From contig JAEOUA010000010.1 of NCBI GenBank assembly GCA_016839555.1, positions 160,001 through 224,000 on the forward strand: a stretch of DNA of 64,000 nt. Reading direction: 5' to 3'. The stretch's first letter is position 1. Each line of letters starts with the position of its first letter. This DNA comes from Promethearchaeota archaeon. Lineage in GTDB: Archaea > Asgardarchaeota > Lokiarchaeia > Sigyniarchaeales > SOKP01. This document shows, in pieces, positions 1 to 64,000 of the stretch. The translations under genes were made by a program, and so were the position numbers. The notes beneath the pieces are model-generated. The model was not told the DNA's origin and made no database searches. It saw only the letters and a program-made list of their open reading frames with translations.

Positions 1-88
1 CTATACAAACTGTTTGAAATGCATAGACTCTTAGTAAATCAATATTAACGGATGTGGTATCCGAAAATTTTATGGGATTGGGATTCAT
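1..88 (-). CDS. Acyltransferase_3 (OafA-like) membrane acyltransferase, N-terminus only (runs off window)
   Basis: Manual translation from ATG at 88: MNPNPIKFSDTTSVNIDLLRVYAFQTVCI..., paralogous to the N-terminus of 9191..10339 (FKLSEGNSVNINIIRIITIQII). Confidence 0.7.
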   Translation of the reverse strand, partial: MNPNPIKFSDTTSVNIDLLRVYAFQTVCI

Positions 89-505
89 TTTATAATAGCA
101 ATAATTTTTAATTTTCTTAATTTTGTTCTAATATTTGAGAAAAGATCCTTATAGTAATTTATAAAGTATCTAAAAAAAATATTTTTTATTTAAGATAATT
201 TAATTCTATTCATTATTGAGTTATTTAATTAAATTTTTTGAAATAATATTATTTTTTTTTAGATTTACTTTATATACAATTATTTTCAGTTTAATTTGCA
301 ATTCGAGCTAATAAATTAATTAGAAAAATAATTTAATAGATTTTAAAAAGATTTTTCAATAATTTATTGGAATAGAAGCAATTAAATCTAACTTTTAATA
401 GAACTTAACTTCTTTAAAAATTTCAATTTATTAATATTTATTTTAAGTCAAATTCATCACTTCTAAAACGCTCGATCATATTTTTTAAAAAAAAAGAAGA
501 GATGT

Positions 506-1162
506 CTATTCTAACTTATATACTCCATAAGTTAAAATAATAAAGCTTATAGAAAATGCTATTCTATTAAACTTTTGACCCGCAACTAATAATAATCGCG
601 AGATATTTAGTCCCGCAATTTCTACCATTAAAATGGTAAAAAAGAAAATACTAAATATTGCTAAGATATATCCATAAAATTTTGACATCCTTTCTTGTAA
701 AAAGAGAGTAATTGCATAAGCCAATGCCATAAAAAAAATACAAGCATACGCAATATAAGCAAAGATCATATGAGGGGGTCTTAATATATCTGCGGGAGTA
801 AAAATTACACCAATAAAGCAGATAGAAGAAATATACCCGAAAATTGATCCTATCATCGCAATTTTATTTTCTTTTGTCGAGTCTTGAAATAATCGAGGGA
901 ATATATAATAGAATGGTATAAATAAAATTGCTACGGAAGAATAGGCAATTGTGAAAAAAATCATAGATATTATATTATTTACACCATTATGGGCAATTGT
1001 TCGTCCTGTATCACTAAAAGTATTTCCCCAAAAGGAATAACCAGGAATTGAGGGATCATCCATCGTGCCGCCAGCATAAAAAATCATGGCAAGGGTTATG
1101 AAAATAATATATAGAATAATTCCAATAATTTCTATTAAACACGCTTTATCCTTAGTTTCCAT
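506..1162 (-). CDS. DUF998/Frag1-like multi-pass membrane protein
   Basis: YSFWGNTFSDTG motif, GVIFTPAD...H, about 5-6 hydrophobic helices. Confidence 0.6.
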   Translation of the reverse strand: METKDKACLIEIIGIILYIIFITLAMIFYAGGTMDDPSIPGYSFWGNTFSDTGRTIAHNGVNNIISMIFFTIAYSSVAILFIPFYYIFPRLFQDSTKENKIAMIGSIFGYISSICFIGVIFTPADILRPPHMIFAYIAYACIFFMALAYAITLFLQERMSKFYGYILAIFSIFFFTILMVEIAGLNISRLLLVAGQKFNRIAFSISFIILTYGVYKLE

Positions 1163-1319
1163 ATCTTTAATCTCTTTATATTTTCTTTATAATATGTTTT
1201 TAATTGTAATTATAATTAGAATTTATTCTTTATAAAACTATAAATTTAAGAAATAAACTCAGGAATAAATTAAATATCTTATAATAAAAAAGACAAAAAA
1301 AAAAGAAAAATTTCTAAAG

Positions 1320-2519
1320 TTAATCAGGTTTTCCCAAAATCGTGACAGAGCACACAGCGTATGCTCCACCAAGATTGTGACACAATCCTAGTTCTGGATT
1401 CGGGACTTGTCTACCCTCAGCTCTCCCTTGAAGTTGCTTTGTGATCTCTTGAAGCATTCGACATCCGGTAGAACCAATAGGATGTCCAAAGGATTTTAAA
1501 CCTCCTGAGGGATTTACTGCCGTTTCTCCATCCCAATTAAATGTACCATTTCTTAATTCCTCGGGAGCCTTACCTCGGTCACAGAATTGCAAATCCTGAC
1601 AATTTAAAAGCTCTGTAATTGTAAAGCAATCATGAACTTCTGCGGCATCTATTTCCTTTCGTGGATTTTCAATACCAGCTTCTTTATATGCCATATTTGC
1701 AGCTTTTACGGTTGCTGGAAATGAGGTATAATCAGATCCCGGACCAGGTGGGGGCACCCACCATGGGAAATTGGTTTGAGCTGAAATTGCGTTTGCCTTA
1801 ACAATAATATAATCGTCACCATGCGCATAGCTGGGGGCCATTTCGGGAGAAGTTAGTATTAATGCGGCTGCTCCATCGGACATCGCGCAGCAATCAAATC
1901 TGCCCAATGGATCCGCAATCATGGGTGCGCTCATTACTGTTTCTAAGTCCACTGCTCGTCGAAAGTGTGCTTTAGGATGATGAGCACCATTTTCATGATT
2001 TTTTACTGCAACATATGCTAAGTCTTCTTTCGTCCATCCAAATTCGTGGAAACAGCGCGTAGCCGCTAATGAAAACATTGCGGGAGCTGAGGGTAATGGA
2101 TATACGGGATGGCCAAAAATTCTGAAACCAGGTAATCCACTACTGCCTTCATCCATTATTTTTTCTACACCACATGCCATAACCACATCATATGCACCAG
2201 AAGCAATCGCAAAACACGCGTTCCTGAAGGCATCCATTCCAGAGGCACAATAATTCTCAACCCTTGTGGCTGGTTTACCTCCAAACTTCATTATATCTTC
2301 GACAGTGGCGCCAGCTAATCCAGTGAAATAATAATAAATTCCAACCCAGGTCGCATCAACATCGTCCTTTTCGATTCCGGCATCTTTGAATGCACCTTGG
2401 GCAGCTTCAAATAACAAGTCGAATTGATTTTTATCCCATAACTCTCCAAATTTAGTCGCTTCACAGCCAATAATTGCCACTTTATCTCTTATTCCTTTTC
2501 TAACCATTTTACTTAACAC
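1320..2519 (-). CDS. Thiolase, SCP2/archaeal type (acetyl-CoA acetyltransferase family)
   Basis: ENYCASG catalytic Cys, EVHDCF, GHPIGSTG, HNLGG motifs; overlaps the upstream DUF35 gene. Confidence 0.9.
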   Translation of the reverse strand: MLSKMVRKGIRDKVAIIGCEATKFGELWDKNQFDLLFEAAQGAFKDAGIEKDDVDATWVGIYYYFTGLAGATVEDIMKFGGKPATRVENYCASGMDAFRNACFAIASGAYDVVMACGVEKIMDEGSSGLPGFRIFGHPVYPLPSAPAMFSLAATRCFHEFGWTKEDLAYVAVKNHENGAHHPKAHFRRAVDLETVMSAPMIADPLGRFDCCAMSDGAAALILTSPEMAPSYAHGDDYIIVKANAISAQTNFPWWVPPPGPGSDYTSFPATVKAANMAYKEAGIENPRKEIDAAEVHDCFTITELLNCQDLQFCDRGKAPEELRNGTFNWDGETAVNPSGGLKSFGHPIGSTGCRMLQEITKQLQGRAEGRQVPNPELGLCHNLGGAYAVCSVTILGKPD

Positions 2520-3969
2520 CTCCTACTATATCGGGTCTGCCACGTACGGGCCTACATTTCCAGTAATAATTTATAAATTCAGCACCTTGATGTACTCTTC
2601 GAAAAGTTAATTCTACTTCCATTCCTATTTCAACATTCTCTTCTGGTTTTTCAATTTCCGTCATATCTAACATAAGTCGACCGCCTCCATTCATATCAAT
2701 CACACACCGAGGAACTGGAGTGTTATAGTAATTACCTCCAACCAGATGATCCAAAGTATAAGTGAATATCTTACCTTTATAAGCTAACTTAACTTTTTCC
2801 ATTTGATCATCTGCTCGACACACATAGCAGGCTCTATGAAAGGTAGGATATTGAATTGCCCCACATGCTTTACATCTTACTCCATAATTTCTTAATACAG
2901 AATCAGCATCTCTCCAAAGTGTTACCGCAGAACTCTTACGGATATATCGGTCTTTGTTTAACAATTCTTTATTATCGATAAATGTATCATAATTTTTTAT
3001 TTGTATCATAGATTTTTGATGATCACGCATACCCATCCGACCTTTTCCAATGTTCCTAACACCTGATTTATCTCTTACTTGTAAGAGAATTGCATCCGCC
3101 CCATCCCCATATCCAACCATTAGCATTTTTGCATCTTCATCAGGACGTCTTAACGCACTTATAAGCAGCATAATTGGCATGGGAGTGCCAGTATTTCCAA
3201 TTTGGAAAAATAAACTGTCTTGAGCAACTCCTCGCTCAAACCCCATTTTTTTAGAAATAGTTCCATGCATTCTTGGATTATCATAATAATAACATGCACA
3301 ACTAATATCTTTTGGGCTAAGATCATTTTTTTGTAATATCTTATTCATTACAGTTGATACACTTTCGATATAAAATCGTGCATCCATTTTCACCTCAAAG
3401 GTTCGAATATATTCATCTCCTTCTCTACGTTTCCATGGACCAGTTGTGTTTTTTGAGATAGAGACTGTATCATCAATAGAAATTGGAATATTTTTTTCAT
3501 CCGCTATCAATAAAGCTGCAGCTCCATCAGCAAAGCCGTATTCCCACATAGTTGAGGGTTCAGGTTGTCGCTCATCTGATGCTATTACCAATATACTTTT
3601 TATATCATCATTGGCTTTTATTGTTTCATATGCTCTCGCAACCGCTGTGGTCCCAGCTTTTAAGGAATTTGTAAAATCAACGGATACTATATCATCTCTA
3701 AGATCTAAAACAGCAGAGAGTATTGAAGATGTATCTTTTTCAGTATATACGGGAGTCGTGGTGGCATAATATAATCCATCAACACTCTTAGGGTCAATCC
3801 CTGCTAAACAATCAAGTCCAGCTTCGACCGCCATCGTGAGACTATCTTCATCAGAGAGTGCAAATGCTTTTGTTCCTGGAACCGATGGGAAATCCCATGC
3901 TTTAGCAATCAGATTCCTTGGTAAAAGATAACGCGGTAAATAGGCGCCGTAGCTCTTAATTCCTATCAT
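2509..3969 (-). CDS. HMG-CoA-synthase-like domain fused to DUF35 (Zn-ribbon + OB-fold)
   Basis: GIKSYGAYLPRY, DEDSLTMAVEA, IGNTG; C-terminal CKAC..CYVC Zn ribbon and OB fold (VEIGMEVELTFRR). Confidence 0.85.
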   Translation of the reverse strand: MIGIKSYGAYLPRYLLPRNLIAKAWDFPSVPGTKAFALSDEDSLTMAVEAGLDCLAGIDPKSVDGLYYATTTPVYTEKDTSSILSAVLDLRDDIVSVDFTNSLKAGTTAVARAYETIKANDDIKSILVIASDERQPEPSTMWEYGFADGAAALLIADEKNIPISIDDTVSISKNTTGPWKRREGDEYIRTFEVKMDARFYIESVSTVMNKILQKNDLSPKDISCACYYYDNPRMHGTISKKMGFERGVAQDSLFFQIGNTGTPMPIMLLISALRRPDEDAKMLMVGYGDGADAILLQVRDKSGVRNIGKGRMGMRDHQKSMIQIKNYDTFIDNKELLNKDRYIRKSSAVTLWRDADSVLRNYGVRCKACGAIQYPTFHRACYVCRADDQMEKVKLAYKGKIFTYTLDHLVGGNYYNTPVPRCVIDMNGGGRLMLDMTEIEKPEENVEIGMEVELTFRRVHQGAEFINYYWKCRPVRGRPDIVGGVK

Positions 3970-4253
3970 TTTTGTAATAATACCCTTTTTTAAATTATTA
4001 ATTATTTAATTTAATTTTCTTATATTATGTGTTTGAATTAATTTCATTAAAAATATTTTCCGAATTTAGGTAAAAAAATTTCCAAGCAAATAATAGTTAA
4101 AAATTACCTATTCTTCAGATTTTTTTTAATGTAAAGAATAATGATAAGAGATTTCTTATATAGCGTTATTCCCAGAGATTTTAATATATAGAAATAGTAG
4201 TGAATAATAATATAAACTAAGAATATATAAAAGATTAGAAAACAGATATTTAT

Positions 4254-5156
4254 TTATATTTTACAACTGTTTATTTCTTTTTCATGAGAAATTTGGATGG
4301 TGGATTCAATGATATTAAATTTTTCATGGAGAAAATTACTGATATTATTAATTAATTTATCTTCATTCATATTATCTGTAATTTGTATATGTGTTGTTAA
4401 CACCAGTAGCTCATTGGTAATTGTCCATAGATGAGTATGATATATTTCATTTATTTCATGAAATTCATTTTTCAATTCTTTCTCAATAACATCAATATTG
4501 AGATTTTTTGGAGCCATTTCCAAAAGTATCCTACCAGAATCTCTTAAAATACCTATAGACCAAGAAGTTATGAGAGCCGCAATGAGAAAGCTTACGAGGG
4601 GATCAAGGAATAACCAACCAGTATAGAAAATAATTACAGAAACTATCATGATAGCAATGGAGGAAATTGCATCTCCCATCATATGAAAAAATACTCCCTT
4701 AATATTAAGATCCTCTTTATGGCTCCCGTGGAGAATTGAAATACTAATAATATTAACCGCAAGCCCAATGATAGCAATAGAGATCATATAAAAAATCTGA
4801 ATCTCTGCTGGGTTCAATAATCTCACTATAGCCTCATAAATAATAAACCCAACCATTACTAATAAAAAAAGACCATTAATTAGTGCGGCGAGAACTTCTG
4901 CCCGATATAATCCGAAGGTCCTATGACGACAAGAAGGTTTCCTTGCTAAATATATTGCGAAAAGACTAATACTTATCGCGAATGCATGGGTAAACATATG
5001 ACCTGCATCACTTAATAATGCTATGCTATTCGATACTATACCTCCTATGATTTCAAGAACCATAACTGAAGCAGTAATAACGAGGGAAAAAGCTAGTCTC
5101 TTTCTTTCCACTTTTCTATAGGTGAAAATCCGGTCGGGTTTTTTATGAGAAGTCAT
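4254..5156 (-). CDS. Cation diffusion facilitator (Zn/Co/Cd efflux, CzcD/ZitB-like)
   Basis: SIALLSDAGHM, TFGLYRAEVLAAL, FHMMGD, HLWTI motifs. Confidence 0.9.
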   Translation of the reverse strand: MTSHKKPDRIFTYRKVERKRLAFSLVITASVMVLEIIGGIVSNSIALLSDAGHMFTHAFAISISLFAIYLARKPSCRHRTFGLYRAEVLAALINGLFLLVMVGFIIYEAIVRLLNPAEIQIFYMISIAIIGLAVNIISISILHGSHKEDLNIKGVFFHMMGDAISSIAIMIVSVIIFYTGWLFLDPLVSFLIAALITSWSIGILRDSGRILLEMAPKNLNIDVIEKELKNEFHEINEIYHTHLWTITNELLVLTTHIQITDNMNEDKLINNISNFLHEKFNIIESTIQISHEKEINSCKI

Positions 5157-5425
5157 TTTCTAAATTTCTTTTATAATAATTCCTTATATATATGATTTCT
5201 TACCAATTTTTAATTATTATGATAATAATTCATAATATTTGTAGAAAATATTTACATTTTTTATAAGACCAATTAAATTCTAATTAATAATAATTAAAAG
5301 TTAATTTGGGAGCTGACGAAAAAACATAAAAATAACTAAAAAATGAAAACTAAATTAGATTGGAAAAGTTACAACCTATTTTATGAGAAAATAAAAACAT
5401 AATATGCTAAAAAAAATATTTTAAT

Positions 5426-5920
5426 TTAATCTCCTTGTTCAATTCTTTTCTCTAAAACGATTAAGATGGGATTAAATCCCGCTTTCGAGAAAATCTTTAT
5501 TAATTTATCTTGAGCACCATAACCAATATTTATCCTAATGGATTCACATCCCCAACTGGAGAGTATCTGGACAGCTCTATCTGCCAATATTTTCCCTACT
5601 TGCTTTCCAATATATTCTTTTTTCGTGGCCCAATTATCTAAATATCCAATATAATTCCCCAGGGTGTTTTTAACAGCTTCAAGCATTCCCATACCAATAA
5701 CTTCTCCTGTATCCTTTAGCTCCGCAATTAGAGTGATTCTTTTTAAATTTGGTTTAAATTGTCTAAGACCCGAGCTTTTTTTCCATTTTTCTTCTTCTAA
5801 CCCAATATCATATTTATCATGAAGCTGTTGGAGGATCTCGAGGGTTGCTTCATAATCAGAAGTGCGATAATTTCTAATAATAATCTCATCTTCTTCTATT
5901 ATCTCATTTTCATTAGCCAT
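5426..5920 (-). CDS. GNAT family N-acetyltransferase
   Basis: IIRNYRTSD start, EYIGKQVGKIL motif A, FSKAGF motif B. Confidence 0.75.
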   Translation of the reverse strand: MANENEIIEEDEIIIRNYRTSDYEATLEILQQLHDKYDIGLEEEKWKKSSGLRQFKPNLKRITLIAELKDTGEVIGMGMLEAVKNTLGNYIGYLDNWATKKEYIGKQVGKILADRAVQILSSWGCESIRINIGYGAQDKLIKIFSKAGFNPILIVLEKRIEQGD

Positions 5921-5941
5921 ATTTTTATACCTCTTATTATT

Positions 5942-6967
5942 TTAGTTAATATTTTTAAAACTTTCTAAATTTATTTTTTTCGCAAGTAATTTTTTATTAT
6001 CTTCCATTTGAATTAAGAAAAAGAGATATTCGTCAATATGCGGAATGATTGGACTAATGAATAGTAATTCTTCATTTGGATACCACTCTTCTATTTTTTG
6101 ATTCATGATCTCTTTTTCAAAAAACTCTTTTACATGCGTAATTTTAACAATAATATTTTCATATTTTTTGTCAGTATTATTACTTGCTAATATTTCTACT
6201 TCTTCAGAATCTTTACTAATTGAAATATCAATTATGTTAAAGGGTTTAACCAATTTCAGTTCTTTTTCAGATTTTTTCGTTGGATCAAAAATTTTAATAT
6301 TTGAAAAACTTGATTCATCACTATTTAGAATATATGAAACATCAATACCTTTTAATGCAAGAAAGGATAATGCCTTTTGTTTTTTGATAGAACTAGTATC
6401 TCGTTCTTTAATGACTGAAGAAAAAAATTCTTTGCAGTTGTTTCTAATTAATTTTTTCATTTCTTCCTTAATTTTTTCCCCTTTTTCAATAGTTTTTTGT
6501 GTTTTCGGAGTTTTAATGATTTCCTCTTTCGCTATTTCACATTCAATTAATTCATAGAGCTTTTCTTCATATTTATCTTTCACAAGTTGGGTTACTTTCC
6601 TTATTAATTCATCTCCAAATATATCTAAATCATCTGGAAGGGATATTATAACAACTACAGTCTCTGGAGTTTCTTTTTCTAATCCTGCCCTGCGTTTTTC
6701 TCTTAATGATTTGGCTAGAAATTTTTTTCCAAAAAATGTATATCCCTTATATTCGAGATCTATATGATCTAATGCTTTAGACTCTTCTATTTCAAGGAAC
6801 CAGATGGGATGGTATTTTATAGGGCGCATAAAATCTCTATTATTTTTTAAATCCTCGTTGGGACACATAAATAGAGGGATATGTCCTTTAGACTCATCGA
6901 AATACATGAGATATACATAACAAAGCTCTTCTAATGTATCTTCCATTTTAGCAGTAATTTTAGCCAA
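5942..6967 (-). CDS. DENN/longin-like eukaryotic signature protein with C-terminal Ig-like domain
   Basis: N-terminal VYLMYFDESKGHIPLFMCP resembles the uDENN/longin FD-x3-G-x6-P hairpin; RRAG..ETVVVII strand; beta-rich C-terminus. Confidence 0.55.
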   Translation of the reverse strand: MAKITAKMEDTLEELCYVYLMYFDESKGHIPLFMCPNEDLKNNRDFMRPIKYHPIWFLEIEESKALDHIDLEYKGYTFFGKKFLAKSLREKRRAGLEKETPETVVVIISLPDDLDIFGDELIRKVTQLVKDKYEEKLYELIECEIAKEEIIKTPKTQKTIEKGEKIKEEMKKLIRNNCKEFFSSVIKERDTSSIKKQKALSFLALKGIDVSYILNSDESSFSNIKIFDPTKKSEKELKLVKPFNIIDISISKDSEEVEILASNNTDKKYENIIVKITHVKEFFEKEIMNQKIEEWYPNEELLFISPIIPHIDEYLFFLIQMEDNKKLLAKKINLESFKNIN

Positions 6968-7098
6968 CCGACTCTATTCTTGTTCTTATTTTTAGTTCTT
7001 TTACATAAAGAATTAATATTTCTTAAACTAAAAATATTGTTAAAAAAATATTGGAAAAAAAATAAAATTATAAATATAATCCAAGTTAATAGTTCCTC

Positions 7099-8181
7099 AT
7101 GAAAATAACTGATATTAAGACTCATTTATTAGAATTAGATTTTAAAATAAAAATTGGTTCAATGCCCAGATTTAAGGCAACAGGATTATATATAAATATC
7201 AAAACAGATGAAAATATAGATGGATGGGGATTATCTCATTGGAATTTAAGCAATGCTGCCCAAAAACAATTTGTAGATGAAGCCTTAAGTCGTTTGATAC
7301 TTAATAAAGATCCATTTATGACCGAGGAAATATTTCATACCATCTATCATAGCAGTAATCGTATTATGTTTGGCATAGCTCAGAGTACAAGTGCCATCCA
7401 AGTTGCTCTGTGGGATATTATTGGAAAAGCAACAGGACAACCAATTTACAAATTATTAGGTGGAAGGAAAAAGAAAGTAAAAGCATATGCTTCCATGCCA
7501 AGAGGATATAAAGTGAAAGCTGCTTCGGGAGCGGTAGAGGCAGCTATAGATTTAGGAGATTTTAAAGGAGTCAAATTGAGAATTGGAAATGGAGCTAAAG
7601 AAGATGAAAAATTATTGAAAACAGTTCGGGATTCATTTCCTAAAATTAATATTATGGTTGATGCCAATTCTGCCTATGAGAGTGTTCCTGAAGCTTTAGA
7701 AATAGCAAAAATATGTGAAAAGTATGACATAACTTGGTTAGAAGAACCGATGCCCTCTGATAATTTGAATGGATTAGCTAGATTGAGAGGATTATCTCCT
7801 GTAGAAATTGCCGGAGGAGAAAATGATATGGGAATATTCAGATTTGAGGATATTCTGTCAAAAGGAACATATGATATTATACAGCCAGATGTGACTCGTA
7901 GTGGCGGCTATCTTCAACTCAGAAAGATTGATGCCATGGCAGAGGTGAAGGGAGTACGCTGCATACCCCATATTTTCGGATTTGGACATATTTTAGCCGC
8001 AAATCTTCATTTTATTATGGCGAGTCGTTGTGATTGGTGTGAATTTCCATTTATACCCGATGAATATCAGCTCCTTGAGGAACCTATTAAGGTGCAAAAA
8101 GGATATTTAAAAGCTTTAGAAAAGCCGGGCTTGGGTGTTGAAATTAATAAGCAAATGTTTGATGAAAATGTAATCTCGTAG
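7099..8181 (+). CDS. Mandelate racemase/muconate lactonizing enzyme family (sugar-acid dehydratase-like)
   Basis: ALWDIIGKATGQPIYKLLGG, KLRIG, MVDAN, WLEEP, GGEN, QPD, IPH motifs. Confidence 0.9.
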   Translation: MKITDIKTHLLELDFKIKIGSMPRFKATGLYINIKTDENIDGWGLSHWNLSNAAQKQFVDEALSRLILNKDPFMTEEIFHTIYHSSNRIMFGIAQSTSAIQVALWDIIGKATGQPIYKLLGGRKKKVKAYASMPRGYKVKAASGAVEAAIDLGDFKGVKLRIGNGAKEDEKLLKTVRDSFPKINIMVDANSAYESVPEALEIAKICEKYDITWLEEPMPSDNLNGLARLRGLSPVEIAGGENDMGIFRFEDILSKGTYDIIQPDVTRSGGYLQLRKIDAMAEVKGVRCIPHIFGFGHILAANLHFIMASRCDWCEFPFIPDEYQLLEEPIKVQKGYLKALEKPGLGVEINKQMFDENVIS

Positions 8182-8189
8182 AATTTTCA

Positions 8190-9002
8190 TTAATTTTTAG
8201 CATACAACATATATACTCCCATTATCGTTTCCCGGGACTCTTTTCCGATACCAATTTCAAAACCTCTTTCTTTTAGAGAATCACTAATTTCCTTCAAGAG
8301 GTTTTCTCCTCCTTTGATATGTTCATGCACTTCCATAGAAATCTGCTGAATTTTATCCCAATCTTTATTATTAATGCCCTCAAGAACTTGTCTTTCATAA
8401 TTTTCAGCATCAATCTTTAACAAATTAATGGTATTAATATTATTTTCTTTGATAATATCAGAAAGAGGTCTAATAACACCATTAATTTTCTTACTTTTAT
8501 AGAGATATTTCAATATCTTTTCAACAAATTCTTTGCGCGAAGATTCTGGTACATTTCGAGCAGCTGGATAATCTTTACATATAACATCTTCATAATTTTC
8601 TAAATATTGCTCAATTTTTTTATTCCATTCAAATGGAATTGCTGCGGAATCCGCACTTACATTAGGATAATAAAAAAATTCAATTATTTCCTCTTTCTCT
8701 CCCAAACCTATATTATAATTTTTAATTGAAGCATCTATATTTTTAAGATTAGCTTCTAACACGTTAAATATTTCTGGGATTGGTTCAAAGGTAAGAATTC
8801 TTAAATTTGAGGCCTTTTGAGAAATAAATCGACTAAATAATCCTATATTTGCCCCGACATCAAAAATAGTATTATTATCTTTAATCTCTATGTTATTTTG
8901 GAGATAGATATTATCAACAAAAATCTCTTGAAAAACATACAAAGCTGTCATTCTATCTATATAATAAATACTTTCTCCATTAGGTAATGTTAATTGTTTC
9001 AT
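8190..9002 (-). CDS. FkbM family methyltransferase
   Basis: FDVGANIGLF, FEPIP, LLKIDAE, MEVH motifs. Confidence 0.9.
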   Translation of the reverse strand: MKQLTLPNGESIYYIDRMTALYVFQEIFVDNIYLQNNIEIKDNNTIFDVGANIGLFSRFISQKASNLRILTFEPIPEIFNVLEANLKNIDASIKNYNIGLGEKEEIIEFFYYPNVSADSAAIPFEWNKKIEQYLENYEDVICKDYPAARNVPESSRKEFVEKILKYLYKSKKINGVIRPLSDIIKENNINTINLLKIDAENYERQVLEGINNKDWDKIQQISMEVHEHIKGGENLLKEISDSLKERGFEIGIGKESRETIMGVYMLYAKN

Positions 9003-9190
9003 ATTAAATTTAAGTTATTATTACTATATTTTAAGACCTAAATAGTAATAACTTATCAATATTTTATATTTTTAGAATTCATATTTCTAATATATAGTGT
9101 ACTTAATGTTTCATAAATAAATAATCTTAATATCTCAGTTAAAAATATAATAAAAGCTCTACCAAGAATATTAAAAAATTTAAAATGCTT

Positions 9191-10339
9191 TTAGGGCATA
9201 CTCTTAAGAGGTTTTTGTACTTTTTCTGATTTCGGTTCTAGATTAAATTTTTTAATAAGATATCTGTTAAGCTGAGGCGCTTTTCTTTCCGTGAAATATG
9301 CTATGATAAATGAGAGCATATTTGCTATAATATGCATATAAAGAAATAGTATAAAATCGTCACCATATCCTAAAACAAGGTTATAAAGACACATATGAAA
9401 GAGAAACATCGTTAATGTATAACTTGCCAAATAATTGATTATTTTCTTAACTTTTTTGGGATATTTAAAGTTACTATATTGGGCAAAAATAAATAAAAAT
9501 AAAATTCCACTCGCTAAAAATAAATTATAAATTAATTCATAAGCAGTATGATTTTCATTAAATTGTTCTCTAATTAATGCTAAAGCAAAACACCCTAAAC
9601 CTAATATTAAAGAAAAATATCTAACTTTCCTTAACAATTTTATAGAAGATTGAGTTTTTCCATTTTTATTATCAATATTCTTAATTTTTTTCTGTATAAA
9701 TTTGTTTAATTTATCTATTAATGAAGCAAAACTGGCACCTAAAAACCAGATAATTAAAAAATTTATTTTTCTCTCAGAGCACATTCCAAAAATGATTAAA
9801 AATATAAAGAAGGCAAAAAAACCCAATAAAATATAATAAATAAATTTCTTTTTGGTTGTTCTAGAGCCTAGTATTAGCCACCCGAAAAACAAATATTGCC
9901 ACCAGAATAGAGGAAAAATCCATAAATGACGATTATATCCATAAAATTTATATCCTAACGCTGAATCATTTAATAACAAAATATTAATAAAAAATTCGAC
10001 AATATGGTCAAGAAATTTATAATGATTTATCCAATCTACAAAAACAATAAGAGTATATACAGTTAAAACCACAGGATAGATTCTAGAAAACCTTCTTATG
10101 AAAAATTTTTTAAAATCATAGTTTTTATCGTTCATACTCATATAAATCGAATGAGCAATAAGAAATCCACTGATTAACATTAAAAAGTTTAAGCAAAATA
10201 CACCTATTGAATTTGCAAAGTCGATAGCTCCGATATTTTCTAATCCATGGGAAACAGCAATAATTTGAATAGTGATTATGCGAATTATATTAATATTGAC
10301 TGAATTACCTTCAGATAATTTGAATGTATAGTTTTTCAT
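9191..10339 (-). CDS. Acyltransferase_3 (OafA-like) membrane acyltransferase
   Basis: FLMLISGFLI, FFIRRFSRIYP, HLW, SYTLTMFLFH, YFTE; about 10 TM helices. Confidence 0.85.
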   Translation of the reverse strand: MKNYTFKLSEGNSVNINIIRIITIQIIAVSHGLENIGAIDFANSIGVFCLNFLMLISGFLIAHSIYMSMNDKNYDFKKFFIRRFSRIYPVVLTVYTLIVFVDWINHYKFLDHIVEFFINILLLNDSALGYKFYGYNRHLWIFPLFWWQYLFFGWLILGSRTTKKKFIYYILLGFFAFFIFLIIFGMCSERKINFLIIWFLGASFASLIDKLNKFIQKKIKNIDNKNGKTQSSIKLLRKVRYFSLILGLGCFALALIREQFNENHTAYELIYNLFLASGILFLFIFAQYSNFKYPKKVKKIINYLASYTLTMFLFHMCLYNLVLGYGDDFILFLYMHIIANMLSFIIAYFTERKAPQLNRYLIKKFNLEPKSEKVQKPLKSMP

Positions 10340-10608
10340 TTTAGAAAGTTTTTAATAGAAATTATGATGAGTTTTATATTTGAAATCTTTTAAAGTTTTA
10401 TAATTTATAAAAAAATAGTTTAATAATCTTAAGATAGTGCGTTAGTTTGAGAGAAAAAAATGTGATTTTGGTGAATATTTGATTATTACTATCTTAAATA
10501 GTTATATCCTATCTTTTATCTTAATCAAATGTTTTTAAGAGATTAAAATGTAAGGTAATTAATGGGAATTTTGTTTATTCATATTAATAAATAATATTTT
10601 TAAAAAGA

Positions 10609-13221
10609 ATGCAAGAGATTATTTTAAAAGATTGGGATTTAAAAAAAAAGGGAGATTCTCTAAACTTAAAAATTAAAGCCCCTGAAACTGTTTTTGAAAC
10701 CTTAATTCAAAATAAATTAATTACGGATCCCTTTTATGGTTTGAATGAAAAAAAAGCCGCTTGGGTATATCGATCTGATTGGACTTATGAAACAAAACTT
10801 AAATTAAGTAAGGAATTTTTGAATTATTCTAACATCCTATTAAGATTTAATGGATTAGATACGATTGCTGATATTTATATTAATAAAATTTTTCTTGGTT
10901 CAGTTAATAATATGTTTAGAATCTATGAATACCAGGTTAAAGATTACTTGAAAAGGGGTATTAATATAATACAGATTCAATTTCATAGTCCTGAAAAGCA
11001 TGCGATCAAGATGATTAAAAAATATGAGATAAAATTGACTACTGGAGAAGATTATAGAGCAATTCCCGGAATTCCGTATATTAGAAAAGCTCAATATTCT
11101 TTTGGATGGGATTGGGGGCCAATTTTACCCGATATAGGTATTTGGAAAAGTGTGGAATTGATAGGATACGAAAAAATTAGAATTAAATCCGTTTTTCCCT
11201 TACAGGATATTAATTTTAAAGATTTAAATAGAAAACTAAAAAAAGGAAATACATTACTCCCTATTGCGGAATCAGTATTAATCAGTTGCCAAGTCGAAAT
11301 AGAATCATCGATCGAAGAAATTGATAAATTAAATTATATAATTGCGATGGATATTAACTCAAAAGAGGGAAAAACATATCATAATGAAATAAAACTAGAA
11401 AAGGAAAACCAAATTATAGAGATAAAAATTCCTAACCCAACTTTATGGTGGACCCATAATCTTGGCGAACCTTATCTTTACGACTTATCCATATCGATCA
11501 TAAATTCTTGTGTAATTGATAAAGTTAAGCAGAAATTAGGTGTCAGGGAAATAGCATTAATAAAAAATCCCGATGAATGGGGTGAATCTTTTTATTTTCT
11601 TTTAAATCATGTCCCAATTTTTGCTAAGGGTGCAAACTGGATTCCTATTGACAGCTTTATACCACGGGGTAAAAAAAATGGGCTTTATCAAAGGAATCTT
11701 AAAGATGCTAAATCAGCAAATATGAATATGATACGTGTTTGGGGTGGTGGAATATATGAGGATGATGAATTTTATAATGTTTGTGACAAATTAGGTATAT
11801 TAGTATGGCAAGATTTTCCATTTGCATGTGCGATATATCCAATATATGAAGAGTTTTATGAAAATGTGAAGGTGGAATTTATCCAAAATATTAAAAGATT
11901 AAGATTGCATCCAAGCTTAGCCATCTGGTGTGGAAATAATGAGATTGAATATTTATGGCGTTTATTAAAAGAAAGTTCTGGGATTATCGACGAAAAAACT
12001 GAGCTAGAATATAAAAAAGGATATGTAAGATTATTTGAAGATATGCTCCCCAAAATTTTAAAAAAGTTAGATCCTACTCGACCTTATTGGCCAAGTTCTC
12101 CTTCTAATGGTTTCTGCGGACTAGATATTGGCTCGATGTATTCAAACTCTCCATCAAAAGGAGATAGTCATTATTGGTCAGTATGGCATGCGGGAAAGCC
12201 ATTTAAAGCGTATAGAACTTTCAATTCGAGATTTATATCAGAATTTGGTTTTGAATCCTTTCCTTCTATGAAATCAATTGAATCTTTTTGTCCTAAAGAG
12301 CAGTTTGATATGTTTTCTCCAATAATGGAAAATCATCAAAAAAATGATGCTGGTAATCAAAAAATTTTAGATTATATGAAGAAAAGATTTTTTATTCCAG
12401 ATAAGTTTGAAAAACAAATAATTTTATCACAAATAACTCAAGCTGAAGCCATCGAATATGGAATAGAACATTGGCGTAAAAATGAAAAAGATTTTCAATG
12501 TATGGGGTCCTTATATTGGCAATTAAATGACTGTTGGCCAGTAGCTAGTTGGTCATCGGTTGATTATTATGGACGATGGAAAGCATTACATTATTTTTCA
12601 AAACGATTTTTTTCTTCTTTATTTCCTTATGTAGAGGAGAAAAAAAATCAAGTGAAATTTGGTGTAGTTAATGATGGACCTCACTCCGAAGATCTAATTT
12701 TTATTTGGAAAATTATGAATTCAAATGGAATCATCTTATTAAAGGGCAAAGAAATTACTAAAATCGATGGTTTAGAATCAAAGGAATTAACAATTATTGA
12801 TGTTTCTGAAATTAATAAAACTAAAAAGATGAGAAAAAATAATATTATTTTTTATAAATTACAAAAAGCCTCAACAAAAAAAATAATATATAGAGGGGGA
12901 AGATTATTTGAGAATCCAAAAGATTTCAATTTAAAAGATCCTGAGATTTCATATACGATTGAACCGCTTGAAAGCAATTTAGATAATCTTAAAAAATTAA
13001 AATTACAAATAAAAACAAAACATATCTCTTTATATACGTATATTATCTCTGATTTAATAGATTTTATCGCCTCAGATAATTATTTTTCTTTAGAACCACT
13101 TGAAACAAGAGAAATTATTATTAAAATAATAAAGAAAAAATCTAATGAAAAAAGTATTTCATTAGAGGAAATATTAGAATCGTTCAATGTTGGTTCTTTG
13201 TACGATCTTATTCATTCATGA
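10609..13221 (+). CDS. Beta-mannosidase, glycoside hydrolase family 2
   Basis: RKAQYSFGWDWGP, KGANWIP, RVWGGGIYE, WCGNNE, SEFGFES, YWQLNDCWP. Confidence 0.93.
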   Translation: MQEIILKDWDLKKKGDSLNLKIKAPETVFETLIQNKLITDPFYGLNEKKAAWVYRSDWTYETKLKLSKEFLNYSNILLRFNGLDTIADIYINKIFLGSVNNMFRIYEYQVKDYLKRGINIIQIQFHSPEKHAIKMIKKYEIKLTTGEDYRAIPGIPYIRKAQYSFGWDWGPILPDIGIWKSVELIGYEKIRIKSVFPLQDINFKDLNRKLKKGNTLLPIAESVLISCQVEIESSIEEIDKLNYIIAMDINSKEGKTYHNEIKLEKENQIIEIKIPNPTLWWTHNLGEPYLYDLSISIINSCVIDKVKQKLGVREIALIKNPDEWGESFYFLLNHVPIFAKGANWIPIDSFIPRGKKNGLYQRNLKDAKSANMNMIRVWGGGIYEDDEFYNVCDKLGILVWQDFPFACAIYPIYEEFYENVKVEFIQNIKRLRLHPSLAIWCGNNEIEYLWRLLKESSGIIDEKTELEYKKGYVRLFEDMLPKILKKLDPTRPYWPSSPSNGFCGLDIGSMYSNSPSKGDSHYWSVWHAGKPFKAYRTFNSRFISEFGFESFPSMKSIESFCPKEQFDMFSPIMENHQKNDAGNQKILDYMKKRFFIPDKFEKQIILSQITQAEAIEYGIEHWRKNEKDFQCMGSLYWQLNDCWPVASWSSVDYYGRWKALHYFSKRFFSSLFPYVEEKKNQVKFGVVNDGPHSEDLIFIWKIMNSNGIILLKGKEITKIDGLESKELTIIDVSEINKTKKMRKNNIIFYKLQKASTKKIIYRGGRLFENPKDFNLKDPEISYTIEPLESNLDNLKKLKLQIKTKHISLYTYIISDLIDFIASDNYFSLEPLETREIIIKIIKKKSNEKSISLEEILESFNVGSLYDLIHS

Positions 13222-14051
13222 GGTAGGACTAAAATCAATACAATAATCAATAGAATTCCAATTAGCAGGATAAATGTTTGAATCACAGATTTTTTTAGGT
13301 TTCTTTGTTTCAAAATTTCAGGCATTAATTCGGTGGTTGCGAGGTATAGAAATCCGCCTCCCGAAAAAGCTAAAAAAAATAAGTTGAAAACCTCCACTCT
13401 TTCTACCAACAATAAAGCAAATATACCACCCAATAGAGCTGTCATTGCACTTAAAAAATTGAATATCAAAGCGTTCTTCCTTGTGAATCCACCATATACA
13501 AGGATACCATAATCTCCAACTTCTTGCGGGAGTTCATGAAACAATACTGCTAACATGATTACAATACCATTTGCAAATCCAGTTAAGAAAGCAACCATTA
13601 AAATAACCCCATCAAGAAAGTTATGCACCACATCGCCGATAAGATTCAGAAGAGCGAAATTTTTTATGTTTTTCCCTTTATATTCGAATTGAGTTGCTCC
13701 TTCTGTTTTATTATCATAACAAACTAATTGATTATCTTCTTCATGAGCATGCCCATGAAACCAGTAAATGAATCTTCCTATAATGAAAAAGAGTACATAA
13801 CCGAGCATTATAAAACCAAAAATATATCCCATATTAATTGAATACCCCTCTTGCATTAATTCTTCAAGATGATGAATAGATTCTGGAATTAAATCAAATA
13901 TAGCGGTTGCTAAAATTGTTCCTGTAGCGAAAGCCACTAAAATAAATAAAAGATTATCTAATTTTTTTTGCTTTATTGATACCATTGATAGTCCAATTAA
14001 ACTCAAGCTCCCTATAAAAATTATTGACAGAAACCCATATAGTACATTCAA
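13212..14051 (-). CDS. ZIP family metal transporter
   Basis: HGHAHE loop, HNFLDG, HELPQEVGD, FLYLATTELMPE. Confidence 0.92.
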   Translation of the reverse strand: MNVLYGFLSIIFIGSLSLIGLSMVSIKQKKLDNLLFILVAFATGTILATAIFDLIPESIHHLEELMQEGYSINMGYIFGFIMLGYVLFFIIGRFIYWFHGHAHEEDNQLVCYDNKTEGATQFEYKGKNIKNFALLNLIGDVVHNFLDGVILMVAFLTGFANGIVIMLAVLFHELPQEVGDYGILVYGGFTRKNALIFNFLSAMTALLGGIFALLLVERVEVFNLFFLAFSGGGFLYLATTELMPEILKQRNLKKSVIQTFILLIGILLIIVLILVLPHE

Positions 14052-14158
14052 AATTAATCACATATTTTGATTTTATTAAATATCTTATATTCTACTTATT
14101 AATTGCTTATATTTAAGAATTCTATTTTTCTTTTATAAAAAAGAATGAAAGATTTGAA

Positions 14159-15586
14159 TTATTGAATTTCTTCTCTAAATTCATCCATATGGATTACTTT
14201 GTTTTCTAATCGAGATTTTTCAGCGGCAAATCCCATAAGATGTGATTCTAAAGAAGCCCGGGCAGAGGTTAATGCTTCTTTTTCTGAAGCATCTTCGTTA
14301 AATAATGAGTTCACAAATGATTCCATTAGTCCAGAATCTCCATCGCTATGTGCCCCAAAAGTGATATCATTTTCCCATAATAATTTCTCATGTACATATC
14401 TATGATCATAATAGAATAATCTTTCACCACCGTAAGTGAATTCTCCTAATAAAGATCCTTTTGTTCCAGAAATTCTTATCCATCTTCCATCTAAAAAAGA
14501 ATGGCCATGCATGGTCATTGTAGCTGTAATATTATTATCAAATTGTATACTTACAATCTGATGATCAGGAACATCATTATCACAATGGAATACACATCTA
14601 CCCCAAGGTCCATTTTTCAATGCTTCGATTTTTCCTTTAATAGATAAATCATCTGATATTACTGTTGCTGGCCAGAACTGCCAGTTTAAAAACTTTTTTA
14701 ATGATTTGATAAAAAAGCTTAAAAATTTTACAAATTTTCTATGTTTTAATAATAATTTACCAAGAAATCTTAACCACCACTTTTTAGAACGTTGGGTTAT
14801 TCTAATAAGAGGCTCCGCTTCTATATATAATCTTGGTGCAAACCAAGGACATTCTTCAGCAACAGGACATCCATCAAGACATCTTCCAGGTGCTCCTTTT
14901 GGTGCATTTTCTTTTCGATAAAAACTTAATTCTCCAAAGGATTGAATCCATTTTGTAGGGAATTCAACAAGCCAATATAATAAATCTAAATCATGGCAGG
15001 TTTTAGCTAAGATAATGGGACTGGAATCCTCAGCTCTTCTCCAAGTACCTCTTACGTATCCATGAGCAAAATGCCAATAAGCCACGTTTTCAGAATGATT
15101 AATATTTATTATTTTTCCTACTAAGCCTTCTCTTATAGCTTGCTTAATTTTAGAAAACATTGTAGTATAGCGAGCAACATGGCAAATTCTTAATTGTTTT
15201 TTCGCTTCTTCAGCAATATTTACTAATTTAATACAATCTTCTTTAGTTGTTGCCATAGGTTTTTCTAAAAGCACTTGATATCCTAATTTTAGAGCTTCAA
15301 GTGCGGGCTCGGTATGCATTTTATCTTGGGTGCAAATTAGACATGCTTCTGCGATTCTTCCAATTTTTTCATTCAAAAGGTCTTCCCAAGTTTCATATTG
15401 ATTTTCTCTGGGAATATTCCATTCGCTAGCAAAACCTTCCCTTCGCATTTTCCGAGGTTCTGCCACAGCTATGAATTTTATTTTATCTTTATGGTTTAGT
15501 GCCCATTGACCATAGGAATGCCATCCTCTAGCACCCGCACCAATAAGAATAGCATTAATTGGTTGTTTTTCTTTTATATTTGAAAT
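14159..15586 (-). CDS. Gfo/Idh/MocA NAD(P)-dependent oxidoreductase; start extended beyond the ORF track, probable ATT (15586) or ATA (15577) start
   Basis: The in-frame upstream extension carries the Rossmann motif AILIGAGARG, absent from the 15466 GTG call; LEKP and CHDLD motifs; SD-like AAGGTG 8 nt before ATT. Confidence 0.8.
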   Translation of the reverse strand: MSNIKEKQPINAILIGAGARGWHSYGQWALNHKDKIKFIAVAEPRKMRREGFASEWNIPRENQYETWEDLLNEKIGRIAEACLICTQDKMHTEPALEALKLGYQVLLEKPMATTKEDCIKLVNIAEEAKKQLRICHVARYTTMFSKIKQAIREGLVGKIININHSENVAYWHFAHGYVRGTWRRAEDSSPIILAKTCHDLDLLYWLVEFPTKWIQSFGELSFYRKENAPKGAPGRCLDGCPVAEECPWFAPRLYIEAEPLIRITQRSKKWWLRFLGKLLLKHRKFVKFLSFFIKSLKKFLNWQFWPATVISDDLSIKGKIEALKNGPWGRCVFHCDNDVPDHQIVSIQFDNNITATMTMHGHSFLDGRWIRISGTKGSLLGEFTYGGERLFYYDHRYVHEKLLWENDITFGAHSDGDSGLMESFVNSLFNEDASEKEALTSARASLESHLMGFAAEKSRLENKVIHMDEFREEIQ

Positions 15587-15606
15587 ATCTGATACACCTT
15601 TTACTT

Positions 15607-16455
15607 TTAGATATTATATTTAGGAGTTTTTAAAGTATCCCAATCAGTTGTGATAATATAGTCAGGATGATTTCTAATAAAAGTTACTGGATAATCATAA
15701 GCTGGTTCTCCAAATAAAGCTAATCTCAGAATAGTATTTGCCCAATCATAAGGGGTTCCATTTCTACAATATAATCGAATTTTTTTCGCATTAAGTATTT
15801 GTTTCATCCCTAAAGTAAAAGCTTCCTTAGGAAAATTTTCTAAATTTCCTCCAATATTAGCTCTTATTGCATTAATAGTTCTCGTATAATTGTTTAATCT
15901 AACTTTTCTTGGATCCGAATTTTCTACTCCTTCTTCTGGCTCATTAAATGCTATATGTCCATGAATACCGATTCCTCCATAACATACATCTATTCCTCCT
16001 AAATCATCAATAATATCTGCTATTTTTTCGATATTGGTTTGATTTGGGAAAATTATATGCTCTTGGTTCAAGCAACTATAATCACCTAATAGATAAAAGA
16101 ATAATTCTTTTGCTATTTTTTTAAAACTTAAAGGATGAGTATCCTCTATTGCATCTCCTTTTTTATCACAATATTCATCCATAAAAAAGAACCAGCAATT
16201 CTCCAACGAAATCATTTCTTCATTAATAATATTTGCGAGAAGTGGATATTGCCCAATAGGACCGATAGGTAAAATTAATTTACTTATTTGGTCTTTTTCA
16301 TTACTTTTTTTAATTTCCTTAGCTATATTATTAGCGAATGTTTTATATAATACATTTAAATCTTTACAAACTATTAAATTCTCTCCTGATTTATCTATTA
16401 CTTCTTGCGGGCTTAAACTTAATATACTCTTAACTTCTTCTGATCTTCTCGTCAA
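15607..16455 (-). CDS. Glucosamine/galactosamine-6-phosphate isomerase (NagB-like) family
   Basis: FFMDEY, HPLSF, GGIGIHGHIAFNEP, AFTLGMKQIL. Confidence 0.85.
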   Translation of the reverse strand: MTRRSEEVKSILSLSPQEVIDKSGENLIVCKDLNVLYKTFANNIAKEIKKSNEKDQISKLILPIGPIGQYPLLANIINEEMISLENCWFFFMDEYCDKKGDAIEDTHPLSFKKIAKELFFYLLGDYSCLNQEHIIFPNQTNIEKIADIIDDLGGIDVCYGGIGIHGHIAFNEPEEGVENSDPRKVRLNNYTRTINAIRANIGGNLENFPKEAFTLGMKQILNAKKIRLYCRNGTPYDWANTILRLALFGEPAYDYPVTFIRNHPDYIITTDWDTLKTPKYNI

Positions 16456-16461
16456 TTTAAT

Positions 16462-17238
16462 TCAATCCATCTCTAATAATTTTAAAATGTTTTTTGAAAA
16501 ATATAATTTTCTTGTATTTTCATCAATATTATAATTATCAAGCCGTATTTTATCTTGCTTTAAAATAAGTGGAATCTTAGAATAAAAAACATCTGTTCCA
16601 AATAGAAGCTTTTTAAATGCGCCCTCCCACCATAACCATTTTTTCATTCCAATATTATCTGCCCGCATGCGCCATCCATCAGGTTCTCCTGTAATATCTG
16701 AATAAATATTTGGACGCATCCTAATTAATTCAGCAGCATCTTCGTTCCAATGAACCCCTAAATGAGCTATAATTAAATTTAAATTAGGAAAGGCATTAGC
16801 AATAGGTTCTAATCGCATTGGATGCATGTTCCAGGATGAAATATTTTCTTTTTGCCCATTTTGAAAAATTGTCACTATTCCAGTATGGAATAACATTGGC
16901 ATCTGTAATTTTTCTGCTTGTTTCCATAGAGGAAAAAAAGATCTGTTATTATAAGCTTTTGTTGGAATAGAAATCTTAAGCATTTTAAAGCCTTGATTAT
17001 GTGCCTCTTCAATTTCATTTGGATTAGATCTTCCAGGACGGATAAAATAGGAACCGATTATTCTTTTCGGGTAATTTTTGAGTGCTTTTCTAACATCTTC
17101 ATTAGTTTTGCAATTAAAAATTTTTCCTAGACCACTTAAACAGCATTTATTTATTCCAAACTCATCCATAGTCTGAATTAAATTTCTCAAATAATTTGGA
17201 ACATCATAAAGATGAGCGTGAGCATCAATTATTTGCAT
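16462..17238 (-). CDS. Amidohydrolase_2 metal-dependent hydrolase
   Basis: IIDAHAH, FHTG, IAHLG, LLFGTD. Confidence 0.88.
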   Translation of the reverse strand: MQIIDAHAHLYDVPNYLRNLIQTMDEFGINKCCLSGLGKIFNCKTNEDVRKALKNYPKRIIGSYFIRPGRSNPNEIEEAHNQGFKMLKISIPTKAYNNRSFFPLWKQAEKLQMPMLFHTGIVTIFQNGQKENISSWNMHPMRLEPIANAFPNLNLIIAHLGVHWNEDAAELIRMRPNIYSDITGEPDGWRMRADNIGMKKWLWWEGAFKKLLFGTDVFYSKIPLILKQDKIRLDNYNIDENTRKLYFSKNILKLLEMD

Positions 17239-17407
17239 AATTATTTTTTAAATAAAGTTTTTCAATTAATCTATATGTTATTAAAAATAAAAAATCACAT
17301 AATATAATAACATCATATTTTAGAAAGAGTTGAATTTGGATTTCTACAAATAAAATTAAAATAAATTGGAAAAACTAAGGAATATACATTGACCATTTCA
17401 TTATATA

Positions 17408-18601
17408 TTATAATTTATATGCATCCAAACTAAATAGGGAACTACATCCTTTCCCAATAGAAGGTGTTAATCGTCCTGTCACTCTAAAAATAGGTCCCTC
17501 TCGACCGCATTCTGGACAATAATTCCAATTTTCTACTTGTATGATATCATCTAATAAAACTGCTACTCCAGCATAACTCTTAACACCATAAGGAGTTATT
17601 AATTCTAATAAACCCGGTTGTCCTGTGTTTTTAATGGGCTCTAATGTATTGACATCGCGAGCTAATATTCGGCCATACTTTTTATCGACGTGAAAAACAA
17701 AATCATTATACCTATCTGACCAGTGAGCGCCAAATGCCAAGGGGCTTTCGGTTGCTGCAAAATTATCACAAAATTTATCCTTTGTAATATTAAACAAAGT
17801 ACACATTTGTTGTATAAATTGGCTTTTATCTACTTTATTTCCCATTTTAATTCTGCCTTTTACACCATCCCACCCTCCACCTCCCGTAATGATATAAAAG
17901 TGTCCACTCATATCGAATGTGCGTTTCCTTTTTTCATAAAAATCATTTAATACTTTATGCATCCAAAGCGGAGAATTTGCCATTATAGTCGGAATATTGT
18001 TTTTTTCAACTCTACCAAGTTCAGATTCCAATTTTTTTCCATTTATTGCAACGACAGCTCGGATTTTAAATGTTGTTATAATTTTCCAGAGGGTTCTTCC
18101 TAAAAAGAATTGCAATAAATAATGAATATTCTTTCCTTCCCAGATATCTACAATACTTTTATATAATAAGTAGGAATTTTTACCGTAGAAAGTGTGCTTT
18201 ATTTTATTGATAAATCTTTTTTTTGGGGCAAAGAGGATCAAATTTTTTACTTTTTCTTTTTCTGAAAATTCAGTAAAAACTCGATTATAACTATTCATTA
18301 AAACTTCGATATCCGATTTTAATCGTCCAACAATACTAGGATCCCCACTCGTAGAAGAAGATTCCATCCAATATTCCAGATTTTCAAATGTGTTTCCCCG
18401 CAATAGTTCTTTAAATTTATCATTAGATTGCTTGAAGAAACTCCAAGGAATATAGGGAATGTCTCCTAGATTTGATTCATTTAAGGTTTTGTCAAAATCA
18501 TATTCTACTTTTTCACATATTTTTCTATATAAATCGCATTCCTTAGCTGTTTCTCTTATTGTTGAAGATAAATTTTGAAAAAACTTTTCCTCTTCTCTCA
18601 T
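17408..18601 (-). CDS. LuxE-like acyl-protein synthetase (ANL superfamily)
   Basis: SSSTSGDPS loop, TGGGGW, ATES, LLDD, terminal GR...KGCS. Confidence 0.75.
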   Translation of the reverse strand: MREEEKFFQNLSSTIRETAKECDLYRKICEKVEYDFDKTLNESNLGDIPYIPWSFFKQSNDKFKELLRGNTFENLEYWMESSSTSGDPSIVGRLKSDIEVLMNSYNRVFTEFSEKEKVKNLILFAPKKRFINKIKHTFYGKNSYLLYKSIVDIWEGKNIHYLLQFFLGRTLWKIITTFKIRAVVAINGKKLESELGRVEKNNIPTIMANSPLWMHKVLNDFYEKRKRTFDMSGHFYIITGGGGWDGVKGRIKMGNKVDKSQFIQQMCTLFNITKDKFCDNFAATESPLAFGAHWSDRYNDFVFHVDKKYGRILARDVNTLEPIKNTGQPGLLELITPYGVKSYAGVAVLLDDIIQVENWNYCPECGREGPIFRVTGRLTPSIGKGCSSLFSLDAYKL

Positions 18602-18882
18602 TTCTATATCATCTATATTATTTCAATAAATATATAAGCTATTATGATTTTTATTATTATTCTTTATATGTTATTTTAAAACACTCCTCTTTTAACTTTT
18701 ATAAATATAAAATTATTTTACCTATTTAATTTAATTTTGCAACCATCAATTTATTCATTTTTAATACTTATGAATTGAGGATTATTAGTAGTTTTAACTA
18801 AATTTCCTCTTAAATAAATTAGATATTTTTATTTTAATAAGATATAATAAAAGAAAATTCAAAAATATAGATTTTTTTAGTA

Positions 18883-20184
18883 TTAATAATGTGCTGTTAT
18901 TTTTTCTCGTTTTTCCTTAACTTTACCTTTTAATAAGGGGTCATTTGTTTTTTTCATCCATGTTTTTAATCTTTTCCTTAGATCTTTTAGGATTGTTTGA
19001 TAATACGAATCATTTATTAAATTTTCTCTCTCATTAGGATCGTTTTCCAAATCATAAAGCTCTTCCGTAGGGCGTGATTCTTGAATTTTTTCTAACATAA
19101 CTTTTCCTGCAGGATCCATCGCAATATCTTTTGGAATCTGATAGAGAGTATCTAATTCTTGAAAATTTTTGATGTATTTATACTTATGATTTCTAATGCA
19201 TCGCATAGGATCATAGATCTCATGAAAAGTTTTTTCAGCATAAATTTCTGGATGAATTTGTTGAATATGATCACTTAATATCGGCAAAAAACTTTTCCCT
19301 TCAATATTTTTCGGTATTTTCCCACCAATATAATCTATTAAAGTTGGAAGTAAATCAAGGTTTGAAAGTAGACTTTCAATAACCTTTCCTCCCGTAAAAA
19401 GTTCCGAATTAGGATCATACATTATCAATAAAATCTTTAATCCTGGATCATATAGTGTACATTTCGCTCTAGGATAAGCCGCGCCGTGGTCGGTTGTGTA
19501 AATAAAAAGTGTATTTTCCATTAATCCAATATCCTCTAAATGATTTAATATTTTCCCAATTGTTTCATCCACAATTTCTATGTTACCATAAAATTCAGCA
19601 AAATCTTTCCTAATTTCTTCATTTTCAGGCAAATAAGGAGGAATTTTAACCCTACTAGAATCTACTGATTCTGACCATGCTCTATAAGGTCTATGAACTT
19701 CAATTGTCCCTATATTTAGAAAAAATGGTTTTGTATCATCCTTATGTTCTGTTAAAAATTTAAAATACTCTTTTTCCATCTGTCCGCGGGAATATTTAAA
19801 TTCCGGTCCTCTTTTACTAATTGTGTCATAACCTAGTGTTTTAGCATCCAAGCTTTCATGTTGTAAGCCTAATAAGTGTGTTGTATAACCATTTTCCTTT
19901 AAATACATCCCAAGAGTTTTGTTATCTGATGGCATTGTCCAACCAAGATTTACTAGCCCCATAAGACCATTTTGATGGGGATAAAGAGATGTTTTCATCG
20001 AACTTCTGCTAGGGCTACATTGTGGAGCGGTACAAAAATAATTAGAGAATTTTACACCCTTTTGAGCTAGATTATCAAGATTTGGTGTCTCAAGAGAATT
20101 TGGCACTTGGTCTGAATCGTAGCAACCAAGATATTGCCCTTGATCATGGGTGATAAATAAAATAATGTTTGGTTTTTCTTTCAT
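18883..20184 (-). CDS. Sulfatase (formylglycine type, N-sulfoglucosamine sulfohydrolase-like)
   Basis: PNIILFITHDQ, CSPSR (CxPxR), TTDHG, ELYDLENDPNE. Confidence 0.93.
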   Translation of the reverse strand: MKEKPNIILFITHDQGQYLGCYDSDQVPNSLETPNLDNLAQKGVKFSNYFCTAPQCSPSRSSMKTSLYPHQNGLMGLVNLGWTMPSDNKTLGMYLKENGYTTHLLGLQHESLDAKTLGYDTISKRGPEFKYSRGQMEKEYFKFLTEHKDDTKPFFLNIGTIEVHRPYRAWSESVDSSRVKIPPYLPENEEIRKDFAEFYGNIEIVDETIGKILNHLEDIGLMENTLFIYTTDHGAAYPRAKCTLYDPGLKILLIMYDPNSELFTGGKVIESLLSNLDLLPTLIDYIGGKIPKNIEGKSFLPILSDHIQQIHPEIYAEKTFHEIYDPMRCIRNHKYKYIKNFQELDTLYQIPKDIAMDPAGKVMLEKIQESRPTEELYDLENDPNERENLINDSYYQTILKDLRKRLKTWMKKTNDPLLKGKVKEKREKITAHY

Positions 20185-20321
20185 TACTATTAATACTTAA
20201 TTCATAGTTCATATTATATTATTTTATTTTCTAGTTTTTTTCTCTAAAACCACTTTTCAAGTTTTAAATAATTCTAAAACCTAAATTTTAAATTTTTTTA
20301 TAATTTTTTAAGAATCATAGT

Positions 20322-21149
20322 ATGGTGCAAAAACAATTAAGAATACGAAAAAAACAAAAAGTAGCGGCAAAAAAGGCAAGTGATTCAATCAAAACGGTGA
20401 TCGTTCTATGTCTTCCCCGGAGCGGGAGTAGTTTATTAGCGGGAATACTATATAGATTAGGAGTGTGGATGGGAGAACCTAAAGATATGATTAAGGGAAG
20501 GCACGCTAATATTTATGGAAATTATGAGAATCAAGACTTTTATAGAGCTAATTTAAAGATTTTAGCTCGGGCAAAGAGCACTACCCTTTCTTGGGCTGAT
20601 ATTCCTGATGATCAAAAAGTAAAGGATGCGGTGAAATATTTTAAACCACTTCTTAAAGGTTTGATAGAAAAAAATTCTAAAGAACTATGGGGGTGGAAGG
20701 ATCCTGTATGTATTTATGCAATACCATATTATGAAGATCTTATACCAAATCCTCATTATATTGCCTTAAAGCGAAATATAGACAGTGTGGTTAAATCGCA
20801 TTTGCAATCAGGAAAATTTCTTGAATGGCATAATACAATGCGCTATATGTCTCGATATATGAATATTGTTACTTTATTTCGAATTTTTATCCGGATCTCA
20901 AAATATTATATAACTAAGGGAAATCTTTTTCAAAATTATGAAGAAATTAAAAGAGTTGTAATTGAAGGGTATAGAAGGATTGACAGTTTTATTAGAACCA
21001 GAAAACATTTAAAGGTTTGTTTTGAGGAAATGATTGAAAATCCTCGCCAAACAATTAATAATATAATAAATTTTCTTGAAATCTCTCCCACTCAAAAACA
21101 GATTAGAGAAGCTATATCCTTTATCGACCCCGATGAAATTCATCATTAA
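20322..21149 (+). CDS. Sulfotransferase family protein
   Basis: PRSGSSL PAPS loop, WGWKDP, KRNIDSVVKS. Confidence 0.85.
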   Translation: MVQKQLRIRKKQKVAAKKASDSIKTVIVLCLPRSGSSLLAGILYRLGVWMGEPKDMIKGRHANIYGNYENQDFYRANLKILARAKSTTLSWADIPDDQKVKDAVKYFKPLLKGLIEKNSKELWGWKDPVCIYAIPYYEDLIPNPHYIALKRNIDSVVKSHLQSGKFLEWHNTMRYMSRYMNIVTLFRIFIRISKYYITKGNLFQNYEEIKRVVIEGYRRIDSFIRTRKHLKVCFEEMIENPRQTINNIINFLEISPTQKQIREAISFIDPDEIHH

Positions 21150-21269
21150 TTTTTGGAAATTAATAGTGTAATAAGAAAGATTTTTTTGAAATATTTAATA
21201 ACCATATATATTTAAATTCTAATTTTTAGAATTTTATAAATCAATCACATTAATTTTTTCTATAAAAAA

Positions 21270-21938
21270 ATGAAATATTTTTTAGATAGTGCGAAACTTA
21301 AAGAAATAAAATATGCTTATGAAAATTGGGGGATTAAAGGAGTCACCTCGAATCCAAAACACGTGAAGAGTTCCGGAAAACCTTTCTACACTGTTATTAA
21401 AGAATTTGCGGAAGAATTTGATAATATTGATTTTCCAATTTCTGTGGAAATCGATCCTCACATAAAAAATGCAAAGGAGATGATTGAACAAGCAATAAAG
21501 ATCGCAAAACTCTCACATAATTTCGTGATTAAAATTCCTTGTAATGAACAAGGATTAATAGCTACTAAAAAGCTCTCCGAACAAGGGATAAAAGTGAATG
21601 TGACTTTAGTCTTCACGGCGTCTCAAGGGATTCAAGTGGGCCGGATCGGGGCAAGATATTGTTCTCCTTTTATAGGATGGCAAGAGGCTTCTGGAGTTGA
21701 TTGCTCGTTATTTCTTTCTGATCTAATCTCTATATATGAAAGTTATGATTTTGATACAGAAATTATCGTCGCTGCGCTGCGAAATGGTAAGCAAATAGCA
21801 GAAGCAGCAGCTTTAGGAGCAGATATTGTTACTTGTGGATTTGATGTCTATAAAGATTCCTTTGAGCATCCATTTACTGATAAAGGATTAGAAATATTTC
21901 AAGATGCGTGGGATCAGACCGAAAAAGGTTTTTTATAA
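21270..21938 (+). CDS. Transaldolase (TalC/FSA fold), sulfofructose transaldolase SqvA/SftT-like
   Basis: FLDSA, VIKIP Schiff-base Lys, NVTLVF; SPFIGW with Trp where canonical transaldolases have phosphate-binding Arg; AALRNGKQI; close recalled similarity to Bacillus SqvA. Confidence 0.8.
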   Translation: MKYFLDSAKLKEIKYAYENWGIKGVTSNPKHVKSSGKPFYTVIKEFAEEFDNIDFPISVEIDPHIKNAKEMIEQAIKIAKLSHNFVIKIPCNEQGLIATKKLSEQGIKVNVTLVFTASQGIQVGRIGARYCSPFIGWQEASGVDCSLFLSDLISIYESYDFDTEIIVAALRNGKQIAEAAALGADIVTCGFDVYKDSFEHPFTDKGLEIFQDAWDQTEKGFL

Positions 21939-22040
21939 TAAGAAAAAATTTTTTAATTTACTTAAATTGATTTCTATTATAATAAAAAGCTTTTTTGAAA
22001 ATAATTAATTACACAGAAATAATAACTTTCCAACCGAAAA

Positions 22041-23486
22041 ATGAAAAAAGATACTTTAATTCTTGGTGGAGGTCCTTCGGGCTTAGCTGCCGCTTATGAA
22101 CTTCATAAACATAATAGGGAATTTATTGTTGTAGAAAAAGAAGAAAAAGTAGGGGGCTTAGCAAAAACACTTCATTTTGGGGACTTTAGCACTGATATTG
22201 GTCCACACCGCTTCTTTTCACAAACTCAATATCTATATGATATGATCGATTCAATGTTGGGAAAAAAGTGGAATAAAGTTAATCGATTGACTAGATTTTT
22301 AATGAAGGGACGCTATTTTTTATATCCTGTAGATTTACGAAATGTTATATTAAATTTAGGGATCGCAAGAGGTTTAAGAATTGTTATGGATTATTTGAAG
22401 CAATTCTTTTTAAATAAATTACAAAAAAAAGAAATTAGATCTTTCGAAGATATCGCTGTTAGTGAATTTGGTAGATCTCTTGCAGAATTGAATATGCTAA
22501 ATTATACAGAAAAGATATGGGGGCTTCCAACCAATATGATTTCAGCGGATTGGTTTAAGCAAAGAATCAAGGGACTCTCTATTAGAGCAATTCTAAATGA
22601 TATGCTCTTTAAAAAGATTAAACAAGGAGAAGGTCCTAAGACTTTAGTAGATCAATTTTATTATCCAGAAACTGGCACATCTCTAATTTATGAATCAATT
22701 GTTGACAGAGTCTCCGAAGGTGCAAATGGTGTGGTGAAAACATCAAGTATTCCTATAAAAATCAATCATAATAATAATAAAATCTTGAAAGTGACTATCC
22801 AAGAAAAGGGAGGAAACAAATCTTACCAAGTAAATAATCTTATATCCTCAATACCTTGGAATGAACTTCTAGAAACATTTGAACCCGCACCTCCGGAAAG
22901 CGTAATGGAAGCACTAGATCATCTAATGTTTAGATCACATGTTTCAGTATTTATCACGTTAGATAAAGAACAAGTCTTTAAAGATCAATGGTTATATTTT
23001 CCAGAAAAAGAAGTTCCATTTGGCAGAATGATGGAACCAAAAAACTTTAGTGAAAAATTAACTCCTAAAGGTAAAACTTCTTTAATGGTTGAATATTTCT
23101 GCTGGGAAGATGGAAGAAATGAAAAATATAAGGTATGGAACCTTCCAAAAGAAAAGATCTTCAAATTAACAATAAAATGGTTAGAAAAAATGGGATTCAT
23201 TAAAGAAGAAAAAGTTATTAATTGTTATATCCATAAAGAGAAGTATGCATATCCCGTATATGATTTATTTTACAAAAAATATAGAGACCATGTGAAAGAT
23301 TATTTAGGACAGTTCGAAAATCTTCAATTAATAGGAAGGTCTGGCAATTTTCGCTACAATAACCAAGACCACGCCTTAGAAATGGGTATAATTGCTGCTC
23401 GCAGTATAATTGAGGGTAAACAATATGATCTAGAAAAAATCGGTACTGAAAATAAGTATTTTGAAAGAGGATATATAACCAATTAA
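22041..23486 (+). CDS. FAD-dependent oxidoreductase, UDP-galactopyranose-mutase/protoporphyrinogen-oxidase-like
   Basis: GGGPSGL, VGGLAKT, DIGPHRF, YTEKIWG, YAYPVY, GRSGNFRYNNQDH. Confidence 0.8.
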   Translation: MKKDTLILGGGPSGLAAAYELHKHNREFIVVEKEEKVGGLAKTLHFGDFSTDIGPHRFFSQTQYLYDMIDSMLGKKWNKVNRLTRFLMKGRYFLYPVDLRNVILNLGIARGLRIVMDYLKQFFLNKLQKKEIRSFEDIAVSEFGRSLAELNMLNYTEKIWGLPTNMISADWFKQRIKGLSIRAILNDMLFKKIKQGEGPKTLVDQFYYPETGTSLIYESIVDRVSEGANGVVKTSSIPIKINHNNNKILKVTIQEKGGNKSYQVNNLISSIPWNELLETFEPAPPESVMEALDHLMFRSHVSVFITLDKEQVFKDQWLYFPEKEVPFGRMMEPKNFSEKLTPKGKTSLMVEYFCWEDGRNEKYKVWNLPKEKIFKLTIKWLEKMGFIKEEKVINCYIHKEKYAYPVYDLFYKKYRDHVKDYLGQFENLQLIGRSGNFRYNNQDHALEMGIIAARSIIEGKQYDLEKIGTENKYFERGYITN

Positions 23487-23502
23487 AAAAATTGAGAAAA
23501 TA

Positions 23503-23964
23503 ATGAGTTCAGATTTAAATAAGGAACCCGAAAGAAAAATTGAAGAGGAACAACAAGAAAAAGGTCCTATTTCCACTTTTAAAGAATTTTTGTCTTATGT
23601 TTTATTTGCTGGAATTGCGACAATAGTTGATATGGGATTATTATTTTTATTAACTGAATATGCATTTCAGTTCAATTATGATTATTTAATTTCTGCCATA
23701 ATTTCATATTTATGTGGGATGATTACAAATTACACCTTAAATAAATATATTACATTTAAAAATACAAGTAAAAGAATTGCCCCTCAATTTGGAGTATTTA
23801 GTATAGTTGCATTAATAGGCTTAGGATTAAATGAATTAATCCTTTGGTTCTTTACTGAATTTACTTTTCTGACTTATATTTATTCAAAATTACTTTCAGT
23901 CGTAATAGTAATGCTATGGAGTTACCTTGGTCACAAGAAATTTACTTTTAAGCTTTTTAAATAA
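23503..23964 (+). CDS. GtrA family lipid-phosphate-sugar flippase
   Basis: Four TM helices; YVLFAGIATIVD, NYTLNKYITF, WSYLGHKKFTF. Confidence 0.88.
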   Translation: MSSDLNKEPERKIEEEQQEKGPISTFKEFLSYVLFAGIATIVDMGLLFLLTEYAFQFNYDYLISAIISYLCGMITNYTLNKYITFKNTSKRIAPQFGVFSIVALIGLGLNELILWFFTEFTFLTYIYSKLLSVVIVMLWSYLGHKKFTFKLFK

Positions 23965-24075
23965 GATTTAATAATTATAGAAAGATAAGATATGGTTTAG
24001 AATATTAAATACTAAAACATAAAAAAAAACAAATTTTACAAAAGCTTAATAATTTGAAAAAGGTTAAAAAACAGT

Positions 24076-24288
24076 TTATTCCTCCTCTTCCATCATAGAT
24101 TCTATTTTTAGTTCTAATTGCTCAATTTTTTCATCAATTTTTTCAATATTTTCAAAAATTTCACAAGATTCACAGCCATGTTCATCTTTACATTGAGGAA
24201 GGGTATCGCAATTCTCTTCAAGAGCATCTCGTTCATCCATTAGTTTTTCAATTTCCTTTTCAAGCTTTTCTATACTCATCAAAACCAC
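24076..24288 (-). CDS. Small acidic coiled-coil hairpin protein with four-Cys metal site
   Basis: Heptad-rich helices flanking C-x5-C-x5-C-x2-C. Confidence 0.6.
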   Translation of the reverse strand: MVLMSIEKLEKEIEKLMDERDALEENCDTLPQCKDEHGCESCEIFENIEKIDEKIEQLELKIESMMEEEE

Positions 24289-24508
24289 TATTTAATTTTA
24301 ATAATGAAAAATGCTTCATTATTTAATTCTTTTTTTTATTTTAAGATTTTTTATAGCTTTTTATTACCTTCATGAAATTTGATATAATTACTTTTGAACA
24401 TTTTCTTTTAGAACCAATACTAAAAATAAGTTAATTCTAAAAAGTTTAATAAAACTTTAAATTATAAAACCAAATACATTGAAAAATATCATAATGGTAA
24501 GAATTTAA

Positions 24509-25891
24509 TTGAAATTAACTAAGCCAGATTTATACTTTATATTAGTTTTAATATTAGGTATTTTTCTGAGGATATTATCATTAATTGGTATTGAAATTGA
24601 ACCTGATTCTTACACTTATTTAGAAGGTACAATAAATATTATTAATTTTGAATATAATGCTTTACGTCCTCCCGGATTTCCTTTAACTATTGTGCCCTTT
24701 CTGTTATTAACTAATAATGGATTTTTTTCTATAAAATTAGCTTCTTTTACTTTTAGTGTCTTAACAATCATATCTTCTTATTTTATTTTTATTAAAGCCT
24801 CACTCAAACTTTTCGGGACTAATGATGAGAGAACTAATGAAAAATCTAAATATATAGGTTTGATTGTAAGCTTTTTTTTATCCTTCAATCTCTATTTTAT
24901 AAATAATTCTGGTAGGGGGTTGAGAGAAGAATTTATGGCTCTCACAGTTATTCTAATATTTTATATTATAATGGTAAAAAATAAATGTAATTTAAAAGAA
25001 AATATTTCTTTAGGATCCCTAATTTCATTTTTAACACTAACTCATCTTACGGGTGGTCTTTTTATCACCTTAGGAATCTTATTTTTTTATTTCATTTCAA
25101 AACTAAAATATTTTAAATTTAAAACAATATCATTCAGAACTCTCTTAATTATTTTTCTCTCTTTTGGAATAACTTTTGTTCTCTGGGCTTTTTTTTGTGA
25201 TATACATTTTGGGGATTCTTTAATTAATTGGCATCAACATAATAAAACATTTCAAATCAAATATGGAATTGATCTTAGTACGATTGAGAATGTTTTTAAA
25301 GCTTTAATTAATGCTTTAATTTTTGGATTGCCATCTGAATTTATATATTTAGGTGCTTTATCTTCTTTCGTTTTTATTTTTTTAGTTATTTCTATTTTAA
25401 TTAAAAATTTAGTGAAAAAACAATTTTTATTTATATTTATGATAGGTGGACTCAATTTTGCTTATTTAAGCATTTTTATGACAATTCCAAGGGTTCTAAT
25501 CTACTTTTTTCCGTTAATATTCTATCTTGGAGCAATTCCACTAGGATCAACTATAATTGAATTTAAGGAGAGAAAAAATGCTTTTCAAAAAAATATGCTT
25601 TATTTACTGGTTATATTCTTTATTTCCTATATTATTCGTGGAATAGATAGCATGGCTATTATTTTTTCATTATATCAAGTCTATAATTATGTACCTTGCT
25701 TTTGTAATTATAATGTAATCGCCAATCAATTTTATCAAGAACTTAGTATTTTTCGAATTATTCTTGATATCTTTTTTGCGATAATAATTGAATTATCCTT
25801 ATTGATATATTTAATAAGAAGTAGGTATTTGAATTACTTTTTATTAGTAGATACTTCTTACAACATTCAGAAAGATATTAATAAATCTTAA
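24509..25891 (+). CDS. GT-C fold membrane glycosyltransferase (PMT/ArnT-like), paralog 1
   Basis: DSYTY after TM1, RPPGFP, GLREE, THLTGG, GDS, PRV; about 11-13 TM. Confidence 0.75.
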   Translation: MKLTKPDLYFILVLILGIFLRILSLIGIEIEPDSYTYLEGTINIINFEYNALRPPGFPLTIVPFLLLTNNGFFSIKLASFTFSVLTIISSYFIFIKASLKLFGTNDERTNEKSKYIGLIVSFFLSFNLYFINNSGRGLREEFMALTVILIFYIIMVKNKCNLKENISLGSLISFLTLTHLTGGLFITLGILFFYFISKLKYFKFKTISFRTLLIIFLSFGITFVLWAFFCDIHFGDSLINWHQHNKTFQIKYGIDLSTIENVFKALINALIFGLPSEFIYLGALSSFVFIFLVISILIKNLVKKQFLFIFMIGGLNFAYLSIFMTIPRVLIYFFPLIFYLGAIPLGSTIIEFKERKNAFQKNMLYLLVIFFISYIIRGIDSMAIIFSLYQVYNYVPCFCNYNVIANQFYQELSIFRIILDIFFAIIIELSLLIYLIRSRYLNYFLLVDTSYNIQKDINKS

Positions 25892-25976
25892 AAGAAAATG
25901 TCTTCCCTAAAAAGTTTTAATATTGTTTTTAATTAATAGAATAAATACGGAGTGATATAACTTTTAGGTATTTAAG

Positions 25977-27359
25977 TTGATAAAATTATTCAAAAAAATA
26001 GATTCTTATTTCTTAATAATATTAATTGCTGGAATCATCTTTAGATTCCTATCCTTTTTATTTGTACCAATTGTTGATGATACTGTTTCTTATATTGAGA
26101 GCGCAAAGTTTATTATTGAATTAAATTATGAATCTTTACGACCACCGGTATTTCCATTATTAATAGTCCCTTTTCTCTTATTAACTGGTGATGGGGCAAT
26201 CTCCGCTAAGATAATATCTTTGATATTAAGTATTTTATTAATTATATCAACTTATTTTGTATTTGTAGAGGCATCACAAAAATTATTTGAAAAAGAGGAA
26301 TATAGAGAAAAGAAAGCTAGAAAAATAGGTTTAATAGTCTCTTTTTTGATAACATTTAATCTATATTTTATAATTCATAGTGGTAAGGGTTTAAGAGAAG
26401 ACTTAATAGCTTTAATTTATATCTTATTATTTTATTTTATTATGATAAAAGAACAACTGTCTTTACGGGATAATATCTCATTAGCAATTCTAATTTCATT
26501 ATTAATTCTTACTCAATTAAGTACAGGATTCTTTACAATTATTGGAATTATTTTATTTTGTATTCTTTCAAGAATTAAACGTTTTAAATTGAAATCTATC
26601 TCAAATAATAAGTTATTCGTCATTTTAAGTTCATTTGGATGCTCTTTTTTTCTCTGGTGCCTTTTTTCAGCATATAAATGGGGGGATCCGTTAGCCAACT
26701 GGAATATTCAGGGTGCATGGTTTGGAATTAAATATGGTGTGAGTATTTCCACATTTGAAGATCTAATAAGAGCAATATTACATGCTTTAACTTTTGGGCT
26801 CCCATCAATTTTTATATACTTATTTGTATTGTTTGGTTTTGTTTTTATAATAATAATGCTTTTCTTTTTCATTAAAAATCTTAAAAATGAACAAATTCTT
26901 TTCATTTTCATAATTGTATTTTTAAATTATGCCTATTTAACTATCTATGTTACGACTCCAAGGGTTATAATGTATTGTTTCTATATATTAATTTTTATTG
27001 CTGCAATTCCAATAGCAATAATTTTGATTGAATTGGAAAAAAGAGAATTATTAAAACAGAAAAAAGTGAATTATTTATTTATCATCTTTTTAGTTACTTA
27101 TATCTTAAGAGGCCTTGATACTATTTCTATTATATATTTAATATATCAAATATATAATTATATTCCACATTTCGGTAAAGTCAATACAATTATTTCTATT
27201 TTTTACCAAGAAATTAATCCCATTACGCTAACTTTAATTATAGCAATTATAATAATCAATGAAATTTCTCTTCTACTGATTTTCATAAAAAGTAAAAATT
27301 TTCTTTCTTTCAAAGTAGAAAAAAATTTTAAAGATTCTTGTAATTATGAAGAATTTTAA
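25977..27359 (+). CDS. GT-C fold membrane glycosyltransferase, paralog 2
   Basis: DDTVSY, RPPVFP, GLRED, GDP, PRV. Confidence 0.75.
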   Translation: MIKLFKKIDSYFLIILIAGIIFRFLSFLFVPIVDDTVSYIESAKFIIELNYESLRPPVFPLLIVPFLLLTGDGAISAKIISLILSILLIISTYFVFVEASQKLFEKEEYREKKARKIGLIVSFLITFNLYFIIHSGKGLREDLIALIYILLFYFIMIKEQLSLRDNISLAILISLLILTQLSTGFFTIIGIILFCILSRIKRFKLKSISNNKLFVILSSFGCSFFLWCLFSAYKWGDPLANWNIQGAWFGIKYGVSISTFEDLIRAILHALTFGLPSIFIYLFVLFGFVFIIIMLFFFIKNLKNEQILFIFIIVFLNYAYLTIYVTTPRVIMYCFYILIFIAAIPIAIILIELEKRELLKQKKVNYLFIIFLVTYILRGLDTISIIYLIYQIYNYIPHFGKVNTIISIFYQEINPITLTLIIAIIIINEISLLLIFIKSKNFLSFKVEKNFKDSCNYEEF

Positions 27360-27425
27360 AATATTTTTAAATACATCATGTAAAGATTATTTCACATAAA
27401 ATAATTAAAATAAATATAGTAAAAA

Positions 27426-28769
27426 ATGTTTGAATTAAAAAAAATAGATAAATACTTTCTGTTTATTTTATGTATTGGTTTAATATTTCGATTAGTCGCC
27501 TTATTTAAGGTAGATGCTGCTCTTGATTCATATACTTATTTAGCAGCCGCAAAAAGTATTATTGCTTTTGATTATAATTCATTTAGAGCACCCGGATTCC
27601 CAATCTTTATGATTCCTTTTTTTTTATTTCCTCATAATTATCCTTTAATTAACGCTCCAGAATCTAAAATAGTTCTTATAATATTGAATAATCCAAATCT
27701 CATCATAACTGCTCAAATTACATCTATGTCAGCAGGTATTTTATTAATTATCTCCTCTTATTTTGTTTTTTCTAAAGCTGCAATAAAATTAAGTACTAAA
27801 GAAGGAAAAATAACTCAAAATAATGCAAAATATGTCGGATTGATTGTAAGTTGTTTAATATCATTTTCTTTGCCTTTTATAATTAATTCTGTTCAAGGAT
27901 TAAGGGAAGAATTATTGGCAGTCTTAATTTTAATTATTTTCTATTATGTTATTATTAAAGAAAAGTTAGCTTTACGTGATAATCTTTTTCTGGCTTTATC
28001 GATTGCATTATTGACCCTAACTCATCTCACGGCGGGAATCTTTATAACTGTGGGAATCATTCTATTTTTTCTAGTTTCTAAATTGAAATTCTTCAAATTT
28101 AATAACATTTCAAACTTAAAGATATTAATTTGTCTATTAGGACCCCTCATCTCATTTTTATTGTGGGGGTGGTTTTGTTATGTAAAATTTGGAGATCCCT
28201 TATATAGTCTGAAAGTTCAAAGAGATTTTTTTAAAGATACATATAACCTTGATTTATCTTCAATTAATAATATAATATCTGCTTTAATAAATGGAATAAT
28301 TAATGGTATTCCTTTAGAATTCTATTTCTTATTTATTTTCAACGGAATTGTCTTTATGTTATTAGGTTTATATGTTTTGATTAAATATATAAAGCAAAAA
28401 CAATTTCTATTTATTTTTATTATAACAGGAGTAAACTTTGCTTATCTAAGTGTATTTATGGCAATTCCAGGAGATTTAAGATTATTACTCTATTTTTTCC
28501 CGATAATAATTTATTTGGGAGCACTTCCGATAGGTATTACAATAAATGATTCAACTCATAAATCAGCAAAATTTATGAAATATTTATTAATAATATTTTT
28601 TTTAACATATTCTTTTCGGGGATTAAAAAATTTAGGTTTTTTTAGTTACCTTTTTGTAAATTATTTTTCAGAGATAATCTATTGGTTATTCTTTTTAATC
28701 AATGAAGGATCTCTTTTAATATATTTAATCAAAATTAGGAATAAATTCATATTGAAAATATTAAAATAA
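27426..28769 (+). CDS. GT-C fold membrane glycosyltransferase, paralog 3
   Basis: DSYTY, RAPGFP, GLREE, THLTAG, GDP, DLR. Confidence 0.75.
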   Translation: MFELKKIDKYFLFILCIGLIFRLVALFKVDAALDSYTYLAAAKSIIAFDYNSFRAPGFPIFMIPFFLFPHNYPLINAPESKIVLIILNNPNLIITAQITSMSAGILLIISSYFVFSKAAIKLSTKEGKITQNNAKYVGLIVSCLISFSLPFIINSVQGLREELLAVLILIIFYYVIIKEKLALRDNLFLALSIALLTLTHLTAGIFITVGIILFFLVSKLKFFKFNNISNLKILICLLGPLISFLLWGWFCYVKFGDPLYSLKVQRDFFKDTYNLDLSSINNIISALINGIINGIPLEFYFLFIFNGIVFMLLGLYVLIKYIKQKQFLFIFIITGVNFAYLSVFMAIPGDLRLLLYFFPIIIYLGALPIGITINDSTHKSAKFMKYLLIIFFLTYSFRGLKNLGFFSYLFVNYFSEIIYWLFFLINEGSLLIYLIKIRNKFILKILK

Positions 28770-28791
28770 GAAATCTTAAAAAATAGTTAAA

Positions 28792-30150
28792 TTGGTTAAT
28801 CTTCTGATGAAAAAATTATATAAGAATAATATAGACTTTTATTTTTTAATTAGTTTATTAATTGGAACAATTCTAAGAGTTTTTATGTTCTTAAATAACT
28901 ATATAGTTCCTGATACATATCTATACTTCGATGCTACAATTGACTTGCTTAAAAACGATTATAATTCGTTTAGACCACCTGGATTTTCTATTACAATTCT
29001 TCCTTTTTTATTATTAATAGGTAGTGGTCCTTTATCAGCACGATTAACTTCTCTAAGTTTTAGTATCTTTTTAATAATCTGTTCTTATTTTGTATTTACT
29101 AAAGCTTCCTTGAAATTATTAAATAGGGACAAAAATAATAAATTAAAAGCAAAATTCGTAGGTTTCATAGTAAGTTTTTTAATATCATTTAATCTTTTCT
29201 TCATATTTAATAGTGGCAAAGGATTAAGAGAAGAGCTTTTAGCAGTTTTAATTATAATTATTTTTTATTTCACCATTATAAAGGACAAAACGAATTTAAG
29301 GGAAAATATTTATTTAGCAATTTTGGTTTGCTTATTAGCTCTTACGCATCTCTCGGCAGGAATTTTTGTGACTATCGGAATTTTCCTATTCTTCGCAGTT
29401 TCTAAATTGAAATTCTTTAAATATAATAACATTTCAAACTCAAAGATATTAATTATTTTTCTAGCCACCTCCATCTCATTTTTATTTTGGGGATTATACT
29501 CTTATTATAAATTTGGAGATTTTTTATATAATCTTCATTATCAAAATTTATGGTTTAAAAAATGGTATAATTTAGATTTGTTTTCTTCGGTTGATGATAT
29601 AATTAATGCATTACAAAATGCGGTAAAATTTGGAATTCCAACTGAATTACTATATCTTATTAGTTTAATTGGTTTTGTATTAATGATTCTGTTTTTTTTT
29701 ATGTTAATTGTTAATATTAAAGAAAGACAAATGTTTTTTATTTTTATAGTACTTTTGATTAATTTTGCTTATCTAAGCATATTTTTAGGTGTTCAAGGCA
29801 AATTAATGATTCCTAAAACTCCAGGGCATGAGCCTAGCCCAAGATTGATAATATATTTTTTTCCATTTATCTTTTATTTAGGTGCTCTCCCCCTAGGAAT
29901 TTCGTTTAAAGAATCGAAAATTATCAATTGGCAGTCAAAAAATTATTCTGAACTCTTATTAATTATTTATTTCTTATCATATCCTATACATGGCATACAG
30001 TTTTTTCTTATTAATATTTCTCTTTTGCAATCTTTTCTGATTGGTTTTAGTATATTTATTTTTTTAATAAATGAATTACCATTATTGATTTATATAATGA
30101 AAAACAGAAATAAGGACTATTATTTTCTTAAAGCATCATCTAACTATTAA
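28792..30150 (+). CDS. GT-C fold membrane glycosyltransferase, paralog 4
   Basis: PDTYLY, RPPGF, GLREE, THLSAG, GDF, PRL. Confidence 0.75.
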   Translation: MVNLLMKKLYKNNIDFYFLISLLIGTILRVFMFLNNYIVPDTYLYFDATIDLLKNDYNSFRPPGFSITILPFLLLIGSGPLSARLTSLSFSIFLIICSYFVFTKASLKLLNRDKNNKLKAKFVGFIVSFLISFNLFFIFNSGKGLREELLAVLIIIIFYFTIIKDKTNLRENIYLAILVCLLALTHLSAGIFVTIGIFLFFAVSKLKFFKYNNISNSKILIIFLATSISFLFWGLYSYYKFGDFLYNLHYQNLWFKKWYNLDLFSSVDDIINALQNAVKFGIPTELLYLISLIGFVLMILFFFMLIVNIKERQMFFIFIVLLINFAYLSIFLGVQGKLMIPKTPGHEPSPRLIIYFFPFIFYLGALPLGISFKESKIINWQSKNYSELLLIIYFLSYPIHGIQFFLINISLLQSFLIGFSIFIFLINELPLLIYIMKNRNKDYYFLKASSNY

Positions 30151-30255
30151 GATCTTTTTAAACTAAAGAATAAATAAGTGTTATAAAAAGCTTTTAATTA
30201 TTTATAAAATTATTTAGAAAAATATCAGATTAAATTTAATATAAAGGTTTTTAGA

Positions 30256-31614
30256 TTGTTAAATTCCTTAGATAAAATTGATAAGTATTTTATAATAGTG
30301 CTAATAATTGGGATAATTTTAAGAATAATTTCTTTAATATTTATTCCTATAGGACCAGATTATATTTCTTATATTAATGCAGCAAGGGGTATTATCGAGT
30401 TTGATTATTATAAATATAATAGCTTCCGCCCTCCTGGTTTTTCAATACTAATTATCCCTTTTTTATTTATTACAATGAATAATTATATCTTGTCAGCTAA
30501 ATTAGTATCTTTTTCCTGCAGTATTTTATTAATTATCTACTCATATCACATATTTACCAAAGCATCTATTAAATTATATGGAAAAAATGAAAAAAAACCA
30601 AAAATAATTGGATTAATAGTTAGTTTTTTAATATCATTAAATCTTTATTTTGCTGTAAATACAGGAAGAGGCTTGAGAGAAGATTTATTAGCACTTTTAT
30701 TCATATTAGCTTTCTATTTTACCATTATAAAAGAAGAAATGGACTTAAAAGATAATATATATTTAGCTCTTTCAATCTCATTTCTTTCGCTTACTCTTCT
30801 TTCAGCTGGACTCTTCTTTGTTGCTGGAATTATCTTGTTTTTTTTAATTTCAAAATTAAAGATTTTTAAATTTAAAGGTCTAAGGATAAAAAAAGTATAT
30901 ATAATTACATTAGCTTTTATTTCTGCTTTCGCTTTTTGGGCATTATTTTCTGCGCTTTCTGTGGGAAATCCATTATACAATTGGTCAAGGCAAGGAAGCT
31001 TTTTTAAAGAAAAACATGACCTTGATTTATCAACAATGGATGGATTAATTGAGGCATTATTAAATGCCCTAATTTTGGGTATTCCTTTTGAAATATATTA
31101 TTTATTTCTCTTAATCAGTCTCGTTTTTACATTTTTAGTTTTCTATATATTATTAAAAAATTATAAGCAAAAACAAGTTTTATTAATTATTTTTATTGTA
31201 GGCATTAATTTTCTATATATTAGCATTTTTATGGCTCCGAGTAAAATAATTCTTATTCCTAACCACCCAAGAGTTATGATTTATTTCTTTCCCTTTATTT
31301 TTTATTTAGGTGCTATTCCTCTAACAAATATTTTTATAGAATTTCAAGAAAGAAAAAATAGCAATTTATTCGATATTAAACTCATATTCTACCTATTTTT
31401 AATATCATATAGCGTGCAAGGTATTCTTTATTGGTTTGATTATCATGGTTATCCCCCTCCAATCCATATCATATTATTACCTTTATATTTGATTGATGAG
31501 GTATTTCTCTGCATCATTCTAATTAAAAGCAAAAAATTGGAACATTATCTTATAAAAGAGATTGTTGATCTTAATTCCAATCAACAAAATAAATCTAACA
31601 ATATCAAGCCCTAA
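30256..31614 (+). CDS. GT-C fold membrane glycosyltransferase, paralog 5
   Basis: PDYISY, RPPGF, GLRED, GNP, PRV. Confidence 0.75.
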   Translation: MLNSLDKIDKYFIIVLIIGIILRIISLIFIPIGPDYISYINAARGIIEFDYYKYNSFRPPGFSILIIPFLFITMNNYILSAKLVSFSCSILLIIYSYHIFTKASIKLYGKNEKKPKIIGLIVSFLISLNLYFAVNTGRGLREDLLALLFILAFYFTIIKEEMDLKDNIYLALSISFLSLTLLSAGLFFVAGIILFFLISKLKIFKFKGLRIKKVYIITLAFISAFAFWALFSALSVGNPLYNWSRQGSFFKEKHDLDLSTMDGLIEALLNALILGIPFEIYYLFLLISLVFTFLVFYILLKNYKQKQVLLIIFIVGINFLYISIFMAPSKIILIPNHPRVMIYFFPFIFYLGAIPLTNIFIEFQERKNSNLFDIKLIFYLFLISYSVQGILYWFDYHGYPPPIHIILLPLYLIDEVFLCIILIKSKKLEHYLIKEIVDLNSNQQNKSNNIKP

Positions 31615-31716
31615 TTTGGAAATCAAACATAAATATATTTAATCAAATAAATTTTATTTTTTAAAAACAATGATATATTATAATATTGTAAAAAAATGAT
31701 TTTATAAGAGAAAAAA

Positions 31717-32334
31717 ATGCATCCAGAAGTATATTACAAATTCGAAGAAATTTTAGTTAGGAATAACATTAATGGTAAAGTTTTAGAAATTGGGGCAGTT
31801 CCAAGTAATGAATCTTTATTAGCTTCAAAAACCCTAGATAAAGCTTCAGAAAAAATTGGACTAAATATAAATAAGGCGGCGAATTATAAAGATTTCAAAA
31901 TTATAGAGGGAAATTCTAACAATATGGAACAATTCAATGATGAGACATTTGATTGTATAATTAGCAATGCTACTTTAGAGCATGACAAATTCTTTTGGAA
32001 ATCTATCTCAGAGATGAAGAGAATCTTAAAAAAGGGGGGGTTATTAATTATAGGTTGCCCCTCATATGTTCAAATAGATAAAGAGATGAATTATTTCTTT
32101 AAAAAATTTTTATCATTACTACTTAAAGCATATTACAGAATTGTAAAGAGAAATCCAACATATATTAATATTGATGGATGTACTGCTTGTCTCAGAGTTC
32201 ATAACTTTCCAGGAGATTATTATAGATTTAGTAATCAAACCTTTAAAGAGGTATTTTTTAAAGGATTTAATAATGTTACTATTGAAACTATTATGCTGCC
32301 ACCAAGAACAATTGCGTATGGGTATAAAATTTAA
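31717..32334 (+). CDS. Class I SAM-dependent methyltransferase (glycan-associated type)
   Basis: VLEIG, FDCIISNATLEH, RILKKGG, HNFPGDYYRF. Confidence 0.88.
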   Translation: MHPEVYYKFEEILVRNNINGKVLEIGAVPSNESLLASKTLDKASEKIGLNINKAANYKDFKIIEGNSNNMEQFNDETFDCIISNATLEHDKFFWKSISEMKRILKKGGLLIIGCPSYVQIDKEMNYFFKKFLSLLLKAYYRIVKRNPTYINIDGCTACLRVHNFPGDYYRFSNQTFKEVFFKGFNNVTIETIMLPPRTIAYGYKI

Positions 32335-32479
32335 AAGTTTTATATGAATATCAAATTGGAAAAAATTTTTTAGGATTTTTTAAATAAATATTCCATAAAG
32401 ATCATATTCTGAAAGCTTTTAATTCTTTACTAAATTATTTAGAAAAATACTAGGATAAAAAAATTTAAAGGTTAACAAT

Positions 32480-33793
32480 TTGCGAATAAAATTAGAAAAA
32501 ATTGATTCTTATTTTTTAATTATTTTAATACTTGGGAGTATCTTGAGATTAATTTTTGTATTAACAATACCATTAAATGTAGATTCTTACCCATTCATAA
32601 GAGCGGCAATGGGGATCCTTGAATTAGATTATAATAAATATGGAACTTTTCGACCTCCAGGATTTCCTCTTCTAATTGTTCCATTCCTCATTTTGACTGG
32701 AAATGGCAGCGCAGCAGCAAAATTGGCTTCCTTTACCTCTAGTATTCTCTTAATAATTTGTTGCTTTTATGTATTTAGAAACGCTTCTATGAGATTTTTT
32801 AGTGAAAGTGAAAAAAAAAGAGAAAAAGCTACTTATATTGGCTTTTTAGTGAGTTTTTTAATCTCAATGAATATTTATTTTATAGTTCATCCCGGTTATG
32901 GAATAAGAGAAGAATATTTAACACTATTGGGTATATTAGTTTTCTATTTCACCGTAATTAAAGAAGAAAGTACATTTAAATATAATATCTTTTTGGGACT
33001 TTCAATTTCATTGCTTACCCTCACGCTCTTAACCACAGGTCTGTTTTTCACGGTAGGAATTATCCTATTTGTCCTAATTTCAAGATTAAAATGGTTTAAA
33101 TTTAAACCTATGCCAATTAAAAAAGTATTAATAATTGTGATTGCTTTCTTTATCTCATTTATTTCTTGGGCTGTATTTAGTCACTATACTTGGGGAGATG
33201 CATTTTATAATTGGCAAGTTCAAAGTATTTTTTATGAAAATTTTTACAAAATGACTTTAGATTCAATTGATAATATAATTCAAGCTTTATTTAATGCTTT
33301 AACTGGTGGAATTCCTTATGAGTTTTATTATTTATTCTTTTTTATTAGTTTTTTCTTTATTATTATAGTGTTTTATATTATAATAAAAAATATTCGGATT
33401 AAACAGGTTCTTTTTATTTTTTTGGTGATTGGTCTTAATCTATTATATTTAAGTGTATTTATTGCTCCAAGTAAATTAATAAATATTCCGAATAGTTCAC
33501 GGGTTATGGTATATTTATTACCATTCTTCCTTTATTTAGGCGCTATTCCTTTAGGAAATATCTTAGTAGAATTGAAATATAGTAAGGAAAAATACTCAAA
33601 ATATATTATTTCTTTATTTATTATATTTTTAGTAACATATACTCTTAAAGGATTTCCATTTATATTTAAATTAGGATTTGGGGGTTTTCCTTTTCCAACT
33701 CATCCTTTATTCATAATTTTTTTATGCATTAACGAAATATCTATTTTTATTTTTCTTATAAAAACTAAAAATATAAAATATTCCTTGAACTGA
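32480..33793 (+). CDS. GT-C fold membrane glycosyltransferase, paralog 6
   Basis: DSYPF, RPPGFP, GIREE, GDA, SRV. Confidence 0.75.
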   Translation: MRIKLEKIDSYFLIILILGSILRLIFVLTIPLNVDSYPFIRAAMGILELDYNKYGTFRPPGFPLLIVPFLILTGNGSAAAKLASFTSSILLIICCFYVFRNASMRFFSESEKKREKATYIGFLVSFLISMNIYFIVHPGYGIREEYLTLLGILVFYFTVIKEESTFKYNIFLGLSISLLTLTLLTTGLFFTVGIILFVLISRLKWFKFKPMPIKKVLIIVIAFFISFISWAVFSHYTWGDAFYNWQVQSIFYENFYKMTLDSIDNIIQALFNALTGGIPYEFYYLFFFISFFFIIIVFYIIIKNIRIKQVLFIFLVIGLNLLYLSVFIAPSKLINIPNSSRVMVYLLPFFLYLGAIPLGNILVELKYSKEKYSKYIISLFIIFLVTYTLKGFPFIFKLGFGGFPFPTHPLFIIFLCINEISIFIFLIKTKNIKYSLN

Positions 33794-33858
33794 AAATCCC
33801 ATGAAAATATAATTCATTACAATGTCAAAAAACAATAAAAAAATCTAGGTAAAAAGAT

Positions 33859-34788
33859 TTGGCAGATGTTAATTATAATTTTCTTCTATCATTAATTATC
33901 ATTATAATTGGTTTTATTTTAAAATATTTTAACATCATTAAAGAGAAAAACGGAAAAATAATTGCAAAACTAGTATTCAACATCACATTACCAGCTATTA
34001 TTTTTCGAACTATTTATACGATTATTATTACTCCTCAATTGTTTTTATTAACTATTATACCCATTTTTTATGCATTTTTTATATTGGGAATCTCATATAT
34101 ACTTTTTCGTAAAAAAGACCAAAATATAAAAGGATTATTATTTATGTGTGTTTTAGGATTTAATGTTGTACATTTGGCTTTTCCCCTTGTCGAAGGCATC
34201 TGGGGAAAAGAAGGATTAAAATATATAGCTATGTTTGATATCGGAAATGGATTTGTAATATTCCTTCTAAGTTATTTGGTTGGATCTATATTTTCACCAA
34301 AAAATAATTTACTCCATCAAAAGCAATTAATGAAAAATAGTTTGAAAAAAGTTTTAACTTCCGGGCCGTTAATAGCTTATTTAATCGCTATACCGATAAA
34401 TATCTTTGGTATTATTATTCCTATCTTTATAATTGATATAATTGATAAATTTGCAGATGCAAATTCTGCTTTAACATTATTATTATTGGGGATATTTTTG
34501 AATTTTAAGTTTGAAAAAGATCAATGGAAAAAAATTCTTTCAGTTTTAGGAATTCGTTATTTTTTAGGTTTATCGGTGGGATTATTTCTTTTTTTAATCC
34601 TGCCTTTTAATTTATTATATCGTGGGATTTTAACTATTGCATTAATATTACCTATTGGATTGGCAGTGATTCCTTTCACTGTAGAATTCGAATATAATGA
34701 AAAACTTGCTGGCACAATGGCAAATATTTCGATAATTATTTCTTTTATATTAATGTGGCTATTAATCTTGATTCTTGGTTTTGGTTGA
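33859..34788 (+). CDS. AEC (auxin efflux carrier/malate permease) family transporter
   Basis: LVFNITLPAIIF, AFPLVEGIWG, LTLLLLG; about 10 TM. Confidence 0.85.
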   Translation: MADVNYNFLLSLIIIIIGFILKYFNIIKEKNGKIIAKLVFNITLPAIIFRTIYTIIITPQLFLLTIIPIFYAFFILGISYILFRKKDQNIKGLLFMCVLGFNVVHLAFPLVEGIWGKEGLKYIAMFDIGNGFVIFLLSYLVGSIFSPKNNLLHQKQLMKNSLKKVLTSGPLIAYLIAIPINIFGIIIPIFIIDIIDKFADANSALTLLLLGIFLNFKFEKDQWKKILSVLGIRYFLGLSVGLFLFLILPFNLLYRGILTIALILPIGLAVIPFTVEFEYNEKLAGTMANISIIISFILMWLLILILGFG

Positions 34789-34912
34789 ATTTTCAATAAA
34801 TTAATTATTAAATTCTAAGAATTAATATATTCAATAATAAGAGCTTAAAATAGAGATTGATTATTTGTATAAAATATTAATAGTTTTCTAAATTATTAGA
34901 CAAAACAATTAA

Positions 34913-36295
34913 ATGAATATAGCTGAGGTTTCGGAAAAAATTATGATAAAAAAGTGTAATAAATGTAAATATTATTTCCTAATAATTCTAAGCATAAACA
35001 TCATTGTTAAACTTTTATCTTTCTCATCTACTCCGCTATTTTTTGATTCCTACACATATTTAATTGCTGCACAAGATATTATTAATTTGAATTATGAATC
35101 TTATCGGGCACCATTTTTCCCACTCTTAATTGTTCCTTTTTTATTTTTAACTAAAAATCCCTCTCTCTCCATTAAATTAGTTTCATTTTTAACCAGTATA
35201 TTTTTAATTATAATTTCATATATTATCTTTTCTAAAGCAGCTATGAAAATATTTGATAGAAATAATGAAAATTATAAGCAGAAAGGAAAATGCGTTGGAT
35301 TACTTGTTTGTTTTTTGATTTCATTTAATCTATATTTTCTTTCCCATGATTTAAAAGGACTAAGAGAAAGCTTATTATCCATTTTAGTATTATCTATATT
35401 TTATTTTACGATTATCAAAGAAAATATGAAGTTACAAAACAATATTTTCCTAGCTTTATCTATTTCTTGGCTTACGCTCACGCTCTTGACCGCAGGAATT
35501 TTTATTACTATTGGAATACTCTTGTTTTATTTAATATCAAAATTCAAAAGGTTTAAATGGAAATCGATTGAAGGGAGAAAAATACTAATCATTACTTTAG
35601 CATTTATTCTACCTTTTTTCTTATGGACTTTTTTTAATTTGTGTAAGTCTCTCCCCCCTTTTTATAGTTTAAATGTTCAAAGCCTCTGGTTTAAATTCGA
35701 ATATGGTCTTGAAATCACTTCAATCAGTGGATTAATTGATGCTTCTATAAATGCTCTAATTTTTGGAGTGCCCTCTTTATTTATTTATCTTATAGTTTTA
35801 ATTGGTTTTCTTTTTATAGCGATAATGATTTATGTGTTAATTAAAAATTTTAGAAAAAGACAGTTTCTTTTTCTATTTTTCTTTATAGGGGTTAATTTAG
35901 CTTATTTAAGTTTTTTCATTACAACACCGAGAGTAATTATGTATTTTTTTCCTTTTTTCTTATATTTAGGTGCATTGTATTTAACCAATATAATCTTTAA
36001 TATTAAGAATGGACAAATTAAAAACAAAAAAACTATGGTTTACTTGTTAATGATTTTTCTAATAACCTATATACTTCGAGGAATAAATGGTCTATCGATA
36101 ATCTATTTGATTCTTCAATTTTATAATAATATCCCGCTAAATATTAATTTCTATAAAATTTTATTTCAATTTTCTGAGTCTTTTTCTTCTCTAGGAGCAA
36201 TCATTAGTATTGTTTTTTCAGTAATAAATGAAGTCGCACTTCTCATCTATGTTATTAAGAGTAGCTATTTGAATATCTCTTGTGAATTTTCTTGA
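34913..36295 (+). CDS. GT-C fold membrane glycosyltransferase, paralog 7
   Basis: DSYTY, RAPFFP, GLRES, TAG, PRV. Confidence 0.75.
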   Translation: MNIAEVSEKIMIKKCNKCKYYFLIILSINIIVKLLSFSSTPLFFDSYTYLIAAQDIINLNYESYRAPFFPLLIVPFLFLTKNPSLSIKLVSFLTSIFLIIISYIIFSKAAMKIFDRNNENYKQKGKCVGLLVCFLISFNLYFLSHDLKGLRESLLSILVLSIFYFTIIKENMKLQNNIFLALSISWLTLTLLTAGIFITIGILLFYLISKFKRFKWKSIEGRKILIITLAFILPFFLWTFFNLCKSLPPFYSLNVQSLWFKFEYGLEITSISGLIDASINALIFGVPSLFIYLIVLIGFLFIAIMIYVLIKNFRKRQFLFLFFFIGVNLAYLSFFITTPRVIMYFFPFFLYLGALYLTNIIFNIKNGQIKNKKTMVYLLMIFLITYILRGINGLSIIYLILQFYNNIPLNINFYKILFQFSESFSSLGAIISIVFSVINEVALLIYVIKSSYLNISCEFS

Positions 36296-36517
36296 ATTAT
36301 TATCTTTTTGTAGTTATATTTTGGAGAATTCGTTTATAATATAATTATTTGAAAGATTTATGCAATTCTCTTTATTGTTAGTATTTTAAATAGTAGCGTA
36401 TTGAAAAATTAGTCCTAAATAATAAAAACTTCAAGAGAATTTGTAAAGAAATTATTTTCAATAAAAAAAAATAAGAAGTTATGAGAAAAAATTAATTCCT
36501 ATTTCTATTTTTGATTT

Positions 36518-37066
36518 TTAAATTAGTTTCGTGAATTTATAAAGAGAATCAACTTGTTCAGAGAACTTAAAAAGATTGTTTTCGGTTATTTTTTCTTGGA
36601 TTTGTGAACCTTCATAATGATGATCATCCACCCAAAATGAACCTTCGGCTTTTAGGATTCGGTAAAATTCTTTAAGATTCTCAGTATAATTTTCCAGATT
36701 ATGCAACACATCAATTAAAAGTATCACATCAATACTAGCTTCTTTAAGATTTGTATTACAATCTGTTTGAATAGTTTCGATATTTTTTAATTGATACTTT
36801 TCAGCTTGTTTTTTAACTTTTTCTGAGGAAAGGGGGTGAACATCTGCAGCATAGACTTTTCCATTCGACCCCGCTAATTTTGCAGCAGGTATTGTAAAGC
36901 TGCCCGAGCCGCACCCATAATCAAGAACATGATCTCCCTTTTTTATATCCGTTTTTTCAATTTTTTTCATAGGGTCTTTAAAGAAATCCCTCATTTTGAA
37001 AAAAAAGGACATACCTTTAAAATCCATATTGCTTTTACTATTTTCTCTAGTTTTTATTTTATTCAT
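36518..37066 (-). CDS. Class I SAM-dependent methyltransferase (UbiE-like)
   Basis: VLDYGCGSG, VYAAD, DVLH, RILK. Confidence 0.88.
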   Translation of the reverse strand: MNKIKTRENSKSNMDFKGMSFFFKMRDFFKDPMKKIEKTDIKKGDHVLDYGCGSGSFTIPAAKLAGSNGKVYAADVHPLSSEKVKKQAEKYQLKNIETIQTDCNTNLKEASIDVILLIDVLHNLENYTENLKEFYRILKAEGSFWVDDHHYEGSQIQEKITENNLFKFSEQVDSLYKFTKLI

Positions 37067-37068
37067 TT

Positions 37069-37311
37069 TTAATCACTTCCCGTATCAATATCAAAAGATT
37101 CAAAAAATTTTTTGGCAAATCCCTGTAATTTAGAAGCTTTCATTAAACCCATTCCTCTATCTAAATCGCCAAACACTAAAATTTTATCACCTGGATTTAT
37201 ATCAAATTTTTCTCTGGCATCCTTAGGAATCGTAATTTGACCCCTATCTCCTACTGTTGTGCTTCCAAAAAATAATCTTTCTCTATTTCTTTTTTTCATT
37301 TTTTTTTTCAC
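37069..37311 (-). CDS. AbrB/MazE/SpoVT family DNA-binding regulator
   Basis: TVGDRGQITIPKDAREKFDINPGD. Confidence 0.92.
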   Translation of the reverse strand: MKKKMKKRNRERLFFGSTTVGDRGQITIPKDAREKFDINPGDKILVFGDLDRGMGLMKASKLQGFAKKFFESFDIDTGSD

Positions 37312-37335
37312 TCAGAATCTTTAGATTTTGATTTT

Positions 37336-37380
37336 TCATATTTATCATATAGATCATATTTATCATATAGATCATATTTA
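37336..37380. repeat. Tandem repeat of five 9-nt TCATAT(TTA/AGA) units (2.5 x 18 nt), probable operator of the AbrB gene
   Basis: tcatattta tcatataga tcatattta tcatataga tcatattta, 25 nt upstream of the AbrB start. Confidence 0.8.
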
Positions 37381-37509
37381 TTTGAATATTTAAATTTTTC
37401 TATTTTAGTATTCAATTTTTCTATGCACTTTAAAGATAATAAATTGAAAAATTAAAAAAAGACCTTTTAAGTAATCCATAATAAAATTATTGAATAAAAA
37501 AACACTGAA

Positions 37510-38832
37510 TTGTTTATGAAAAAAAAAATAAAAATAGGTCTTGTATGTTTAGCAAGAAAAACCTTTGATTTCGGGGCCGCCCATGAGATATATAAAAAAA
37601 TTCAAAAAGATTTAAGGCAAATAGAGAATGTTGAATGGGAAATTATAGAGGATCTTATTACTGAAATTGAGAATGCAAAACAAGGTGCCCATTATTTTGA
37701 CTCACAACAGATTGACGCCCTTATATGTATAAGTGGGACATTTGCCTTAGGTCATTTAGTTTTAGAATTAAATAAAGTAAGACAAAAACCAATCTTATTA
37801 TGGGGATTAAAGGAACTTCCTTATAATGGTGGTAAAATCCGACTAAATTCTGTATGTGGAATAAATCTCAATGCCTCAAATCTCTATAAAGCAGGAGTTA
37901 AAAATTTTCACGTAGTAATTGGAGATAAAGTAGATAATGATTGGATTGATGCTATTAGAATTATAAAAGCTTTCTCCGAAGCTCATATCGGAATAATCGG
38001 CTCCAGAGCACATGGATTTTTTAATTTAGATGTTGATGAATTAAACCTCTATGAAAAATTAGGTGTTTTAATTGATTATTATCAATTAAGTGATGTATTC
38101 AATCAAAATATTGATTATTTTAATCTTAATCAACGAATAGAGCAAATTAAATCTCTTTTCAATGTTTCAGATTTAAATTCAAATCAAATAGAAAAAGTAG
38201 CTGAATTAATAATTAAATTTGAAACCTTCATGGAAAAAAACCAATTAACATCTATGGCAATAAGATGCTGGCCAGAATTTGCAGAAAAATTTGGAATATC
38301 TCCTTGTGCTTCTATGTCAATTTTACAATCTGAAGGGAAAATATTAACATGTGAGGGGGATATATTAGGGAGTTTATCAATGATCGCTCATCAGGCTATT
38401 GGAGGAGAAACCCCATATTTAGCGGATTTTTCCCAAGTGGATTTTGAGAATGATTTTGGTCTTTTATGGCATTGTGGAGTAGCACCCTGTAATTTATGGG
38501 ATGGTAAGTGCGAGAGAGCTCTCGATTCTTATTTTGCTGGAGGGAAGGGAGTGACTGCCGATTTTGTAATGAAATCTGGAAAACTTTCCATTTTACGTAT
38601 AGATTATGCCCCAGGAGAATATAGACTCTTCCTTCAAAAAGGTGAAGCTATTCCAATGGATAAACAATTGAAAGGGACCTACGCAAAAGTTAAATTCCCA
38701 GATCATATTTCCAAAGTTCTTAATAAGATTATACATAATGGTATTGCTCATCACCTTTCCGTAGTATATGGGGATTATATTCGCCCTCTCGAAATCTTTG
38801 CTAAAATTAAAAATTTTAAAGTAATAAACTAA
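37510..38832 (+). CDS. L-fucose isomerase-like sugar isomerase, sulfoquinovose isomerase SqvD/SftI-like
   Basis: RKTFD, GGKIRLNS, AIRCWPE, CEGD, WHCG, HH motifs; co-oriented with YihQ-like GH31. Confidence 0.75.
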   Translation: MFMKKKIKIGLVCLARKTFDFGAAHEIYKKIQKDLRQIENVEWEIIEDLITEIENAKQGAHYFDSQQIDALICISGTFALGHLVLELNKVRQKPILLWGLKELPYNGGKIRLNSVCGINLNASNLYKAGVKNFHVVIGDKVDNDWIDAIRIIKAFSEAHIGIIGSRAHGFFNLDVDELNLYEKLGVLIDYYQLSDVFNQNIDYFNLNQRIEQIKSLFNVSDLNSNQIEKVAELIIKFETFMEKNQLTSMAIRCWPEFAEKFGISPCASMSILQSEGKILTCEGDILGSLSMIAHQAIGGETPYLADFSQVDFENDFGLLWHCGVAPCNLWDGKCERALDSYFAGGKGVTADFVMKSGKLSILRIDYAPGEYRLFLQKGEAIPMDKQLKGTYAKVKFPDHISKVLNKIIHNGIAHHLSVVYGDYIRPLEIFAKIKNFKVIN

Positions 38833-38865
38833 TAAAGATCAAAATATCTAAAGGGCGATAAAATA

Positions 38866-40839
38866 ATGATTTTAGAAATAAGTAAAAATGGTTTTAAAAT
38901 ATTTTATAGAAATTATCTTTTTATCAATCATAATACTAAAAATCCAGCCTTCAAATTAGGAATTGGTAAAGGAAAGTATAGTATGCGTATGGGTGATTTC
39001 AAAATCAGAGAGAAATTAAAACAAAAAATTCCTTTATCAAATTTTAAAATAATCTCAAAAAATAAAAATCAAACATTAATCGAACTTAGTTCAAAAGAAT
39101 ATAAATTAAAAGTTAAAATAGTAGAAAAACAGGAAAACTTATGGTTTCATTTTACCACTCCAAATGAGAAGATAAATCGATTTTGGATCTCATTAGTTGC
39201 AGAAGAAAATGAAGCAATATTGGGGTGTGGAGAACAATATTCTGAATTAAATCTTAGGGGAAAAGAAGTTCCTTTATTCGTAGAAGAGCAAGGTGTTGGA
39301 AGAGGGGACCCTCCTTGTACAGGAGATTGGTATACTACATATTATCCTCAACCAACTTTTATCTCTTCAAATAATTATTATTGTCATGTGGATACTACAT
39401 ATTATTCAAAATTTGATTTCACTGATAAAAAAAAACACGAATTATATATTTGGGAAGTTCCCAATGCCATTATTCTTGGGAAATTTGATAATTTATTAGA
39501 TACAATTAGCAATCTGTCTAATTACCTTGGAAGGCAACCAAAATTAGTTGATTGGGCATATGATGGACTCTGGTTGGGTCTCCAAGGAGGAAAAGAGGTT
39601 ATAGAAAAAGCAATTAAAATATGTAAAGAGCATAAAATTAAGTTAAGTGCAGTTTGGTGTCAGGATTGGGAGGGCATTAATATGACATGTCAAGGAAAGC
39701 AATTATTTTGGAATTGGGAATATGATCACAAGTTATACCCAGATTTACCGAATTATATTGAGGAATTACAAAAAAAGAATATAAAATTCTTAGGCTATAT
39801 CAATCCTTATTTAAATAATTTAGGATCTTTACATAAAGAGGCCAAGAAAAAGGGATATCTTATTAAAAATTTTGAGGGCGAAATTCTTTATGATGATTCT
39901 ACACCTGAAAATTGTTTTGCTATTATAGACCTTACAAATCCAGAAGCTTTTGAATGGATTAAATATGTAATCATTAATAATATGATTAAGATTGGATTAG
40001 ACGGATATATGTGTGATTATGGGGAATATACTCCCCTAGATATTAACCTTCATTCTGGAATAGATCCTGAAGCATTTCATAATCAATACCCTGTTTTTTG
40101 GGCAAGAGTAAATTATGAAGCTTTAAAACAAACTAATTCACTTGATAAGGTGACCTTTTTTAATCGATCTGGATATACACATTCTTCAAAATATGTCCCA
40201 ATCATGTGGGCAGGTGATCAATTAGTTACATGGAGTATACATGATGGATTACCTTCTATTATTCCTGCTGGGCTCTCATTAGGTTTATGTGGCATTGGTT
40301 ATTTTCATTTTGATATTGGAGGATTTCATTCATTAATGGGGCAAAAACGGACTAAAGAAATTTTTCTTAGATGGACTGAATTAGCAGCATTTTCAATTAT
40401 AATGCGTTCTCATGAAGGAATTAAACCCTGGGATAATTGGCAATATAATTCTGATGAAGAGACACTAAAGCATTTAAGCAAAATGGTCAAAATTCATATA
40501 AAATTAAAATTATATTTCCAGTCCTGCTCTAATATCTATCAAAAAAAGGGATTACCGATAATGCGCCCTTGCTTTTTACATTATGATAACGATCCTATTC
40601 TTTATGACTTAAAATATCAATTTTTAATTGGAAGAGATTTACTGATTGCCCCAGTTATTAAACCAAACCAAAAAGAATGGAATATATATTTACCAGAAGA
40701 TGATTGGATACACCTCTGGACTAGTCAAAAATTTTCTAAAGGATGGATAACTATTAGTGCTCCGATTGGAAAACCTCCAGTATTTTATAGGGCAAAATCG
40801 AAATATAGAGAATTATTTAAGGATTTAAAAAAGATATAA
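38866..40839 (+). CDS. GH31 alpha-glucosidase, sulfoquinovosidase (YihQ/SftG)-like
   Basis: GCGEQYS, EQGVGR, TYYPQPTF, WCQDW, WNW, CDYGEY nucleophile, WAGDQ acid/base, RSHEG. Confidence 0.85.
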   Translation: MILEISKNGFKIFYRNYLFINHNTKNPAFKLGIGKGKYSMRMGDFKIREKLKQKIPLSNFKIISKNKNQTLIELSSKEYKLKVKIVEKQENLWFHFTTPNEKINRFWISLVAEENEAILGCGEQYSELNLRGKEVPLFVEEQGVGRGDPPCTGDWYTTYYPQPTFISSNNYYCHVDTTYYSKFDFTDKKKHELYIWEVPNAIILGKFDNLLDTISNLSNYLGRQPKLVDWAYDGLWLGLQGGKEVIEKAIKICKEHKIKLSAVWCQDWEGINMTCQGKQLFWNWEYDHKLYPDLPNYIEELQKKNIKFLGYINPYLNNLGSLHKEAKKKGYLIKNFEGEILYDDSTPENCFAIIDLTNPEAFEWIKYVIINNMIKIGLDGYMCDYGEYTPLDINLHSGIDPEAFHNQYPVFWARVNYEALKQTNSLDKVTFFNRSGYTHSSKYVPIMWAGDQLVTWSIHDGLPSIIPAGLSLGLCGIGYFHFDIGGFHSLMGQKRTKEIFLRWTELAAFSIIMRSHEGIKPWDNWQYNSDEETLKHLSKMVKIHIKLKLYFQSCSNIYQKKGLPIMRPCFLHYDNDPILYDLKYQFLIGRDLLIAPVIKPNQKEWNIYLPEDDWIHLWTSQKFSKGWITISAPIGKPPVFYRAKSKYRELFKDLKKI

Positions 40840-40906
40840 TTAAAATTGAAAAATATTTTATAATTCAAAATTAATCTATTCTGAGATATCTTTTTATTAT
40901 CATTTA

Positions 40907-41563
40907 TCACGCATTATTCCTATAGATAAAGGTTAAGGAGAATAAAAAAAACCAAGAGTATATCACAAAAACCAGAATCCATTCAAATAAGGTTGCAAAG
41001 ACAGGAAAGTAAACATAAGCCATTAATAATAAGACCAAAAACGTTATAAAATATACAAAACCTGAAATTAGGAGGTAGCTTGGAATGCTTATTTTATATA
41101 TTAAATAGATTAATCTAATAAAAAAAGCAAAAAAAGGATATCCTATAAAAAGAAAGAAGGCAAATACATAGTGTAAATAAAAAGGATTTCTATCCAGACT
41201 AAAGATTCCTACTCCAACAAGTCCAATATTTCCGTTAAGTAGAAATGAAAAAGCTAAAATAGCTAATGCTCTATAGAAAATTTTATGTTTTATGTTTGTA
41301 AAATTTATTTCAAGTTTAAAGAGAAAAGATAAAAAAAAATTAAATATGAATGGAAACATAAGAATACCAGAAAAGATACATCCAAGATCAAATAGCAGCG
41401 GTAAGGGAGAATATAATTTTTGACCCAGATCACTCACTGCATTTAAAAATATAGTGAAATTCTTATCTCCGAATAATTTAGTAATTAAAAAACTAGTAAG
41501 ATATGAAATAATTAAAATAATAACGCTTAGAATTGTAATAATCTTTACATATTTAAAATCCAT
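40907..41563 (-). CDS. DUF998-like membrane protein
   Basis: AVSDLG, GVGIFS...LH, FEW motifs; multiple TM. Confidence 0.65.
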   Translation of the reverse strand: MDFKYVKIITILSVIILIISYLTSFLITKLFGDKNFTIFLNAVSDLGQKLYSPLPLLFDLGCIFSGILMFPFIFNFFLSFLFKLEINFTNIKHKIFYRALAILAFSFLLNGNIGLVGVGIFSLDRNPFYLHYVFAFFLFIGYPFFAFFIRLIYLIYKISIPSYLLISGFVYFITFLVLLLMAYVYFPVFATLFEWILVFVIYSWFFLFSLTFIYRNNA

Positions 41564-41830
41564 CTTCTTTATTAATAAAATTTAAAATTGTTATATAAAA
41601 GGAAATGAAATATAGAGACCATGAGCATTTATTAAAGATAAAAATTATTAACCTCTATAAAGATTTTTTCATTTCAATTAATTTTTTTAATTTAACTAAT
41701 AAAAGGTCCATCTTTTAATAAAAAGTTAGTTAATATAACATTTATATAAGTAATTAATTCTACCTTTGTAAAGTTTTCCTAATTAAAAAAAATATAAAAA
41801 ATAATTAATTTATATATAAAATAAAACAAA

Positions 41831-44599
41831 TTAGATAAAAATAGTAGATTTTTCTTCATCCGTAATATCCTCAATTTCTCGAGGCTCTCCTCTTTCTAGG
41901 AAGAAGGGATCTATTATTGCAGAGATTTGATCGAAATCATAATGTCGAGCGGTAATCGCCTTCAACCTACAAACTGCAGCGCATCGCCCGCATCCTTTAC
42001 AAATAGCAGGATTGATATACGCTTTTTTCATATCCATACTTATTTCTTCAAATTCTTTTTTCACATCTACAAGTGAAATTGCTTTAAATTGGCACGCTTC
42101 TTCACATCTTCCGCAACCATTACATTTCTCCGTATCAACAATCATATCCTTAAAATGGCATTCAATTGAAAGCAAGAATGAAAGGAATTTCAATTTATTT
42201 GTAGAAACTTGTTCTAAACTTAAGAATCTGCTTGCTCTCGCTGCTGCCCCCTTGGCTTGTGAAATGGAATCTTGAATATTTTTTGGCCATTGAGCGCATC
42301 CGCATAAGAATAAGCCATGGTTTTCAAAATCTAAAGGTCGTAATTTTGCGTGAGCTTCAACAAAAAATCCATCATCATTTATGGATACATTTAACATATC
42401 TGCTAGAGAATCTAAATCATTAGATGGCACCATGGGAGCTGATAATATGATAAGGTCTGTACCAAATTCAAGAAAATGCTCCGGATTATGATAATCTCTT
42501 AATTTAATCGTATATCTTTCAGGATCATCTCCAGTTTTAATAATTTCAGGGATATTTTGAGGATTATATCTTACAAAATTTGCGGTTTTATTGTTTTCAT
42601 TGAAAAAGTCTTCAAAATCTTTTTTCGCTGTATGCAGATCTCTATAAAATACTAACATTTGAAGATCGGGTTTGATCTTTTCTAATATATTAATATTTTT
42701 GATAGTGTTGCTACAACATATATTTGAACAATATGAAATTCCACCTTCATGTCGTGCTCCTACACACATTATGGTAGTAACGTGATGAATGTCTTTTAAC
42801 CACTCATAAGAACCTGTTTTGAGTTTTTGTTCTAATTCTAATTGAGTTATAATATTTTTATTTCCCTCACCGTAGGAATAGAGACCTTTTGGCTTATATT
42901 CTTGACCCCCTGTCGCAATGATAACGGTTCCAACATTTAATTCTAGCGGTTCTGGTTTGGAATTATTGACAAAAGCTACATAATTCCCAATTGAACCAGA
43001 TATTTGTTCAATCTTAGAATCTAATAGAACTTCAATATTAGTATTGTTTATGATTTTTTCTTTAATATTTTCTAAAAATTTGCTTGCTTTCTCTTCAATG
43101 GGATAAATTACATTCAGATTCTTTAAAATCCCTCCTAAACTTTCAGTTTTTTCTACGATATACGTTTTATATCCTTGGTTTGCAATATTTAGTGCTGCCG
43201 TCATTCCTGAAATACCTCCCCCAATTACCAATGCTGAAGGAGTAATTTCGATAATCTCTTCTTTTTTAGTAAGATCAATCTGTTTTCTTTTGATTTGAGT
43301 ATACTTAACTGAACTTAATAAATTAGCGATTTGTGAGGCTACTGCGCTCGCATCTGCAACCGTCTCAGAAATGTCCATCGGACTCTGACAATACCCACAT
43401 AAATAAATTCCATCCTTAGAAGAAAGTGATTTATCAAAGTAAGATCTTTCTTGATAGAAGCCGTATTTATCTAATTTAATTCCTAAAATTTTTGCTAATT
43501 TTTTTGTACCTGCAGAATATACAAGTGGAGCAGCTAATACAACCATATTCGCGAGAAATTCCTTTTTTTCACCAGTACCTAGATCTTTATAATTTATAAT
43601 TAAATCTTTTGATTTTGGAATTTCTTTAATATCATAGATTTTTGCTTGAAAATAGGTTACATTATGTTGCTTTTGAGCTTCTTTAGCATATTCATAGAAA
43701 TTCTTGCCAAATGCTCTAAATTTATGTCTGAATATATAAGGTTTTATATCTTCAGAATATAAATTTGTCCAAACAGCTTGATTTGCAGTATACATGCAGC
43801 AGACTCGGGAACAATAAGGGACACTTTCTTCCACATCAATTGATCCCGCACATTGGATGAAAGCAACTTTTTTCGGCTGTGTTTCATCACTTATTCTTAA
43901 TATTTGGGGACCAAATGGTCCTGTAGTACATAAAATTCTTTCATATTCTAAAGCATTGACAACATTTTTATATTGATATCCCCATCTTTCAGTCAATTCC
44001 TCCCCTAACATATCAAAACCAGTAGCAACCACTATTGCTCCCACTTCTATTTGAATCTCTTCTGGTTTTTGATCAAAATTAATAGCATCTCCTTTACATA
44101 CTTTTTTACATACTCCACATACTTGCCGGTTTATATATAAACATAAATTTGGATCTATTACATAAACAGGTGGTGTTGCTTGGGGAAAAGGAATATAAAT
44201 AGATTTTCTTTTACCTAGATTCATATCATATGGATTAGGTGCCTCTATTTTGGGACATTTAGCCGCACAATCCCCACATCCTTTGCATTTAGTCTCATCC
44301 ACATAACGAGGCTTCTTTTCTATAGTGACTTTAAAATTTCCTACTTCCCCTTTTACCTTTTTTACATTAGATAACGTAAATAATTTAATATTCGGATTGC
44401 GAAAAACTGCGATCATTTTTGGAGAAAGAGTGCATAATGCGCAATCATCATTTGGAAAAAGTTTCTCTAATTGAGCCACATGTCCTCCTATTGATGGTTT
44501 CCTTTCTACTAAATATACTTTAAATCCTAAATCTACTAAATCCAAGGAGGTTTGAATTCCTCCAATACCACCTCCAATTACTAATACAGAACCAATCAT
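41831..44599 (-). CDS. hdrA: Heterodisulfide reductase subunit A-like polyferredoxin flavoprotein (shortened duplicate of 44991..48458)
   Basis: Two GGG(I)xG FAD sites, CKGCGDCAAKCP, YCSRVCCMY, CSNICC, C-terminal 2x[4Fe-4S]; no MvhD domain. Confidence 0.88.
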   Translation of the reverse strand: MIGSVLVIGGGIGGIQTSLDLVDLGFKVYLVERKPSIGGHVAQLEKLFPNDDCALCTLSPKMIAVFRNPNIKLFTLSNVKKVKGEVGNFKVTIEKKPRYVDETKCKGCGDCAAKCPKIEAPNPYDMNLGKRKSIYIPFPQATPPVYVIDPNLCLYINRQVCGVCKKVCKGDAINFDQKPEEIQIEVGAIVVATGFDMLGEELTERWGYQYKNVVNALEYERILCTTGPFGPQILRISDETQPKKVAFIQCAGSIDVEESVPYCSRVCCMYTANQAVWTNLYSEDIKPYIFRHKFRAFGKNFYEYAKEAQKQHNVTYFQAKIYDIKEIPKSKDLIINYKDLGTGEKKEFLANMVVLAAPLVYSAGTKKLAKILGIKLDKYGFYQERSYFDKSLSSKDGIYLCGYCQSPMDISETVADASAVASQIANLLSSVKYTQIKRKQIDLTKKEEIIEITPSALVIGGGISGMTAALNIANQGYKTYIVEKTESLGGILKNLNVIYPIEEKASKFLENIKEKIINNTNIEVLLDSKIEQISGSIGNYVAFVNNSKPEPLELNVGTVIIATGGQEYKPKGLYSYGEGNKNIITQLELEQKLKTGSYEWLKDIHHVTTIMCVGARHEGGISYCSNICCSNTIKNINILEKIKPDLQMLVFYRDLHTAKKDFEDFFNENNKTANFVRYNPQNIPEIIKTGDDPERYTIKLRDYHNPEHFLEFGTDLIILSAPMVPSNDLDSLADMLNVSINDDGFFVEAHAKLRPLDFENHGLFLCGCAQWPKNIQDSISQAKGAAARASRFLSLEQVSTNKLKFLSFLLSIECHFKDMIVDTEKCNGCGRCEEACQFKAISLVDVKKEFEEISMDMKKAYINPAICKGCGRCAAVCRLKAITARHYDFDQISAIIDPFFLERGEPREIEDITDEEKSTIFI

Positions 44600-44990
44600 T
44601 TTTTAATATATCACTTTTATAATTCAAATGAAAATTATTTTGGAAAAAATATTCTTAACATCAATTAATTACTTTCTACTATTTAAATGTATCGTAAATA
44701 AATTTCGAAAAAAATAAAAAATAAAAAGAAAAGTGATCATATTAATTCATAAAATAGTATTAAGATCTCGTAATACAACAAGATCACTTCGAAATATTAG
44801 CAATAACTAACAAAAGTATTGAATTCTGATATTTAATAATTATTCATTATTGAATTCAAAAATTATGAATAAATGTTTTTTTAAAATATTAAATAATTCT
44901 CTCTAAGATTATTGTTTTAAAAAATAAGATAATAAAAACTTAAAGAAAGTATGAAAAGTGATAAATTAAAAAATGCAATTTTTTGGTTTT

Positions 44991-47900
44991 TTACTTGGTT
45001 AAAGGACCTAATTCCTTAACTTGATTAGTAAATTCTGTAATTAATTCAGCAAAACGCTTTCCTTCAGAAGCACTTACCCATTCAAGTCTAAGGCGCTTTT
45101 TGTCAATACCTAATTGCTCAATAATAATATTGTGAAGTTTTTCAAATCTTTCTTGTGCATATTCATTGCCAGAAATATAATGACAATCGCCAATATGGCA
45201 TCCACTTATAAGTACTCCATCCGCGCCGTCCTTGAATGCCTTCAAAATGAATGAGGGATCAACCCTTCCCGAACACATTACTCTTACAATCCTCATGTTT
45301 GGAGGATATTGAAACCTTGAAACGCCTGCTAAGTCAGCTCCCGCGTAAGAACACCAATTACAGCAAAAAACAAGAATTTCAGGATTGAAATATGAGTCAA
45401 TCATGGCGGAAATCTGCCCGAATTCAAACTGTCTGATCGTTATAGCACCATTTGGACAAGTCGCTGCGCATGTACCACAGCCCTTGCATAATGCGGGGTT
45501 TATGAACGATTTTTTTGTAGAAATATTGACTTCTTCAAATTCTTTAATAGAGGGGACCAGCTCTATTGCATTATATGGGCAGACGCTTTCGCATTTTCCA
45601 CAGCCAATACAATTCGTGGGATTAACTTCAGCAACTACCCCAGAGGTTTGAATTTCTTTTGCATTTAAAAAACGACTGGCTCTTCCCGCCGCACCATTTG
45701 CTTGCGAGATGGAATCTCGAATATTTTTTGGCCATTGAGCGCATCCGCATAAGAAGATTCCATCAGTTGCAAAATCTAATGGTCTTAATTTTACATGAGC
45801 TTCCAAGAAAAATCCATGCTCGTCTAAAGGTACCTTTAGCATTTTAGCTAATTCTATATTATCATATGGAACCATTGGAGTGGAAAGAACGATTAAATCA
45901 GTTTCAAATTTAAGTTTATCATGTAAATTTGTATCATATACTTCAATTTCATATTTTTCTGGTTTCTTTTTCTTTTTTTTAACTTTTGGTAAATTATCCA
46001 AATCATATCTAAGAAACATAGCATCTTTTCTGCGATTACGGTAGTATTCTTCATATTCTTTTTTGGCCATTTGAATATCTCTATAAAGTAAAACGATCTC
46101 AAGCTCTGGTTTTAGCTCTTTAAGATAATTTATGTTTTTTATGGCATTACCACAACACACATTAGAACAATAAGTAATTCCTTCTTTTTGCCGAGCATTT
46201 ACGCATAATATTGTTGTTATTCTATCGATATCATCCAGCCAAGAATAATCTTTTGATCTTAATTTCTGTTCAAGTTCTAATTGAGTTATCACATTATTAT
46301 TTCCCTGTTTATATTCAAATATCCCATGTGGCTTATGTTCTTTGGTCCCTGTCGCAACTATTATTGTGCCAATTTTTAACTCATGGATTTTATCTTTTGA
46401 ATCAATGATAGAGACATCATAATTTCCAATGTAGCCTTTTACTTCTTTTAATTGTGATCCGAGAAAAATTTCAATATTTTCATTATTTTCAATTTTTAAT
46501 TTTGTTTCATTTAAAAGATCTATCGCATCATATTCAATAGGATATAAAGAGTTTAAAAATTTCAAATTTCCTCCAAGATTCTTTTCTTTTTCAACCAGAA
46601 ATGCCTTAAATCCTTGGTTTGCAATGCTTAAAGCAGCTGTCATTCCTGAGATCCCCCCTCCAATTATTAATGCGCTAGGAGTTATTTGGATAAGTTCTTC
46701 TTTAAGGGGTTTTAATAATCTAGCTTTTGCGACTGCCATTCGTATAAGATCTTTAGCTTTTTGAGTTGCTGCCTCACGCTCATTCATATGAACCCAGCTA
46801 CACTGATCGCGAATATTAACCATCTCGAAGAGATATTTATTTAAGCCTGCTTCCTGACAAGTTTCCTGAAATAAGGCTTCATGGGTTCTTGGGGTACAAG
46901 ATGCAACAATAAAACGATTTAAATCATATTCTTGAATTACTTCCTTAATTCTCGCTTGAGAATCAGAACTGCAAGAATATAAATTATCTTCACAAAATAC
47001 CACATTAGGCAAAGTTTTTATATATTCCGCTACATTGGGGACTTCTACATATTTTCCAATATTAATCCCACAATGACAAATTAAAACTCCGATTCTTGGC
47101 TCATCTGTAATTTTTACTTCTTTTTCTTCTACTTCAATTTCTTTTTCTTTTAATTGGGTATAAGCAACGGAATTTAAAAAGGAAGCTACTTGAGATGCTA
47201 CCCCACTGGAATCAGCAACGGTTTCTGGAATATCCATTGGTCCCTCGCAAAATCCGCATAGAAAAATTCCATCTCGAGAGGATAATGATTTATTAAAATA
47301 AGACCTTTCATGAAAAAATCCATATTTATCTAATTCAATGCCTAATATTTTTCCTAATTCTCTAGTACCATGAGATGGTACTAAAGGGGTTGCTAAAACT
47401 ATTAAATTTGCCCGAAATTGTTGAAATTCTCCTGTTTTAAGATCTTCATAGTTTATTAAGATATCATTAGTTTTAGAATCTTCCTCAATAAAACTTATCT
47501 TCGTTTGAAAATATTCAACCCCATATTCTTCTTGGGCTCGTTGCGTAAATTCATAGAAATTTTTTCCATAAGCTCTAATATCATGTCGAAAGACATAACA
47601 TTTAGACTTTTCTGAATGCTCCTTAGTAATGATTGCTTCTTTTGCAGTATACATACAACAAACGCTGGAACAATAAGGTATACCTTCATGTAAATCTCGA
47701 GATCCCGCACATTGGATGAATGCTATCTTTTCTGGTTCCTTATGATCACTTGGTCTTAATACATGCCCTTCGAAGGGTCCGGAAGCGCAAAGAATTCTTT
47801 CATATTCTAATGCAGACACTACATTTTCATATTGATAACCCCATCGGTGTGATAATTCTTCTCCAAGCATATCAAATCCAGTAGCTACTACTATTGCACC

Positions 47901-48458
47901 TACTTTTATATCAAATATCTGAGGCTTCTGGTCAAAATCAATAGCTTCTGCTTTACAAACTTTACTACATACTCCACATACATCTTTAGTTAGCTTTAAA
48001 CATAATTCAGGATCTATTACATAAACTGGCGGTACTGCTTGGGGAAAAGGAATATAGATCGATTTTCGCTTTCCAAGATTCATATCAAAAAGATTAGGAA
48101 CCTCTATCTTCGGGCATTTTGCTGCGCAATCGCCACATCCCTTACATTTTGTTTCATCCACATAGCGCGGCTTTTTTAAGATTGATACTGTAAAATCTCC
48201 TGCTTTACCTTTTACTTCTTTAACTTCATGATAAGTTAAAAGCTCAATATTCTGATTACGAAAAACTTCCACCATTTTTGGCGCCAGAATACAGAGTGAG
48301 CAGTCATTTGTGGGGAATGTTTTGTCAAGTTGAGCCATTCGTCCCCCAATAGAAGGAGATTTCTCTACTAAATATACTTTAAAACCTAATTCAGTCAAAT
48401 CTAAAGAAGTTTGAATCCCAGCTATGCCACCACCTATAACCAGTACCGAGCCTTCCAT
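44991..48458 (-). CDS. hdrA: Large HdrA (double HdrA/HdrL-type) fused to C-terminal MvhD, all-Cys form
   Basis: DKTFPTNDCSLCILAPK, ICHCGINI, ASCTPRTHE, NIRDQCSW; MvhD tail FCCNWCSY, MCSGRV, GCHIGDCHY, WVSASEG. Confidence 0.93.
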   Translation of the reverse strand: MEGSVLVIGGGIAGIQTSLDLTELGFKVYLVEKSPSIGGRMAQLDKTFPTNDCSLCILAPKMVEVFRNQNIELLTYHEVKEVKGKAGDFTVSILKKPRYVDETKCKGCGDCAAKCPKIEVPNLFDMNLGKRKSIYIPFPQAVPPVYVIDPELCLKLTKDVCGVCSKVCKAEAIDFDQKPQIFDIKVGAIVVATGFDMLGEELSHRWGYQYENVVSALEYERILCASGPFEGHVLRPSDHKEPEKIAFIQCAGSRDLHEGIPYCSSVCCMYTAKEAIITKEHSEKSKCYVFRHDIRAYGKNFYEFTQRAQEEYGVEYFQTKISFIEEDSKTNDILINYEDLKTGEFQQFRANLIVLATPLVPSHGTRELGKILGIELDKYGFFHERSYFNKSLSSRDGIFLCGFCEGPMDIPETVADSSGVASQVASFLNSVAYTQLKEKEIEVEEKEVKITDEPRIGVLICHCGINIGKYVEVPNVAEYIKTLPNVVFCEDNLYSCSSDSQARIKEVIQEYDLNRFIVASCTPRTHEALFQETCQEAGLNKYLFEMVNIRDQCSWVHMNEREAATQKAKDLIRMAVAKARLLKPLKEELIQITPSALIIGGGISGMTAALSIANQGFKAFLVEKEKNLGGNLKFLNSLYPIEYDAIDLLNETKLKIENNENIEIFLGSQLKEVKGYIGNYDVSIIDSKDKIHELKIGTIIVATGTKEHKPHGIFEYKQGNNNVITQLELEQKLRSKDYSWLDDIDRITTILCVNARQKEGITYCSNVCCGNAIKNINYLKELKPELEIVLLYRDIQMAKKEYEEYYRNRRKDAMFLRYDLDNLPKVKKKKKKPEKYEIEVYDTNLHDKLKFETDLIVLSTPMVPYDNIELAKMLKVPLDEHGFFLEAHVKLRPLDFATDGIFLCGCAQWPKNIRDSISQANGAAGRASRFLNAKEIQTSGVVAEVNPTNCIGCGKCESVCPYNAIELVPSIKEFEEVNISTKKSFINPALCKGCGTCAATCPNGAITIRQFEFGQISAMIDSYFNPEILVFCCNWCSYAGADLAGVSRFQYPPNMRIVRVMCSGRVDPSFILKAFKDGADGVLISGCHIGDCHYISGNEYAQERFEKLHNIIIEQLGIDKKRLRLEWVSASEGKRFAELITEFTNQVKELGPLTK

Positions 48459-48461
48459 TAT

Positions 48462-49691
48462 TTATTTTACCTCGATATGTTTTATGATAAATTCAATAAA
48501 ATCCATAATCTTCACATCAGCTAAATCAGGAAAATCATTCTGAACACAAGTTAGATGAATATTACACTTTGGACATGATGTTAACATGAGGCTGGCAACT
48601 TCTTTTGCTTCTAACATTCTTTTATATCGTAATGCTTTAGATTTTTCATTACAATTCATCCAACAACTCACACCACAACATAACGAATTTTTTTGATTGT
48701 GCACCATCTCTTTGAAATCATATCCTAAAGTTTTAAAAGCATTAAAAATTTCTCTTGATTTTTCTATAATTTTATTTTCTTTTGGCAAAAATCTGCTTAA
48801 GCGACAAGGATCATGAAAAGTGAATTGAATTTTTTCTTCTTTTTCATTAGGATGGGCAAATTCAATCGTCTCGTTTTTCCAATTATCATATACATATTCA
48901 ATTATATGTTTTACTTCATATTTTTCTTCAAAATCATCAAAAATTTGAGTATAATCCACTTTGAAGGTCCTATAGCATTCTGCACATGCAGTAATAATGG
49001 TTGAAACTTGGGCCTCCTCGAATTTTTTTAAATTCTTTTTTCCTAACTCTATAAATTCATCGATCTCACCTTGCCCCCAATAAATATCATGTCCACAACA
49101 CATCTCATCCTCTAACACAACAATGGGATTATCTTCGACTTTGCATAATAATTGTAAAGTACTAATCGCTATTTCATCTAATCCTTGAAATTCAAATTTA
49201 AAAAAAGGTAAGCACCCCACAAAATACAATATTTCTCCTTTTTGAGATGTTTTACACTCTTTTGGGATCCAACTTAGATCTCTCTTTGGGCGAATAGAAT
49301 ATTGGCTCATAATTTCAGGAATAGAAGTATAAATGCCTTTATGAGCAATCAATTCTTCGGGATTTTGTTCCTCTTCTTTTCTCATTTTATATCGTGCAAT
49401 TCGAACCACATCAGCAAAATTAATTTCCATAGGACAATTTTGCAGGCAGCTGTTGCACGTCAAGCAATCCCATAAGACTTTACTTTTAAGTACTTTTTCT
49501 TCAAAACCTTCTAAAATAAGTTGGATTATTCTACTTGGCGGATATTTCTCAACTTTACTTAATTGACACACACTACTACAGCGTCCGCATTGATAACATT
49601 TTTTTAATAAATCTCTTAACTCAGAACTATATACTTTCTTTTTGAAAACAATGTCTTGCTCTTTGTCTGTAATTTTTTTTGACTCGGTTAT
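48462..49691 (-). CDS. HdrC/HdrD-like Fe-S oxidoreductase with CCG domains; probable ATA start at 49691
   Basis: The in-frame extension restores CYQCGRCSSVC, which the 49571 call cuts; CLTCNSCLQNCP, CCG, HDPC, CCG, CPKC. Confidence 0.85.
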   Translation of the reverse strand: MTESKKITDKEQDIVFKKKVYSSELRDLLKKCYQCGRCSSVCQLSKVEKYPPSRIIQLILEGFEEKVLKSKVLWDCLTCNSCLQNCPMEINFADVVRIARYKMRKEEEQNPEELIAHKGIYTSIPEIMSQYSIRPKRDLSWIPKECKTSQKGEILYFVGCLPFFKFEFQGLDEIAISTLQLLCKVEDNPIVVLEDEMCCGHDIYWGQGEIDEFIELGKKNLKKFEEAQVSTIITACAECYRTFKVDYTQIFDDFEEKYEVKHIIEYVYDNWKNETIEFAHPNEKEEKIQFTFHDPCRLSRFLPKENKIIEKSREIFNAFKTLGYDFKEMVHNQKNSLCCGVSCWMNCNEKSKALRYKRMLEAKEVASLMLTSCPKCNIHLTCVQNDFPDLADVKIMDFIEFIIKHIEVK

Positions 49692-49693
49692 TC

Positions 49694-50836
49694 TTACTCA
49701 CGCCCTAATTTATAATTGTCTTGAATCCCCATTTTTTTTAAAAATTCTAAATAACGCTTAATTTTATTTTTCGCAAAATTATTAATAAGATCCCTCATTT
49801 TTTCTTGTTTAGCTTCCCCCAAGTCCACACAATCAAAAATATCGCTTTCTTTTGCTTTAGTAAATATTTTTTGTCCTTTCTCTGTTCGTGGGATCACAGT
49901 TGTAAATTTATCTTGAGAACCTAATCCCCCAAAAGAAATATCGGCATATATATTTGTAAAATCACTACATGCGTTACATGCAGTCCGCATATAATCATTT
50001 AAATGATTAAATGGTAGATGGATTGTTCTTTTGTTGTTGTCCTCATCGTGTATCTTGAAGATTAAATCTTCTTTAATATTTATCTTTTCTACCTGTTTTA
50101 AATTTATATTAAAATCTTTTTGGAATTTCTCAATTTGAGCTTTTTCAAAAAAGAAATTTTCATAACAAAATAATCCTAAACATACTTCAATATTTTGTGA
50201 AGGAGTAACTCCTAAAGCTTGCATACATCTTATGGTATATATTTGACAAGGAGTCCCCACCACAGCTAATTTTTTAAATTTATAATGATTTAATTTTGGG
50301 ATGGAATGCGTATAAGTAGAGAACTTCTGAACCTCATTCAATTGAGTAGAAATATCTAAAGTGGCTCCAGAAGCTTTAATTAAATCCTCTTTATTATAGG
50401 CAATTGCGGATTCCCTTGAAAAAGGGCTCTCCATTTTTGCCACAATCGCACCATCAATAATATTTTCTTCAATTAAAAAATTAATTAATGAATTTACAAC
50501 TCCTCCATCTGTACCAACTTCTAAAAATTTACTGTCTTTAGATTGACAGGAATATATTTTGTCGTAATGTCCGATTGGCATTTCATGAAAATCTAAACTT
50601 TTATAGGTAGTATCAAGTTCTTCATGCAGATAATGGGTTTGGGGGCAGATCACGTAGCAAATCCCACATTCGAGACATTTATCTTTATTAATATATTCTG
50701 GAGGAGCATTAGGTTTTGTAAAACCTATAACATCATATTCTGCCGAGCTGCAGAAGGAAACGCACCCTCCACATTCTTGGCAAATACCTTTATCATGAAC
50801 TTCAGTAATTAAATCTTCAAAAGTTTTTGGACTCAT
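49694..50836 (-). CDS. Coenzyme F420 hydrogenase/dehydrogenase beta subunit (FrhB/FdhB/FpoF family)
   Basis: 2x[4Fe-4S] N-terminus, DGGVV, VVGTPCQ, GLFC, CNACSD, ADISFG. Confidence 0.9.
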   Translation of the reverse strand: MSPKTFEDLITEVHDKGICQECGGCVSFCSSAEYDVIGFTKPNAPPEYINKDKCLECGICYVICPQTHYLHEELDTTYKSLDFHEMPIGHYDKIYSCQSKDSKFLEVGTDGGVVNSLINFLIEENIIDGAIVAKMESPFSRESAIAYNKEDLIKASGATLDISTQLNEVQKFSTYTHSIPKLNHYKFKKLAVVGTPCQIYTIRCMQALGVTPSQNIEVCLGLFCYENFFFEKAQIEKFQKDFNINLKQVEKINIKEDLIFKIHDEDNNKRTIHLPFNHLNDYMRTACNACSDFTNIYADISFGGLGSQDKFTTVIPRTEKGQKIFTKAKESDIFDCVDLGEAKQEKMRDLINNFAKNKIKRYLEFLKKMGIQDNYKLGRE

Positions 50837-50853
50837 AATAAAATAAGATTTTT

Positions 50854-52362
50854 TTATTCATTTTTATTTAATTCAATAGATTTTGCTTTATTTCTTTTAC
50901 TTCCACCAATTCTTTCTACAAGGAATTGCCCAGGTTTAACTTCTGTTAGTTTTTTAAATTCTATTAACCCCGCTTTTACTGCCCCCTGAAATATTTCTTC
51001 TCCCGCCTTAGATCGTATAATAACTGCAGATGATCCACCAGGTGCTCCAATTGATCCCACAGAAATGTCTGCATATTCTGAGGTTAAATCATCACAATAG
51101 TGACAAGTATCGCGAGCATAAGACTGAACATCTTTAAGTGGAACATTTTTTTCCTCTCCGTTTTTTAGATTAATAATAAATTTCCCACTATCAATATTCA
51201 TCTTGGTTAGATTGTTAATGTCTTCATTGAACTGTTCTCTTACTAGTTTAATGATATTGTCGTAAGAAAAACTTTCCATGCAGAATAATCCTATGCGATA
51301 TGTTATATTTTTAAAGAATGGAAGGCCACTGGGAAATAATTCCCCTTTTACAAGAGCGTTCATCATACAAGGAACTCCAACAAGTGCTATCCGCTCATAA
51401 TTTTTTGCTTTTTCGAGGATATTTAATGAGGGAGCGTTCGCATATTTTGTACCCGCCGTTTTATATAAGTCTTTTACATCATCTACAATTACCGGTTCTG
51501 GTTTCCATAATTTATCTGAATGTTGTACGGCAACAATCGCATCGACAAGATTATTTTTAAGCAAATATTCGAGCAAAGAAGTAACAATCCCACCGTCCTG
51601 CCTAACCTCCTTGATTTCATCCTTAGTAGTAGTGCCAGAATAAGTTTTTAGATATGCACCTATTTTTTCCGAAAATGTCAGTGAATTATCAAGCTTTTTT
51701 ATGGTTTCATATGCTCTATTCATTGAGAAAGAGCGAGGGCAAACGGTAAAACATAGGCCGCATTTCATACATTTGTCTTCATCTAATTCAAGATGATCCG
51801 CGGTAACATTGATCGCATTCACCGGACAGATTGCCGAACAAAACCCGCAATTAACACATACCCCCACCTCATCAATTATTGACACAGGTTCAAAATAATG
51901 TTCTTTGAGATCCATCTCAGTATCTTTGGCTTTATATCGATAAAAATACTCCTTTTCCTCTACGACTTTTTCTTCCCCTTTAATTGTTTTCTTTACCTTC
52001 TTGGTTTTTACTTCAACTTGCTCTTCTACATATCCTTGTTCTTTTAAATAGATTACATCTCTTATTACATTTTCTGGTGGAATATCTTTAAATTCCTTGA
52101 CAATTTCCTCTAAAAATAATGCTTCATCGATATTTTTCATTTTTTTCAGGATATATCTGCGCTCTGTTTCAGCATCAATCATGGAATCTAAAATTTCGTA
52201 ATATTCCTGTTCTGTATATTTACTACATTCTAAAATCTCATCCTTGGCCTCAAAAAAAGCTCGAATTTGAAAATTCATTGATGCTTCAAAGGTAGCGTCT
52301 AATAGATCTTTCGGGGATATTTTTTCGAATACCTTTTTATCCACTTGTTGTAGCATTACCAT
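50854..52362 (-). CDS. FrhB-family protein with N-terminal helical/winged-HTH-like extension
   Basis: CVNCGFCSAICP, CMKCGLCFTVCP, QDGGIVT, GVPC, GLFCME, CHYCDD, ADISVG; about 160-aa N-terminal domain. Confidence 0.88.
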   Translation of the reverse strand: MVMLQQVDKKVFEKISPKDLLDATFEASMNFQIRAFFEAKDEILECSKYTEQEYYEILDSMIDAETERRYILKKMKNIDEALFLEEIVKEFKDIPPENVIRDVIYLKEQGYVEEQVEVKTKKVKKTIKGEEKVVEEKEYFYRYKAKDTEMDLKEHYFEPVSIIDEVGVCVNCGFCSAICPVNAINVTADHLELDEDKCMKCGLCFTVCPRSFSMNRAYETIKKLDNSLTFSEKIGAYLKTYSGTTTKDEIKEVRQDGGIVTSLLEYLLKNNLVDAIVAVQHSDKLWKPEPVIVDDVKDLYKTAGTKYANAPSLNILEKAKNYERIALVGVPCMMNALVKGELFPSGLPFFKNITYRIGLFCMESFSYDNIIKLVREQFNEDINNLTKMNIDSGKFIINLKNGEEKNVPLKDVQSYARDTCHYCDDLTSEYADISVGSIGAPGGSSAVIIRSKAGEEIFQGAVKAGLIEFKKLTEVKPGQFLVERIGGSKRNKAKSIELNKNE

Positions 52363-52429
52363 TTTTACTTCTTTTTTCCTTTTTTAACTATTTCATTCAA
52401 CACATTTTTAAAATTATAATTATTTTTTA

Positions 52430-52503
52430 CATCCTCCCACCACGCTAAGGTTAGTCCTTTTGTACCTACAATTTTTATACAAAACTCATTCTTTTAGAGG
52501 ATG
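52430..52503 (-). promoter_or_regulatory. Eukaryote-like SECIS element in the 3' UTR of Sec-mvhD
   Basis: mRNA CAUCCUCUAAAAGA-AUGA-G-UUUUGUAU-AAAAAUUGUAG-GUACAAAA-G-GA-C...GAGGAUG: lower stem CAUCCUC/GAGGAUG, AUGA..GA kink-turn core, 8-bp upper stem, apical AAA. Confidence 0.9.
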
Positions 52504-52504
52504 G

Positions 52505-52921
52505 TTAGTTTTTTAGTCTTGCTTGATTTTCAATTTTTATAGGATTGGGTCCTAATCTCTGAATCTTCTCATGGGCGTCCTTAACACTCTTTACCAATTT
52601 ATCACCTTCAGCGGACGAGCAATAATACATATTGACTCTTTTTCCGAAACCTCTTTTTTCCAAAATTCTGTTCGCGAAATCGACATGCTCTTGTGCTACA
52701 TAATTGCCCTTGCCAAAAGCACATTCTTTTAGTCTTCATCCCACCACCATTACTCCATCAGCACCCGATTTTATCGCATATAAGATATGTTTCACATCAA
52801 CTCTGCCTGTACATCTCACTTTAATTATTCTCACAGAGGGAGTATATTTAAGCCTAGAAGTACCGGCTAAATCAGCTGCGCCGTAACCTCACTTTGTGCA
52901 AGCGAACAATATTATTTGCAT
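52505..52921 (-). CDS. mvhD: Selenocysteine-containing MvhD/VhuD (hydrogenase delta subunit), 2 in-frame UGA; alternative TTG start at 52933
   Basis: MQIILFACTK-U-GYGAADLAGTSR...RCTGRVD...GADGVMVVG-U-RLKEC...CSSAEG; UGA at 52889-52891 and 52736-52738 align to Cys of the fused MvhD (CNWC, GCH). Confidence 0.93.
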
Positions 52922-52938
52922 ATTATCATTCAATTTTT

Positions 52939-54897
52939 TTAATCACCTGCTAGTAATCCTTTAATTTCAGCATATAATTGATAATCTCGGGAATAGCGTA
53001 TATCTATTGCTTGGGTTGGGCAACAAGTCGCACAAATCCCACATCCATCGCAATTAATTTCGTCCACCACTGCTACTTCATTATCAGAAACTGTGATCGC
53101 ACCTTTCGGACATTCTTTCTCACATCGTTTACATGAGATGCAGAGATCTTCTGTCACTTCCGCAACAATCAATTCGAGATCAATTTCGCCCGCAGATGTT
53201 AGTTCAGCAACTTTACTTGCCGCTGCCCTTGCTTGAGAAACAGAATAACCAATATTTTTAGGTCCTTGTGCAAAGCCTGCGATAAAAATTCCTTTTGTCC
53301 TTGTTTCTTGTGGCATAAGACCAAAGTGAGCTTCCGTTAAAAATCCATATTTATCCACATCTAAATTTAAGACTTTAGCAATTTGTTCTGTACCTTGAGA
53401 TGGCAATACCGCAGTTGACAATACCACTAAATCCGCATCAATATTTATAATTTCATCCGTAAGGGAAGAATATACCCTAATCTTAACGTTTTTAGTTTCA
53501 GGATCTTCTCTTATTTCTCCTACTTTCCCTCGTATTAATCGTATACCTTTTTCTCTTGATCTTTGATAGTATTCTTCAAATCCCTTTTCATTTGTTCTCA
53601 TATCAATATAACATATCGATATATTCGCGTCAGGAAATTCTTCTTTTAATAATCGTGCATTTTTTAATGCTAACATGCAACATATGCCACTACAATAGGT
53701 TCTTTCAGCAGTTCTGCTCCCGACACATTGAATGAAAACAATTTCTTTTGGTTCTTTCTCATCCGATACTCTATGCATATACCCTTCAAGCGGTCCATTC
53801 GGAGCAAGCATTCTCTCAAGTTGAGCTTGATTAATCACGTTTTCAAATGTTCCATAACCATATTCATCTTCTGGTTCATAAATATCCCAACCAGTCGCAA
53901 TGATGATTGTTCCCACTTTAAAATGTACCTCTTCAGGTTTCTGAGAGAAATCTATTGCATCTAATTCGCATTCATTTACGCATGAAAAGCATTCTACACA
54001 GCAATCTCGTTTAATATCATATAAAAACGGTACTGCTTGACCAAATGCGATATCTATTGCTTTTCTAACCCCTAAATGCTCATCAAAGAAATTACTACAA
54101 TAGATAGGACATACCTCGGCGCATGCCCCACAGCCATTGCAATCATCTGTAATGAATCGCGGTTTTTTCTCAACTGTAACTTCATAATTTCCGACATAAC
54201 CTTCGACCTCCTTTACATAACTATAGCTTAGAATTTCAATGTTTTTATGTCGGTTAACTTCCAGCATTTTAGGGCCACAGATTCAGATGGAGCAATCGTC
54301 TGTTGGAAACGTTCTATCTAGCTGAGCCATGCGACCTCCTATGGTTGTTTTTTCTTCGACTAAATACACTTTTATTCCTTGGTTGGCAAGATCAAGAGCG
54401 GCATTCATGCCTGCAATACCCCCGCCTACTATGAGACAAGCCTTCTCAACAGGCACCGTTCTTATGGGGACGGTTTCAAGTCTTCTTAATCGTTCCATGC
54501 CTCCCTTTACAAGAATTTTTGCTTTTTCAGTTGCATCCTCCTTATCCTCTGTACACCAGCTACACTGCTCCCGAACATTTACCATCTGAAAAAAATAGGG
54601 ACTTAAGCCCGCTTTTTCAATAGTTTCTCTATAAATTGGTTCATGGGTAAGAGGTGTTCAAGCTGATGCGATTATACGATTTAATTTCTTTTCTTTGATA
54701 TCTTTAAGGATTTCTCCTTGGCCCGCTTCTGTACAGAGAAAGGGAGATATTTTTGATACCACCACATTGTCCAAAGTTTTGGCAAATTCTGTTAATTTTT
54801 GGCAATCTACTTTACTTTTTATATTTATACCTCACTGACAAGCGTAATAACCTATACGTTGCTCTGTATCCAATCCGTTGTTTTGATTATTATTCAT
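52939..54897 (-). CDS. hdrA: Selenocysteine-containing HdrA (652 aa), 3 in-frame UGA
   Basis: One frame from ATG 54897: RIGYYACQ-U-GINI (UGA 54832-54834), ASA-U-TPLTHE (54658-54660), DDCSI-U-ICGPKM (54283-54285). It joins ORF-track pieces 54283..54585 and 52939..54267; each UGA aligns to a Cys in the 44991 paralog. Confidence 0.93.
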
Positions 54898-55309
54898 ACT
54901 TCTTTCTATATCACCTAATCAGAATTATTTTAATTCTTAATAATTATTTTTATTAAAGTTTTTTTATTAGTTTAACTTTACATTTTTCAATAGAACTTAA
55001 CACAAATAAAGAAATTTAATCTAAAAAAGTTTAGATTTATATTAATATTCACTTCATTTATATTTGAAAAGAAAAAATTTTAAAAAAAAATTATTTCTCT
55101 CTAAAAATATTCCAAATTGACGTTAAATTTTGAATCTTGTTTTCATATAATTGTCGAATTTGTTCTAAAAATATGAATAACTCTTATCAGCCAAGGTTTA
55201 TTTAAATTTAAAAGATGGAAATATAAAATAATAAAAAAAGTTAAATTTGAAATTGTAATTGTAAAAGATAATTAGAAAGTTAAATAACAAAAAAAAAAAA
55301 AAGAAAATT

Positions 55310-57049
55310 ATGACACTTCTATTAAATCCAAAGCAACATATACGGTATTATCCCGATGCGAGATCAAAAGAGATTATGCTCAAAACTATAGAATTTTTCG
55401 AAAATAAAGGGAAAAGAAAACTTAAGGAAGATGATCACAATCATGTGTGGTATGGTGATTTTCTCGAATTCCAAAAAGAAAATATGCTTTTTGCTCATCT
55501 GTTAACTCCTTCTCAATATGGAGAGAATGAAGATTATCGATGGGATACTTGGAGAATTTGCGAATTTAATGAAATACTTGCATTTTATGGTTTAAATTAT
55601 TGGTATACGTGGCAAGTGACAATATTAGGGCTAGGTCCTATTTGGATGAGTAAAAATGAGAAAGCGAAGCAAAAAGCAGCAAAATTATTGCGAGAGGGGG
55701 CAATATTTGCCTTTGGATTATCCGAACAAGCTCATGGGGCAGATATTTACGCTACTGAAATGGCTTTAACTCCTCAAGAAGATGGAACATATAGAGCAAA
55801 TGGAGAAAAATATTATATTGGAAACGGAAATGAAGCAGAAATGGTTTCAAATTTCGGCAAATTTGCTGATAAGGAAGGAAATATCCCTCCATATGACATG
55901 AAAAATAAGGACCAATATATTTTCTTTGTAGCAAATTATAGAAATAAAAACTATGAACTAATAAAAAATATTTGCGAAAGTCAAAATTATGTAGCAAATT
56001 TTGCACTTCATGACTATCCAATTACTGAAGAAGATATTCTTTCCAAGGGAGAAGAAGCTTGGAATGCATCTCTTAATACCGTAAATGTGGGAAAATATAA
56101 TTTAGGATGGGCTTCAATAGGTATTTGTACCCATACATTTTATGAAGCGATTCATCATGCCGCTCATCGACGGCTCTATAATATGTATGTGACCGATTTT
56201 CAACATGTAAAACAGAATTTTGTCGATGCTTATACCCGTTTAATAGCGATGAAATTATTTGGATTGAGAACGGCAGATTATATGAGAATAGCTTCTAATG
56301 AGGATCGCCGATATTTACTCTATGCACCGGTTATGAAAATGAAAACGACCACTCAAGGAGAGGAAGTTATTAATTTGATGTGGGATGTGATCGCTGCGAA
56401 AGGTTTTGAAAAAGATATGTATTTTGAAGGGGCAGCAAGGGATATTCGTGCGTTACCTAAACTTGAAGGTACAGTTCACGTAAATATTGCGTTAATTTTG
56501 AAATTTATGTTAAATTTCTTTATGAATCATAAGAAATATGAAGAGATCCCTCGACAAGATCAAATTAAAGATGATACTTATTTGTTCAATCAGGGACCCA
56601 CTCGTGGGTTGGGAGCAATTCGTCTTCATGATTGGAAGCCAGCGTTTGAGCAATATAACCTACCCAATGTTAAAATATTTTTAGAACAAATTAAGATGTT
56701 TAATCTTATGGGAGTTAAAGCTACCCCAAGTGCTAAACAACAAAAAGATTTGGATTTTATGCTTTCAGGAATCGGAGAGATTTTTTCTCTTATCGTATAT
56801 GCTCATTTAATCATTGAAAATGCGAAAATCTACGAAATTGATAATGATACATTAGACCAAATATTTGATTTTTTAGTAAGAGATTTTTCTAAATATGCAT
56901 TGAATCTGTATCATAAAACTAGTACTACTCCTGAGCAGATGGAATGGTGTTTGAAGATGATTAAGAAACCCAATGTCGATCCAGAAAGATTTAATAAAGT
57001 ATGGGAAATTGTTCACTCTCTCAAGGATGCATATGAAATGAATCCATAA
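55310..57049 (+). CDS. Acyl-CoA dehydrogenase (FadE-like)
   Basis: AFGLSEQAHGAD, NGEKYYIGN, AAKGFE, LPKLEGT. Confidence 0.92.
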   Translation: MTLLLNPKQHIRYYPDARSKEIMLKTIEFFENKGKRKLKEDDHNHVWYGDFLEFQKENMLFAHLLTPSQYGENEDYRWDTWRICEFNEILAFYGLNYWYTWQVTILGLGPIWMSKNEKAKQKAAKLLREGAIFAFGLSEQAHGADIYATEMALTPQEDGTYRANGEKYYIGNGNEAEMVSNFGKFADKEGNIPPYDMKNKDQYIFFVANYRNKNYELIKNICESQNYVANFALHDYPITEEDILSKGEEAWNASLNTVNVGKYNLGWASIGICTHTFYEAIHHAAHRRLYNMYVTDFQHVKQNFVDAYTRLIAMKLFGLRTADYMRIASNEDRRYLLYAPVMKMKTTTQGEEVINLMWDVIAAKGFEKDMYFEGAARDIRALPKLEGTVHVNIALILKFMLNFFMNHKKYEEIPRQDQIKDDTYLFNQGPTRGLGAIRLHDWKPAFEQYNLPNVKIFLEQIKMFNLMGVKATPSAKQQKDLDFMLSGIGEIFSLIVYAHLIIENAKIYEIDNDTLDQIFDFLVRDFSKYALNLYHKTSTTPEQMEWCLKMIKKPNVDPERFNKVWEIVHSLKDAYEMNP

Positions 57050-57110
57050 TCTTTAAAATTTTATAAATCACTTAGAAAATTTTGGTTGAAATTCAAACTC
57101 TAAAGTATAT

Positions 57111-57131
57111 ATTATCAAATTATTTGATAAT
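57111..57131. promoter_or_regulatory. Perfect palindrome ATTATCAAAT-T-ATTTGATAAT, possible operator
   Basis: 10-bp arms with 1-nt spacer in the intergenic region; AT-rich background lowers its significance. Confidence 0.35.
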
Positions 57132-57352
57132 TATACATTTAAATTTGAGATCAATATTAAGTTGGATTTTCCCTCCTCTTAATTTTTAAATTATTTTTTA
57201 AAGAAGAATCTGTTAACAAAGGCAGTTTTACAATCATTTTCTGATTGCTTATTGTTGAAATCTAAATATTTTTATAGGAAAAACATTTTTTAGGGAAAAG
57301 ATTTTTTATTGAGTTAATATAAATATTGAATTAAATATATACATATTATCTT

Positions 57353-58948
57353 ATGAAAAAGATAGAGTTAGCACCTAAGGAGATTTTTGAGAAAAGAAAT
57401 GAATTAGGGTTAAATAATTCATTAAAAACTCTTTTAGAAATCATTGATCACGGAGAAGAGGCATCACGAAGAAAGCTGGCACTCTTCTATATAAGATCCT
57501 TTGAGGATATTCCTCAGAATTTAAAAATGGAATGTTTTAATAGCTTAGAAGGAATAATAATTTCCGATACAAATATTGAGTTAAAATGCGAAGCCGCAAA
57601 ATCCTTAGGAAAATTAAAAATAGAAAAATCAATTGAACCTTTAAAATGGTTATTAGAACAGCCTTCAATTAATTATGAAGATAAAAAGGTAATATTGAAG
57701 GCAATTCATGATTGTAGATTTAAAGAATCAGAAATAGAGCTATTTTTGGACCATTTAGATTCTCATTTCAAATCAATTAGAGAATATGTGAAAAATGAAT
57801 TATTAAAATTAGATCCAGAAAGAGCAGTACATTTATTCTTGGATTATTTTGGTAAAAAACCATCCAATGAAGCAAAAAAGGAAATTATTAAATTACTAGG
57901 ATATGAGTTATCGGGATTAAATATTTCTTTTGATGATTTTAGTTATATTAAATCAAAATATCCAGAAATTTTAAATAATCTAATTGATTATATAGATGAT
58001 TTGCTTGATATCCTCTCCATCATGAAAGAAGAGGATATAGAGCTTTTTGAAAATCTTATAATAATCTTTAATGTTCTTCATGAACATGTAAACGAGAAAC
58101 TGATTGAATTTCTTGATAGTGAGGATTTTATTGCTAAGGAAAATGCTATAAAATTGATAGGGGAATTAAATATAAAAGAAGCGAGTGATAAATTAGTTAA
58201 AAATATTGATAATGTCTATAGTGACGTGAGTTTAGCATCAATTGAAGCTCTGGGAAAGATTGGTGATATTTCTCTTATTCCAGATTTAGTAAAAGCTTTA
58301 GATATCGAAGATCCAACTTTTGAATATGCTGATTATACATTAAAATGGAATATTATAGAATCCATTAAAAAAATCTATTTAAAAAATGAAGAAATTTCAT
58401 ATGATTTTTTAATAGAAAAACTTAAAACTTCAAATGAGATTTTAAAAGAGAGTATTGCATATATTTTAGGAGAAATAGCCAAAGAAGATTTCACTGATCC
58501 TTTACTCGGAATCTTAAAACAATGGCATAATATTGATGTAGCTAAAAGTATTGTTATTGCATTAGGAAAAATTGGTGAATTGAGGGCAGCAAAACGATTT
58601 TTAAAGATAATTAATGATCCAGGAACATATTGGCTTCTTAAAAAAGTAACAGTAGATTCATTATATAATATTTTCAAAAAGAATGGACATTTTATGAAGA
58701 TTGATGGTACTGAAGAAAAAAGAACCCTAATTAAGCATAGAACAGAGTTAGAAGAGTATCTTACTAATAATCCTGATGAAAATCAAAAAGTTAAGGTTGC
58801 TATTATAAAATTACTTGAAATATTTGGGGATAAAACTTCAATCCATGCGCTTATGAAACGGCTTGATGATTTCCATCGAATAGTAGGAATCTCTGCTTCG
58901 AAAGCAATTAAAAAAATCGAGAAGAGATTAGAGATGGAACCTAATTAG
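57353..58948 (+). CDS. HEAT/PBS-lyase repeat protein
   Basis: Repeated AAKSLGKL, AIKLIGEL, IEALGKIG, AYILGEI, VIALGKIG units. Confidence 0.88.
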   Translation: MKKIELAPKEIFEKRNELGLNNSLKTLLEIIDHGEEASRRKLALFYIRSFEDIPQNLKMECFNSLEGIIISDTNIELKCEAAKSLGKLKIEKSIEPLKWLLEQPSINYEDKKVILKAIHDCRFKESEIELFLDHLDSHFKSIREYVKNELLKLDPERAVHLFLDYFGKKPSNEAKKEIIKLLGYELSGLNISFDDFSYIKSKYPEILNNLIDYIDDLLDILSIMKEEDIELFENLIIIFNVLHEHVNEKLIEFLDSEDFIAKENAIKLIGELNIKEASDKLVKNIDNVYSDVSLASIEALGKIGDISLIPDLVKALDIEDPTFEYADYTLKWNIIESIKKIYLKNEEISYDFLIEKLKTSNEILKESIAYILGEIAKEDFTDPLLGILKQWHNIDVAKSIVIALGKIGELRAAKRFLKIINDPGTYWLLKKVTVDSLYNIFKKNGHFMKIDGTEEKRTLIKHRTELEEYLTNNPDENQKVKVAIIKLLEIFGDKTSIHALMKRLDDFHRIVGISASKAIKKIEKRLEMEPN

Positions 58949-59206
58949 ATTCATCTTGATCCAGATTACAATTTTCTGTTATATTTATAGCCTCTTTCTC
59001 TTGATATAAGGTTTATATTTTTTTTAATTTACAGAAATTTAAATATTCAGAGAGTAAAAGATAAACTGTTATCTTCTTATTTTTATTTTATTTATCAATA
59101 AATTTTTTTTTAAACTTCCATTACTCTAAATAGTAAGCTTTTTACAATTTATTAATTAGAAATAGATATTGATGAATAAACTAGATATTAATAAACTGAT
59201 AAAGTC

Positions 59207-60700
59207 ATGACGGAAAACGAGGTTAATCAAGAGCAAGCTAGTGAAAAATACAAGTATAGCTTTGACTATATCCAACATAAGTTAGAGGGAAAGAAAGATT
59301 CATTCGGAATGTTGATGAAAGAAATTGTACGAACAGGAATCTGTACGCAATGCGGTACTTGCGCAGCCGTCTGTCCGGTCCTTGAGTGGGACCATCTTGC
59401 TGGTGAACCTAAACTGATTGGGAAATGTACTGGCTGCGGAATTTGCTATAATCAATGTCCCCGGACAATTACTGATCCTCACCAACTTATTGGAGAATTC
59501 AAAAGCGGCTATGTAGCAAATACGAATATACCGGAAGTTATCGGTTATCAAGATGGGGGCACAGTAACCAGTCTAATTTGTTATCTTTTTGATGAGCATT
59601 TAATTGATGCGGCGATTGTGACCATGAAAGATCCAAAAAATCCTTGGCATCCAGTACCCCAAATCATCACCAGTAAGGATGATGCGATTAAAGCTGCTGG
59701 TTCGATTTATTGCCATTCTCAAACAGTGGATGCATTAATGGAGGCTGTGAGACAAGACTATCGCTCAATTGCCTTTGTTGGAACGCCTTGTAATATTGAT
59801 GCGGTCAATAAAATGTTTAGTTCTCCCGCAGGAATGCTCAAATATTTTATGCGGGCCCATATCCTTACCATAGGGTTATTTTGCATGGATTCATTTTCCC
59901 CAGAAGCGTTATACCCTTATTTTAAAAAGGATGGGATTGATTTAGAGAAGGTAGTAAAAATGGATATCAATAAAGGAAAATTTCACCTTTATTATGATGA
60001 AGATGGAGAACCCGTAAAATCTTATACGATTAAGAGTCTAGATAAATTTAAATCCTCAAGCTGTAATTTTTGCACAGATCTTACTTCTGAGAATGCTGAT
60101 ATATCCGTTGGATCTGTAGGAAGTGGTCCCAATAAAAATACAGTTTTCGCAAGAACTGGTATTGGAGCAGAACTCTTAGAAGACGCGGCAAAAAAGGGTT
60201 ATTTAACTATTGAGCCATTTGATGCGATTAATTTAAATGCGGTCTTTTTTCTGGCAAAATTGAAAAAGGTCGCTCAATATAATATTCAAAAGCGGAAAGT
60301 GTTTATTGTCAGAGATGTGGAAGAGGAAGAGGAACCGAAAATAGAAACTAAAAAAGAAGAAAAAGAATTGGATATAAAACCTATTATTGATTCTCGACGT
60401 GCAATAAGCCTAAAGAAAGAAGTAAATGAGGAGGCTAAAACTCTCGAGTTATCAATCACGAATACAATTGGATTTATACTTGAGGATTTGAAAATAAGAA
60501 TAGCCAGCATAGACGAGGTTTTCGAAAAGAACGTATGGGTTACAAAAATAACAGAACTATTTCCTTATGAAAGTATAGAAATTGATTATCCCTTAGAAGA
60601 AGACGGAGAACTTCAGCTGGGGAAAGTACTCATTGAAGCATCGACAGAAAGTATTGGGAAAATTTACTCTAAAACTTATGATCTTTCCCCTAAAAAATAA
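59207..60700 (+). CDS. FrhB-family F420-binding Fe-S flavoprotein with acidic linker and C-terminal Ig-like domain
   Basis: CTQCGTCAAVCP, CTGCGICYNQCP, QDGGTVT, GTPC, GLFCMD, CNFCTD, ADISVG; EEEEE linker then beta-rich domain. Confidence 0.88.
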   Translation: MTENEVNQEQASEKYKYSFDYIQHKLEGKKDSFGMLMKEIVRTGICTQCGTCAAVCPVLEWDHLAGEPKLIGKCTGCGICYNQCPRTITDPHQLIGEFKSGYVANTNIPEVIGYQDGGTVTSLICYLFDEHLIDAAIVTMKDPKNPWHPVPQIITSKDDAIKAAGSIYCHSQTVDALMEAVRQDYRSIAFVGTPCNIDAVNKMFSSPAGMLKYFMRAHILTIGLFCMDSFSPEALYPYFKKDGIDLEKVVKMDINKGKFHLYYDEDGEPVKSYTIKSLDKFKSSSCNFCTDLTSENADISVGSVGSGPNKNTVFARTGIGAELLEDAAKKGYLTIEPFDAINLNAVFFLAKLKKVAQYNIQKRKVFIVRDVEEEEEPKIETKKEEKELDIKPIIDSRRAISLKKEVNEEAKTLELSITNTIGFILEDLKIRIASIDEVFEKNVWVTKITELFPYESIEIDYPLEEDGELQLGKVLIEASTESIGKIYSKTYDLSPKK

Positions 60701-60792
60701 AAACTAAAATAAGTCTTTATATTACACAACTTAAAAGAAAAAGAATATAATTAATAATAATAGAAGATAAAGATAAAGGAGGCAAATTTAAA

Positions 60793-61701
60793 ATGAAAAT
60801 ATCATTAGTGGGCCTTTCTGGCTGTGGTAAAACATCACTTTATAGTGTGGCATTTGCAGCAAAAAGCCCCGAAGATACGAAATCGTTAAGTCCCACTATC
60901 TTGTATGAGACAAGAAGACATCCTTTTTTAGGTTTACAAGTTGGTATATTTGATTTCGGCGGACAAGAACAATACAGAAAGGAGTACATGGAAAAGCCGG
61001 AAGTCTTCAAAGGCACGGACATCCTGATACCCATTATTGATCTCCATGATCCTGACAGATTTGAACAAGCGAAGGAATATTTTGATGGATTGTTAGATAT
61101 TTATCGCAAGAACAATGAAAAACCGAAAATCTTCTTATTTTATCATAAATATGATACCGAAGATTATGAAAAGGAACTTCTTGATACAAACATCAAAAAG
61201 GCACGTGAAAAATTTGAAGGGATGTTTGAAGGATATGAATCAAAATCCTATCTTACCAGTATTTATGATCAAGATAAATTAGCTAAGATTTTTAGGGATA
61301 TTTTAATCTCCTCTTATGAAGAATTAAAAGGGCATGTGGAAAAGGCGGAGAGCGATTTGGAAGAAATTAATGCTAAAATAATTATTTCCGATATATCTGG
61401 AAATGTTATTGTCCATAATGTAAAAGGAGTAAGTAGCGGGCTCACTTTAAGAGGCGATCTACGAGACTTTATAAATGCATGCAACACTGTGAGAGAGAAT
61501 GTTTTCATGTCGGATTCAGCTCAATTTAAAGGCAGTAATGAGGATGGTAAAGAAATTGATCTACACATCTTTAAGTACATCATTTCTGTGCTAATCATGA
61601 AAACTGGCGAAATAGACATGGAATCACAAGACAAAATCAATATCCTTTTGAATGATATGAAACTCTTTGCAGATCTCATTATTAGCGCTCATACTGAATA
61701 A
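60793..61701 (+). CDS. Rag/Gtr-like small GTPase with C-terminal roadblock domain
   Basis: G1 GLSGCGKT, G2 PT, G3 DFGGQ, G4 HKYD, G5 TSIYD (Rag hallmarks HKxD and TSI); tail IIISDISGNVI; SD AAGGAGG upstream. Confidence 0.85.
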   Translation: MKISLVGLSGCGKTSLYSVAFAAKSPEDTKSLSPTILYETRRHPFLGLQVGIFDFGGQEQYRKEYMEKPEVFKGTDILIPIIDLHDPDRFEQAKEYFDGLLDIYRKNNEKPKIFLFYHKYDTEDYEKELLDTNIKKAREKFEGMFEGYESKSYLTSIYDQDKLAKIFRDILISSYEELKGHVEKAESDLEEINAKIIISDISGNVIVHNVKGVSSGLTLRGDLRDFINACNTVRENVFMSDSAQFKGSNEDGKEIDLHIFKYIISVLIMKTGEIDMESQDKINILLNDMKLFADLIISAHTE

Positions 61702-61713
61702 ATCAATTAAAAG

Positions 61714-61732
61714 ATTTTTTTTCCCTTTTTTT
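61714..61732 (+). terminator. Archaeal oligo-U terminator candidate after the Rag GTPase
   Basis: Two long T runs separated by ccc, about 13 nt after the stop. Confidence 0.4.
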
Positions 61733-61898
61733 TAAATTAAAATATCAATTTGTAAGCTATTTTAATAAAATTTTACTATTAACTCCTCAGTTTTTTATAG
61801 AGAATCTGTATTCTTTCTATTCTAAATAATTATATAATTTTGAGAATTAGATATTAAAAAAAAATAGAAAATGATTGGAATTTTTAAGTATATTAATA

Positions 61899-62933
61899 TT
61901 ATAAAATCATTGTCCATCCAAATTCATCGAGTAAATCTAATTTTTGTATACCAGTTAAGATCTTGTAAATTTTTTCAGTAATAGGGCCTGGTATGTTGTT
62001 ATTATATGTCTTTGTTCTTTTTTCATAAGTTATTGAACCAATCGGCGTAATCACCGCTGCTGTTCCTGTACAAAAGAGTTCCGCGCAATTATCTCCAAAT
62101 AATTCTTTATATGAAATATCTCTTTGTTCCGTTGTGATGCCAAGTTTGCGTTCTGCTATTTTTAATACAGAGTCAACCGTAATTCCTTCAAGAATGGTGC
62201 CATCGAAACGTGGGGTAACAAGTTTGTTATCAATTATCGCGCAAAAATTTGCTGCTCCCACCTCTGTTATATATTCCTTATAAACAGCATCAAGATAAAT
62301 TATTTGGTCGTAGCCTCTTTTCTTTCCCTCAAGTGCTGGTCTCATGGTACGCGAATAATTAGAACATGTTTTTGTAGAACCGGTCCCCCCCGGACTTGCT
62401 CGAGTATATTTGTTTGAAATTAATAGATTCACTGTATTAAATCCCTCGGGAAAATAAGGTCCAACTGGAGAACAAAACACTAAAAAGATGTATTCTTTTG
62501 CGGGTGCAATTCCCAGCACTGGACCACTTCCGATTAATAATGGACGAATATATAGCGATCCTCCGCTTTCATATGGCGGTATAAAATCCTTATTTGCAAT
62601 AACCACCTTTTTGACTGCATCTAAAAATCTCTGTTTATCATAGGGGGGCATCACAAGCCTTTTTGCACTTTTTTCGAACCTCTCTGCATTTTTCATGGGT
62701 CGAAATAGACTAATTCTCCTATCCTTTGATTTTAATGCTTTTAATCCTTCAAAAACACCTTGACCATAGTTAAGTATACATGCTGCAGGAGATAGTTCTA
62801 TTGAATTAAATGGAATTAATTCACCGTCATCCCACTTTCCATCTTTATATCTGGACAAAAACATCCAATCCGTTTCATAAAAATCAAATTTTAGATTATT
62901 AAAATCTATCATATTTCTTTTTGTTGCTTGCAT
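61899..62933 (-). CDS. ilvE: Branched-chain amino acid aminotransferase (class IV PLP)
   Basis: LNYGQGVFEGLKA, SLYIRP, TKTCSNY (PLP Lys), EVGAAN, ILEGIT, GTAAVITP. Confidence 0.93.
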   Translation of the reverse strand: MQATKRNMIDFNNLKFDFYETDWMFLSRYKDGKWDDGELIPFNSIELSPAACILNYGQGVFEGLKALKSKDRRISLFRPMKNAERFEKSAKRLVMPPYDKQRFLDAVKKVVIANKDFIPPYESGGSLYIRPLLIGSGPVLGIAPAKEYIFLVFCSPVGPYFPEGFNTVNLLISNKYTRASPGGTGSTKTCSNYSRTMRPALEGKKRGYDQIIYLDAVYKEYITEVGAANFCAIIDNKLVTPRFDGTILEGITVDSVLKIAERKLGITTEQRDISYKELFGDNCAELFCTGTAAVITPIGSITYEKRTKTYNNNIPGPITEKIYKILTGIQKLDLLDEFGWTMIL

Positions 62934-63066
62934 TTTTTTTTCACGTGTGTTTGTTTTTTTATTATATAGACCTTAGCAAGCAAGCGCTTATTACCCTGAC
63001 CTTATTGATTATGAATTTTAAACACATACAGCAAGATATCAATATTTTTTAACAAATTTAGTAATC

Positions 63067-63090
63067 AAAAAGAGACAAGGAAAGCTATCT
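63067..63090 (-). terminator. Putative attenuator hairpin plus U-tract after the leader ORF
   Basis: mRNA AGAUAG-CUUUCC-UUGUCU-CUUUUU (6-bp stem with two G-U pairs, weak). Confidence 0.45.
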
Positions 63091-63094
63091 TGCT

Positions 63095-63196
63095 TTATAA
63101 TACTAATACAGCTGCGGCAATTGCGATAGCCATAGCTAAGGCTACATAATTATTTTGAACTTTTTCCGCATTATGATTAGTATTACATAAGGTCAT
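63095..63196 (-). CDS. 33-aa leader/small ORF upstream of ilvE (MTLCNTNHNAEKVQNNYVALAMAIAIAAAVLVL)
   Basis: ATG 63196 to TAA 63095; last 16 codons are 7 Ala, 3 Val, 3 Leu, 2 Ile, 1 Met; TTTAAATA at about -30 to -23. Confidence 0.65.
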   Translation of the reverse strand: MTLCNTNHNAEKVQNNYVALAMAIAIAAAVLVL

Positions 63197-63479
63197 TGTA
63201 ATAGTTTATTTAAACTAATATTTAAAATATATGGTTTTCATTAGGGGGAATTGTAGTGGGAATTATCTTATAAAGTGTATTATCACTCTAATTAATAGAA
63301 ATCTTTTTAATTCGAGAATTTAATGGCTTTTAAAGCAATAAGAAATTTTAATTAGCATTTAACCATCATAAGATCCCTTAAAGTCTTCGAAATTACGAGT
63401 CTATCCTAAAAAACATTAATAATAAATATTCATAAAAACTTTAAAAAATATTAATAAAAAAAAAATTTTTTTATTTAAA

Positions 63480-64000
63480 ATGAGGGCTATAAAAAAAAGA
63501 AATAAGATTCTCTCCATATTAATTGTTAGTATTTTTCTAATCATTTTTTCAGCAATTAATATGGGAATAGATTTTAATACGCCTCTTAAAAACTCTGAAA
63601 CAACCATTCTGTACCAAAAAAATCCAATACTCGAACCTTCTTCAGTTACATATAATTGGGGCTCTATAGAATTAATCTCTACGGGTAGCGTTAATGATTC
63701 CAGAGATCCAGAGATTATATCTGACAGTTCAGGAAATTTGTATGTTGTCTGGGATGATGGTAATGCTTCGGATCCAAATGATAGGGATGTATTTTTTAAA
63801 TTGTGGAATAAAACAACTAGTAATTGGGAGAATAATGAGACAGTTTCAGAAGATTACAATTTAATATCTGCTAATCCTGATATAGCTTTAATCGATAAAA
63901 CTGCCTTTGTAGTATGGCAAAATATGGGAGATGATATGAATTCTTATGATATATTACGGAGTATCCGAAATCCTGGCGGAAGTTGGGGCAGTTATAAGAA
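63480..64000 (+). CDS. Secreted/surface BNR-sialidase-like beta-propeller repeat protein, partial (runs off window)
   Basis: MRAIKKRNK plus hydrophobic signal; repeats SRDPEIISDSSGNLYVVWDD and SANPDIALIDKTAFVVWQN; several NxS/T sites. Confidence 0.75.
   Translation, partial: MRAIKKRNKILSILIVSIFLIIFSAINMGIDFNTPLKNSETTILYQKNPILEPSSVTYNWGSIELISTGSVNDSRDPEIISDSSGNLYVVWDDGNASDPNDRDVFFKLWNKTTSNWENNETVSEDYNLISANPDIALIDKTAFVVWQNMGDDMNSYDILRSIRNPGGSWGSYK

Follow-up and report, generated by a model that had tools for sequence, protein, structure and literature searches.

A probable rearranged gene set of the sulfofructose-transaldolase type, with a candidate sulfosugar substrate, in an Asgard archaeon

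Sulfoquinovose is an abundant sulfur sugar of plants and algae, which bacteria split with three core genes. Here we describe an Asgard archaeon that carries archaeal versions of these three genes, as a set that has been broken up (Table 1). The window, by which we mean the whole analysed stretch of 64,000 nucleotides, appears somewhat more probably than otherwise (roughly 0.55) to hold a rearranged, derived Asgard gene set of the sulfo-TAL type, in which the exact sugar is a candidate only. No archaeal sulfoquinovose-splitting pathway is described in the searchable literature. The closest homologues are named Promethearchaeota or Lokiarchaeota, so the first-pass annotation of this DNA was right to call its host Asgard-type.

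In the proposed pathway, a cytoplasmic YihQ-family GH31 would free a 6-sulfo-type sugar from an alpha-glycoside, a FucI-like isomerase would turn the aldose into a ketose, and an SqvA-type transaldolase would move C1-C3 onto glyceraldehyde-3-phosphate, giving fructose-6-phosphate and a C3 sulfo-aldehyde. From the observed gene identities, pocket residues and cross-genome linkage, we infer these activities and a sugar that is sulfoquinovose or a close derivative. The bacterial sulfo-TAL/sulfo-SFT pathway of Priestia (Bacillus) megaterium, P. aryabhattai and gut Firmicutes such as Eubacterium rectale uses SqvA/SftT, SqvD/SftI, SftG/YihQ and an SLA reductase or dehydrogenase, and shares with the window the logic of glycosidase, then isomerase, then transaldolase; unlike it, the window has an archaeal host, a split gene order and no linked reductase or dehydrogenase.

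Table 1 Features of the gene set and its surroundings (window coordinates).
Feature	Coordinates	Strand	Length	Basis or remark
Enolase-superfamily (MR_MLE) sugar-acid dehydratase-like gene	7099..8181	+		Pfam, NCBIfam; recurrent neighbour
GH2 glycosidase (beta-mannosidase-like architecture)	10609..13221	+		Pfam; recurrent GH31 neighbour
GFO/IDH/MocA NAD(P)-oxidoreductase	14159..15466	-		Pfam
NagB-like enzyme (glucosamine-6-phosphate deaminase/isomerase family)	15607..16455	-		NCBIfam TIGR00502
Amidohydro_2 metal-dependent hydrolase	16462..17238	-		Pfam PF04909, 54.8 bits
Cytoplasmic Cys-type (formylglycine) sulfatase	18883..20184	-		Pfam Sulfatase + SGSH_C; CSPSR motif
Sulfotransferase between sulfatase and transaldolase	20322..21149	+		Pfam Sulfotransfer_3
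Sulfofructose-transaldolase-type transaldolase (SqvA/SftT clade)	21270..21938	+	222 aa	Intact ORF
Inserted glycan-synthesis block	22041..36295	+		Pfam/NCBIfam, paralogue comparison, operon comparison with L117 and L122
Mem_trans (PF03547, auxin-efflux-carrier type) membrane transporter	33859..34788	+		Pfam, 54.6 bits
FucI-like aldose-ketose isomerase, type A subfamily	37510..38832	+	440 aa	Intact ORF
Cytoplasmic YihQ-family GH31 alpha-glycosidase	38866..40839	+	657 aa	Intact ORF
DUF998/Frag1-like membrane protein	40907..41563	-		Weak Pfam matches; directly downstream of GH31

By sequence, the transaldolase belongs to the genuine SqvA/SftT type. Residues 1-217 align with the solved Bacillus sulfofructose transaldolase BmSF-TAL (PDB 8bc3; E 2.5e-95, 321.7 bits), bearing out the likeness to SqvA over the whole length noted at first pass, whereas ordinary transaldolases reach at most 156.5 bits (1vpx, the best of them) and the NCBIfam model of ordinary FSA/TalC gives 180.5, below its cut-off of 245.95. 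The translation contains the three motifs read there at first pass, NPKH, SPFIGW and AALRNGK, which make up a Lys-Trp-Arg (K-W-R) anion pocket, plus a VIKIP stretch that we take to be the position of the Schiff-base Lys. As in the bacterial enzymes of the same clade, motif alignment places Trp at the phosphate-binding Arg of SPFxGR and the second Arg is kept; the first pocket Arg, in contrast, is Lys. This NPKH variant also occurs in bacterial sulfo-TAL clusters with canonical RWY sulfoquinovosidases (L027, L029, L075). Asgard contigs hold transaldolase copies 73-91% identical to the window's, and the K-W-R pocket is found in 115 of 120 Asgard copies, independent of the GH31 class on the same contig.

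The isomerase, which probably starts at the ATG at 37516, contains RKTFD and RLNS and ends 34 bases before the GH31 gene, as the first-pass reading of a fucose-isomerase-like gene just upstream of it had it. Pfam matches it to Fucose_iso_C, and the proposed SqvD/SftI identity holds only insofar as the sulfoquinovose isomerase model SftI is its sole NCBIfam match, at full length; orthology to SftI/SqvD is ruled out by a score of 247 bits, where the model's cut-off is 700, and by 22-31% identity to Bacillus-type SftI, which place it in a separate FucI-like subfamily. Homologues 66-87% identical adjoin the transaldolase and GH31 in Asgard loci, and others at 53-61% adjoin canonical (RWY) YihQ sulfoquinovosidase genes of anaerobic bacteria, in loci from Caloramator, Halanaerobium, Clostridia and Spirochaetota. 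We regard the protein as a candidate for the sulfoquinovose-to-sulfofructose step.

The GH31 is YihQ-like, as first proposed: it scores 820 bits on the NCBIfam YihQ model PRK10426 (cut-off 553), 645.9 bits with E. coli YihQ (5aed), and 540-646 bits at full length across the subfamily 13 sulfoquinovosidases compared (5AED, 6PNR, 8R56 and the A. tumefaciens SQase 5OHS, the last cited in PMC12780224). Like them it lacks a signal peptide and keeps the catalytic pair Asp405 and Asp472 together with Q262, Q288 and W304, but in alignment to 5aed it carries R301Q, Y508F and T509H (QWFH), further loop changes opposite E. coli G368, Y371 and G372, and Ile in place of the Asn of the HEGN motif. Two of the three ligands of the sulfonate triad, Arg301 and Tyr508, are thus replaced, and the pocket, having lost its Arg, is more hydrophobic. 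These substitutions leave the GH31 outside the Q/E-RWY motif that defines sulfoquinovosidases (PMC12780224). The claim that the organism catabolises sulfoquinovose depends on this enzyme being a sulfoquinovosidase and is, as worded, not supported. Sulfoquinovosides can be cleaved by a GH31 without the RWY motif, as with SqgH of Alteromonas macleodii, which belongs to another clade of GH31, shares 28% identity with YihQ and is predicted to use Arg and Lys ligands still (PMC12780224); the window enzyme, by contrast, is of the YihQ clade, and no replacement basic residue was identified in it except His509.

In the GH31 tree, the window enzyme belongs to a Gln-type branch, with an additional loss of Tyr508, and falls in a QWFH clade (n=12, support 1.0). 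QWFH is fixed in this small Asgard clade, whose members are 65-84% identical, which indicates purifying selection. Pocket-loop positions co-vary with it (Pro347, Cys350, Phe351, Ile519); position 347 is Thr in most Gln-type relatives and position 519 is Asn in all Tyr-type relatives.

Linkage across genomes supports the view that transaldolase, isomerase and GH31 belong together. Within a 151-genome sample, all five genomes with the transaldolase, the window's included, have a YihQ-like GH31 on the same contig within ~18 kb. The transaldolase is present in 38/400 genomes of a larger sample, and 33 of the 37 other Asgard genomes carrying it have a YihQ-like GH31, in 21 cases on the same contig within ~12 kb. 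Among Asgard-type contigs, defined as those whose three core genes group with Asgard copies, L117 has transaldolase, reductase, Mem_trans transporter, isomerase and GH31 (RWYT) contiguously, and L122 is likewise uninterrupted; the P0098 contig runs MFS, transaldolase, reductase, isomerase and GH31 (RWYS), after which come the FlpD/HdrA/CCG/FrhB genes that the window also has. On these related contigs the set includes a YihU-like reductase and a transporter, as in the sulfo-TAL/SFT pathway. The reductase is 31% identical to an E. coli gene that lies upstream of yihQ by 4.3 kb and shares its strand, presumably yihU given the operon order, and homologues 46-56% identical occur in bacterial transaldolase clusters.

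The window departs from its relatives' operon in four ways: no close match to the reductase was found, a 15.5 kb block is inserted, the GH31 is of the QWFH type, and the transaldolase stands head-to-head with an operon of sulfatase, Amidohydro_2, NagB-like and GFO genes. In view of these differences, both the sugar that enters and what becomes of the C3 fragment are probably unlike their counterparts in the bacterial textbook pathway. The first-pass annotation had described the cluster as split by a GT-C array, and seven paralogous GT-C-like membrane proteins (39-51% identity, 10-14 TM-like segments each; nearest Atlas clusters of the PMT_2/PMT families, 0.96-0.97) do lie between transaldolase and isomerase, with a PRK07208-type FAD oxidoreductase (UDP-galactopyranose-mutase-like), a GtrA protein and a methyltransferase. 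The block has a GC content of 23-25%, against 27-33% elsewhere. No counterpart of the sulfotransferase was found at the same place in relatives, with tblastn matches confined to the genome's own locus, and the gene is probably part of the block. The transporter is the only operon gene left inside, and its homologues (55% between reductase and isomerase in L117, 51% in L092, 32-38% in bacterial clusters L019, L022, L144 and L170) mark it as an operon remnant stranded in the array; it may export a sulfonate or import a sugar. In the genome search suggested at first pass, when a sulfolactaldehyde reductase was not evident, nothing in the 92%-complete assembly closely matched the YihU-like reductase (best 27% identical, 240 kb away), and the three aldehyde-dehydrogenase-family genes found are all on other contigs.

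Conserved partner genes lie upstream of where the first-pass annotation began, at 7099-20184. The sulfatase has no signal peptide and is transcribed divergently from the transaldolase; its orthologues lie between transaldolase and GH31 in L007, L009 and L105 (72-76%) and near GH31 in L091, L094 and L122 (61-63%). In L007, L009 and L105, which hold the closest GH31 relatives, no isomerase was found within 10 kb, and the GH31 is co-operonic with sulfatase, Amidohydro_2, NagB-like and GFO genes. The Amidohydro_2 protein may be a deacetylase or a lactonase; its orthologues (59-68%) occur as a pair with the NagB-like gene beside the core genes in L009, L101, L122, L125, L126, L130 and L143. The pairing resembles the NagA/NagB route for N-acetylglucosamine-6-phosphate in that the NagB-like enzyme keeps the catalytic motifs MDEY and GHIAFNEP, plus an Arg and a Lys taken to be anion-site residues (alignments to 3hn6 and 2bkv). 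NagA, however, belongs to Amidohydro_1, the NagB-like enzyme, at 86 bits, stays below its model's cut-off of 237, and the pair sits in transaldolase/isomerase/GH31 clusters rather than nag operons. The GFO frame stays open upstream to ~15610, taking in a Rossmann GAGARG motif, but this part holds no ATG, GTG or TTG, and translation probably starts at an ATT or ATA; its product reaches only 24.9 bits with 8qc2, which we take to be a GH188 SqgA entry, and an orthologue (73%) is directly upstream of GH31 in L009.

These partners lend some weight to an unlikely but serious alternative, that the set now serves another sugar, either a sulfate ester (for example alpha-linked glucose-6-sulfate or GlcNAc-6-sulfate) or an N-acetylated amino-sulfosugar. 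The Amidohydro_2 protein would deacetylate it, the NagB-like enzyme would deaminate and isomerise it to a ketose, the transaldolase would split this, and the cytoplasmic sulfatase, replacing reductase and exporter, would dispose of the sulfated C3 fragment. The GH31 pocket without Arg and the deaminase residues kept in the NagB-like protein are consistent with this, as is the sulfatase, rather than a reductase, beside the transaldolase in the QWFH clade (window, L007, L009, L105) and its ortholog near RWFH-type GH31 in L091 and L094. The NagB-like/Amidohydro_2 pair lies near Gln-type GH31 in 8/16 Asgard-type loci and near none of 14 Arg-type ones, and across the genome collection the NagB-like gene accompanies 6/17 Gln-type loci and 1/70 Arg-type loci, counts that overstate the association because the loci are related and not independent. 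A module of NagB-like, Amidohydro_2, GFO and Gln-type GH31 genes recurs in Spirochaete loci L054, L057, L067 and L083. Yet the Gln-type loci L122 and L101 retain a YihU-like reductase and isomerase in the same operon, which fits a sulfonate product, and the transaldolase pocket stays constant across GH31 classes. The searched papers document no such pathway or substrate, and those among them on sulfoquinovose do not mention linkage of the NagB-like/Amidohydro_2 pair or the sulfatase to Gln-type GH31.

It is improbable that the genes have nothing to do with sulfosugars, the GH31 being a neutral alpha-glucosidase (for example on glucosylglycerol-type glycosides) and the transaldolase a general pentose-phosphate enzyme. 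Such a role is conceivable, since the transaldolase is the only TAL_FSA-family gene found in its genome (G000); 15.6 kb separate it from the isomerase and 16.9 kb from the GH31, which has lost Arg301 and Tyr508, and Spirochaete Gln-type clusters contain glycerol-3-phosphate-dehydrogenase-like and FGGY-family (glycerol-kinase-like) genes without an SF-type transaldolase. But 12 of the 37 other Asgard carriers also own an ordinary or long-type transaldolase, which makes the SF-type one an accessory rather than a substitute; its phosphate-binding Arg is replaced by Trp, its tight linkage to YihQ-like GH31 recurs from genome to genome, and GH31_13 members tested so far are inactive on pNP-glucoside (PMC12780224). 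Very improbable, finally, is a decaying remnant whose insertion-broken operon no longer works. The missing reductase, the split, the GFO gene without a canonical start before its Rossmann motif and a same-genus genome (G135) with neither transaldolase nor GH31 would suit it, but every gene keeps a full-length open frame and its catalytic residues, QWFH is under apparent purifying selection, and the split arrangement is kept in L005, L006, L103 and L104, with isomerase and GH31 82-87% identical to the window's.

The origin of the set was put down at first pass to probable lateral acquisition, which is plausible given its patchy occurrence and the placement of the Asgard GH31 clade among bacterial ones; the core genes do not differ in GC from their flanks, so any transfer was not recent. 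Among the recurrent neighbours, the GH2 glycosidase has orthologues in L009, L091, L094, L095, L105 and L114 (51-56%) and the MR_MLE gene in L009, L097, L101 and L105 (74-81%), and the DUF998/Frag1-like gene has an orthologue (78%) at the same position in L005 and L006 and a similar gene near L092.

The transaldolase of the window (TAL) aligns over its whole length with the B. megaterium sulfofructose transaldolase 8bc3 (BmSF-TAL; 321.7 bits, E 2.5e-95), compared with 156.5 bits for the best ordinary small transaldolase. PF00923 (Pfam) matches at 144 bits, and the score lies under the FSA/TalC cut-off of TIGR00875 (NCBIfam). The SPFIGW of this protein aligns to SPFVGW of BmSF-TAL, with Trp where ordinary SPFxGR enzymes have the phosphate-binding Arg (SPFVGR in the ordinary transaldolase of comparison locus L054), and the AALRNGK heptapeptide with the second pocket Arg is the same in both. 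At the first pocket Arg, which we take to be that of NPRH in BmSF-TAL, the window has NPKH; the Arg-Trp-Arg description of the pocket agrees with the alignment to BmSF-TAL. Of 120 Asgard copies, 115 have the Lys, and NPKH likewise occurs beside RWY sulfoquinovosidases in bacterial sulfo-TAL clusters (L027, L029, L075), indicating a natural conservative variant. The first-pass annotation, which saw a full-length likeness to SqvA with Lys at the first Arg, was therefore correct on this gene. As an enzyme of the SqvA/SftT type, it would be expected to convert SF and GAP to F6P and SLA, and its K-W-R pocket is constant whichever GH31 class lies on the same contig.

Principal features of the window (nucleotide positions)
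Feature	Position	Strand	Remarks
GFO/IDH/MocA oxidoreductase	14159-15466	(-)	
Upstream extension of the GFO/IDH/MocA frame	15467-15610	(-)	
NagB-like	15607-16455	(-)	
Amidohydro_2	16462-17238	(-)	
LuxE-like acyl-protein synthetase (adenylate-forming)	17408-18601		between sulfatase and Amidohydro_2
Sulfatase	18883-20184	(-)	
SqvA/SftT-type transaldolase (TAL)	21270-21938	(+)	222 aa, intact gene
Seven tandem GT-C-like paralogues	24509-36295		~440-460 aa each
Mem_trans	33859-34788		
FucI-like isomerase	37510-38832	(+)	440 aa, intact gene
YihQ-family GH31	38866-40839	(+)	657 aa, intact gene
Large HdrA-like/MvhD(FlpD)/CCG/FrhB-like redox cluster	41831-54585		downstream of GH31

No TAL_FSA gene other than this SF-type TAL turned up in the 92%-complete genome, and in a first sample of 151 genomes none had both an SF-type and an ordinary TAL. 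We considered and rejected replacement of a housekeeping enzyme: 12 of 37 other carriers possess an ordinary or long-type TAL_FSA gene as well, so the SF-type enzyme is an accessory gene.

The glycosidase passes the NCBIfam model NF007746/PRK10426 (820.2 bits vs a cut-off of 553) and scores 645.9 bits against E. coli YihQ. Aligned to that enzyme, it keeps the nucleophile D405, the acid/base D472, Q262, Q288 and W304, the two catalytic Asp positions being invariant, and it has Gln for R301, Phe for Y508 and His for T509. The Q/E-RWY motif (Q288, R301, W304, Y508), the sulfonate recognition element in YihQ and the Agrobacterium enzyme (PMC12780224), has thus lost R301 and Y508, so the protein is not filed as a sulfoquinovosidase by motif; the first-pass call of a YihQ-like GH31 holds at the level of the family. 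SqgH, from a different GH31 clade, cleaves sulfoquinovosides without Q/E-RWY (PMC12780224), and the window enzyme may still work like a sulfoquinovosidase despite the loss. Relatives already appear as ‘sulfoquinovosidase’ in some database records.

Scoring residues 301, 304, 508 and 509 in 216 YihQ-like sequences gave the pocket states RWYT (73), RWFH (54), QWYT (48), QWFH, as in the window (14), and RWYS (8), with rarer states in the other 19. Among the 60-odd bacterial GH31 genes with an ordinary sulfoglycolysis setting, practically every one is RWY. The QWFH sequences form a clade (support 1.0) whose members are 65-84% identical with identical motif stretches, and this conservation argues that the window gene is a conserved, selected variant rather than a decaying one. 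Sister to the clade (0.876) is a group of mostly Asgard QWYT sequences, a placement that rejects an origin inside the RWFH clade and implies that Phe-His arose twice. Co-variation with the Arg/Gln and Tyr/Phe switches is seen at loop positions 347, 350 and 351 and at position 519 of the HEGN motif; the window GH31 has Pro, Cys, Phe and Ile at these positions. Most Gln-type relatives (Gln at 301) carry Thr at 347, and Asn occupies 519 in every Tyr-type relative. Some comparison loci hold two YihQ-like GH31 genes with unlike pockets, in tandem in L082 (7910-12007, RWYT and QWYT) and L092 (9995-13946, QWYT and LYFS) and nearby on opposite strands in L024 (7688-12040, RWYT and QWYT), which suggests that the GH31 classes differ in substrate.

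The sole NCBIfam match of the isomerase is the SftI model (positions 6-435 of 443, E 2.6e-73), at 247 bits vs an equivalog cut-off of 700, and the protein is 22-31% identical to the Bacillus-type SftI found beside other RWY YihQ genes. The earlier view of a fucose-isomerase-like gene beside the GH31 is borne out; its assignment to the SqvD/SftI type is doubtful. A search of solved-structure sequences with this protein gave nothing useful. Its counterparts beside TAL and GH31 in Asgard loci share 66-87% identity with it, and neighbours of RWY-type YihQ in loci of Caloramator, Halanaerobium, Clostridia and Spirochaetota share 53-61%, the Caloramator and Clostridia relatives also adjoining an SF-type transaldolase. 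The subfamily adjoins RWY YihQ plus SF-TAL in L025 and L027, and TAL plus GH31 in many Asgard loci; this context points to a second type of sulfoquinovose isomerase, so far uncharacterised.

For each of the three core genes, the nearest homologues carry the label Promethearchaeota or Lokiarchaeota. In the window, the flanking regions hold HdrA/MvhD, FrhB and archaeal thiolase/OB-fold genes, and tRNA genes, sought as integration marks, are absent. In the 151-genome phylum sample, SF-type TAL (at least 69% identity) occurs in five genomes including this one, all with a YihQ-like GH31 on the TAL contig at most ~18 kb away; 41 others have only an ordinary transaldolase (31-42% identity). A second sample of 400 Asgard genomes, with extra weight on this genome's family, has 38 carriers of SF-type TAL (this genome counted in), or about a tenth. 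A YihQ-like GH31 is present in 33 of the 37 other carriers, in 21 of them on the same contig within ~12 kb.

Two metagenomic contigs, their genes grouping with Asgard copies, keep a tight gene order. L117 reads TAL-reductase-Mem_trans-isomerase-GH31(RWYT), contiguous and on one strand. The contig of GH31 protein P0098 reads MFS-TAL-reductase-isomerase-GH31(RWYS), followed by the FlpD, HdrA-like, CCG and FrhB genes that also follow the window GH31. The ancestral arrangement looks like a compact TAL-reductase-isomerase-GH31 operon of this kind. In the window, the GH31 adjoins the isomerase and lies 16.9 kb from TAL, the Mem_trans gene survives, and no reductase gene accompanies them. Between TAL and isomerase lie a mutase-like FAD enzyme, GtrA, seven GT-C-like paralogues and a methyltransferase (GC 23-25%), in agreement with the first-pass statement that a GT-C array splits the cluster; the split layout recurs in L005, L006, L103 and L104. 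The paralogues (39-51% identical, likewise GC 23-25%) each have 10-14 TM-like segments and share a conserved N-terminal D-x-Y...RPPGFP stretch. They have no Pfam match, their nearest Atlas clusters are PMT_2/PMT (GT-C) families at 0.96-0.97, and they sit behind the GtrA gene and the FAD enzyme, which is of PRK07208 type. Several related contigs (L005, L007 and the P0098 contig) likewise have the downstream redox genes beside their sulfo-TAL-type operon.

Genome-wide, no YihU-type reductase orthologue was found: the best match to the L092 reductase has 27% identity (89 bits) and lies on the same contig at a distance of 240 kb, consistent with the earlier remark that no sulfolactaldehyde reductase was evident. 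The Asgard-type reductase is 31% identical to an E. coli gene that shares the strand of yihQ and lies 4.3 kb upstream of it, presumably yihU by operon order; homologues with 46-56% identity occur in bacterial TAL clusters. In the RWFH-type Asgard loci L090 (12086-13288) and L151 (~14953), the GH31 is followed by a 400-aa protein whose sole domain is TPP_enzyme_C. From its size it may be a fused sulfopyruvate-decarboxylase-like enzyme, which would imply additional processing of the sulfonate; a fused TPP enzyme of this type was looked for in the present genome and not found.

The genes accompanying the GH31 vary with its pocket. In L009 and L105, which hold its closest relatives, the GH31 is co-directional with a cytoplasmic sulfatase, and in L009 also with Amidohydro_2, NagB-like and GFO/IDH/MocA genes; TAL is divergent and the isomerase absent within 10 kb. 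In the window, these four genes occupy 14159-20184 on the minus strand, head-to-head with TAL. At the QWYT loci L122, L125, L126, L130, L143, L101 and L095, a NagB-like gene adjoins TAL-(reductase)-isomerase-GH31, paired with Amidohydro_2 in all except L095. The pair lies nearby in 8 of 16 Gln-type and 0 of 14 Arg-type (Arg at 301) Asgard-type loci with enough flank, and a NagB-like gene in 6 of 17 Gln-type and 1 of 70 Arg-type loci of the genome-collection set, counts that are descriptive only because the loci share kinship. Four Spirochaete loci (L083, L057, L054, L067) read ABC transporter-NagB-like-Amidohydro_2-GFO-GH31(Gln-type) and have no SF-type transaldolase or isomerase. L083 (85-14556) and L057 add MFS_2, a glycerol-3-phosphate dehydrogenase-like gene and an FGGY-family (glycerol-kinase-like) kinase; these clusters may be an undescribed route for glycosyl-glycerol.

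Aligned to 3hn6 and 2bkv, the NagB-like protein of the window keeps MDEY (catalytic Asp) and GHIAFNEP (His/Glu), together with an Arg and a Lys that presumably form the anion site of the NagB family; its profile score is under the NagB equivalog cut-off, a family-level match. The sulfatase retains its CSPSR motif intact and lacks a signal peptide, and a solved-structure sequence search with the Amidohydro_2 protein returned nothing useful. The idea that the GFO oxidoreductase is a GH188 NAD-dependent sulfoquinovosidase was unsupported (24.9 bits to 8qc2, which we take to be a GH188 entry, and no better to other structures). Its frame is open across the Rossmann GAGARG, with no ATG, GTG or TTG between the upstream stop and the motif. 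The L009 orthologue has ATG at the window's ATA, and a window ATT follows GGTG 8 bases upstream; the gene has either a non-canonical start or encodes an N-terminally crippled enzyme. The LuxE-like gene is absent from the corresponding place in the L009 operon.

The gene identities, residues and linkage established here are the basis on which every activity is predicted. Because the K-W-R pocket is constant and Gln-type loci L122 and L101 retain reductase and isomerase, the simplest interpretation is that every one of these gene sets would handle a 6-sulfo-type sugar through isomerisation followed by transaldolase cleavage. We read the window as a working, derived sulfo-TAL-type route (probability roughly 0.55), with the glycoside substrate uncertain and the fate of the C3 fragment unsettled. 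The altered sulfonate motif and the sulfatase would also fit a re-targeted set that acts on a sulfate-ester or amino-sulfosugar and uses the sulfatase instead of the reductase; the unchanged transaldolase pocket speaks for the 6-sulfo sugar, and we hold the re-targeted set to be possible but doubtful. More tentatively still, a Gln-type YihQ-like GH31 with NagB-like and Amidohydro_2 proteins (plus GFO, and the sulfatase in this clade) could form an undescribed entry route into sulfosugar cleavage of the transaldolase type. Its substrate might be an N-acetylated amino-sulfosugar or sugar sulfate ester rather than plain sulfoquinovosyl glycerol, the sulfatase of this genome replacing reductase and exporter for the C3 fragment.

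Loss of R301 and Y508, and a genome with a single TAL_FSA gene, are what a neutral-sugar glycosidase beside a housekeeping transaldolase would present; with the Trp of SPFIGW in the phosphate-binding position and ordinary enzymes coexisting in other carriers, that explanation is unlikely. The split layout and missing reductase could be those of a remnant gene set, which the intact core genes and the conservation of the QWFH clade make very improbable.

All known sulfoquinovose degradation pathways are bacterial, with none characterised in archaea (2026 review, PMC12890257). The searchable literature yielded no archaeal pathway, including Asgard/Lokiarchaeota, and none linked with glucosamine-6-phosphate deaminase; the NagB-like, Amidohydro_2 and sulfatase partners go unmentioned in two recent reviews of sulfoquinovose catabolism, and a literature text search found none. 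New here are the doubly substituted QWFH clade, the split operon with its absent reductase match, and the link of pocket type to these partners. With the pocket varying among RWY, RWFH, QWYT and QWFH and partner genes shifting along, motif-based sulfoquinovosidase surveys would mis-score many of these loci, and the variation points to substrates beyond those assayed so far. If the gene sets are functional, sediment Asgard archaea participate in sulfonate cycling.

The organism seems specialised for decorated glycosides. At least 25 places in its genome match GPH/MFS_2-type glycoside transporters; the top one shares 59% identity with a transporter adjoining the L091 operon. In comparison genome G220 (coordinates on C1, matching CP104013.1 of Ca. 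Lokiarchaeum ossiferum, locus L015), the region 1782181-1789343 carries an SF-type TAL (68%) directly followed by a YihU-like reductase (46%), and the isomerase (66%) 4 kb downstream; a QWFT-type, hence Gln-type, YihQ-like GH31 lies at 2992462-2994513, 1.2 Mb off. We understand Ca. Lokiarchaeum ossiferum to be in culture, which makes the pathway idea testable there.

Follow-up and report, generated by a model that had tools for sequence, protein, structure and literature searches.

The five in-frame UGA codons of hdrA and mvhD (vhuD), two adjoining genes in the 64,000-nt stretch of Promethearchaeota archaeon (Asgard, Lokiarchaeia) DNA analysed here (the window), are very probably decoded as selenocysteine (Sec), with both genes depending on one cis signal, the lone SECIS element after vhuD. 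The original prediction presented this arrangement as hidden or new, but it had already been described in 2016 by Mariotti et al. (Mol Biol Evol 33:2441, PMC4989117), who reported Lokiarchaeota HdrA-VhuD tandem genes sharing one lokiSECIS, and was generalised in 2024 by Huang et al. (ISME J 18:wrae111, PMC11227280); the locus is a further example of it. The genes and codons concerned are:

54897..52939, minus strand: hdrA, selenoprotein form of heterodisulfide reductase subunit A; 652 codons with TGA read as U; stop TAA
54834-54832, minus strand: TGA of hdrA Sec22 (CQUG), N-terminal domain; TGA in 66/66 orthologues
54660-54658, minus strand: TGA of hdrA Sec80 (ASAUTP), N-terminal domain; TGA in 67/67 orthologues
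54285-54283, minus strand: TGA of hdrA Sec205 (CSIUI), canonical HdrA Sec site adjoining FAD; TGA in 67/67 orthologues
52938..52934, minus strand: hdrA-mvhD intercistronic spacer, 5 nt if mvhD starts at the TTG (17 nt if at the ATG)
52933..52505, minus strand: mvhD/vhuD (FlpD family), 142 codons from TTG 52933; alternative ATG 52921; stop TAA
52891-52889, minus strand: TGA of mvhD Sec15 (Sec11 of the ATG form; CTKUG), X in 9sfi_K; TGA in 66/66 orthologues
52738-52736, minus strand: TGA of mvhD Sec66 (Sec62 of the ATG form; VGURL), X in 9sfi_K; TGA in 65/65 orthologues
52362..50854, minus strand: FrhB/FdhB-like gene with ferredoxin domain (Pfam), the next co-oriented gene, 67 nt past the base of the SECIS
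48458..44991: Cys-only HdrA-MvhD paralogue, 1155 aa, double HdrA module plus MvhD

When TGA is read as Sec, the hdrA product has a full-length architecture, with Pfam FAD/Fer4 domains and residues 12-649 aligned to M. maripaludis HdrA (PDB 9sfi_A, E=3e-203), and it carries Sec at the canonical FAD-side site, since U205 aligns with X in CAMXILAPKM of 9sfi_A, i.e., with Sec197 of the methanogen protein, which adjoins the FAD (PMC13518236). The mvhD product has the FlpD domain (PF02662, E=4e-43, 146.7 bits), matches PDB 9sfi_K (E=1e-36) and holds both Sec positions of methanogen VhuD; in the solved HdrA/VhuD chains of M. maripaludis, Sec stands at three of the five UGA sites. The UGA codons are those given by the original prediction, namely 22, 80 and 205 of hdrA and 11 and 62 of mvhD, the latter two in ATG numbering (15 and 66 from TTG 52933). 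The TTG appears the more likely start on grounds of orthology, the protein beginning MNDNMQIILF here and MENTMQIIMF in one orthologue. Three Sec in one HdrA do exceed the methanogen norm, which is one, at about position 200 (PMC4989117), with Sec in the HdrA of 9sfi only at the residue aligned to U205; and two of the three, U22 and U80, do lie within the N-terminal domain. Position 55 of hdrA is Cys here and Sec in 40/67 orthologues. Homology of the HdrA N-terminal domain to MvhD, by which Sec22 and Sec80 would be the two VhuD Sec, was considered and dropped, as BLASTP gave a non-significant E=0.22.

Translation under table 11 breaks the hdrA and mvhD frames at TGA, as would be the case if these codons were undecoded and the genes were pseudogenes or assembly errors, or their products ended at the first UGA. 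Such a reading is, however, effectively refuted and has next to no probability left. All five TGA are kept in 65-67/65-67 orthologous loci from other, independent Promethearchaeota (Lokiarchaeia) MAGs (about 66 at species level), where the proteins are 75-84% identical around the conserved codons; the sites are Cys or Sec positions of solved homologues; and the genome has a SECIS and the principal genes for Sec decoding. Given this retention, the five TGA are far beyond chance, and their interpretation as conserved Sec codons rather than lesions is supported by the sequence comparisons. BLASTP against the Cys-only paralogue points the same way, for the five U align, as had been proposed, to C of CHCG (Sec22), ASCTP (Sec80) and CSLC (Sec205) in hdrA, and of CNWC (first U) and GCH (second U) in mvhD. 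The paralogue is indeed an HdrA-MvhD fusion, differing in detail from the original description in that its HdrA module is double, with CSLC in the first module and CHCG/ASCTP in the second. Elsewhere in the window, the other read-through frames run only a short way past ordinary TGA stops, and an in-frame pair (17238..16462 and 16455..15607) has an amidohydrolase match in its first part only and no SECIS.

The genome also has the main Sec-decoding parts that the original prediction called for, and would by its gene content be that of a Sec-decoding organism, with three components scoring below curated cut-offs. SepSecS (494 bits) and SelD (184.8 bits) are above theirs, SelD having one in-frame TGA and its own type-II SECIS, and the EFSec-like gene (237.4 bits, cut-off 242) and the PSTK-like gene (160.5 bits, cut-off 290) are borderline. 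ARAGORN, with or without its intron mode, called no tRNA-Sec; the Rfam tRNA-Sec model found a candidate with a UCA anticodon about 190 nt from the SepSecS gene, at 45.3 bits against a cut-off of 47. Otherwise TGA serves the genome as an ordinary stop codon, at the end of 250/1927 long frames. SBP2 was not found in Lokiarchaeota (PMC4989117).

The element after mvhD is made of the following parts:

52503..52430, minus strand: whole lokiSECIS, a predicted fold beginning 1 nt past the mvhD stop
52503-52496 paired with 52437-52430, minus strand: helix I, the lower helix
52489-52486 and 52456-52455, minus strand: AUGA and GA, respectively
52484-52477 paired with 52465-52458, minus strand: helix II
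52476-52466, minus strand: apical loop, 11 nt, AAAAAUUGUAG
52451-52439, minus strand: 3′ mini-hairpin

With AUGA and GA flanking a 9-position stem and an 11-nt loop, a few nt from the stop of a UGA-containing gene, it shows every published feature of a lokiSECIS. The stem has eight Watson-Crick/GU pairs and a G.G at the ninth position. AUGA and GA are invariant in an alignment of seven SECIS elements, and AUGA_AA variants occur among the orthologues of this one. R1, a covariance model built from SECIS elements of this genome, gives the core (52492-52452) 49.9 bits (E=4e-9). Pairing in helix II is 100% among paralogues, with both-side changes at all 8 pairs in elements that were partly picked by pairing pattern, and 99.4% among orthologues, in an alignment fitted to the model; a fixed-length core alignment was used, since MAFFT on the 100-nt SECIS flanks misaligned one paralogue element. 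Helix I covaries, as does the mini-hairpin, which is of 3-5 bp, lies on the 3′ side of the internal loop and often has a GCR-containing loop. When partners are swapped between elements, folding weakens from -10.8 kcal/mol (own partner) to -8.2 kcal/mol, the accompanying flank-shuffling control being a weak one, in which C-rich and G-rich flanks re-form pairs. We would only tentatively, and against the likelihoods, go as far as to propose that the SECIS of this lineage is a three-helix unit (covarying lower helix, K-turn helix II and conserved 3′ mini-hairpin), intercistronic in a longer hdr/mvh/frhB operon, whose hairpin is a possible docking site of an archaeal SECIS-binding factor.

The claim that this is the sole SECIS, placed directly past the mvhD stop, stood up to every search made. 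R1 matches the window once, and its next-best score there, 19.8 bits, lies outside hdrA/mvhD; run with filters off over 52505-55309, it gives no match at E<=10 besides the known element. Genome-wide it makes nine matches, all directly downstream of UGA-containing ORFs and two of them outside the model-building set: each of the genome's four Sec-type hdrA-vhuD pairs carries a single SECIS, behind vhuD, and no match stands beside the Cys-only hdrA paralogues. In 68 orthologous loci, searched with default filters, there is exactly one strong match, after mvhD, in 65, the other three loci being truncated, and nothing inside or upstream of hdrA save one opposite-strand match of 19.9 bits. Consensus folding of hdrA plus 250 nt upstream never beats shuffled columns, the windows following the UGAs staying at about 0 kcal/mol, and a sliding scan over the whole span flags the SECIS alone. 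Raw energies were compared with shuffled means in this analysis, for z-scores were unusable (shuffled alignments fold to 0, with zero variance).

These results bear on the possibility that hdrA has an unrecognised recoding signal of its own (a bacterial-style post-UGA hairpin, a 5′-UTR element like that of M. jannaschii fdhA, or a euryarchaeal GAA_A SECIS), the element after vhuD serving vhuD only. A small, non-conserved or poorly aligned element could slip past consensus folding of 14 sequences in 100-nt windows, and the Rfam searches, in which no SECIS family matched the window at the gathering threshold or 52300-55320 at E<=10, carry little weight on a second SECIS because Rfam models miss even genuine lokiSECIS. 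Nothing positive was found for such a signal, however, and the unfiltered search with R1, the orthologous loci and the folding of hdrA with its upstream region all tell against it, as does the RNAz search of Mariotti et al., which was also empty (PMC4989117), making it very unlikely. We give an equally small chance to recoding that needs no cis linkage, in which the hdrA UGAs would be served in trans by any SECIS-bearing RNA, or by a different distal SECIS on a longer transcript. Further co-oriented genes do follow closely behind the SECIS, yet Sec-type hdrA always comes with a SECIS behind vhuD, about 0.45 kb downstream, a perfect co-occurrence that the Cys-only hdrA paralogues do not share, and the window offers R1 no strong alternative.

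Sharing of the one SECIS by both genes across the cistron boundary, on one mRNA, is thus the reading that we retain, and it is supported by inference. The hdrA-mvhD gap is of 5 or 17 nt, within the predicted range, and the two genes occupy different reading frames. A Shine-Dalgarno-like GGTGAT lies inside the final hdrA codons; most orthologues have GGAGGT(GAT) at the hdrA end and an mvhD ATG 4-8 nt past the hdrA stop. The 5-nt spacer, the Shine-Dalgarno motif in hdrA and the conserved synteny are consistent with co-transcription, and because the spacer is so short and the ribosome-binding site lies within the hdrA end, hdrA and vhuD are probably translationally coupled cistrons. What the sequences show is a set of conserved UGA codons, the Sec machinery and a single SECIS; in the mechanism that we infer from them, all five UGA of a bicistronic transcript would be read as Sec, and the single kink-turn SECIS past the vhuD stop would act over 0.25-2.35 kb: its AUGA is 2345, 2171 and 1796 nt from the UGAs of hdrA (the first distance agreeing with the 2.3 kb originally estimated) and 402 and 249 nt from those of mvhD. 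Through a putative SECIS-reading factor, it would recruit the Sec-specific elongation factor and Sec-tRNA(Sec) to the mRNA rather than to a single ORF, in the style of a eukaryotic 3′-UTR SECIS. If such a mechanism is correct, UGAs upstream should be recoded and those abutting the SECIS should not, and the stops are as expected from this: among orthologues hdrA ends in TAA (56) or TAG (10) and never in TGA, whereas mvhD ends in TGA in 42/65 loci.

The transcript may extend further downstream. The next co-oriented gene begins within about 90 nt past the SECIS in 63/64 orthologous loci, and on account of this closeness the SECIS may sit between cistrons, internal to a longer operon, instead of in a 3′ UTR. 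The FrhB/FdhB-like gene follows the SECIS core on the same strand by 44-86 nt (156 in one case) in 64 orthologous loci and may belong to the same transcript as hdrA-vhuD. Right after the SECIS, only 21/64 orthologues have an oligo-T of T4 or longer (background 11%), and the window has none there.

There is no essential difference between this locus and the Lokiarchaeota pairs of Mariotti et al. (PMC4989117), in which up to six UGA are spread over about 2 kb. Gene order and the very short spacer are the same, as are the HdrA with several Sec, one of them at the canonical site near position 200, the two Sec in VhuD, the HdrA stop that is always UAA or UAG, and the one lokiSECIS right behind VhuD, which runs from AUGA through a stem of nine positions and an 11-nt loop (A's first, AG last) to GA. 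This copy has the G.G at the ninth stem position and Cys at position 55, and its SECIS is wholly outside the CDS, with AUGA 15 nt past the TAA, whereas in 40/65 orthologues vhuD ends on the UGA within AUGA itself. According to the main text of Huang et al. (PMC11227280), frhD/mvhD invariably adjoins hdrA in Asgard archaea across a short spacer, and in nearly all of these clusters the two genes share one eSECIS-like structure, the type I elements having, as here, an AUGA_GA core with AUGA_AA variants; an internal loop and a lower stem are described in that main text, but a conserved small hairpin 3′ of the loop, as seen here, is not. The HdrA (one Sec) and VhuD (two Sec) of Methanococcales/Methanopyrus are orthologous enzymes sharing both VhuD Sec positions; in the M. 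maripaludis Hdr-Vhu-Fwd complex (PDB 9sfi, PMC13518236) Sec197 is equivalent to Sec205 here, whilst methanogen HdrA has Cys at the sites of Sec22 and Sec80. The methanogen SECIS is of the euryarchaeal GAA_A type and lies in the 3′ UTR, as opposed to the AUGA/GA type found here, and methanogen hdrA has its own SECIS, said to have degenerated in Lokiarchaeota (PMC4989117).

The lokiSECIS would work like a eukaryotic SECIS, yet by the Rfam model it is not a member of RF00031. Eukaryotic type I SECIS (RF00031) act from the 3′ UTR over kilobases, e.g., in SelP with its many UGA. Common to both are the UGAN/NGAN non-Watson-Crick quartet, an apical loop with unpaired A's, long reach and service to several UGA; helix II is shorter here, the Rfam model is blind to the element, and two separate proteins would be served from a polycistronic mRNA with no SBP2 known.

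It is unusual in recoding for one SECIS to serve two cistrons and as many as six UGA codons across more than 2 kb, and the arrangement bears on the origin of the eukaryotic Sec system from an Asgard ancestor, for which the credit belongs to the 2016 and 2024 papers. To these the present locus adds an independent confirmation with counts, in form of invariant Sec codons in about 66 MAGs, one SECIS per locus and no UGA stop in hdrA. For annotation, it means that hdrA and mvhD, here and in relatives, should be called as full-length selenoproteins rather than fragments.

On the minus strand of the window the gene pair is followed by a Loki-type, eukaryote-like Sec insertion element (lokiSECIS); with TGA read as Sec (U), the locus reads:

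54897..52939 (-): hdrA, a single 652-codon frame closed by TAA, its three U being codons 22, 80 and 205
52933..52505 (-): mvhD (vhuD), a 142-codon frame from TTG directly after hdrA, with two U and a TAA stop; an alternative ATG start at 52921 gives 138 codons
52503 to 52430 (-): lokiSECIS, in the 142-nt gap 3' of mvhD
50854-52362 (-): FrhB/FdhB-like gene with a ferredoxin domain, beginning 67 nt past the SECIS base
48458..44991: Cys-only protein of 1155 aa, a double HdrA module fused to MvhD
41831-52362 (-): downstream Cys-only cluster of electron-bifurcation type, on the same strand as hdrA (two FrhB-like genes, a CCG-domain (HdrB-like) gene, the 1155-aa fusion and a 922-aa double-HdrA-like protein without MvhD)

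By their Pfam domains, the first gene encodes an FAD/Fe-S protein of HdrA type and the second FlpD (MvhD/VhuD; E=4e-43); among solved structures they come closest to the HdrA and VhuD chains in PDB 9sfi (E=3e-203 and 1e-36), assigned to Methanococcus maripaludis (PMC13518236). Residue X of 9sfi coincides exactly with HdrA U205 and with both U of MvhD in alignments to these chains, and Sec197 lies beside FAD in its HdrA chain (PMC13518236). The five UGAs of the original prediction, three in HdrA and two in MvhD, are borne out by the frames, and BLASTP against the 1155-aa fusion sets all of them opposite Cys, as had been claimed, at CHCG, ASCTP, CSLC, CNWC and GCH (CSLC in module 1, CHCG and ASCTP in module 2). 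Sec-type and Cys-type HdrA/MvhD modules adjoin each other in the window.

The SECIS begins with a lower helix in which CCAUCCUC pairs with GAGGAUGU through seven Watson-Crick pairs and a closing G-U, followed by AUGA, an unpaired G and an 8-bp helix (helix II) capped by an 11-nt apical loop, AAAAAUUGUAG; on the 3' side come an unpaired G, then GA, then a small 3' hairpin. This matches exactly the published lokiSECIS, with its AUGA, 9-position stem, A-rich 11-nt loop ending in AG, and GA. Elsewhere in the genome, a pattern scan with inspection found equivalent elements 3' of six further genes that contain UGA (three additional vhuD, one vhuU, a PrxL-like gene and a GCUU-motif protein), and a covariance model trained on the seven elements (R1) recovered all of them over the genome together with two extra, 3' of a second vhuU and of a 123-codon one-U ORF. 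Elements beyond the window lie, in this genome (G000, contigs C1-C12), at C6:314185, C7:15201, C7:6539, C9:63232, C10:423592, C12:203631, C12:252533 and C2:30227. Helix II is paired in all cells of the elements used to train R1, with both-side changes at all 8 pairs, most of those elements having been picked by pairing pattern, so that the pairing is partly built in. A 157-codon ORF at C7:6060-6579 (+) has an adjacent double Sec (PDAGCUUDKF) and a lokiSECIS 1 nt later (50.2 bits), and the 123-codon ORF, with its single in-frame TGA (SSETUTMAFCG), has one at C2:30187-30227 (-) that scores 31.3 bits and lies outside the R1 training set.

Two further helices characterize the element in this lineage: the lower helix (helix I) and a conserved hairpin of 3-5 bp on the 3' side of the internal loop, a few nt past GA and often with a GCG or GCA loop, found in the window, in the orthologous loci (L031-L098) and in other elements of the genome. 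Both vary in sequence between paralogues and retain complementarity (hairpin ACCUU/AAGGU, AUGGU/GCCAU, AAGGU/ACCUU and UCCUG/CAGGA; lower helix, read from the printed flanks, CCGAA/UUCGG and CCCAU/AUGGG), the duplex energy being -10.8 kcal/mol with the own partner versus -8.2 across partners. Judged by these pairings, the AUGA-stem-loop-GA core, lower helix and mini-hairpin appear to form a three-helix junction. A lower stem and internal loop are mentioned in the main texts of PMC4989117 and PMC11227280, in which no description of the 3' mini-hairpin was found.

Does this single element serve both genes? The TGA codons lie 2345, 2171, 1796, 402 and 249 nt upstream of its AUGA, in agreement with the 2.3 kb given earlier for the first. 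With filters off, R1 has one match in the window, at the mvhD 3' element (49.9 bits), the second best being 19.8 bits at 48662-48621, and none other at E<=10 in hdrA, in mvhD or in the 412 nt upstream of hdrA. The genome holds four Sec-type hdrA-vhuD pairs, each with one SECIS 3' of vhuD, and the genome search gave no R1 match beside the Cys-only paralogues. Among 68 orthologous loci, taken from a scan in which each prokaryotic species was represented by one genome (protein identity 75-84%; named loci nearly all Promethearchaeota/Promethearchaeia, a few labelled as other Asgards or just as "uncultured archaeon"), 65 have exactly one strong match (34-54 bits), about 0.45 kb beyond the hdrA end, and the 3 other contigs stop short of there; no match falls within or upstream of any hdrA in the 68 loci, except one of 19.9 bits on the opposite strand. 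Helix II is paired in 99.4% of the cells of an alignment fitted to R1. For 14 diverse orthologues, consensus folding was run in windows of 100 nt that started 250 nt upstream of hdrA and reached 100 nt beyond the SECIS. Windows at the SECIS gave -5.6 to -6.8 kcal/mol versus about 0 for shuffled columns, whilst no hdrA window did better than its shuffles and those after each UGA were near 0.

As stop codon, hdrA has TAA (56) or TAG (10) but at no locus TGA, whereas mvhD uses TGA at 42 of 65 loci; at 40 of these the stop UGA belongs to the AUGA core. Recoding of distant UGAs, but not of one abutting the SECIS, would give such a distribution, as argued by Mariotti et al. (PMC4989117), in whose account the HdrA stop is invariably UAA or UAG. 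Where the stop is the UGA of AUGA (40/65; loci L033-L098), helix I lies inside the mvhD coding sequence, so that terminating ribosomes must unfold the signal needed by ribosomes upstream; the window copy avoids this overlap, its TAA stop being 15 nt before AUGA. Sharing of one SECIS by hdrA and mvhD, as originally predicted, is on these comparative grounds the probable reading.

The UGAs could in principle reflect pseudogenes or assembly errors. In this genome (3.74 Mb, 12 contigs, 29.6% GC; the window is 160001-224000 of contig 10) TGA serves normally as a stop, terminating 250 of 1927 long frames. Of the Sec machinery whose presence was to be confirmed, SepSecS (494 bits) and SelD were found, the SelD gene having one TGA in frame (HGUSCKLG) and, downstream, an element resembling a type-II SECIS; matches for the tRNA-Sec candidate (anticodon UCA; 45.3 bits against a cut-off of 47), about 190 nt upstream of SepSecS, the EFSec-like factor (237 against 242) and a PSTK-like gene (160, under its cut-off) fell below threshold. 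SepSecS, tRNA-Sec and, about 5.5 kb off, the EFSec-like gene cluster at C5:400755-408710. Among the orthologues, HdrA positions 22, 80 and 205 are TGA in 66/66, 67/67 and 67/67 loci, and MvhD positions 15 and 66 (TTG numbering) in 66/66 and 65/65. Given these Sec-pathway genes and the conserved TGAs, pseudogenes and assembly errors are excluded.

HdrA position 55 (54733-54735 (-), PFLCTEAG), Cys here, is TGA in 40 and Cys in 27 of 67 orthologues; as aligned, codon 55 is a facultative fourth Sec site, which close relatives fill with either Sec or Cys, beside the invariant sites 22, 80 and 205. Together with rare TGAs at positions 303, 306 and 619, it fits the alternative Sec positions described for Loki HdrA, up to four Sec over five possible positions (PMC4989117). 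The arrangement is real and was correctly interpreted, yet it is already known from Mariotti et al. (2016; PMC4989117), and Huang et al. (2024) extended the survey to 227 Sec-utilising Asgard genomes (MAGs; PMC11227280). Elsewhere in the window, at 15607-17238 (-), two same-frame ORFs, the first amidohydrolase-like, are split by a single TGA, and no SECIS lies near them (best R1 match 15.4 bits). Rather than a selenoprotein, this is probably a pair of neighbouring genes or a single broken one.

Comparison with orthologues places the start of mvhD at TTG 52933, the equivalent position being ATG in 45 of 66 (N-termini such as ME..). In 41 of 66, mvhD starts 4-8 nt past the hdrA stop, and the printed junctions have a Shine-Dalgarno motif, GGAGGT(GAT), inside the last hdrA codons (GGTGAT with a 5-nt spacer in the window); this short spacing and the motif within the end of hdrA support coupled translation of the two genes from one mRNA. 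In 64 orthologous loci, too, an FrhB-like gene comes after the SECIS on that strand, at 44-86 nt from its core in 63 of them and at 156 nt in one, and a T-run after the SECIS is inconsistent (21/64). Such proximity and irregular T-runs suggest that the SECIS may lie, rather than in a terminal 3' UTR, between cistrons of a longer operon whose possible further members include a second FrhB-like gene, the CCG-domain HdrB-like gene and the two large Cys-only HdrA-type fusions.

Follow-up and report, generated by a model that had tools for sequence, protein, structure and literature searches.

In eukaryotes, the Rag GTPases are controlled by GTPase-activating proteins (GAPs) that work as longin-domain complexes: FLCN-FNIP serves RagC/D, and the NPRL2-NPRL3 pair of GATOR1/SEACIT serves RagA/B. 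Asgard archaea have eukaryote-like small GTPases and longin/roadblock proteins of their own, by the dozen. From a very different field, FpoF, the N-terminal half of Fsr, and FrhB are known as F420H2-oxidising iron-sulfur flavoprotein modules. It has been pointed out that Asgard GTPases are hard to pair with their regulators; the genes rarely lie in operons and partners cannot be assigned in that way (PMC10933270). The target GTPase of the Asgard GAP-type longins has likewise been posed as a question (PMC12290439). Neither of these works reports a conserved operon joining such longins with Rag-like GTPases, and FrhB has 0 occurrences in PMC10933270. Our literature search for an Asgard module of FrhB/F420, arrestin, Rag and CBS proteins found no description, with subscription papers mostly out of reach.

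The locus described here lies in a window of 64 kb, by which we mean the whole stretch of DNA that was analysed. A sequence-only reading of it had suggested that an FrhB fusion protein beside a Rag-like GTPase shares its C-terminal domain with a DENN-like protein, and that this domain could link the F420 redox state to the GTPase. The shared domain is real, rare and non-promiscuous, and the frhB-rag adjacency is strongly conserved; the DENN domain of that reading was not found. We put it at about an even chance that the genes are one dispersed copy of an ancient Asgard module, in which a private tail docks partners on a single Rag/Gtr-type GTPase. The features are collected in Table 1. For positions 57353-61701, the runs with matches are DNA metagenomes only, from marine sediment and marsh.

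Table 1. Genes and domains of the 64-kb window that bear on the proposed module.
Feature	Position	Strand	Description
FrhB-tail gene	59207..60700	+	497 aa; Fer4 x2, FrhB_N, FrhB_C, acidic linker, shared tail
FrhB-tail protein layout			ferredoxin motifs CxxCxxCxxxCP at residues 46-56 and 74-84; FrhB_N 104-177; FrhB_C 186-339; acidic linker ~369-398
Shared tail domain on FrhB (residues ~400-492)	60404..60682	+	seven-strand Ig-like beta-sandwich
Rag/Gtr-family GTPase gene	60793..61701	+	302 aa; G domain ~1-175, conserved C-terminal domain ~180-302
Longin-tail gene	5942..6967	-	341 aa from TTG; FLCN/NPRL2-like longin domain (by model), helical linker, shared tail
Longin domain (residues 14-133) of longin-tail protein	6569..6928	-	secondary structure from AF2 model
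Shared tail domain on longin protein (residues 243-333)	5969..6241	-	seven strands in AF2 model
HEAT-repeat protein gene	57353..58948	+	531 aa; Pfam HEAT_2 9e-27; co-oriented with and upstream of FrhB-tail

The flavoprotein and the GTPase

The assignment of the first gene to the FrhB type is borne out by its Pfam matches to FrhB_FdhB_C (3e-42), FrhB_FdhB_N (7e-21) and two copies of Fer4, and it belongs to the FrhB/FdhB family (PF04422 and PF04432) with 74.7 and 144.4 bits, both above cut-off. The closest solved structures are 8riu_B (3e-48), the N-terminal half of the F420-dependent sulfite reductase 7np8 (1e-44), and FrhB 3zfs_C (9e-37). All cysteines of the iron-sulfur cluster motifs are invariant among 19 orthologues, as are C195, C226, C286 and C289. 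The scores stay below the curated cut-offs for the true FrhB of F420-reducing hydrogenase (TIGR03289, 170.1 vs 331.5 bits) and for the FpoF equivalog (NF040616, 126.4 vs 475 bits), a position of the core that counts against the module reading. Since the genome encodes CofH (456.5 bits, above cut-off), CofD and CofE for the biosynthesis of F420, this cofactor is a plausible ligand, and FrhB-tail is plausibly an F420-dependent enzyme.

The second gene had been called a Rag-type GTPase, and Pfam agrees: the match to Gtr1_RagA (PF04670) has an E-value of 1e-24 and 87.7 bits against a cut-off of 22. A profile of 28 orthologues finds RagA at 6e-21, Gtr1 at 2.5e-20 and RagC at ~1e-12, with Arf-type proteins at only ~1e-9, which places the protein closest to RagA/Gtr1 and nearer to Rag/Gtr than to Arf/Ras. 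The motifs of the Rag-type G domain, GxxGCGKTS, T35, DFGGQ, HKYD and TSIY, show little or no variation among the 28 orthologues; the fully invariant positions are T35, DxxGQ (54-58), HKxD (118-121) and TSI (155-157), and HKxD replaces NKxD as in the Rag type. The C-terminal domain of ~120 aa is conserved, with the Gtr2 alignment extending to profile position 229, and a GTPase-roadblock architecture has been reported for Asgard Rag-like proteins (PMC10933270). A two-chain complex prediction for the Rag protein (alignment A6) and FrhB-tail (alignment A7) gave 0.01 against a mark of 0.32, which is evidence neither way.

As had been noted from the sequence, the FrhB-tail gene lies co-oriented and 92 nt upstream of the GTPase gene. 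The spacer is AT-rich and contains a TATA-like TTTATATT; a GGAGG at 60778-60782 precedes the rag ATG by 10 nt. With both kinds of signal in the spacer, rag may be an operon member or may have its own separate promoter.

Conservation of the gene neighbourhood

The adjacency of the two genes is not a peculiarity of this genome; FrhB-tail stands beside Rag in 57 of 59 loci. Orthologues are widespread in this genome's family, which is Lokiarchaeial if judged by the names that close homologues bear in the database. There, 27 of 29 loci have Rag directly downstream on the same strand, and it is adjacent in all 30 further loci from eight other families and three metagenome contigs of close relatives. 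Outside this genome's family, the longin-tail gene sits in the same cluster as FrhB-tail and Rag, and most of the other-family loci run in the order CBS, longin-tail, (CBS or C25 peptidase), FrhB-tail, Rag, arrestin-tail. The CBS protein, which had escaped the sequence-only reading, is a recurrent partner of the cluster, and at one locus the longin-tail protein is fused to 4 CBS domains. The HEAT-repeat neighbour, on the other hand, is confined to the loci of close relatives (present at L005/L006 and L009/L010) and absent from 27 other-family loci. In family f16, Rag is convergent to FrhB-tail and the arrestin-like gene was not detected, which counts against a module.

The two genes also occur together. 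Of a set of 400 genomes, 144 carry the FrhB tail and 156 the Rag orthologue; both are present in families f1, f2, f4-f7, f16, f20 and f21, plus one genome of the unnamed families, and neither is present in the 21 other named families of the set. FrhB-tail and the Rag orthologue have an equal presence pattern across families.

In the present genome, the longin-tail gene lies 52 kb upstream of the FrhB-Rag pair, where its own partner gene encodes a GNAT acetyltransferase. The tail has a third carrier, absent from the earlier reading: an arrestin-like protein that is encoded 6.3 kb downstream, beyond the window. Unrelated genes (ilvE, HAD and others) lie between it and the pair, and they too weigh against the module reading. 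Because the longin gene is so far off and the arrestin-like gene is split off by unrelated genes, co-expression cannot be assumed in this genome. If there was once a single unit, it would have been split in this genome's family, with HEAT, FrhB-tail and Rag kept together, the arrestin-like gene left downstream, and the longin gene moved away.

The shared tail domain

The sequence-only reading had aligned 50 residues of FrhB-tail with 50 of the longin-tail protein, and the match was reproduced in every detail: nt 60443-60592 encode residues 413-462 of the 497 in FrhB-tail, nt 6199-6050 encode residues 257-306 of the 341 in the longin-tail protein, the identities number 14/50, and each C-terminus follows 35 residues on. 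The ungapped BLOSUM62 score of the pair is 68. In shuffles of the tail that kept its composition, the best 50-mers reached 20.2 +/- 7.1 with a maximum of 51, and 0 of 2000 attained the observed score (z 6.7). BLASTP of the two tails gives an E-value of 4e-4; when the FrhB tail is compared with a six-frame translation of the whole genome, its sole other match is the longin protein, with an E-value of 0.09. Tail HMMs from close relatives only (alignments A3 and A4) found their own gene each and no cross-match in this genome at E <= 10; the tails could be linked only once profiles were compared with each other and other families' sequences were brought in. In hhalign, A3 against A4 gives a probability of 91%, an E-value of 1e-6 and 62 columns. 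In other families, FrhB tails are matched by the longin-tail HMM at 1e-8 to 1e-17, and longin tails by the FrhB-tail HMM at 9e-5 to 9e-13. The FrhB and longin tails are homologous. The arrestin-like tails join them in a comparison with the combined tail profile (probability 96%, E 4e-9, 88 columns).

The predicted structures tell the same story. In the AF2 model of the FrhB tail (pLDDT 88.9), 7 strands are seen, with lengths of 8/8/12/13/7/8/9 vs 9/8/12/13/7/8/9 in the longin tail. The best matches of the FrhB tail in the ESM Atlas are its own cluster and three clusters of the longin protein, all at TM 0.77-0.79 with an rmsd of 1.9-2.6 A; the longin-protein clusters match as well as its own, and generic Ig-like domains are lower, at 0.68-0.74. 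Among solved folds, GH2/GH3 accessory domains, transglutaminase and DUF3244 match at Z 8-10, and the lipid-binding sandwiches RhoGDI and PDEdelta reach Z 9.9 with a TM of about 0.5. The tail has its own motifs, N-x-(T/S), FE(K/T), FP-x-E and P, of which FEK/FET and FPxE are retained across three host proteins and several Asgard classes.

The domain is rare. No Pfam family was matched to the shared tail of FrhB, and 60 clusters among 1.84 billion protein clusters carry it at E <= 1e-3, their lengths grouping at about 330-357, 490-510 and 641 aa. Its Pfam partners are only FrhB/Fer4 and CBS, plus one weak WxLIP_HBD match; its hosts are only FrhB-type enzymes and longin(-CBS) proteins, to which profile comparison adds the arrestin-like protein. 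Taken with the shuffles, hhalign and the cross-family HMMs, this cluster search confirms a significant similarity and a domain that is not promiscuous. In a quick tree of 103 columns, in which many forks are unresolved, the host label changes 5 times where shuffles need 35.8, and all arrestin tails fall in a single clade with a support of 99. As the tails cluster by host protein and not by genome, their spread across hosts is probably old; gene conversion between neighbouring tails was dropped on the same ground.

The longin and arrestin-like proteins

The longin-tail protein probably starts at Met8 (nt 6946), because the database form has 334 aa. It has 403 homologues, none with a Pfam domain. 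In its AF2 model (pLDDT 74), residues 14-185 match FLCN (6nzd_H, Z 10.5) and NPRL2 (9v0j_A, 10.2; 7t3b_B, 10.1), in a tie with Sec22b (10.3) and the Loki longin 8yqg (9.9). That a SNARE, Sec22b, matches the longin fold as well as FLCN or NPRL2 counts against the module reading. Judged by the model, the protein appears to be an FLCN/NPRL2-like longin in structural type.

Two loops, aligned across Asgard families in alignment A10, were compared with the motif locations published for GAP longins (PMC12290439). The b1-b2 loop has a near-invariant FDE..GH, and the b4-b5 loop reads S-x-R89-x-K91-x-R93-x-G95, where R89, K91, R93 and G95 are near-invariant across classes. These residues may include a counterpart of the catalytic arginine finger (R164 in FLCN, R78 in NPRL2). 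The GP motif expected before strand 2 was not found; the conserved pair is G28-H29, and P31 is not kept in other classes. While the GH pair agrees in its position in the b1-b2 loop with the published GP motif (PMC12290439), its presence in place of GP, without conservation of the following Pro, is a further point against the module.

The label of a DENN-like protein did not survive. There is no Pfam DENN match at E <= 1, and the model shows helices and a beta-sandwich after the longin domain. Fold matches map to residues 14-197 (longin) or 189-341 (sandwich) only; the longin (uDENN-type) domain at the N-terminus stands alone, without central or downstream DENN modules, and the idea of a DENN protein was dropped. 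The longin profile found nothing meaningful among PDB sequences (best E 1.6), and a feature search of the ESM Atlas for the longin protein gave unnamed Promethearchaeota clusters only. In NCBIfam, neither the longin nor the arrestin-like protein found a match. The latter is matched weakly by Arrestin_C (E 0.004, 17.9 bits vs a cut-off of 27.7), with E 0.035 in a relative.

A possible docking module and its alternatives

Three otherwise unrelated proteins, of the FrhB/FpoF type, the longin type and the arrestin-like type, share a private C-terminal Ig-like sandwich of about 95 residues. This tail may serve as a common docking or assembly domain that gathers the three on one platform. The most probable platform is the dimeric Rag GTPase, or else a scaffold attached to that dimer. 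By virtue of its conserved R-x-K-x-R-x-G loop, the longin protein would be a GAP-type regulator of the GTPase, and the arrestin-like protein an adaptor or effector. The FrhB module and the recurrent CBS protein could couple the switch to the redox and energy state of the cell. The former could either sense how far F420 or ferredoxin is reduced or be the regulated output. Physical binding and redox-to-GTPase signalling are what we infer from the genes.

If the FrhB-tail protein is an output, the module could be real and the protein a metabolic enzyme, an F420H2- or ferredoxin-linked electron-transfer subunit tied to Hdr/FrhB clusters, which the Rag switch places or turns on and off. We consider this possible, though on the unlikely side. 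The core is very strongly conserved, with a mean column identity of 84% within the family and all cofactor motifs invariant, and its nearest solved relatives are catalytic F420-linked modules. In several lineages the module is adjoined by further FrhB-type genes, and within the window an Hdr cluster sits 4 kb away; with FrhB-type genes and Hdr clusters often nearby, ordinary electron transfer is possible, which counts against the module reading. However, no partner enzyme is consistently adjacent across lineages, and the consistent neighbours (Rag, longin, arrestin-like, CBS) are of the signalling type.

The tail itself could be an Ig-like domain of general use, serving for instance solubility, self-association or attachment to membranes or lipids, one that co-locates or merely stabilises its hosts with no defined complex, the adjacency reflecting co-regulation only. 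Its common E-set fold speaks for this, shared as it is with GH2/GH3 domains, transglutaminase and DUF3244 (Z 8-10), RhoGDI and PDEdelta. Such a domain should be widespread, yet the tail is confined to 60 of 1.84 billion clusters and to three hosts tied genomically to one GTPase, and its FEK/FET and FPxE motifs are kept across those hosts and several Asgard classes; we find this account improbable. Far more improbable is that the tails resemble each other by chance or composition, in proteins that are AT-rich in their genes and rich in Lys, Glu and Ile, next to an accidental FrhB-Rag adjacency. The pairwise identity is just 28% and the single-sequence E-value in the whole genome is 0.09, but composition-keeping shuffles never attain the observed score, bridging sequences reach 1e-17, the predicted structures agree at TM 0.78, and the adjacency holds at 57/59 loci. 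The shuffles, the bridging HMM matches, the structural match and the conserved adjacency together refute it.

The docking module would give one Rag-type GTPase a specific and conserved set of partners, namely a candidate GAP, a candidate adaptor and two proteins of metabolic input or output. The partners are marked by the private domain, whose deletion or mutation offers a clean handle for experiments. If the proposed function is true, Rag was coupled to metabolic state before the eukaryotic cell arose. A bolder and decidedly tentative proposal, which we rate as rather unlikely, sees an archaeal forerunner of Rag nutrient sensing, in which an FLCN/NPRL2-like longin GAP, an arrestin-like effector and two metabolic sensors, one an F420/ferredoxin-linked flavoenzyme and the other a CBS adenylate sensor, would meet on one Rag through the private docking domain, and the redox and energy state would set its nucleotide state. 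Were this so, the link between longin GAP, Rag and metabolic sensing would predate eukaryotes, lysosomes and TOR.

Comparison with known systems

FrhB-tail has the domain order of FpoF, the N-terminal half of Fsr, and FrhB (2x[4Fe-4S] ferredoxin, FrhB_N, FrhB_C) and strong sequence matches to them. Unlike these, it has no fused or adjacent hydrogenase, Fpo or sulfite-reductase partner, and it ends in a C-terminal Ig-like tail that is not seen in them. The tail is seven-stranded like the Ig-like/E-set sandwiches (the Fn3-like accessory domains of GH2/GH3, DUF3244, RhoGDI/PDEdelta), which it matches at Z 8-10 and TM 0.4-0.5; it shares no Pfam family with them, and identities are 5-20%. In contrast to these sandwiches, it occurs in Asgard archaea alone, on no more than three host proteins, all of them cytoplasmic.

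The Asgard GP-motif longins of the FLCN/SMCR8 type (PMC12290439) and the Rag-like GTPase-roadblock proteins (PMC10933270) come from the same phylum and represent the same two protein classes; the motif of the longin-tail family is G-H, whereas that of the PMC12290439 longins is G-P. The likeness to the eukaryotic Rag/Gtr system with its longin GAPs is that a Rag/Gtr GTPase is here genomically tied to a longin protein whose modelled fold resembles FLCN and NPRL2 (Z about 10). In the longin-tail protein, an Arg-rich loop and a b1-b2 loop with Gly are conserved, and they appear to lie where GAP longins have their catalytic motifs. There are fundamental differences as well. One GTPase gene is found here, against the RagA/RagC-type pair of eukaryotes, and the longin-tail protein has no DENN or NPRL2 C-terminal domain, the Ig-like tail occupying that place. 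Ragulator, TOR and the lysosome belong to the eukaryotic Rag system and are not part of the Asgard module, while the iron-sulfur flavoenzyme, the arrestin-like protein and the CBS partners belong to the Asgard module only and are without counterpart in the eukaryotic Rag complexes.

The tail domain and its three carriers

A private C-terminal domain is common to three proteins of this genome: an FrhB-type protein, a longin protein and a putative arrestin-like protein (hereafter FrhB-tail, longin-tail and arrestin-like-tail). ORF calls and translation confirmed the FrhB-tail, longin-tail and GTPase genes where the sequence-only reading had placed them, with the co-oriented GTPase indeed of the Rag type. 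The last ~110 residues of FrhB-tail are without a Pfam family match in the Pfam scan, and the longin-tail gene probably starts at Met8, since database entries for the same protein have 334 residues.

Coordinates of the module genes and associated features (window coordinates unless prefixed by L, a fetched locus)
Feature	Position	Strand	Remarks
FrhB-tail	59207-60700	+	497 aa; two CxxCxxCxxxCP ferredoxin-type motifs, FrhB_FdhB_N, FrhB_FdhB_C
Rag	60793-61701	+	302 aa; 92 nt downstream of FrhB-tail; Gtr1_RagA 87.7 bits vs cut-off 22
Longin-tail	5942-6967	-	341 aa; no Pfam match
Arrestin-like-tail	67991-69199 (contig 227991-229199)		outside window, 6.3 kb past rag stop
HEAT-repeat gene	57353-58948	+	upstream of FrhB-tail; ~530 aa; also L005:4202-5794, L009:961-2559
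GNAT acetyltransferase	5426-5920	-	164 aa; starts 21 nt after longin-tail stop
GNAT, own-family contigs	L075:3112-3606; L076:6075-6560		paired with longin-tail
TATA-like TTTATATT	60716-60723		spacer before rag
GGAGG	60778-60782		10 nt ahead of rag ATG
Tail-less FrhB-type genes	49694-52362	-	part of Hdr cluster; others in L042, L053-L055, L059, L063, L066
Small GTPase genes	L047:9178-9774; L047:10918-11466	-; -	198 aa, Arf/Ras-like; 182 aa, Ras/Rab-like; window-equivalent ~71.2-73.5 kb
Longin-tail-CBS fusion	L045:6777-8672		631 aa; one f7 genome
Tandem longin-tail pair	L044:7811-9906		~312 and 344 aa; f16; also L057, L058, L060-L062, L065
Peptidase_C25 protein	L040:7059-9080; L042:6138-8750		670-870 aa; f20/f21; eight further loci (L043, L051-L053, L059, L063, L066, L067)
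Tandem V4R genes	L040:246-2864		f21; also L051, L067

The 50-residue match between FrhB-tail and longin-tail was reproduced: the translations equal the quoted 50-mers, with 14 of 50 residues identical and 35 residues to either C-terminus. Its ungapped score is 68, against 20.2 +/- 7.1 (maximum 51) for the top-scoring 50-mer of 2000 shuffles that kept the composition, and BLASTP of the two tails gives E 4e-4. When the FrhB tail was searched against all six frames of the 3.7-Mb genome, the longin protein was the sole other match (E 0.09); hhalign of 17 FrhB-tail against 41 longin-tail proteins gave 91% probability (E 1e-6). Tail HMMs made from close relatives only found no cross-match between the tails in this genome, so more distant sequences were needed. 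Of 400 genomes of the phylum, 144 are hit by the FrhB-tail HMM, and 27 loci from eight other families were fetched as bridging sequences; on these, the longin-tail HMM matched FrhB tails at 1e-8 to 1e-17 and the FrhB-tail HMM matched longin tails at 9e-5 to 9e-13. The combined alignment spans the domain from end to end, interrupted by two small gaps, and keeps F, the E of FEK/FET, the E of FPxE, and P invariant. AlphaFold models both tails as a seven-strand sandwich, with strand lengths of 8/8/12/13/7/8/9 in FrhB-tail (pLDDT 89) and 9/8/12/13/7/8/9 in longin-tail. Judged by the bridging sequences and the predicted structures together, the homology of the two tails is settled.

The third carrier, a 376-407-aa protein whose C-terminus the tail HMMs match, is encoded on the downstream side of Rag in most other-family loci. 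Aligned with one another, 19 of these proteins fit the combined profile with 96% probability (E 4e-9, 88 columns), and their tails have N-x-S...G-(V/A)-T-x-K...LFE(T) in common with it. The label arrestin-like is provisional, because the Arrestin_C match of the N-terminal part is weak (E 0.004).

Against solved structures, the tail is an ordinary E-set sandwich (GH2/GH3 accessory domains, transglutaminase, DUF3244; Z 8-10), and RhoGDI and PDEdelta are matched with TM ~0.5 or Z 9.9. Searching the ESM Atlas by shape with the FrhB tail gave as best matches the cluster to which it belongs (TM 0.78) and three Promethearchaeota clusters of 344-346 aa (TM 0.77-0.79, rmsd 1.9-2.6 A), which the longin protein also found in a feature search; generic Ig-like domains rank after them (TM 0.68-0.74). 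A search of all 1.84 billion cluster representatives with a profile built from both tail types gave 60 matches at E <= 1e-3. Apart from short fragments, these are ~330-357 aa or 490-510 aa long, with a single one of 641 aa. Pfam on 45 of them found FrhB domains in six, CBS in one, a weak WxLIP_HBD in one and no domain in the remaining ones. With so few clusters and Pfam partners, the tail is not promiscuous.

An ancient gene module centred on a Rag GTPase

The genes of the tail carriers belong to an ancient and conserved module with a single Rag GTPase at its centre. Across maps of 30 loci the recurrent order is CBS, longin-tail, a CBS or Peptidase_C25 protein, FrhB-tail, Rag and arrestin-like-tail, followed in one family by tandem V4R genes. 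The FrhB-Rag adjacency proves to be conserved: Rag adjoins FrhB-tail in all 30 mapped loci and, in the family of this genome, is the next gene downstream and co-oriented in 27 of 29, the exceptions being a contig end and a Rag gene ~5 kb away on the same contig. In family f16, Rag is convergent to FrhB-tail, longin-tail occurs as two tandem paralogues, and an arrestin-like gene was not detected in the loci. The CBS partner is tied to the longin protein by a Rosetta-stone fusion, longin-tail with four CBS domains.

The Rag orthologue, 46-63% identical across families in both domains, occurs in 156 of 400 genomes (E <= 1e-60), and FrhB-tail has the same presence pattern, given here as plain counts over related genomes that are not independent. 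Family f1 has Rag in 112 and the FrhB tail in 109 of 134 genomes, and f16 has 19 and 10 of 22; both are in all genomes of f2, f4-f7, f20 and f21 and in a single genome from the unnamed families, and both are absent from the 21 other named families in the 400-genome search. In a quick tree of 74 tails over only 103 columns, the tails group by host protein and not by genome (5 label changes vs 35.8 in shuffles), with the arrestin tails as one clade; the three fusions are therefore old and not a recent exchange between neighbours.

Several lineage-specific neighbours were also seen. The Peptidase_C25 (gingipain-type) protein of f20/f21 sits between longin-tail and FrhB-tail and carries CarboxypepD_reg-like domains. 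In f21 the arrestin-like gene is followed by two to four tandem ~425-aa genes, whose products end in a V4R domain, a fold related to TRAPPC3/Bet3. In most f16 loci, one additional Rag-like paralogue or a pair of them (283-358 aa) is encoded a few genes away. Several lineages have tail-less FrhB-type genes near the module, so the redox neighbourhood is partly conserved too.

A dispersed arrangement in this family

In the family of this genome the module is dispersed, with longin-tail 52 kb upstream of FrhB-Rag, and ilvE, a BNR-repeat protein, a HAD hydrolase and three unnamed ORFs between rag and the arrestin-like gene. The HEAT-repeat protein is directly upstream of FrhB-tail in all three close-relative loci examined besides the window and is absent from the 27 other-family loci, where CBS and longin genes fill that side. 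What looks like a family-specific longin-GNAT operon recurs in two other own-family contigs (longin proteins 54-59% identical); a divergent enolase-superfamily (MR_MLE) gene stands upstream in this pairing. On the contig of this genome, outside the window, another two genes for small GTPases follow at 2-4 kb from the arrestin-like gene, and L005 has a similarly placed 198-aa Arf/Ras-like gene. The signals in the spacer before rag (60716-60782) could reflect an internal promoter or translation from an operon transcript.

Possible function and comparison with known systems

The best solved relatives of the FrhB core are F420-linked modules (8riu_B, 3e-48; N-terminal half of F420-dependent sulfite reductase, 1e-44; FrhB, 9e-37), and none of its Fe-S Cys motifs varies. 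Although a member of the family, it is neither FrhB nor FpoF, whose curated cut-offs it does not reach. As CofH, CofD and CofE are encoded, F420 is predicted to be available in the host. The GTPase has Rag-type motifs, including HKYD and TSIY, and its profile matches RagA/Gtr1 better than RagC/Gtr2, with Arf proteins far less well.

The sequence-only reading had proposed a possible redox-to-GTPase module. In our own reading, the tail would serve its carriers as a shared domain for docking or assembly; the longin protein would regulate the GTPase, and the FrhB and CBS proteins would link the switch to redox and energy state. We give the docking module as a whole an even chance; the full reading, with redox or energy sensing through the Rag switch, seems to us rather improbable. 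The chief competing explanations make FrhB-tail a metabolic output under regulation, or have the tail serve only for localisation or stability.

Asgard Rag-like GTPases and FLCN/NPRL2-like longins have already been published; our literature search found neither the module nor the tail domain described in print. According to Liu et al. (bioRxiv 2020.10.19.343400), who mention neither FrhB nor arrestin, most eukaryote-like genes lie outside conserved neighbourhoods, and Tran et al. (PMC10933270) state that a GTPase gene does not, as a rule, share an operon with a longin or roadblock gene. The longin-tail protein, formerly called DENN-like, contains no DENN domain; its longin domain matches FLCN (Z 10.5), NPRL2 (Z 10.1-10.2) and, equally, Sec22b (10.3). 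Two loop motifs are conserved across classes, F-(D/H/N)-E-x-x-G-H between b1 and b2 and S-x-R-x-K-x-R-x-G between b4 and b5. In GAP longins a GP motif precedes strand 2 and adjoins the arginine finger, and both motifs are reported in some Asgard longins (PMC12290439); here, however, the motif reads GH, so the defining GP is absent as written, and the arginine loop is only a candidate for the finger. The tandem longin-tail pair of f16, for its part, recalls the paired longins FLCN-FNIP and NPRL2-NPRL3.

Follow-up and report, generated by a model that had tools for sequence, protein, structure and literature searches.

The DNA analysed here, referred to as the window, is a stretch of 64,000 nt from a Promethearchaeota archaeon. 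The sequencing runs listed as containing it are DNA runs from marine sediment, possibly the source sample, with no RNA run among them. Close to one of its ends, the minus strand carries ilvE paralog A, which codes for a branched-chain amino acid aminotransferase (NCBIfam NF009897, 405.8 bits against a cutoff of 307). IlvE makes Leu, Ile and Val. A short ORF of 33 codons precedes the gene, and the region between and around them contains several sequence elements that recur in related genomes. The features are listed below; all of them are read on the minus strand, so that the RNA runs from higher to lower coordinates.

63219-63226, minus strand: TATA-like box of the putative leader transcript, TTTAAATA, read directly from the sequence and kept in an alignment of 9 loci
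63095-63196, minus strand: putative leader-peptide ORF, 33 codons plus stop, MTLCNTNHNAEKVQNNYVALAMAIAIAAAVLVL, read from the sequence
63189-63195, minus strand: 5' arm of helix H-0, UGACCUU, comprising the UG of the start codon and 5 further nt
63176-63187, minus strand: 5' arm of helix H-I, UGUAAUACUAAU, codons 4-7, present in the minimum-free-energy fold
63098-63145, minus strand: candidate sensing-codon run, VALAMAIAIAAAVLVL, 15 of 16 codons for Ala, Ile, Leu or Val
63096-63107, minus strand: 3' arm of H-I, AUUAGUAUUAUA, the final four codons plus bases 1 and 2 of the stop codon
63086-63093, minus strand: 5' arm of helix H-II, GCAAGAUA, beginning 1 nt past the stop codon
63066-63074, minus strand: pyrimidine/U tract, CUCUUUUUG, with U5 at 63067-63071; candidate oligo-U/FttA termination site
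63031-63038, minus strand: 3' arm of H-II (S4), UAUCUUGC, from the alignment and RNAalifold
62997-63003, minus strand: box 1, AAGGUCA, 3' arm of H-0, from the alignment, RNAalifold and covariation
62969-62974, minus strand: box 2, AAGGUC, a further copy of the box sequence, paired with the 5' end in the minimum-free-energy structure predicted for the window
62941-62944, minus strand: Shine-Dalgarno-like GUGA, 7 nt 5' of the ilvE ATG
61899-62933, minus strand: ilvE paralog A (Pfam PF01063), the regulated gene of our proposal

An initial annotation of this DNA had described the 33-codon ORF at 63196-63095, its position 161 nt before ilvE, and a TATA-like box about 25 nt before its ATG as parts of an attenuator with a leaderless transcript. 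The coordinates of the ORF are exact, and 161 nt (63094-62934) separate its stop codon from the ilvE ATG at 62933. The box is also present, with 22 nt between it and the leader ATG and its centre about 27 nt upstream. Because of this spacing, the leader transcript would be leaderless or nearly so, its 5' end probably lying at the ORF start or within 3 nt of it. The CUUUUU that had been placed after a set of RNA pairings is found at 63072-63067; the corresponding U tract, which lies inside the loop of H-II, is kept across the alignment of 9 loci. On the other side of the leader, a Shine-Dalgarno-like motif (GUGA or GAGGU) precedes ilvE in relatives as well, which implies a leadered ilvE message. 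The window further contains a TATA-like string (TCTATATAATAAAAA, 62953-62970) about 30 nt 5' of the ilvE ATG, which could supply the gene with a separate promoter in this genome.

This string, together with a local fold of the window element that is not unusual (z = -1.69), would fit an explanation in which the ORF arose by chance in an AT-rich divergent intergenic region and a separate promoter at 62953-62970 drives ilvE. A start of ilvE downstream of the leader had indeed been named in the initial annotation as a finding that would weigh against attenuation. However, the string has no conservation among the relatives in the alignment of 9 loci, whereas the ORF and its surroundings are conserved, and the Shine-Dalgarno-like motif at ilvE also speaks against such an arrangement. 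Since the comparative data contradict it, this explanation was dropped, and we regard its probability as negligible.

The comparative data are as follows. Relatives belonging to several genera have an ORF of the same type 130-330 nt 5' of their orthologous ilvE and in the same orientation as the gene. The combination of ORF, TATA spacing and U run recurs before orthologous ilvE in at least 17 relatives and in the roughly 190 homologous leaders described below, which is far beyond chance. Covariance models built from the ilvE leaders were run over sampled genomes. Within one Promethearchaeota family, model R1 matched 57 of 135 genomes; model R2 matched 113 of 126 genomes of the same family, at 1-4 copies per genome and with every one of its 13 genera represented, and none of 24 genomes across six other families. 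In total, the covariance-model search gave about 190 homologous leader elements, a count that overstates independence because the elements are related by descent; the independent units are approximately the five gene classes in which they fall. No leader of this type was found at the second ilvE paralog of the organism (paralog B, contig 12).

For frame analysis, 140 of the approximately 190 elements were fetched. An open frame of 20-40 codons starts at the conserved AUG in 139 of these, in 15 different lengths, while frames +1 and +2 hold a mean of 4.7 and 2.1 stops. With nearly all frames open and the alternative frames rich in stops, the ORF appears to be under selection to stay open in frame. 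The conservation of the ORF upstream of ilvE, the absence of which the initial annotation had named among the refuting findings, is borne out both by the syntenic ORFs and by the frames. In one subgroup of elements, the ORF lies in another frame and lacks the hydrophobic run. About 100 of 139 leaders have a TATA-like box of 8 nt at a distance of 22-26 nt 5' of the ATG, and this distance, taken with the usual archaeal spacing, places the predicted start site 0-3 nt from the AUG. Moreover, 121 of 139 leaders (87%) contain a run of at least five T within the 45 nt that follow their stop codon (median start +25), as compared with 18-24% for the background and 47-51% at real gene ends.

The amino acid sequence of the peptide is poorly conserved. 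A protein search with the 33-residue peptide returned its nearest relative only (E = 0.019), and what is conserved instead are the RNA features and the amino-acid composition. Other routes to relatives gave little: a degenerate DNA pattern searched with 2 mismatches in 154 genomes produced as many matches as the reversed-pattern control, that is, noise, and when IlvE was used to look for related loci in collections of genomes and metagenomes, most matches came from Bacteroidaceae and two loci were of use.

We then compared the tail of the peptides, defined as the last 10 residues, between classes of downstream gene. Leaders of leuS (n = 41), which precede both archaeal-type (leuS_arch, 778 bits against a cutoff of 648) and bacterial-type genes (leuS_bact, 731 and 752 bits against 548), have tails with 58% Leu. 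The tails are 46% Ile in leaders of an FrhB/TrmB-like gene (n = 14) and approximately 55-60% Val in those of acyl-CoA dehydrogenase/ETF genes (n = 3). Those of the ilvE leaders (n = 17) comprise 42% Ala, 24% Val, 16% Leu and 10% Ile. Hence, the dominant amino acid of the tail tracks the downstream gene across the element family. Most leaders of the Val/Leu type precede small uncharacterised ORFs, and we know of no link between the FrhB/TrmB-like gene and Ile. Ala, the commonest residue in the tails of ilvE leaders, is not a product of the aminotransferase. Part of the Val and Leu content of the tails is forced by the 3' arm of H-I, which contains GUA and UUA codons.

In the window, the peptide consists of a polar N-terminus and a hydrophobic C-terminus of 16 residues, as expected of a small hydrophobic peptide with a function of its own, tail-anchored in the membrane or toxin-like, whose gene would merely lie upstream of ilvE. 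The initial annotation had considered such a membrane peptide as a possible refutation of its reading. In relatives, however, the tails have 8-16 residues, which is not enough to span a membrane, and many of them contain D, E, K, N or R within the run (AADAAAAAVVL, ATAAVEVL and AIDAVAVVAL are examples); these charged interruptions argue against a membrane helix. A peptide acting by itself would also leave unexplained why its sequence is poorly conserved when RNA features and composition are kept, why the composition of its tail tracks the downstream gene, and why the same RNA elements always follow the ORF. We therefore consider a free-standing peptide gene to be highly improbable.

At the RNA level, three helices are conserved according to the sequence comparisons. 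H-0, which would pair the start of the ORF with box 1, was predicted by RNAalifold on 16 ilvE leaders. In this helix, 98% of the alignment cells are paired and 2 pairs carry double changes; its covariation score is 0.379 against 0.259 in shuffles (0 of 500 shuffles reach it), and the duplex is stronger between cognate than between non-cognate arms (-9.4 versus -7.9 kcal/mol). For H-II, in an alignment of 60 sequences, 95% of cells are paired and double changes occur in 8 of 8 pairs, with a covariation score of 0.536 against 0.144 in shuffles (0 of 500) and duplex energies of -18.2 versus -12.7 kcal/mol for cognate and non-cognate arms. All of the 108 non-redundant leaders have the start of its 5' arm between -3 and +3 nt relative to the stop codon. 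In H-I, the cognate duplex is also stronger than the non-cognate one (-15.1 versus -11.4 kcal/mol), as observed in 45 of 50 leaders; column-wise covariation is not significant for this helix, because its arms are conserved and shifted by 3-nt slips.

Three conserved helices in a compact three-way arrangement could also belong to a structured cis-regulatory RNA, such as a riboswitch or a leader that binds a protein or a tRNA. The ORF would then be untranslated and the codon runs would be by-products of the helices. Consistent with such an RNA, the GUA and UUA codons are dictated by the 3' arm of H-I, the AUG is paired in H-0, and T-box RNAs control aminoacyl-tRNA synthetases and branched-chain amino acid genes in Firmicutes. 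Yet an untranslated RNA hardly accounts for 139 of 140 frames being open over 15 lengths next to stop-rich alternative frames, for an AUG located where the TATA spacing predicts the 5' end, or for Leu, Ile, Val and Ala tails that vary beyond the needs of a helix arm and track the downstream gene. Neither a T-box nor any other Rfam family matches the element: cmscan at E <= 10 over positions 62500-63700 returned four chance-level matches, none of them to a leader family (Leu_leader, Thr_leader, Trp_leader and the like) or to the T-box. Altogether, an untranslated regulatory RNA seems distinctly improbable to us.

The conserved helices differ from those on which attenuation had originally been proposed. 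The initial annotation had envisaged a switch between three mutually exclusive pairings, 1:2, 2:3 and 3:4, and RNAalifold on 16 ilvE leaders predicted none of them. The 1:2 pairing (GUAGCC, 63145-63140, with GGCUAU(C), 63131-63125) exists in the window and is absent from the prediction. The 2:3 pairing (GGCUAUC with GAUAGCU, 63089-63083) is present as well, at -11.6 kcal/mol, but it is not conserved, as cognate and non-cognate duplexes of the ilvE class are alike (-8.55 versus -8.17 kcal/mol, p = 0.33). As for 3:4 (AGAUAG, 63090-63085, with UUGUCU, 63078-63073), the letters can pair in the window, but the pairing is absent or insignificant in 11 of 15 ilvE leaders. More generally, pairing between the middle of the ORF and S3, the stretch just past the stop codon that forms the 5' arm of H-II, is marginal (p = 0.04 for all leaders, p = 0.33 for the ilvE class). 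S3 has an alternative partner further downstream, beyond box 1, with only moderate support (-7.65 versus -6.06 kcal/mol). A clearly conserved, mutually exclusive alternative structure was not found among the leaders compared. The switch as first drawn gives way to H-0, H-I and H-II, and what comparison strongly supports is the core of the attenuator idea: a leader peptide, translated from a leaderless transcript, that would sense the charging of branched-chain and Ala tRNAs and control ilvE in cis.

The terminator has to be revised in the same way. No conserved hairpin lies directly before the U tract, and a local hairpin before it is absent in most relatives. Because the tract is located inside the loop of H-II, a terminator hairpin of the bacterial type is not supported. 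To our knowledge, Archaea lack a sigma-70 polymerase and Rho, and do not have intrinsic termination that depends on a hairpin. Oligo(dT) tracts are termination sites for archaeal polymerases, and the factor FttA, which favours nascent RNA rich in U, is believed to require uncoupling from translation (PMC13681488). Given that archaeal termination does not need a hairpin (PMC13681488), membership of the leader in the class of classical attenuators is weakened and the functional analogy is unaffected. Termination assisted by FttA/aCPSF1 upon ribosome release, which the initial annotation had offered as the other possible route, is plausible.

The position of the U tract also bears on whether control is transcriptional at all. 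A translated upstream ORF in a structured leader might act after transcription, on ilvE initiation or on cleavage and decay, with the ribosome remodelling H-I, H-II and H-0. A leaderless short ORF with a codon run that works in this manner has been demonstrated experimentally in mycobacteria (bioRxiv 10.1101/834739). Furthermore, H-II cannot serve as a terminator hairpin for a tract that it encloses, the alternative downstream partner of S3 covaries moderately, and a stretch rich in CUUGC, located between the boxes of some ilvE leaders, complements the ilvE start region, although this complementarity was noted by eye only. Partition-function modelling of 125 leaders, which is thermodynamic modelling only, points in the other direction: the ribosome-binding site (RBS) is mostly open, being 0.59 unpaired when the leader is free versus 0.54-0.56 with a ribosome mask on the tail. 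There is likewise no cognate signal for pairing of the RBS with the H-II loop (p = 0.85) or with S4 (p = 0.63), and this view offers no explanation for the conservation of a U tract 25 nt beyond the stop codon. Post-transcriptional control is thus unlikely in our view.

We favour a reading in which ilvE follows a conserved 5' leader, about 260 nt long, whose leader-peptide gene is the ORF at 63196-63095 and which acts as a ribosome-mediated amino-acid sensor and attenuator; we hold this reading to be probable. Its components carry different weight. The comparison of sequences documents an ORF kept in frame, codon runs that match the downstream gene, the spacing of the TATA box, H-0, H-II and the geometry of the U tract. 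The sensor part is well supported. Translation of the ORF, and termination at the oligo-U tract or by FttA as the output step, are inferences. The proposed direction of the response, in which a stalled ribosome switches the gene on, would follow by analogy with leuS, leuA and cimA.

The mechanism could operate as follows. Transcription would begin about 27 nt past the centre of the TATA box, at the AUG or beside it, and because the transcript begins there, a ribosome could load on the nascent 5' end. The sensing stretch would be the last 16 codons, nearly all of them for Ala, Val, Leu or Ile. When charged cognate tRNAs are ample, the ribosome would reach the stop codon and depart, and H-I and H-II would form. 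The uncoupled RNA polymerase would then terminate when it reaches the conserved U tract, some 25 nt beyond the stop codon, or shortly afterwards, through intrinsic oligo-U termination and/or FttA, leaving little ilvE message. When cognate tRNA is scarce, the ribosome would stall on the last codons, its footprint covering the stop codon and the 5' arm of H-II. Standing directly behind the polymerase at the U tract, it would block folding or factor access and allow read-through into ilvE. At a later time, H-0, formed by the AUG region and the AGGUCA box, would shut the leader start codon and so confine sensing to the nascent transcript.

Leader-peptide attenuation is a textbook outcome of coupled transcription and translation in bacteria, where the ilvL, ivbL and leuL leaders sense charged branched-chain aminoacyl-tRNAs through codon runs. 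The archaeal leader would share with the enterobacterial and corynebacterial systems of this kind (ilvL-ilvGMEDA, ivbL-ilvBN, leuL-leuABCD; ilvBNC, PMC11857589) a run of cognate codons in a short upstream ORF, helices that a translating ribosome must disturb, and a U tract afterwards. The logic by which stalling at hungry codons leads to read-through would also be the same. Unlike in those attenuators, the leader transcript appears to be leaderless and the leader has no Shine-Dalgarno sequence, the sensing run lies at the extreme C-terminus and abuts the stop codon, and the U tract lies within a hairpin loop and not after a terminator stem. In addition, no conserved terminator/antiterminator pair was found in the archaeal leaders, and there is no sequence or Rfam similarity between the two.

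In E. coli, pheM-pheST represents an aminoacyl-tRNA synthetase under attenuation by a cognate leader peptide. The approximately 40 members of the archaeal family that place Leu-rich leaders before leuS resemble this arrangement, whereas the member in the window precedes an aminotransferase and not a synthetase; the mechanistic differences are those listed for the branched-chain attenuators. The T-box riboswitches of Firmicutes are functional analogues in that they couple tRNA charging in cis to aminoacyl-tRNA synthetase and branched-chain amino acid genes. T-box RNAs bind uncharged tRNA directly and are untranslated, whereas the archaeal leaders have a conserved frame and no Rfam match. In overall design, the archaeal leaders would resemble the mycobacterial polycysteine 'Cys ribulon', with a leaderless short ORF as first cistron, a codon run as sensor and many loci that share the arrangement. 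In mycobacteria, stalled ribosomes block a structure that sequesters the RBS, so that control is exerted at the level of translation (bioRxiv 10.1101/834739). The archaeal leaders differ in that modelling does not open the RBS on stalling and the U tract suggests termination, as well as in the amino acids and in the domain of life. Finally, Rho-dependent polarity and attenuation in bacteria and FttA/aCPSF1 with Spt4/5 in archaea (PMC13681488) offer a parallel: a factor that requires uncoupled nascent RNA rich in U could bring about termination by default past the leader stop codon, and a ribosome kept beside the polymerase would prevent this. The review describes no regulated FttA-dependent attenuator (PMC13681488).

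Other genes of the same genome follow short ORFs that contain runs of the cognate amino acid. An Ile-rich ORF precedes citramalate synthase (cimA; 666 bits against 450), a Leu-rich ORF precedes 2-isopropylmalate synthase (leuA; 572 bits against 517), and a Trp-rich ORF precedes a TrpB-like gene (trpB2; 640 bits against 366). These ORFs are unrelated to the family of ilvE leaders. For the family itself, we tentatively suggest, and would put the case at somewhat below even, that one Promethearchaeota family possesses a ribosome-directed regulon in which each of about 190 leaders gates its own gene through a ribosome-held block of oligo-U/FttA termination. Under this suggestion, the targets would be leuS of both types, ilvE, acyl-CoA dehydrogenase/ETF genes, the FrhB/TrmB-like regulator and the small ORFs.

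We found no paper describing leader-peptide attenuation in archaea. If correct, the regulon and the leaders of cimA, leuA and trpB2 would represent ribosome-mediated attenuation in archaea, achieved with a eukaryote-like polymerase and a termination factor of the CPSF73 type. Such a set of leaders would in that case offer a natural substrate for studying the interplay of ribosome, archaeal polymerase and FttA at an oligo-U site. The leaders would also tie the FrhB/TrmB-like gene and small acidic ORFs, whose role is uncharacterised, to the supply of Ile or Val, and amino-acid regulation in the mostly uncultured Asgard archaea would become predictable from sequence. Ultimately, it would mean that the coupling of transcription and translation is used for regulation in Asgard archaea, which among prokaryotes are most closely related to eukaryotes.

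The ilvE gene of the window encodes a class IV branched-chain aminotransferase (Pfam PF01063; NCBIfam NF009897, 406 bits against a cutoff of 307). In the initial annotation, a short ORF upstream of it had been read as the leader peptide of a ribosome-mediated attenuator. The 33-codon ORF, its 161-nt spacing, the TATA-like box and the CUUUUU were all confirmed in the sequence, and the leader comprises the following features:

63226-63219, minus strand: TATA-like box TTTAAATA, 22 nt from box to leader ATG, centre about 27 nt upstream of it
63196-63095, minus strand: leader ORF, 33 codons, tail VALAMAIAIAAAVLVL
63195-63189 paired with 63003-62997, minus strand: helix H-0
63187-63176 paired with 63107-63096, minus strand: helix H-I
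63093-63086 paired with 63038-63031, minus strand: helix H-II
63072-63067, minus strand: CUUUUU
62933, minus strand: ATG of ilvE, 161 nt downstream of the leader ORF

Rfam returned no match for this element, and the fold of a 141-nt segment (z = -1.69) is weak when taken alone. A further TATA-like string, TCTATATAATAAAAAAAC (62953-62970, minus strand), is found some 30 nt upstream of the ilvE ATG and is a possible secondary promoter in this genome. This string close to ilvE initially led us to favour a chance ORF. Against this view, nucleotide alignment showed that the string is not conserved among relatives, and the short ORF is conserved before ilvE orthologues. Between two AGGUCA boxes lies a CUUGC-rich stretch, AAGCGCUUGCUUGC (62976-62990, minus strand), whose UUGCUUGC is complementary to GCAAGCAA in ilvE codons 2-4; by eye, some relatives show comparable complementarity. 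A divergent gene (63480-63998, plus strand) starts 284 nt upstream of the leader ATG and continues past the window end; its product has a hydrophobic N-terminal segment and is, by appearance, secreted or membrane-anchored.

Relatives from several genera, with IlvE identities of only 60-80%, carry a same-strand ORF of 26-37 codons located 130-330 nt before the ATG of orthologues of the window's ilvE. Of the two ilvE paralogs in the genome, the second is without such a leader. The relatives' peptides begin M-[IT]-[SL]-x-N and finish with a run rich in Ala, Ile, Val and Leu that ends in the codons GUA-UUA-stop. Several of these tails are interrupted by D, E, K or N, so a membrane helix does not fit, which speaks against the tail-anchored membrane peptide that had been named as the alternative to a leader. 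Conserved alignment blocks include the TATA box, TAATGAYC at the start, GTAGTATTATAA at the ORF end, NCAAGATAGCTTTTCCT immediately after the stop, then the GACTTTTTCTT tract, ATCTTGN about 50 nt further, two AGGTCA boxes and an SD-like GTGA/GAGGT before ilvE.

R1, a covariance model built from ten ilvE leaders, matched 57 of 135 genomes of the archaeal family. One match, from elsewhere in the genome that contains the window (contig 7, 34258-34409, minus strand; L140:3759-3910), is a second copy of the element. R2, rebuilt on 60 R1 matches and run on a class-wide genome sample, hit 113 of 126 family genomes, spanning all 13 genera, and none of 24 genomes of six other families; the 1-4 copies per genome give about 190 matches in total, which are kin by descent, the independent units being a handful of gene classes and not 190 loci. 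An ORF runs from the conserved AUG in 139 of 140 fetched elements, with 20-40 codons and 15 different lengths. The other two frames hold 4.7 and 2.1 stops on average, and frame +1 is open in none. About 100 of the 139 have a TATA-like box 22-26 nt ahead of the ATG; given the usual archaeal spacing, transcription would start 0-3 nt from the AUG. In a subgroup from one genus (L210, L214, L229, L231, L239, L246, L247, L250), an ORF of about 30 codons occupies another frame (...PVCIRSIIKRE); it lacks a hydrophobic run, and its stop falls inside the region that elsewhere forms the H-II 5' arm. This subgroup is either degenerate or works differently.

The tail amino acid tracks the downstream gene across the leader family, the Val/Leu content of tails being in part imposed by H-I.

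Composition of the leader tail (last ten residues) by downstream gene
leuS: 41 leaders, 58% Leu
FrhB_N/FrhB_C + 4Fe-4S + TrmB protein: 14 leaders, 46% Ile
acyl-CoA dehydrogenase: 3 leaders, about 55-60% Val, ETF subunit gene adjacent in two
small acidic ORFs, 45-68 aa: 53 leaders, 37% Val, 33% Leu
ilvE: 17 leaders, 42% Ala, 24% Val, 16% Leu, 10% Ile

Leu-rich leaders before leuS are the clearest cognate pairing in the family. About 40 of them (..DLLAVLLL[SL]; L160, L161, L172, L178, L186 and many among L194-L254) precede the archaeal-type gene (TIGR00395, 778 bits vs 648), and three more (L188, L196, L227) precede the bacterial type (TIGR00396, 731 and 752 bits vs 548). Ile-rich leaders (..SLSIIIVAVLII; L173, L181, L184, L185, L190-L192, L197, L198, L203, L204, L209, L221, L226, L236) stand before a 474-485-aa protein with FrhB_N/FrhB_C, 4Fe-4S and TrmB helix-turn-helix domains, for which we know of no link to isoleucine. 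Most Val/Leu-type leaders (L129-L139, L141, L143, L145, L146, L148, L155-L158, L175-L183 and others) are followed by a small acidic ORF (45-68 aa) or by two of them. These ORFs have [FW]x[IL]P[AG]E as a shared motif and frequently IAW or W as C-terminal residues, and are often convergent with the same class I aminotransferase gene; the two scanned against Pfam (45 and 68 aa) gave no match. The contig 7 copy is of this kind: the Val-rich MISNNITFNRKALSVVVVLEVVL is followed by a long H-II, an SD (GGAGGU) and a 45-aa acidic ORF ending in ...LPAECFINYEEIAW, on which a class I aminotransferase (LL-DAP/Asp type) converges. Val-rich leaders precede acyl-CoA dehydrogenase in L147, L149 and L237, with electron-transfer flavoprotein subunit genes adjoining in L147 and L149. 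Further downstream genes are an ABC exporter pair and a pyridoxal-dependent decarboxylase (L142, L144).

A genome scan also revealed short ORFs with cognate runs that are not related to the ilvE leader family:

contig 1, 99308-99406, plus strand: Ile-rich, 116 nt before citramalate synthase (TIGR00977, 666 bits vs 450)
contig 12, 133951-134055, minus strand: Leu-rich (…ILNLLLLL), 101 nt before 2-isopropylmalate synthase (572 vs 517)
contig 5, 557981-558043, minus strand: Trp-rich (W-P-W-R-W), 133 nt before a TrpB-like gene (640 vs 366)

The conserved RNA structure differs from the 1:2, 2:3 and 3:4 pairings first proposed. Their six short segments are present, but RNAalifold predicted none of the three. 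In 11 of 15 ilvE leaders, the 3:4 hairpin is either missing or insignificant. The window and its nearest relatives show a strong 2:3 pairing, but cognate arms pair no better than non-cognate ones (p = 0.33). The leader-peptide sensor of the attenuator reading stands on its ORF, frame and gene-matched tails; the switch pairings are not conserved. H-II begins at the stop codon and has its partner segment 40-90 nt further downstream; across an alignment of 60 sequences, pairing holds in 95% of cells and double changes occur in 8/8 pairs, with a covariation score of 0.536 against 0.144 for shuffles (0/500 reach it) and at most 0.096 for slid controls. The helix is longer (13-16 bp) and quite different in sequence in Val/Leu- and Leu-type leaders. 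H-0, predicted by RNAalifold on 16 ilvE leaders, joins the UG of the start codon and five further bases to box 1, the first AGGUCA copy (98% of cells paired, double changes in two pairs, score reached by 0/500 shuffles). H-I forms between codons 4-7 and the last four codons. Because its arms are conserved and shift by 3 nt, column-wise covariation does not reach significance; in a register-free test, cognate duplexes were better in 45 of 50 leaders (-15.1 vs -11.4 kcal/mol), and compensation is subfamily-specific (ACUAC:GUAGU vs ACUGC:GCAGU).

The stop codon is the end of the H-I 3' arm, and the H-II 5' arm starts between -3 and +3 nt from it in all 108 non-redundant leaders. A ribosome with its A site on the last four codons or the stop must therefore cover both helix bases, and it would trail by about 30-40 nt a polymerase with its active site at the U tract. 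A run of at least five U lies within 45 nt after the stop in 87% of leaders (median start +25); the background value is 18-24%, and real gene ends in this genome reach 47-51%.

These data support well a sensor in which a nascent leaderless ORF would report Ala/Val/Leu/Ile-tRNA supply through its C-terminal run. We favour an output in which transcription would terminate prematurely at or after the U tract unless a ribosome stalled on the last codons prevents it, since no other non-helical feature is as conserved as this tract, archaeal polymerases need no hairpin to terminate at oligo(dT) tracts, and the termination factor FttA prefers U-rich nascent RNA, uncoupling from translation being thought necessary (PMC13681488). 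Stalling would mean ON, the direction that makes sense for leuS, leuA and cimA, and closure of the AUG by H-0, as soon as box 1 has been transcribed, would limit sensing to the pioneer ribosome. A post-transcriptional output is improbable but stays live, because the U tract sits within the H-II loop and no conserved competing helix pair was found; modelling did not reveal a switch at the ribosome-binding site either.

Closest to the element are the bacterial ilv/leu leader peptides, pheM-pheST in the case of its leuS members, and the mycobacterial leaderless polycysteine sORFs (bioRxiv 10.1101/834739). The archaeal element has no Rfam match and no terminator hairpin, would use other termination machinery, and has a sensing run that abuts the stop codon. 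A full-text literature search found no report of leader-peptide attenuation in archaea, an absence that is not proof. Altogether, the archaeal element belongs to no described family, yet appears to function like these nearest systems.
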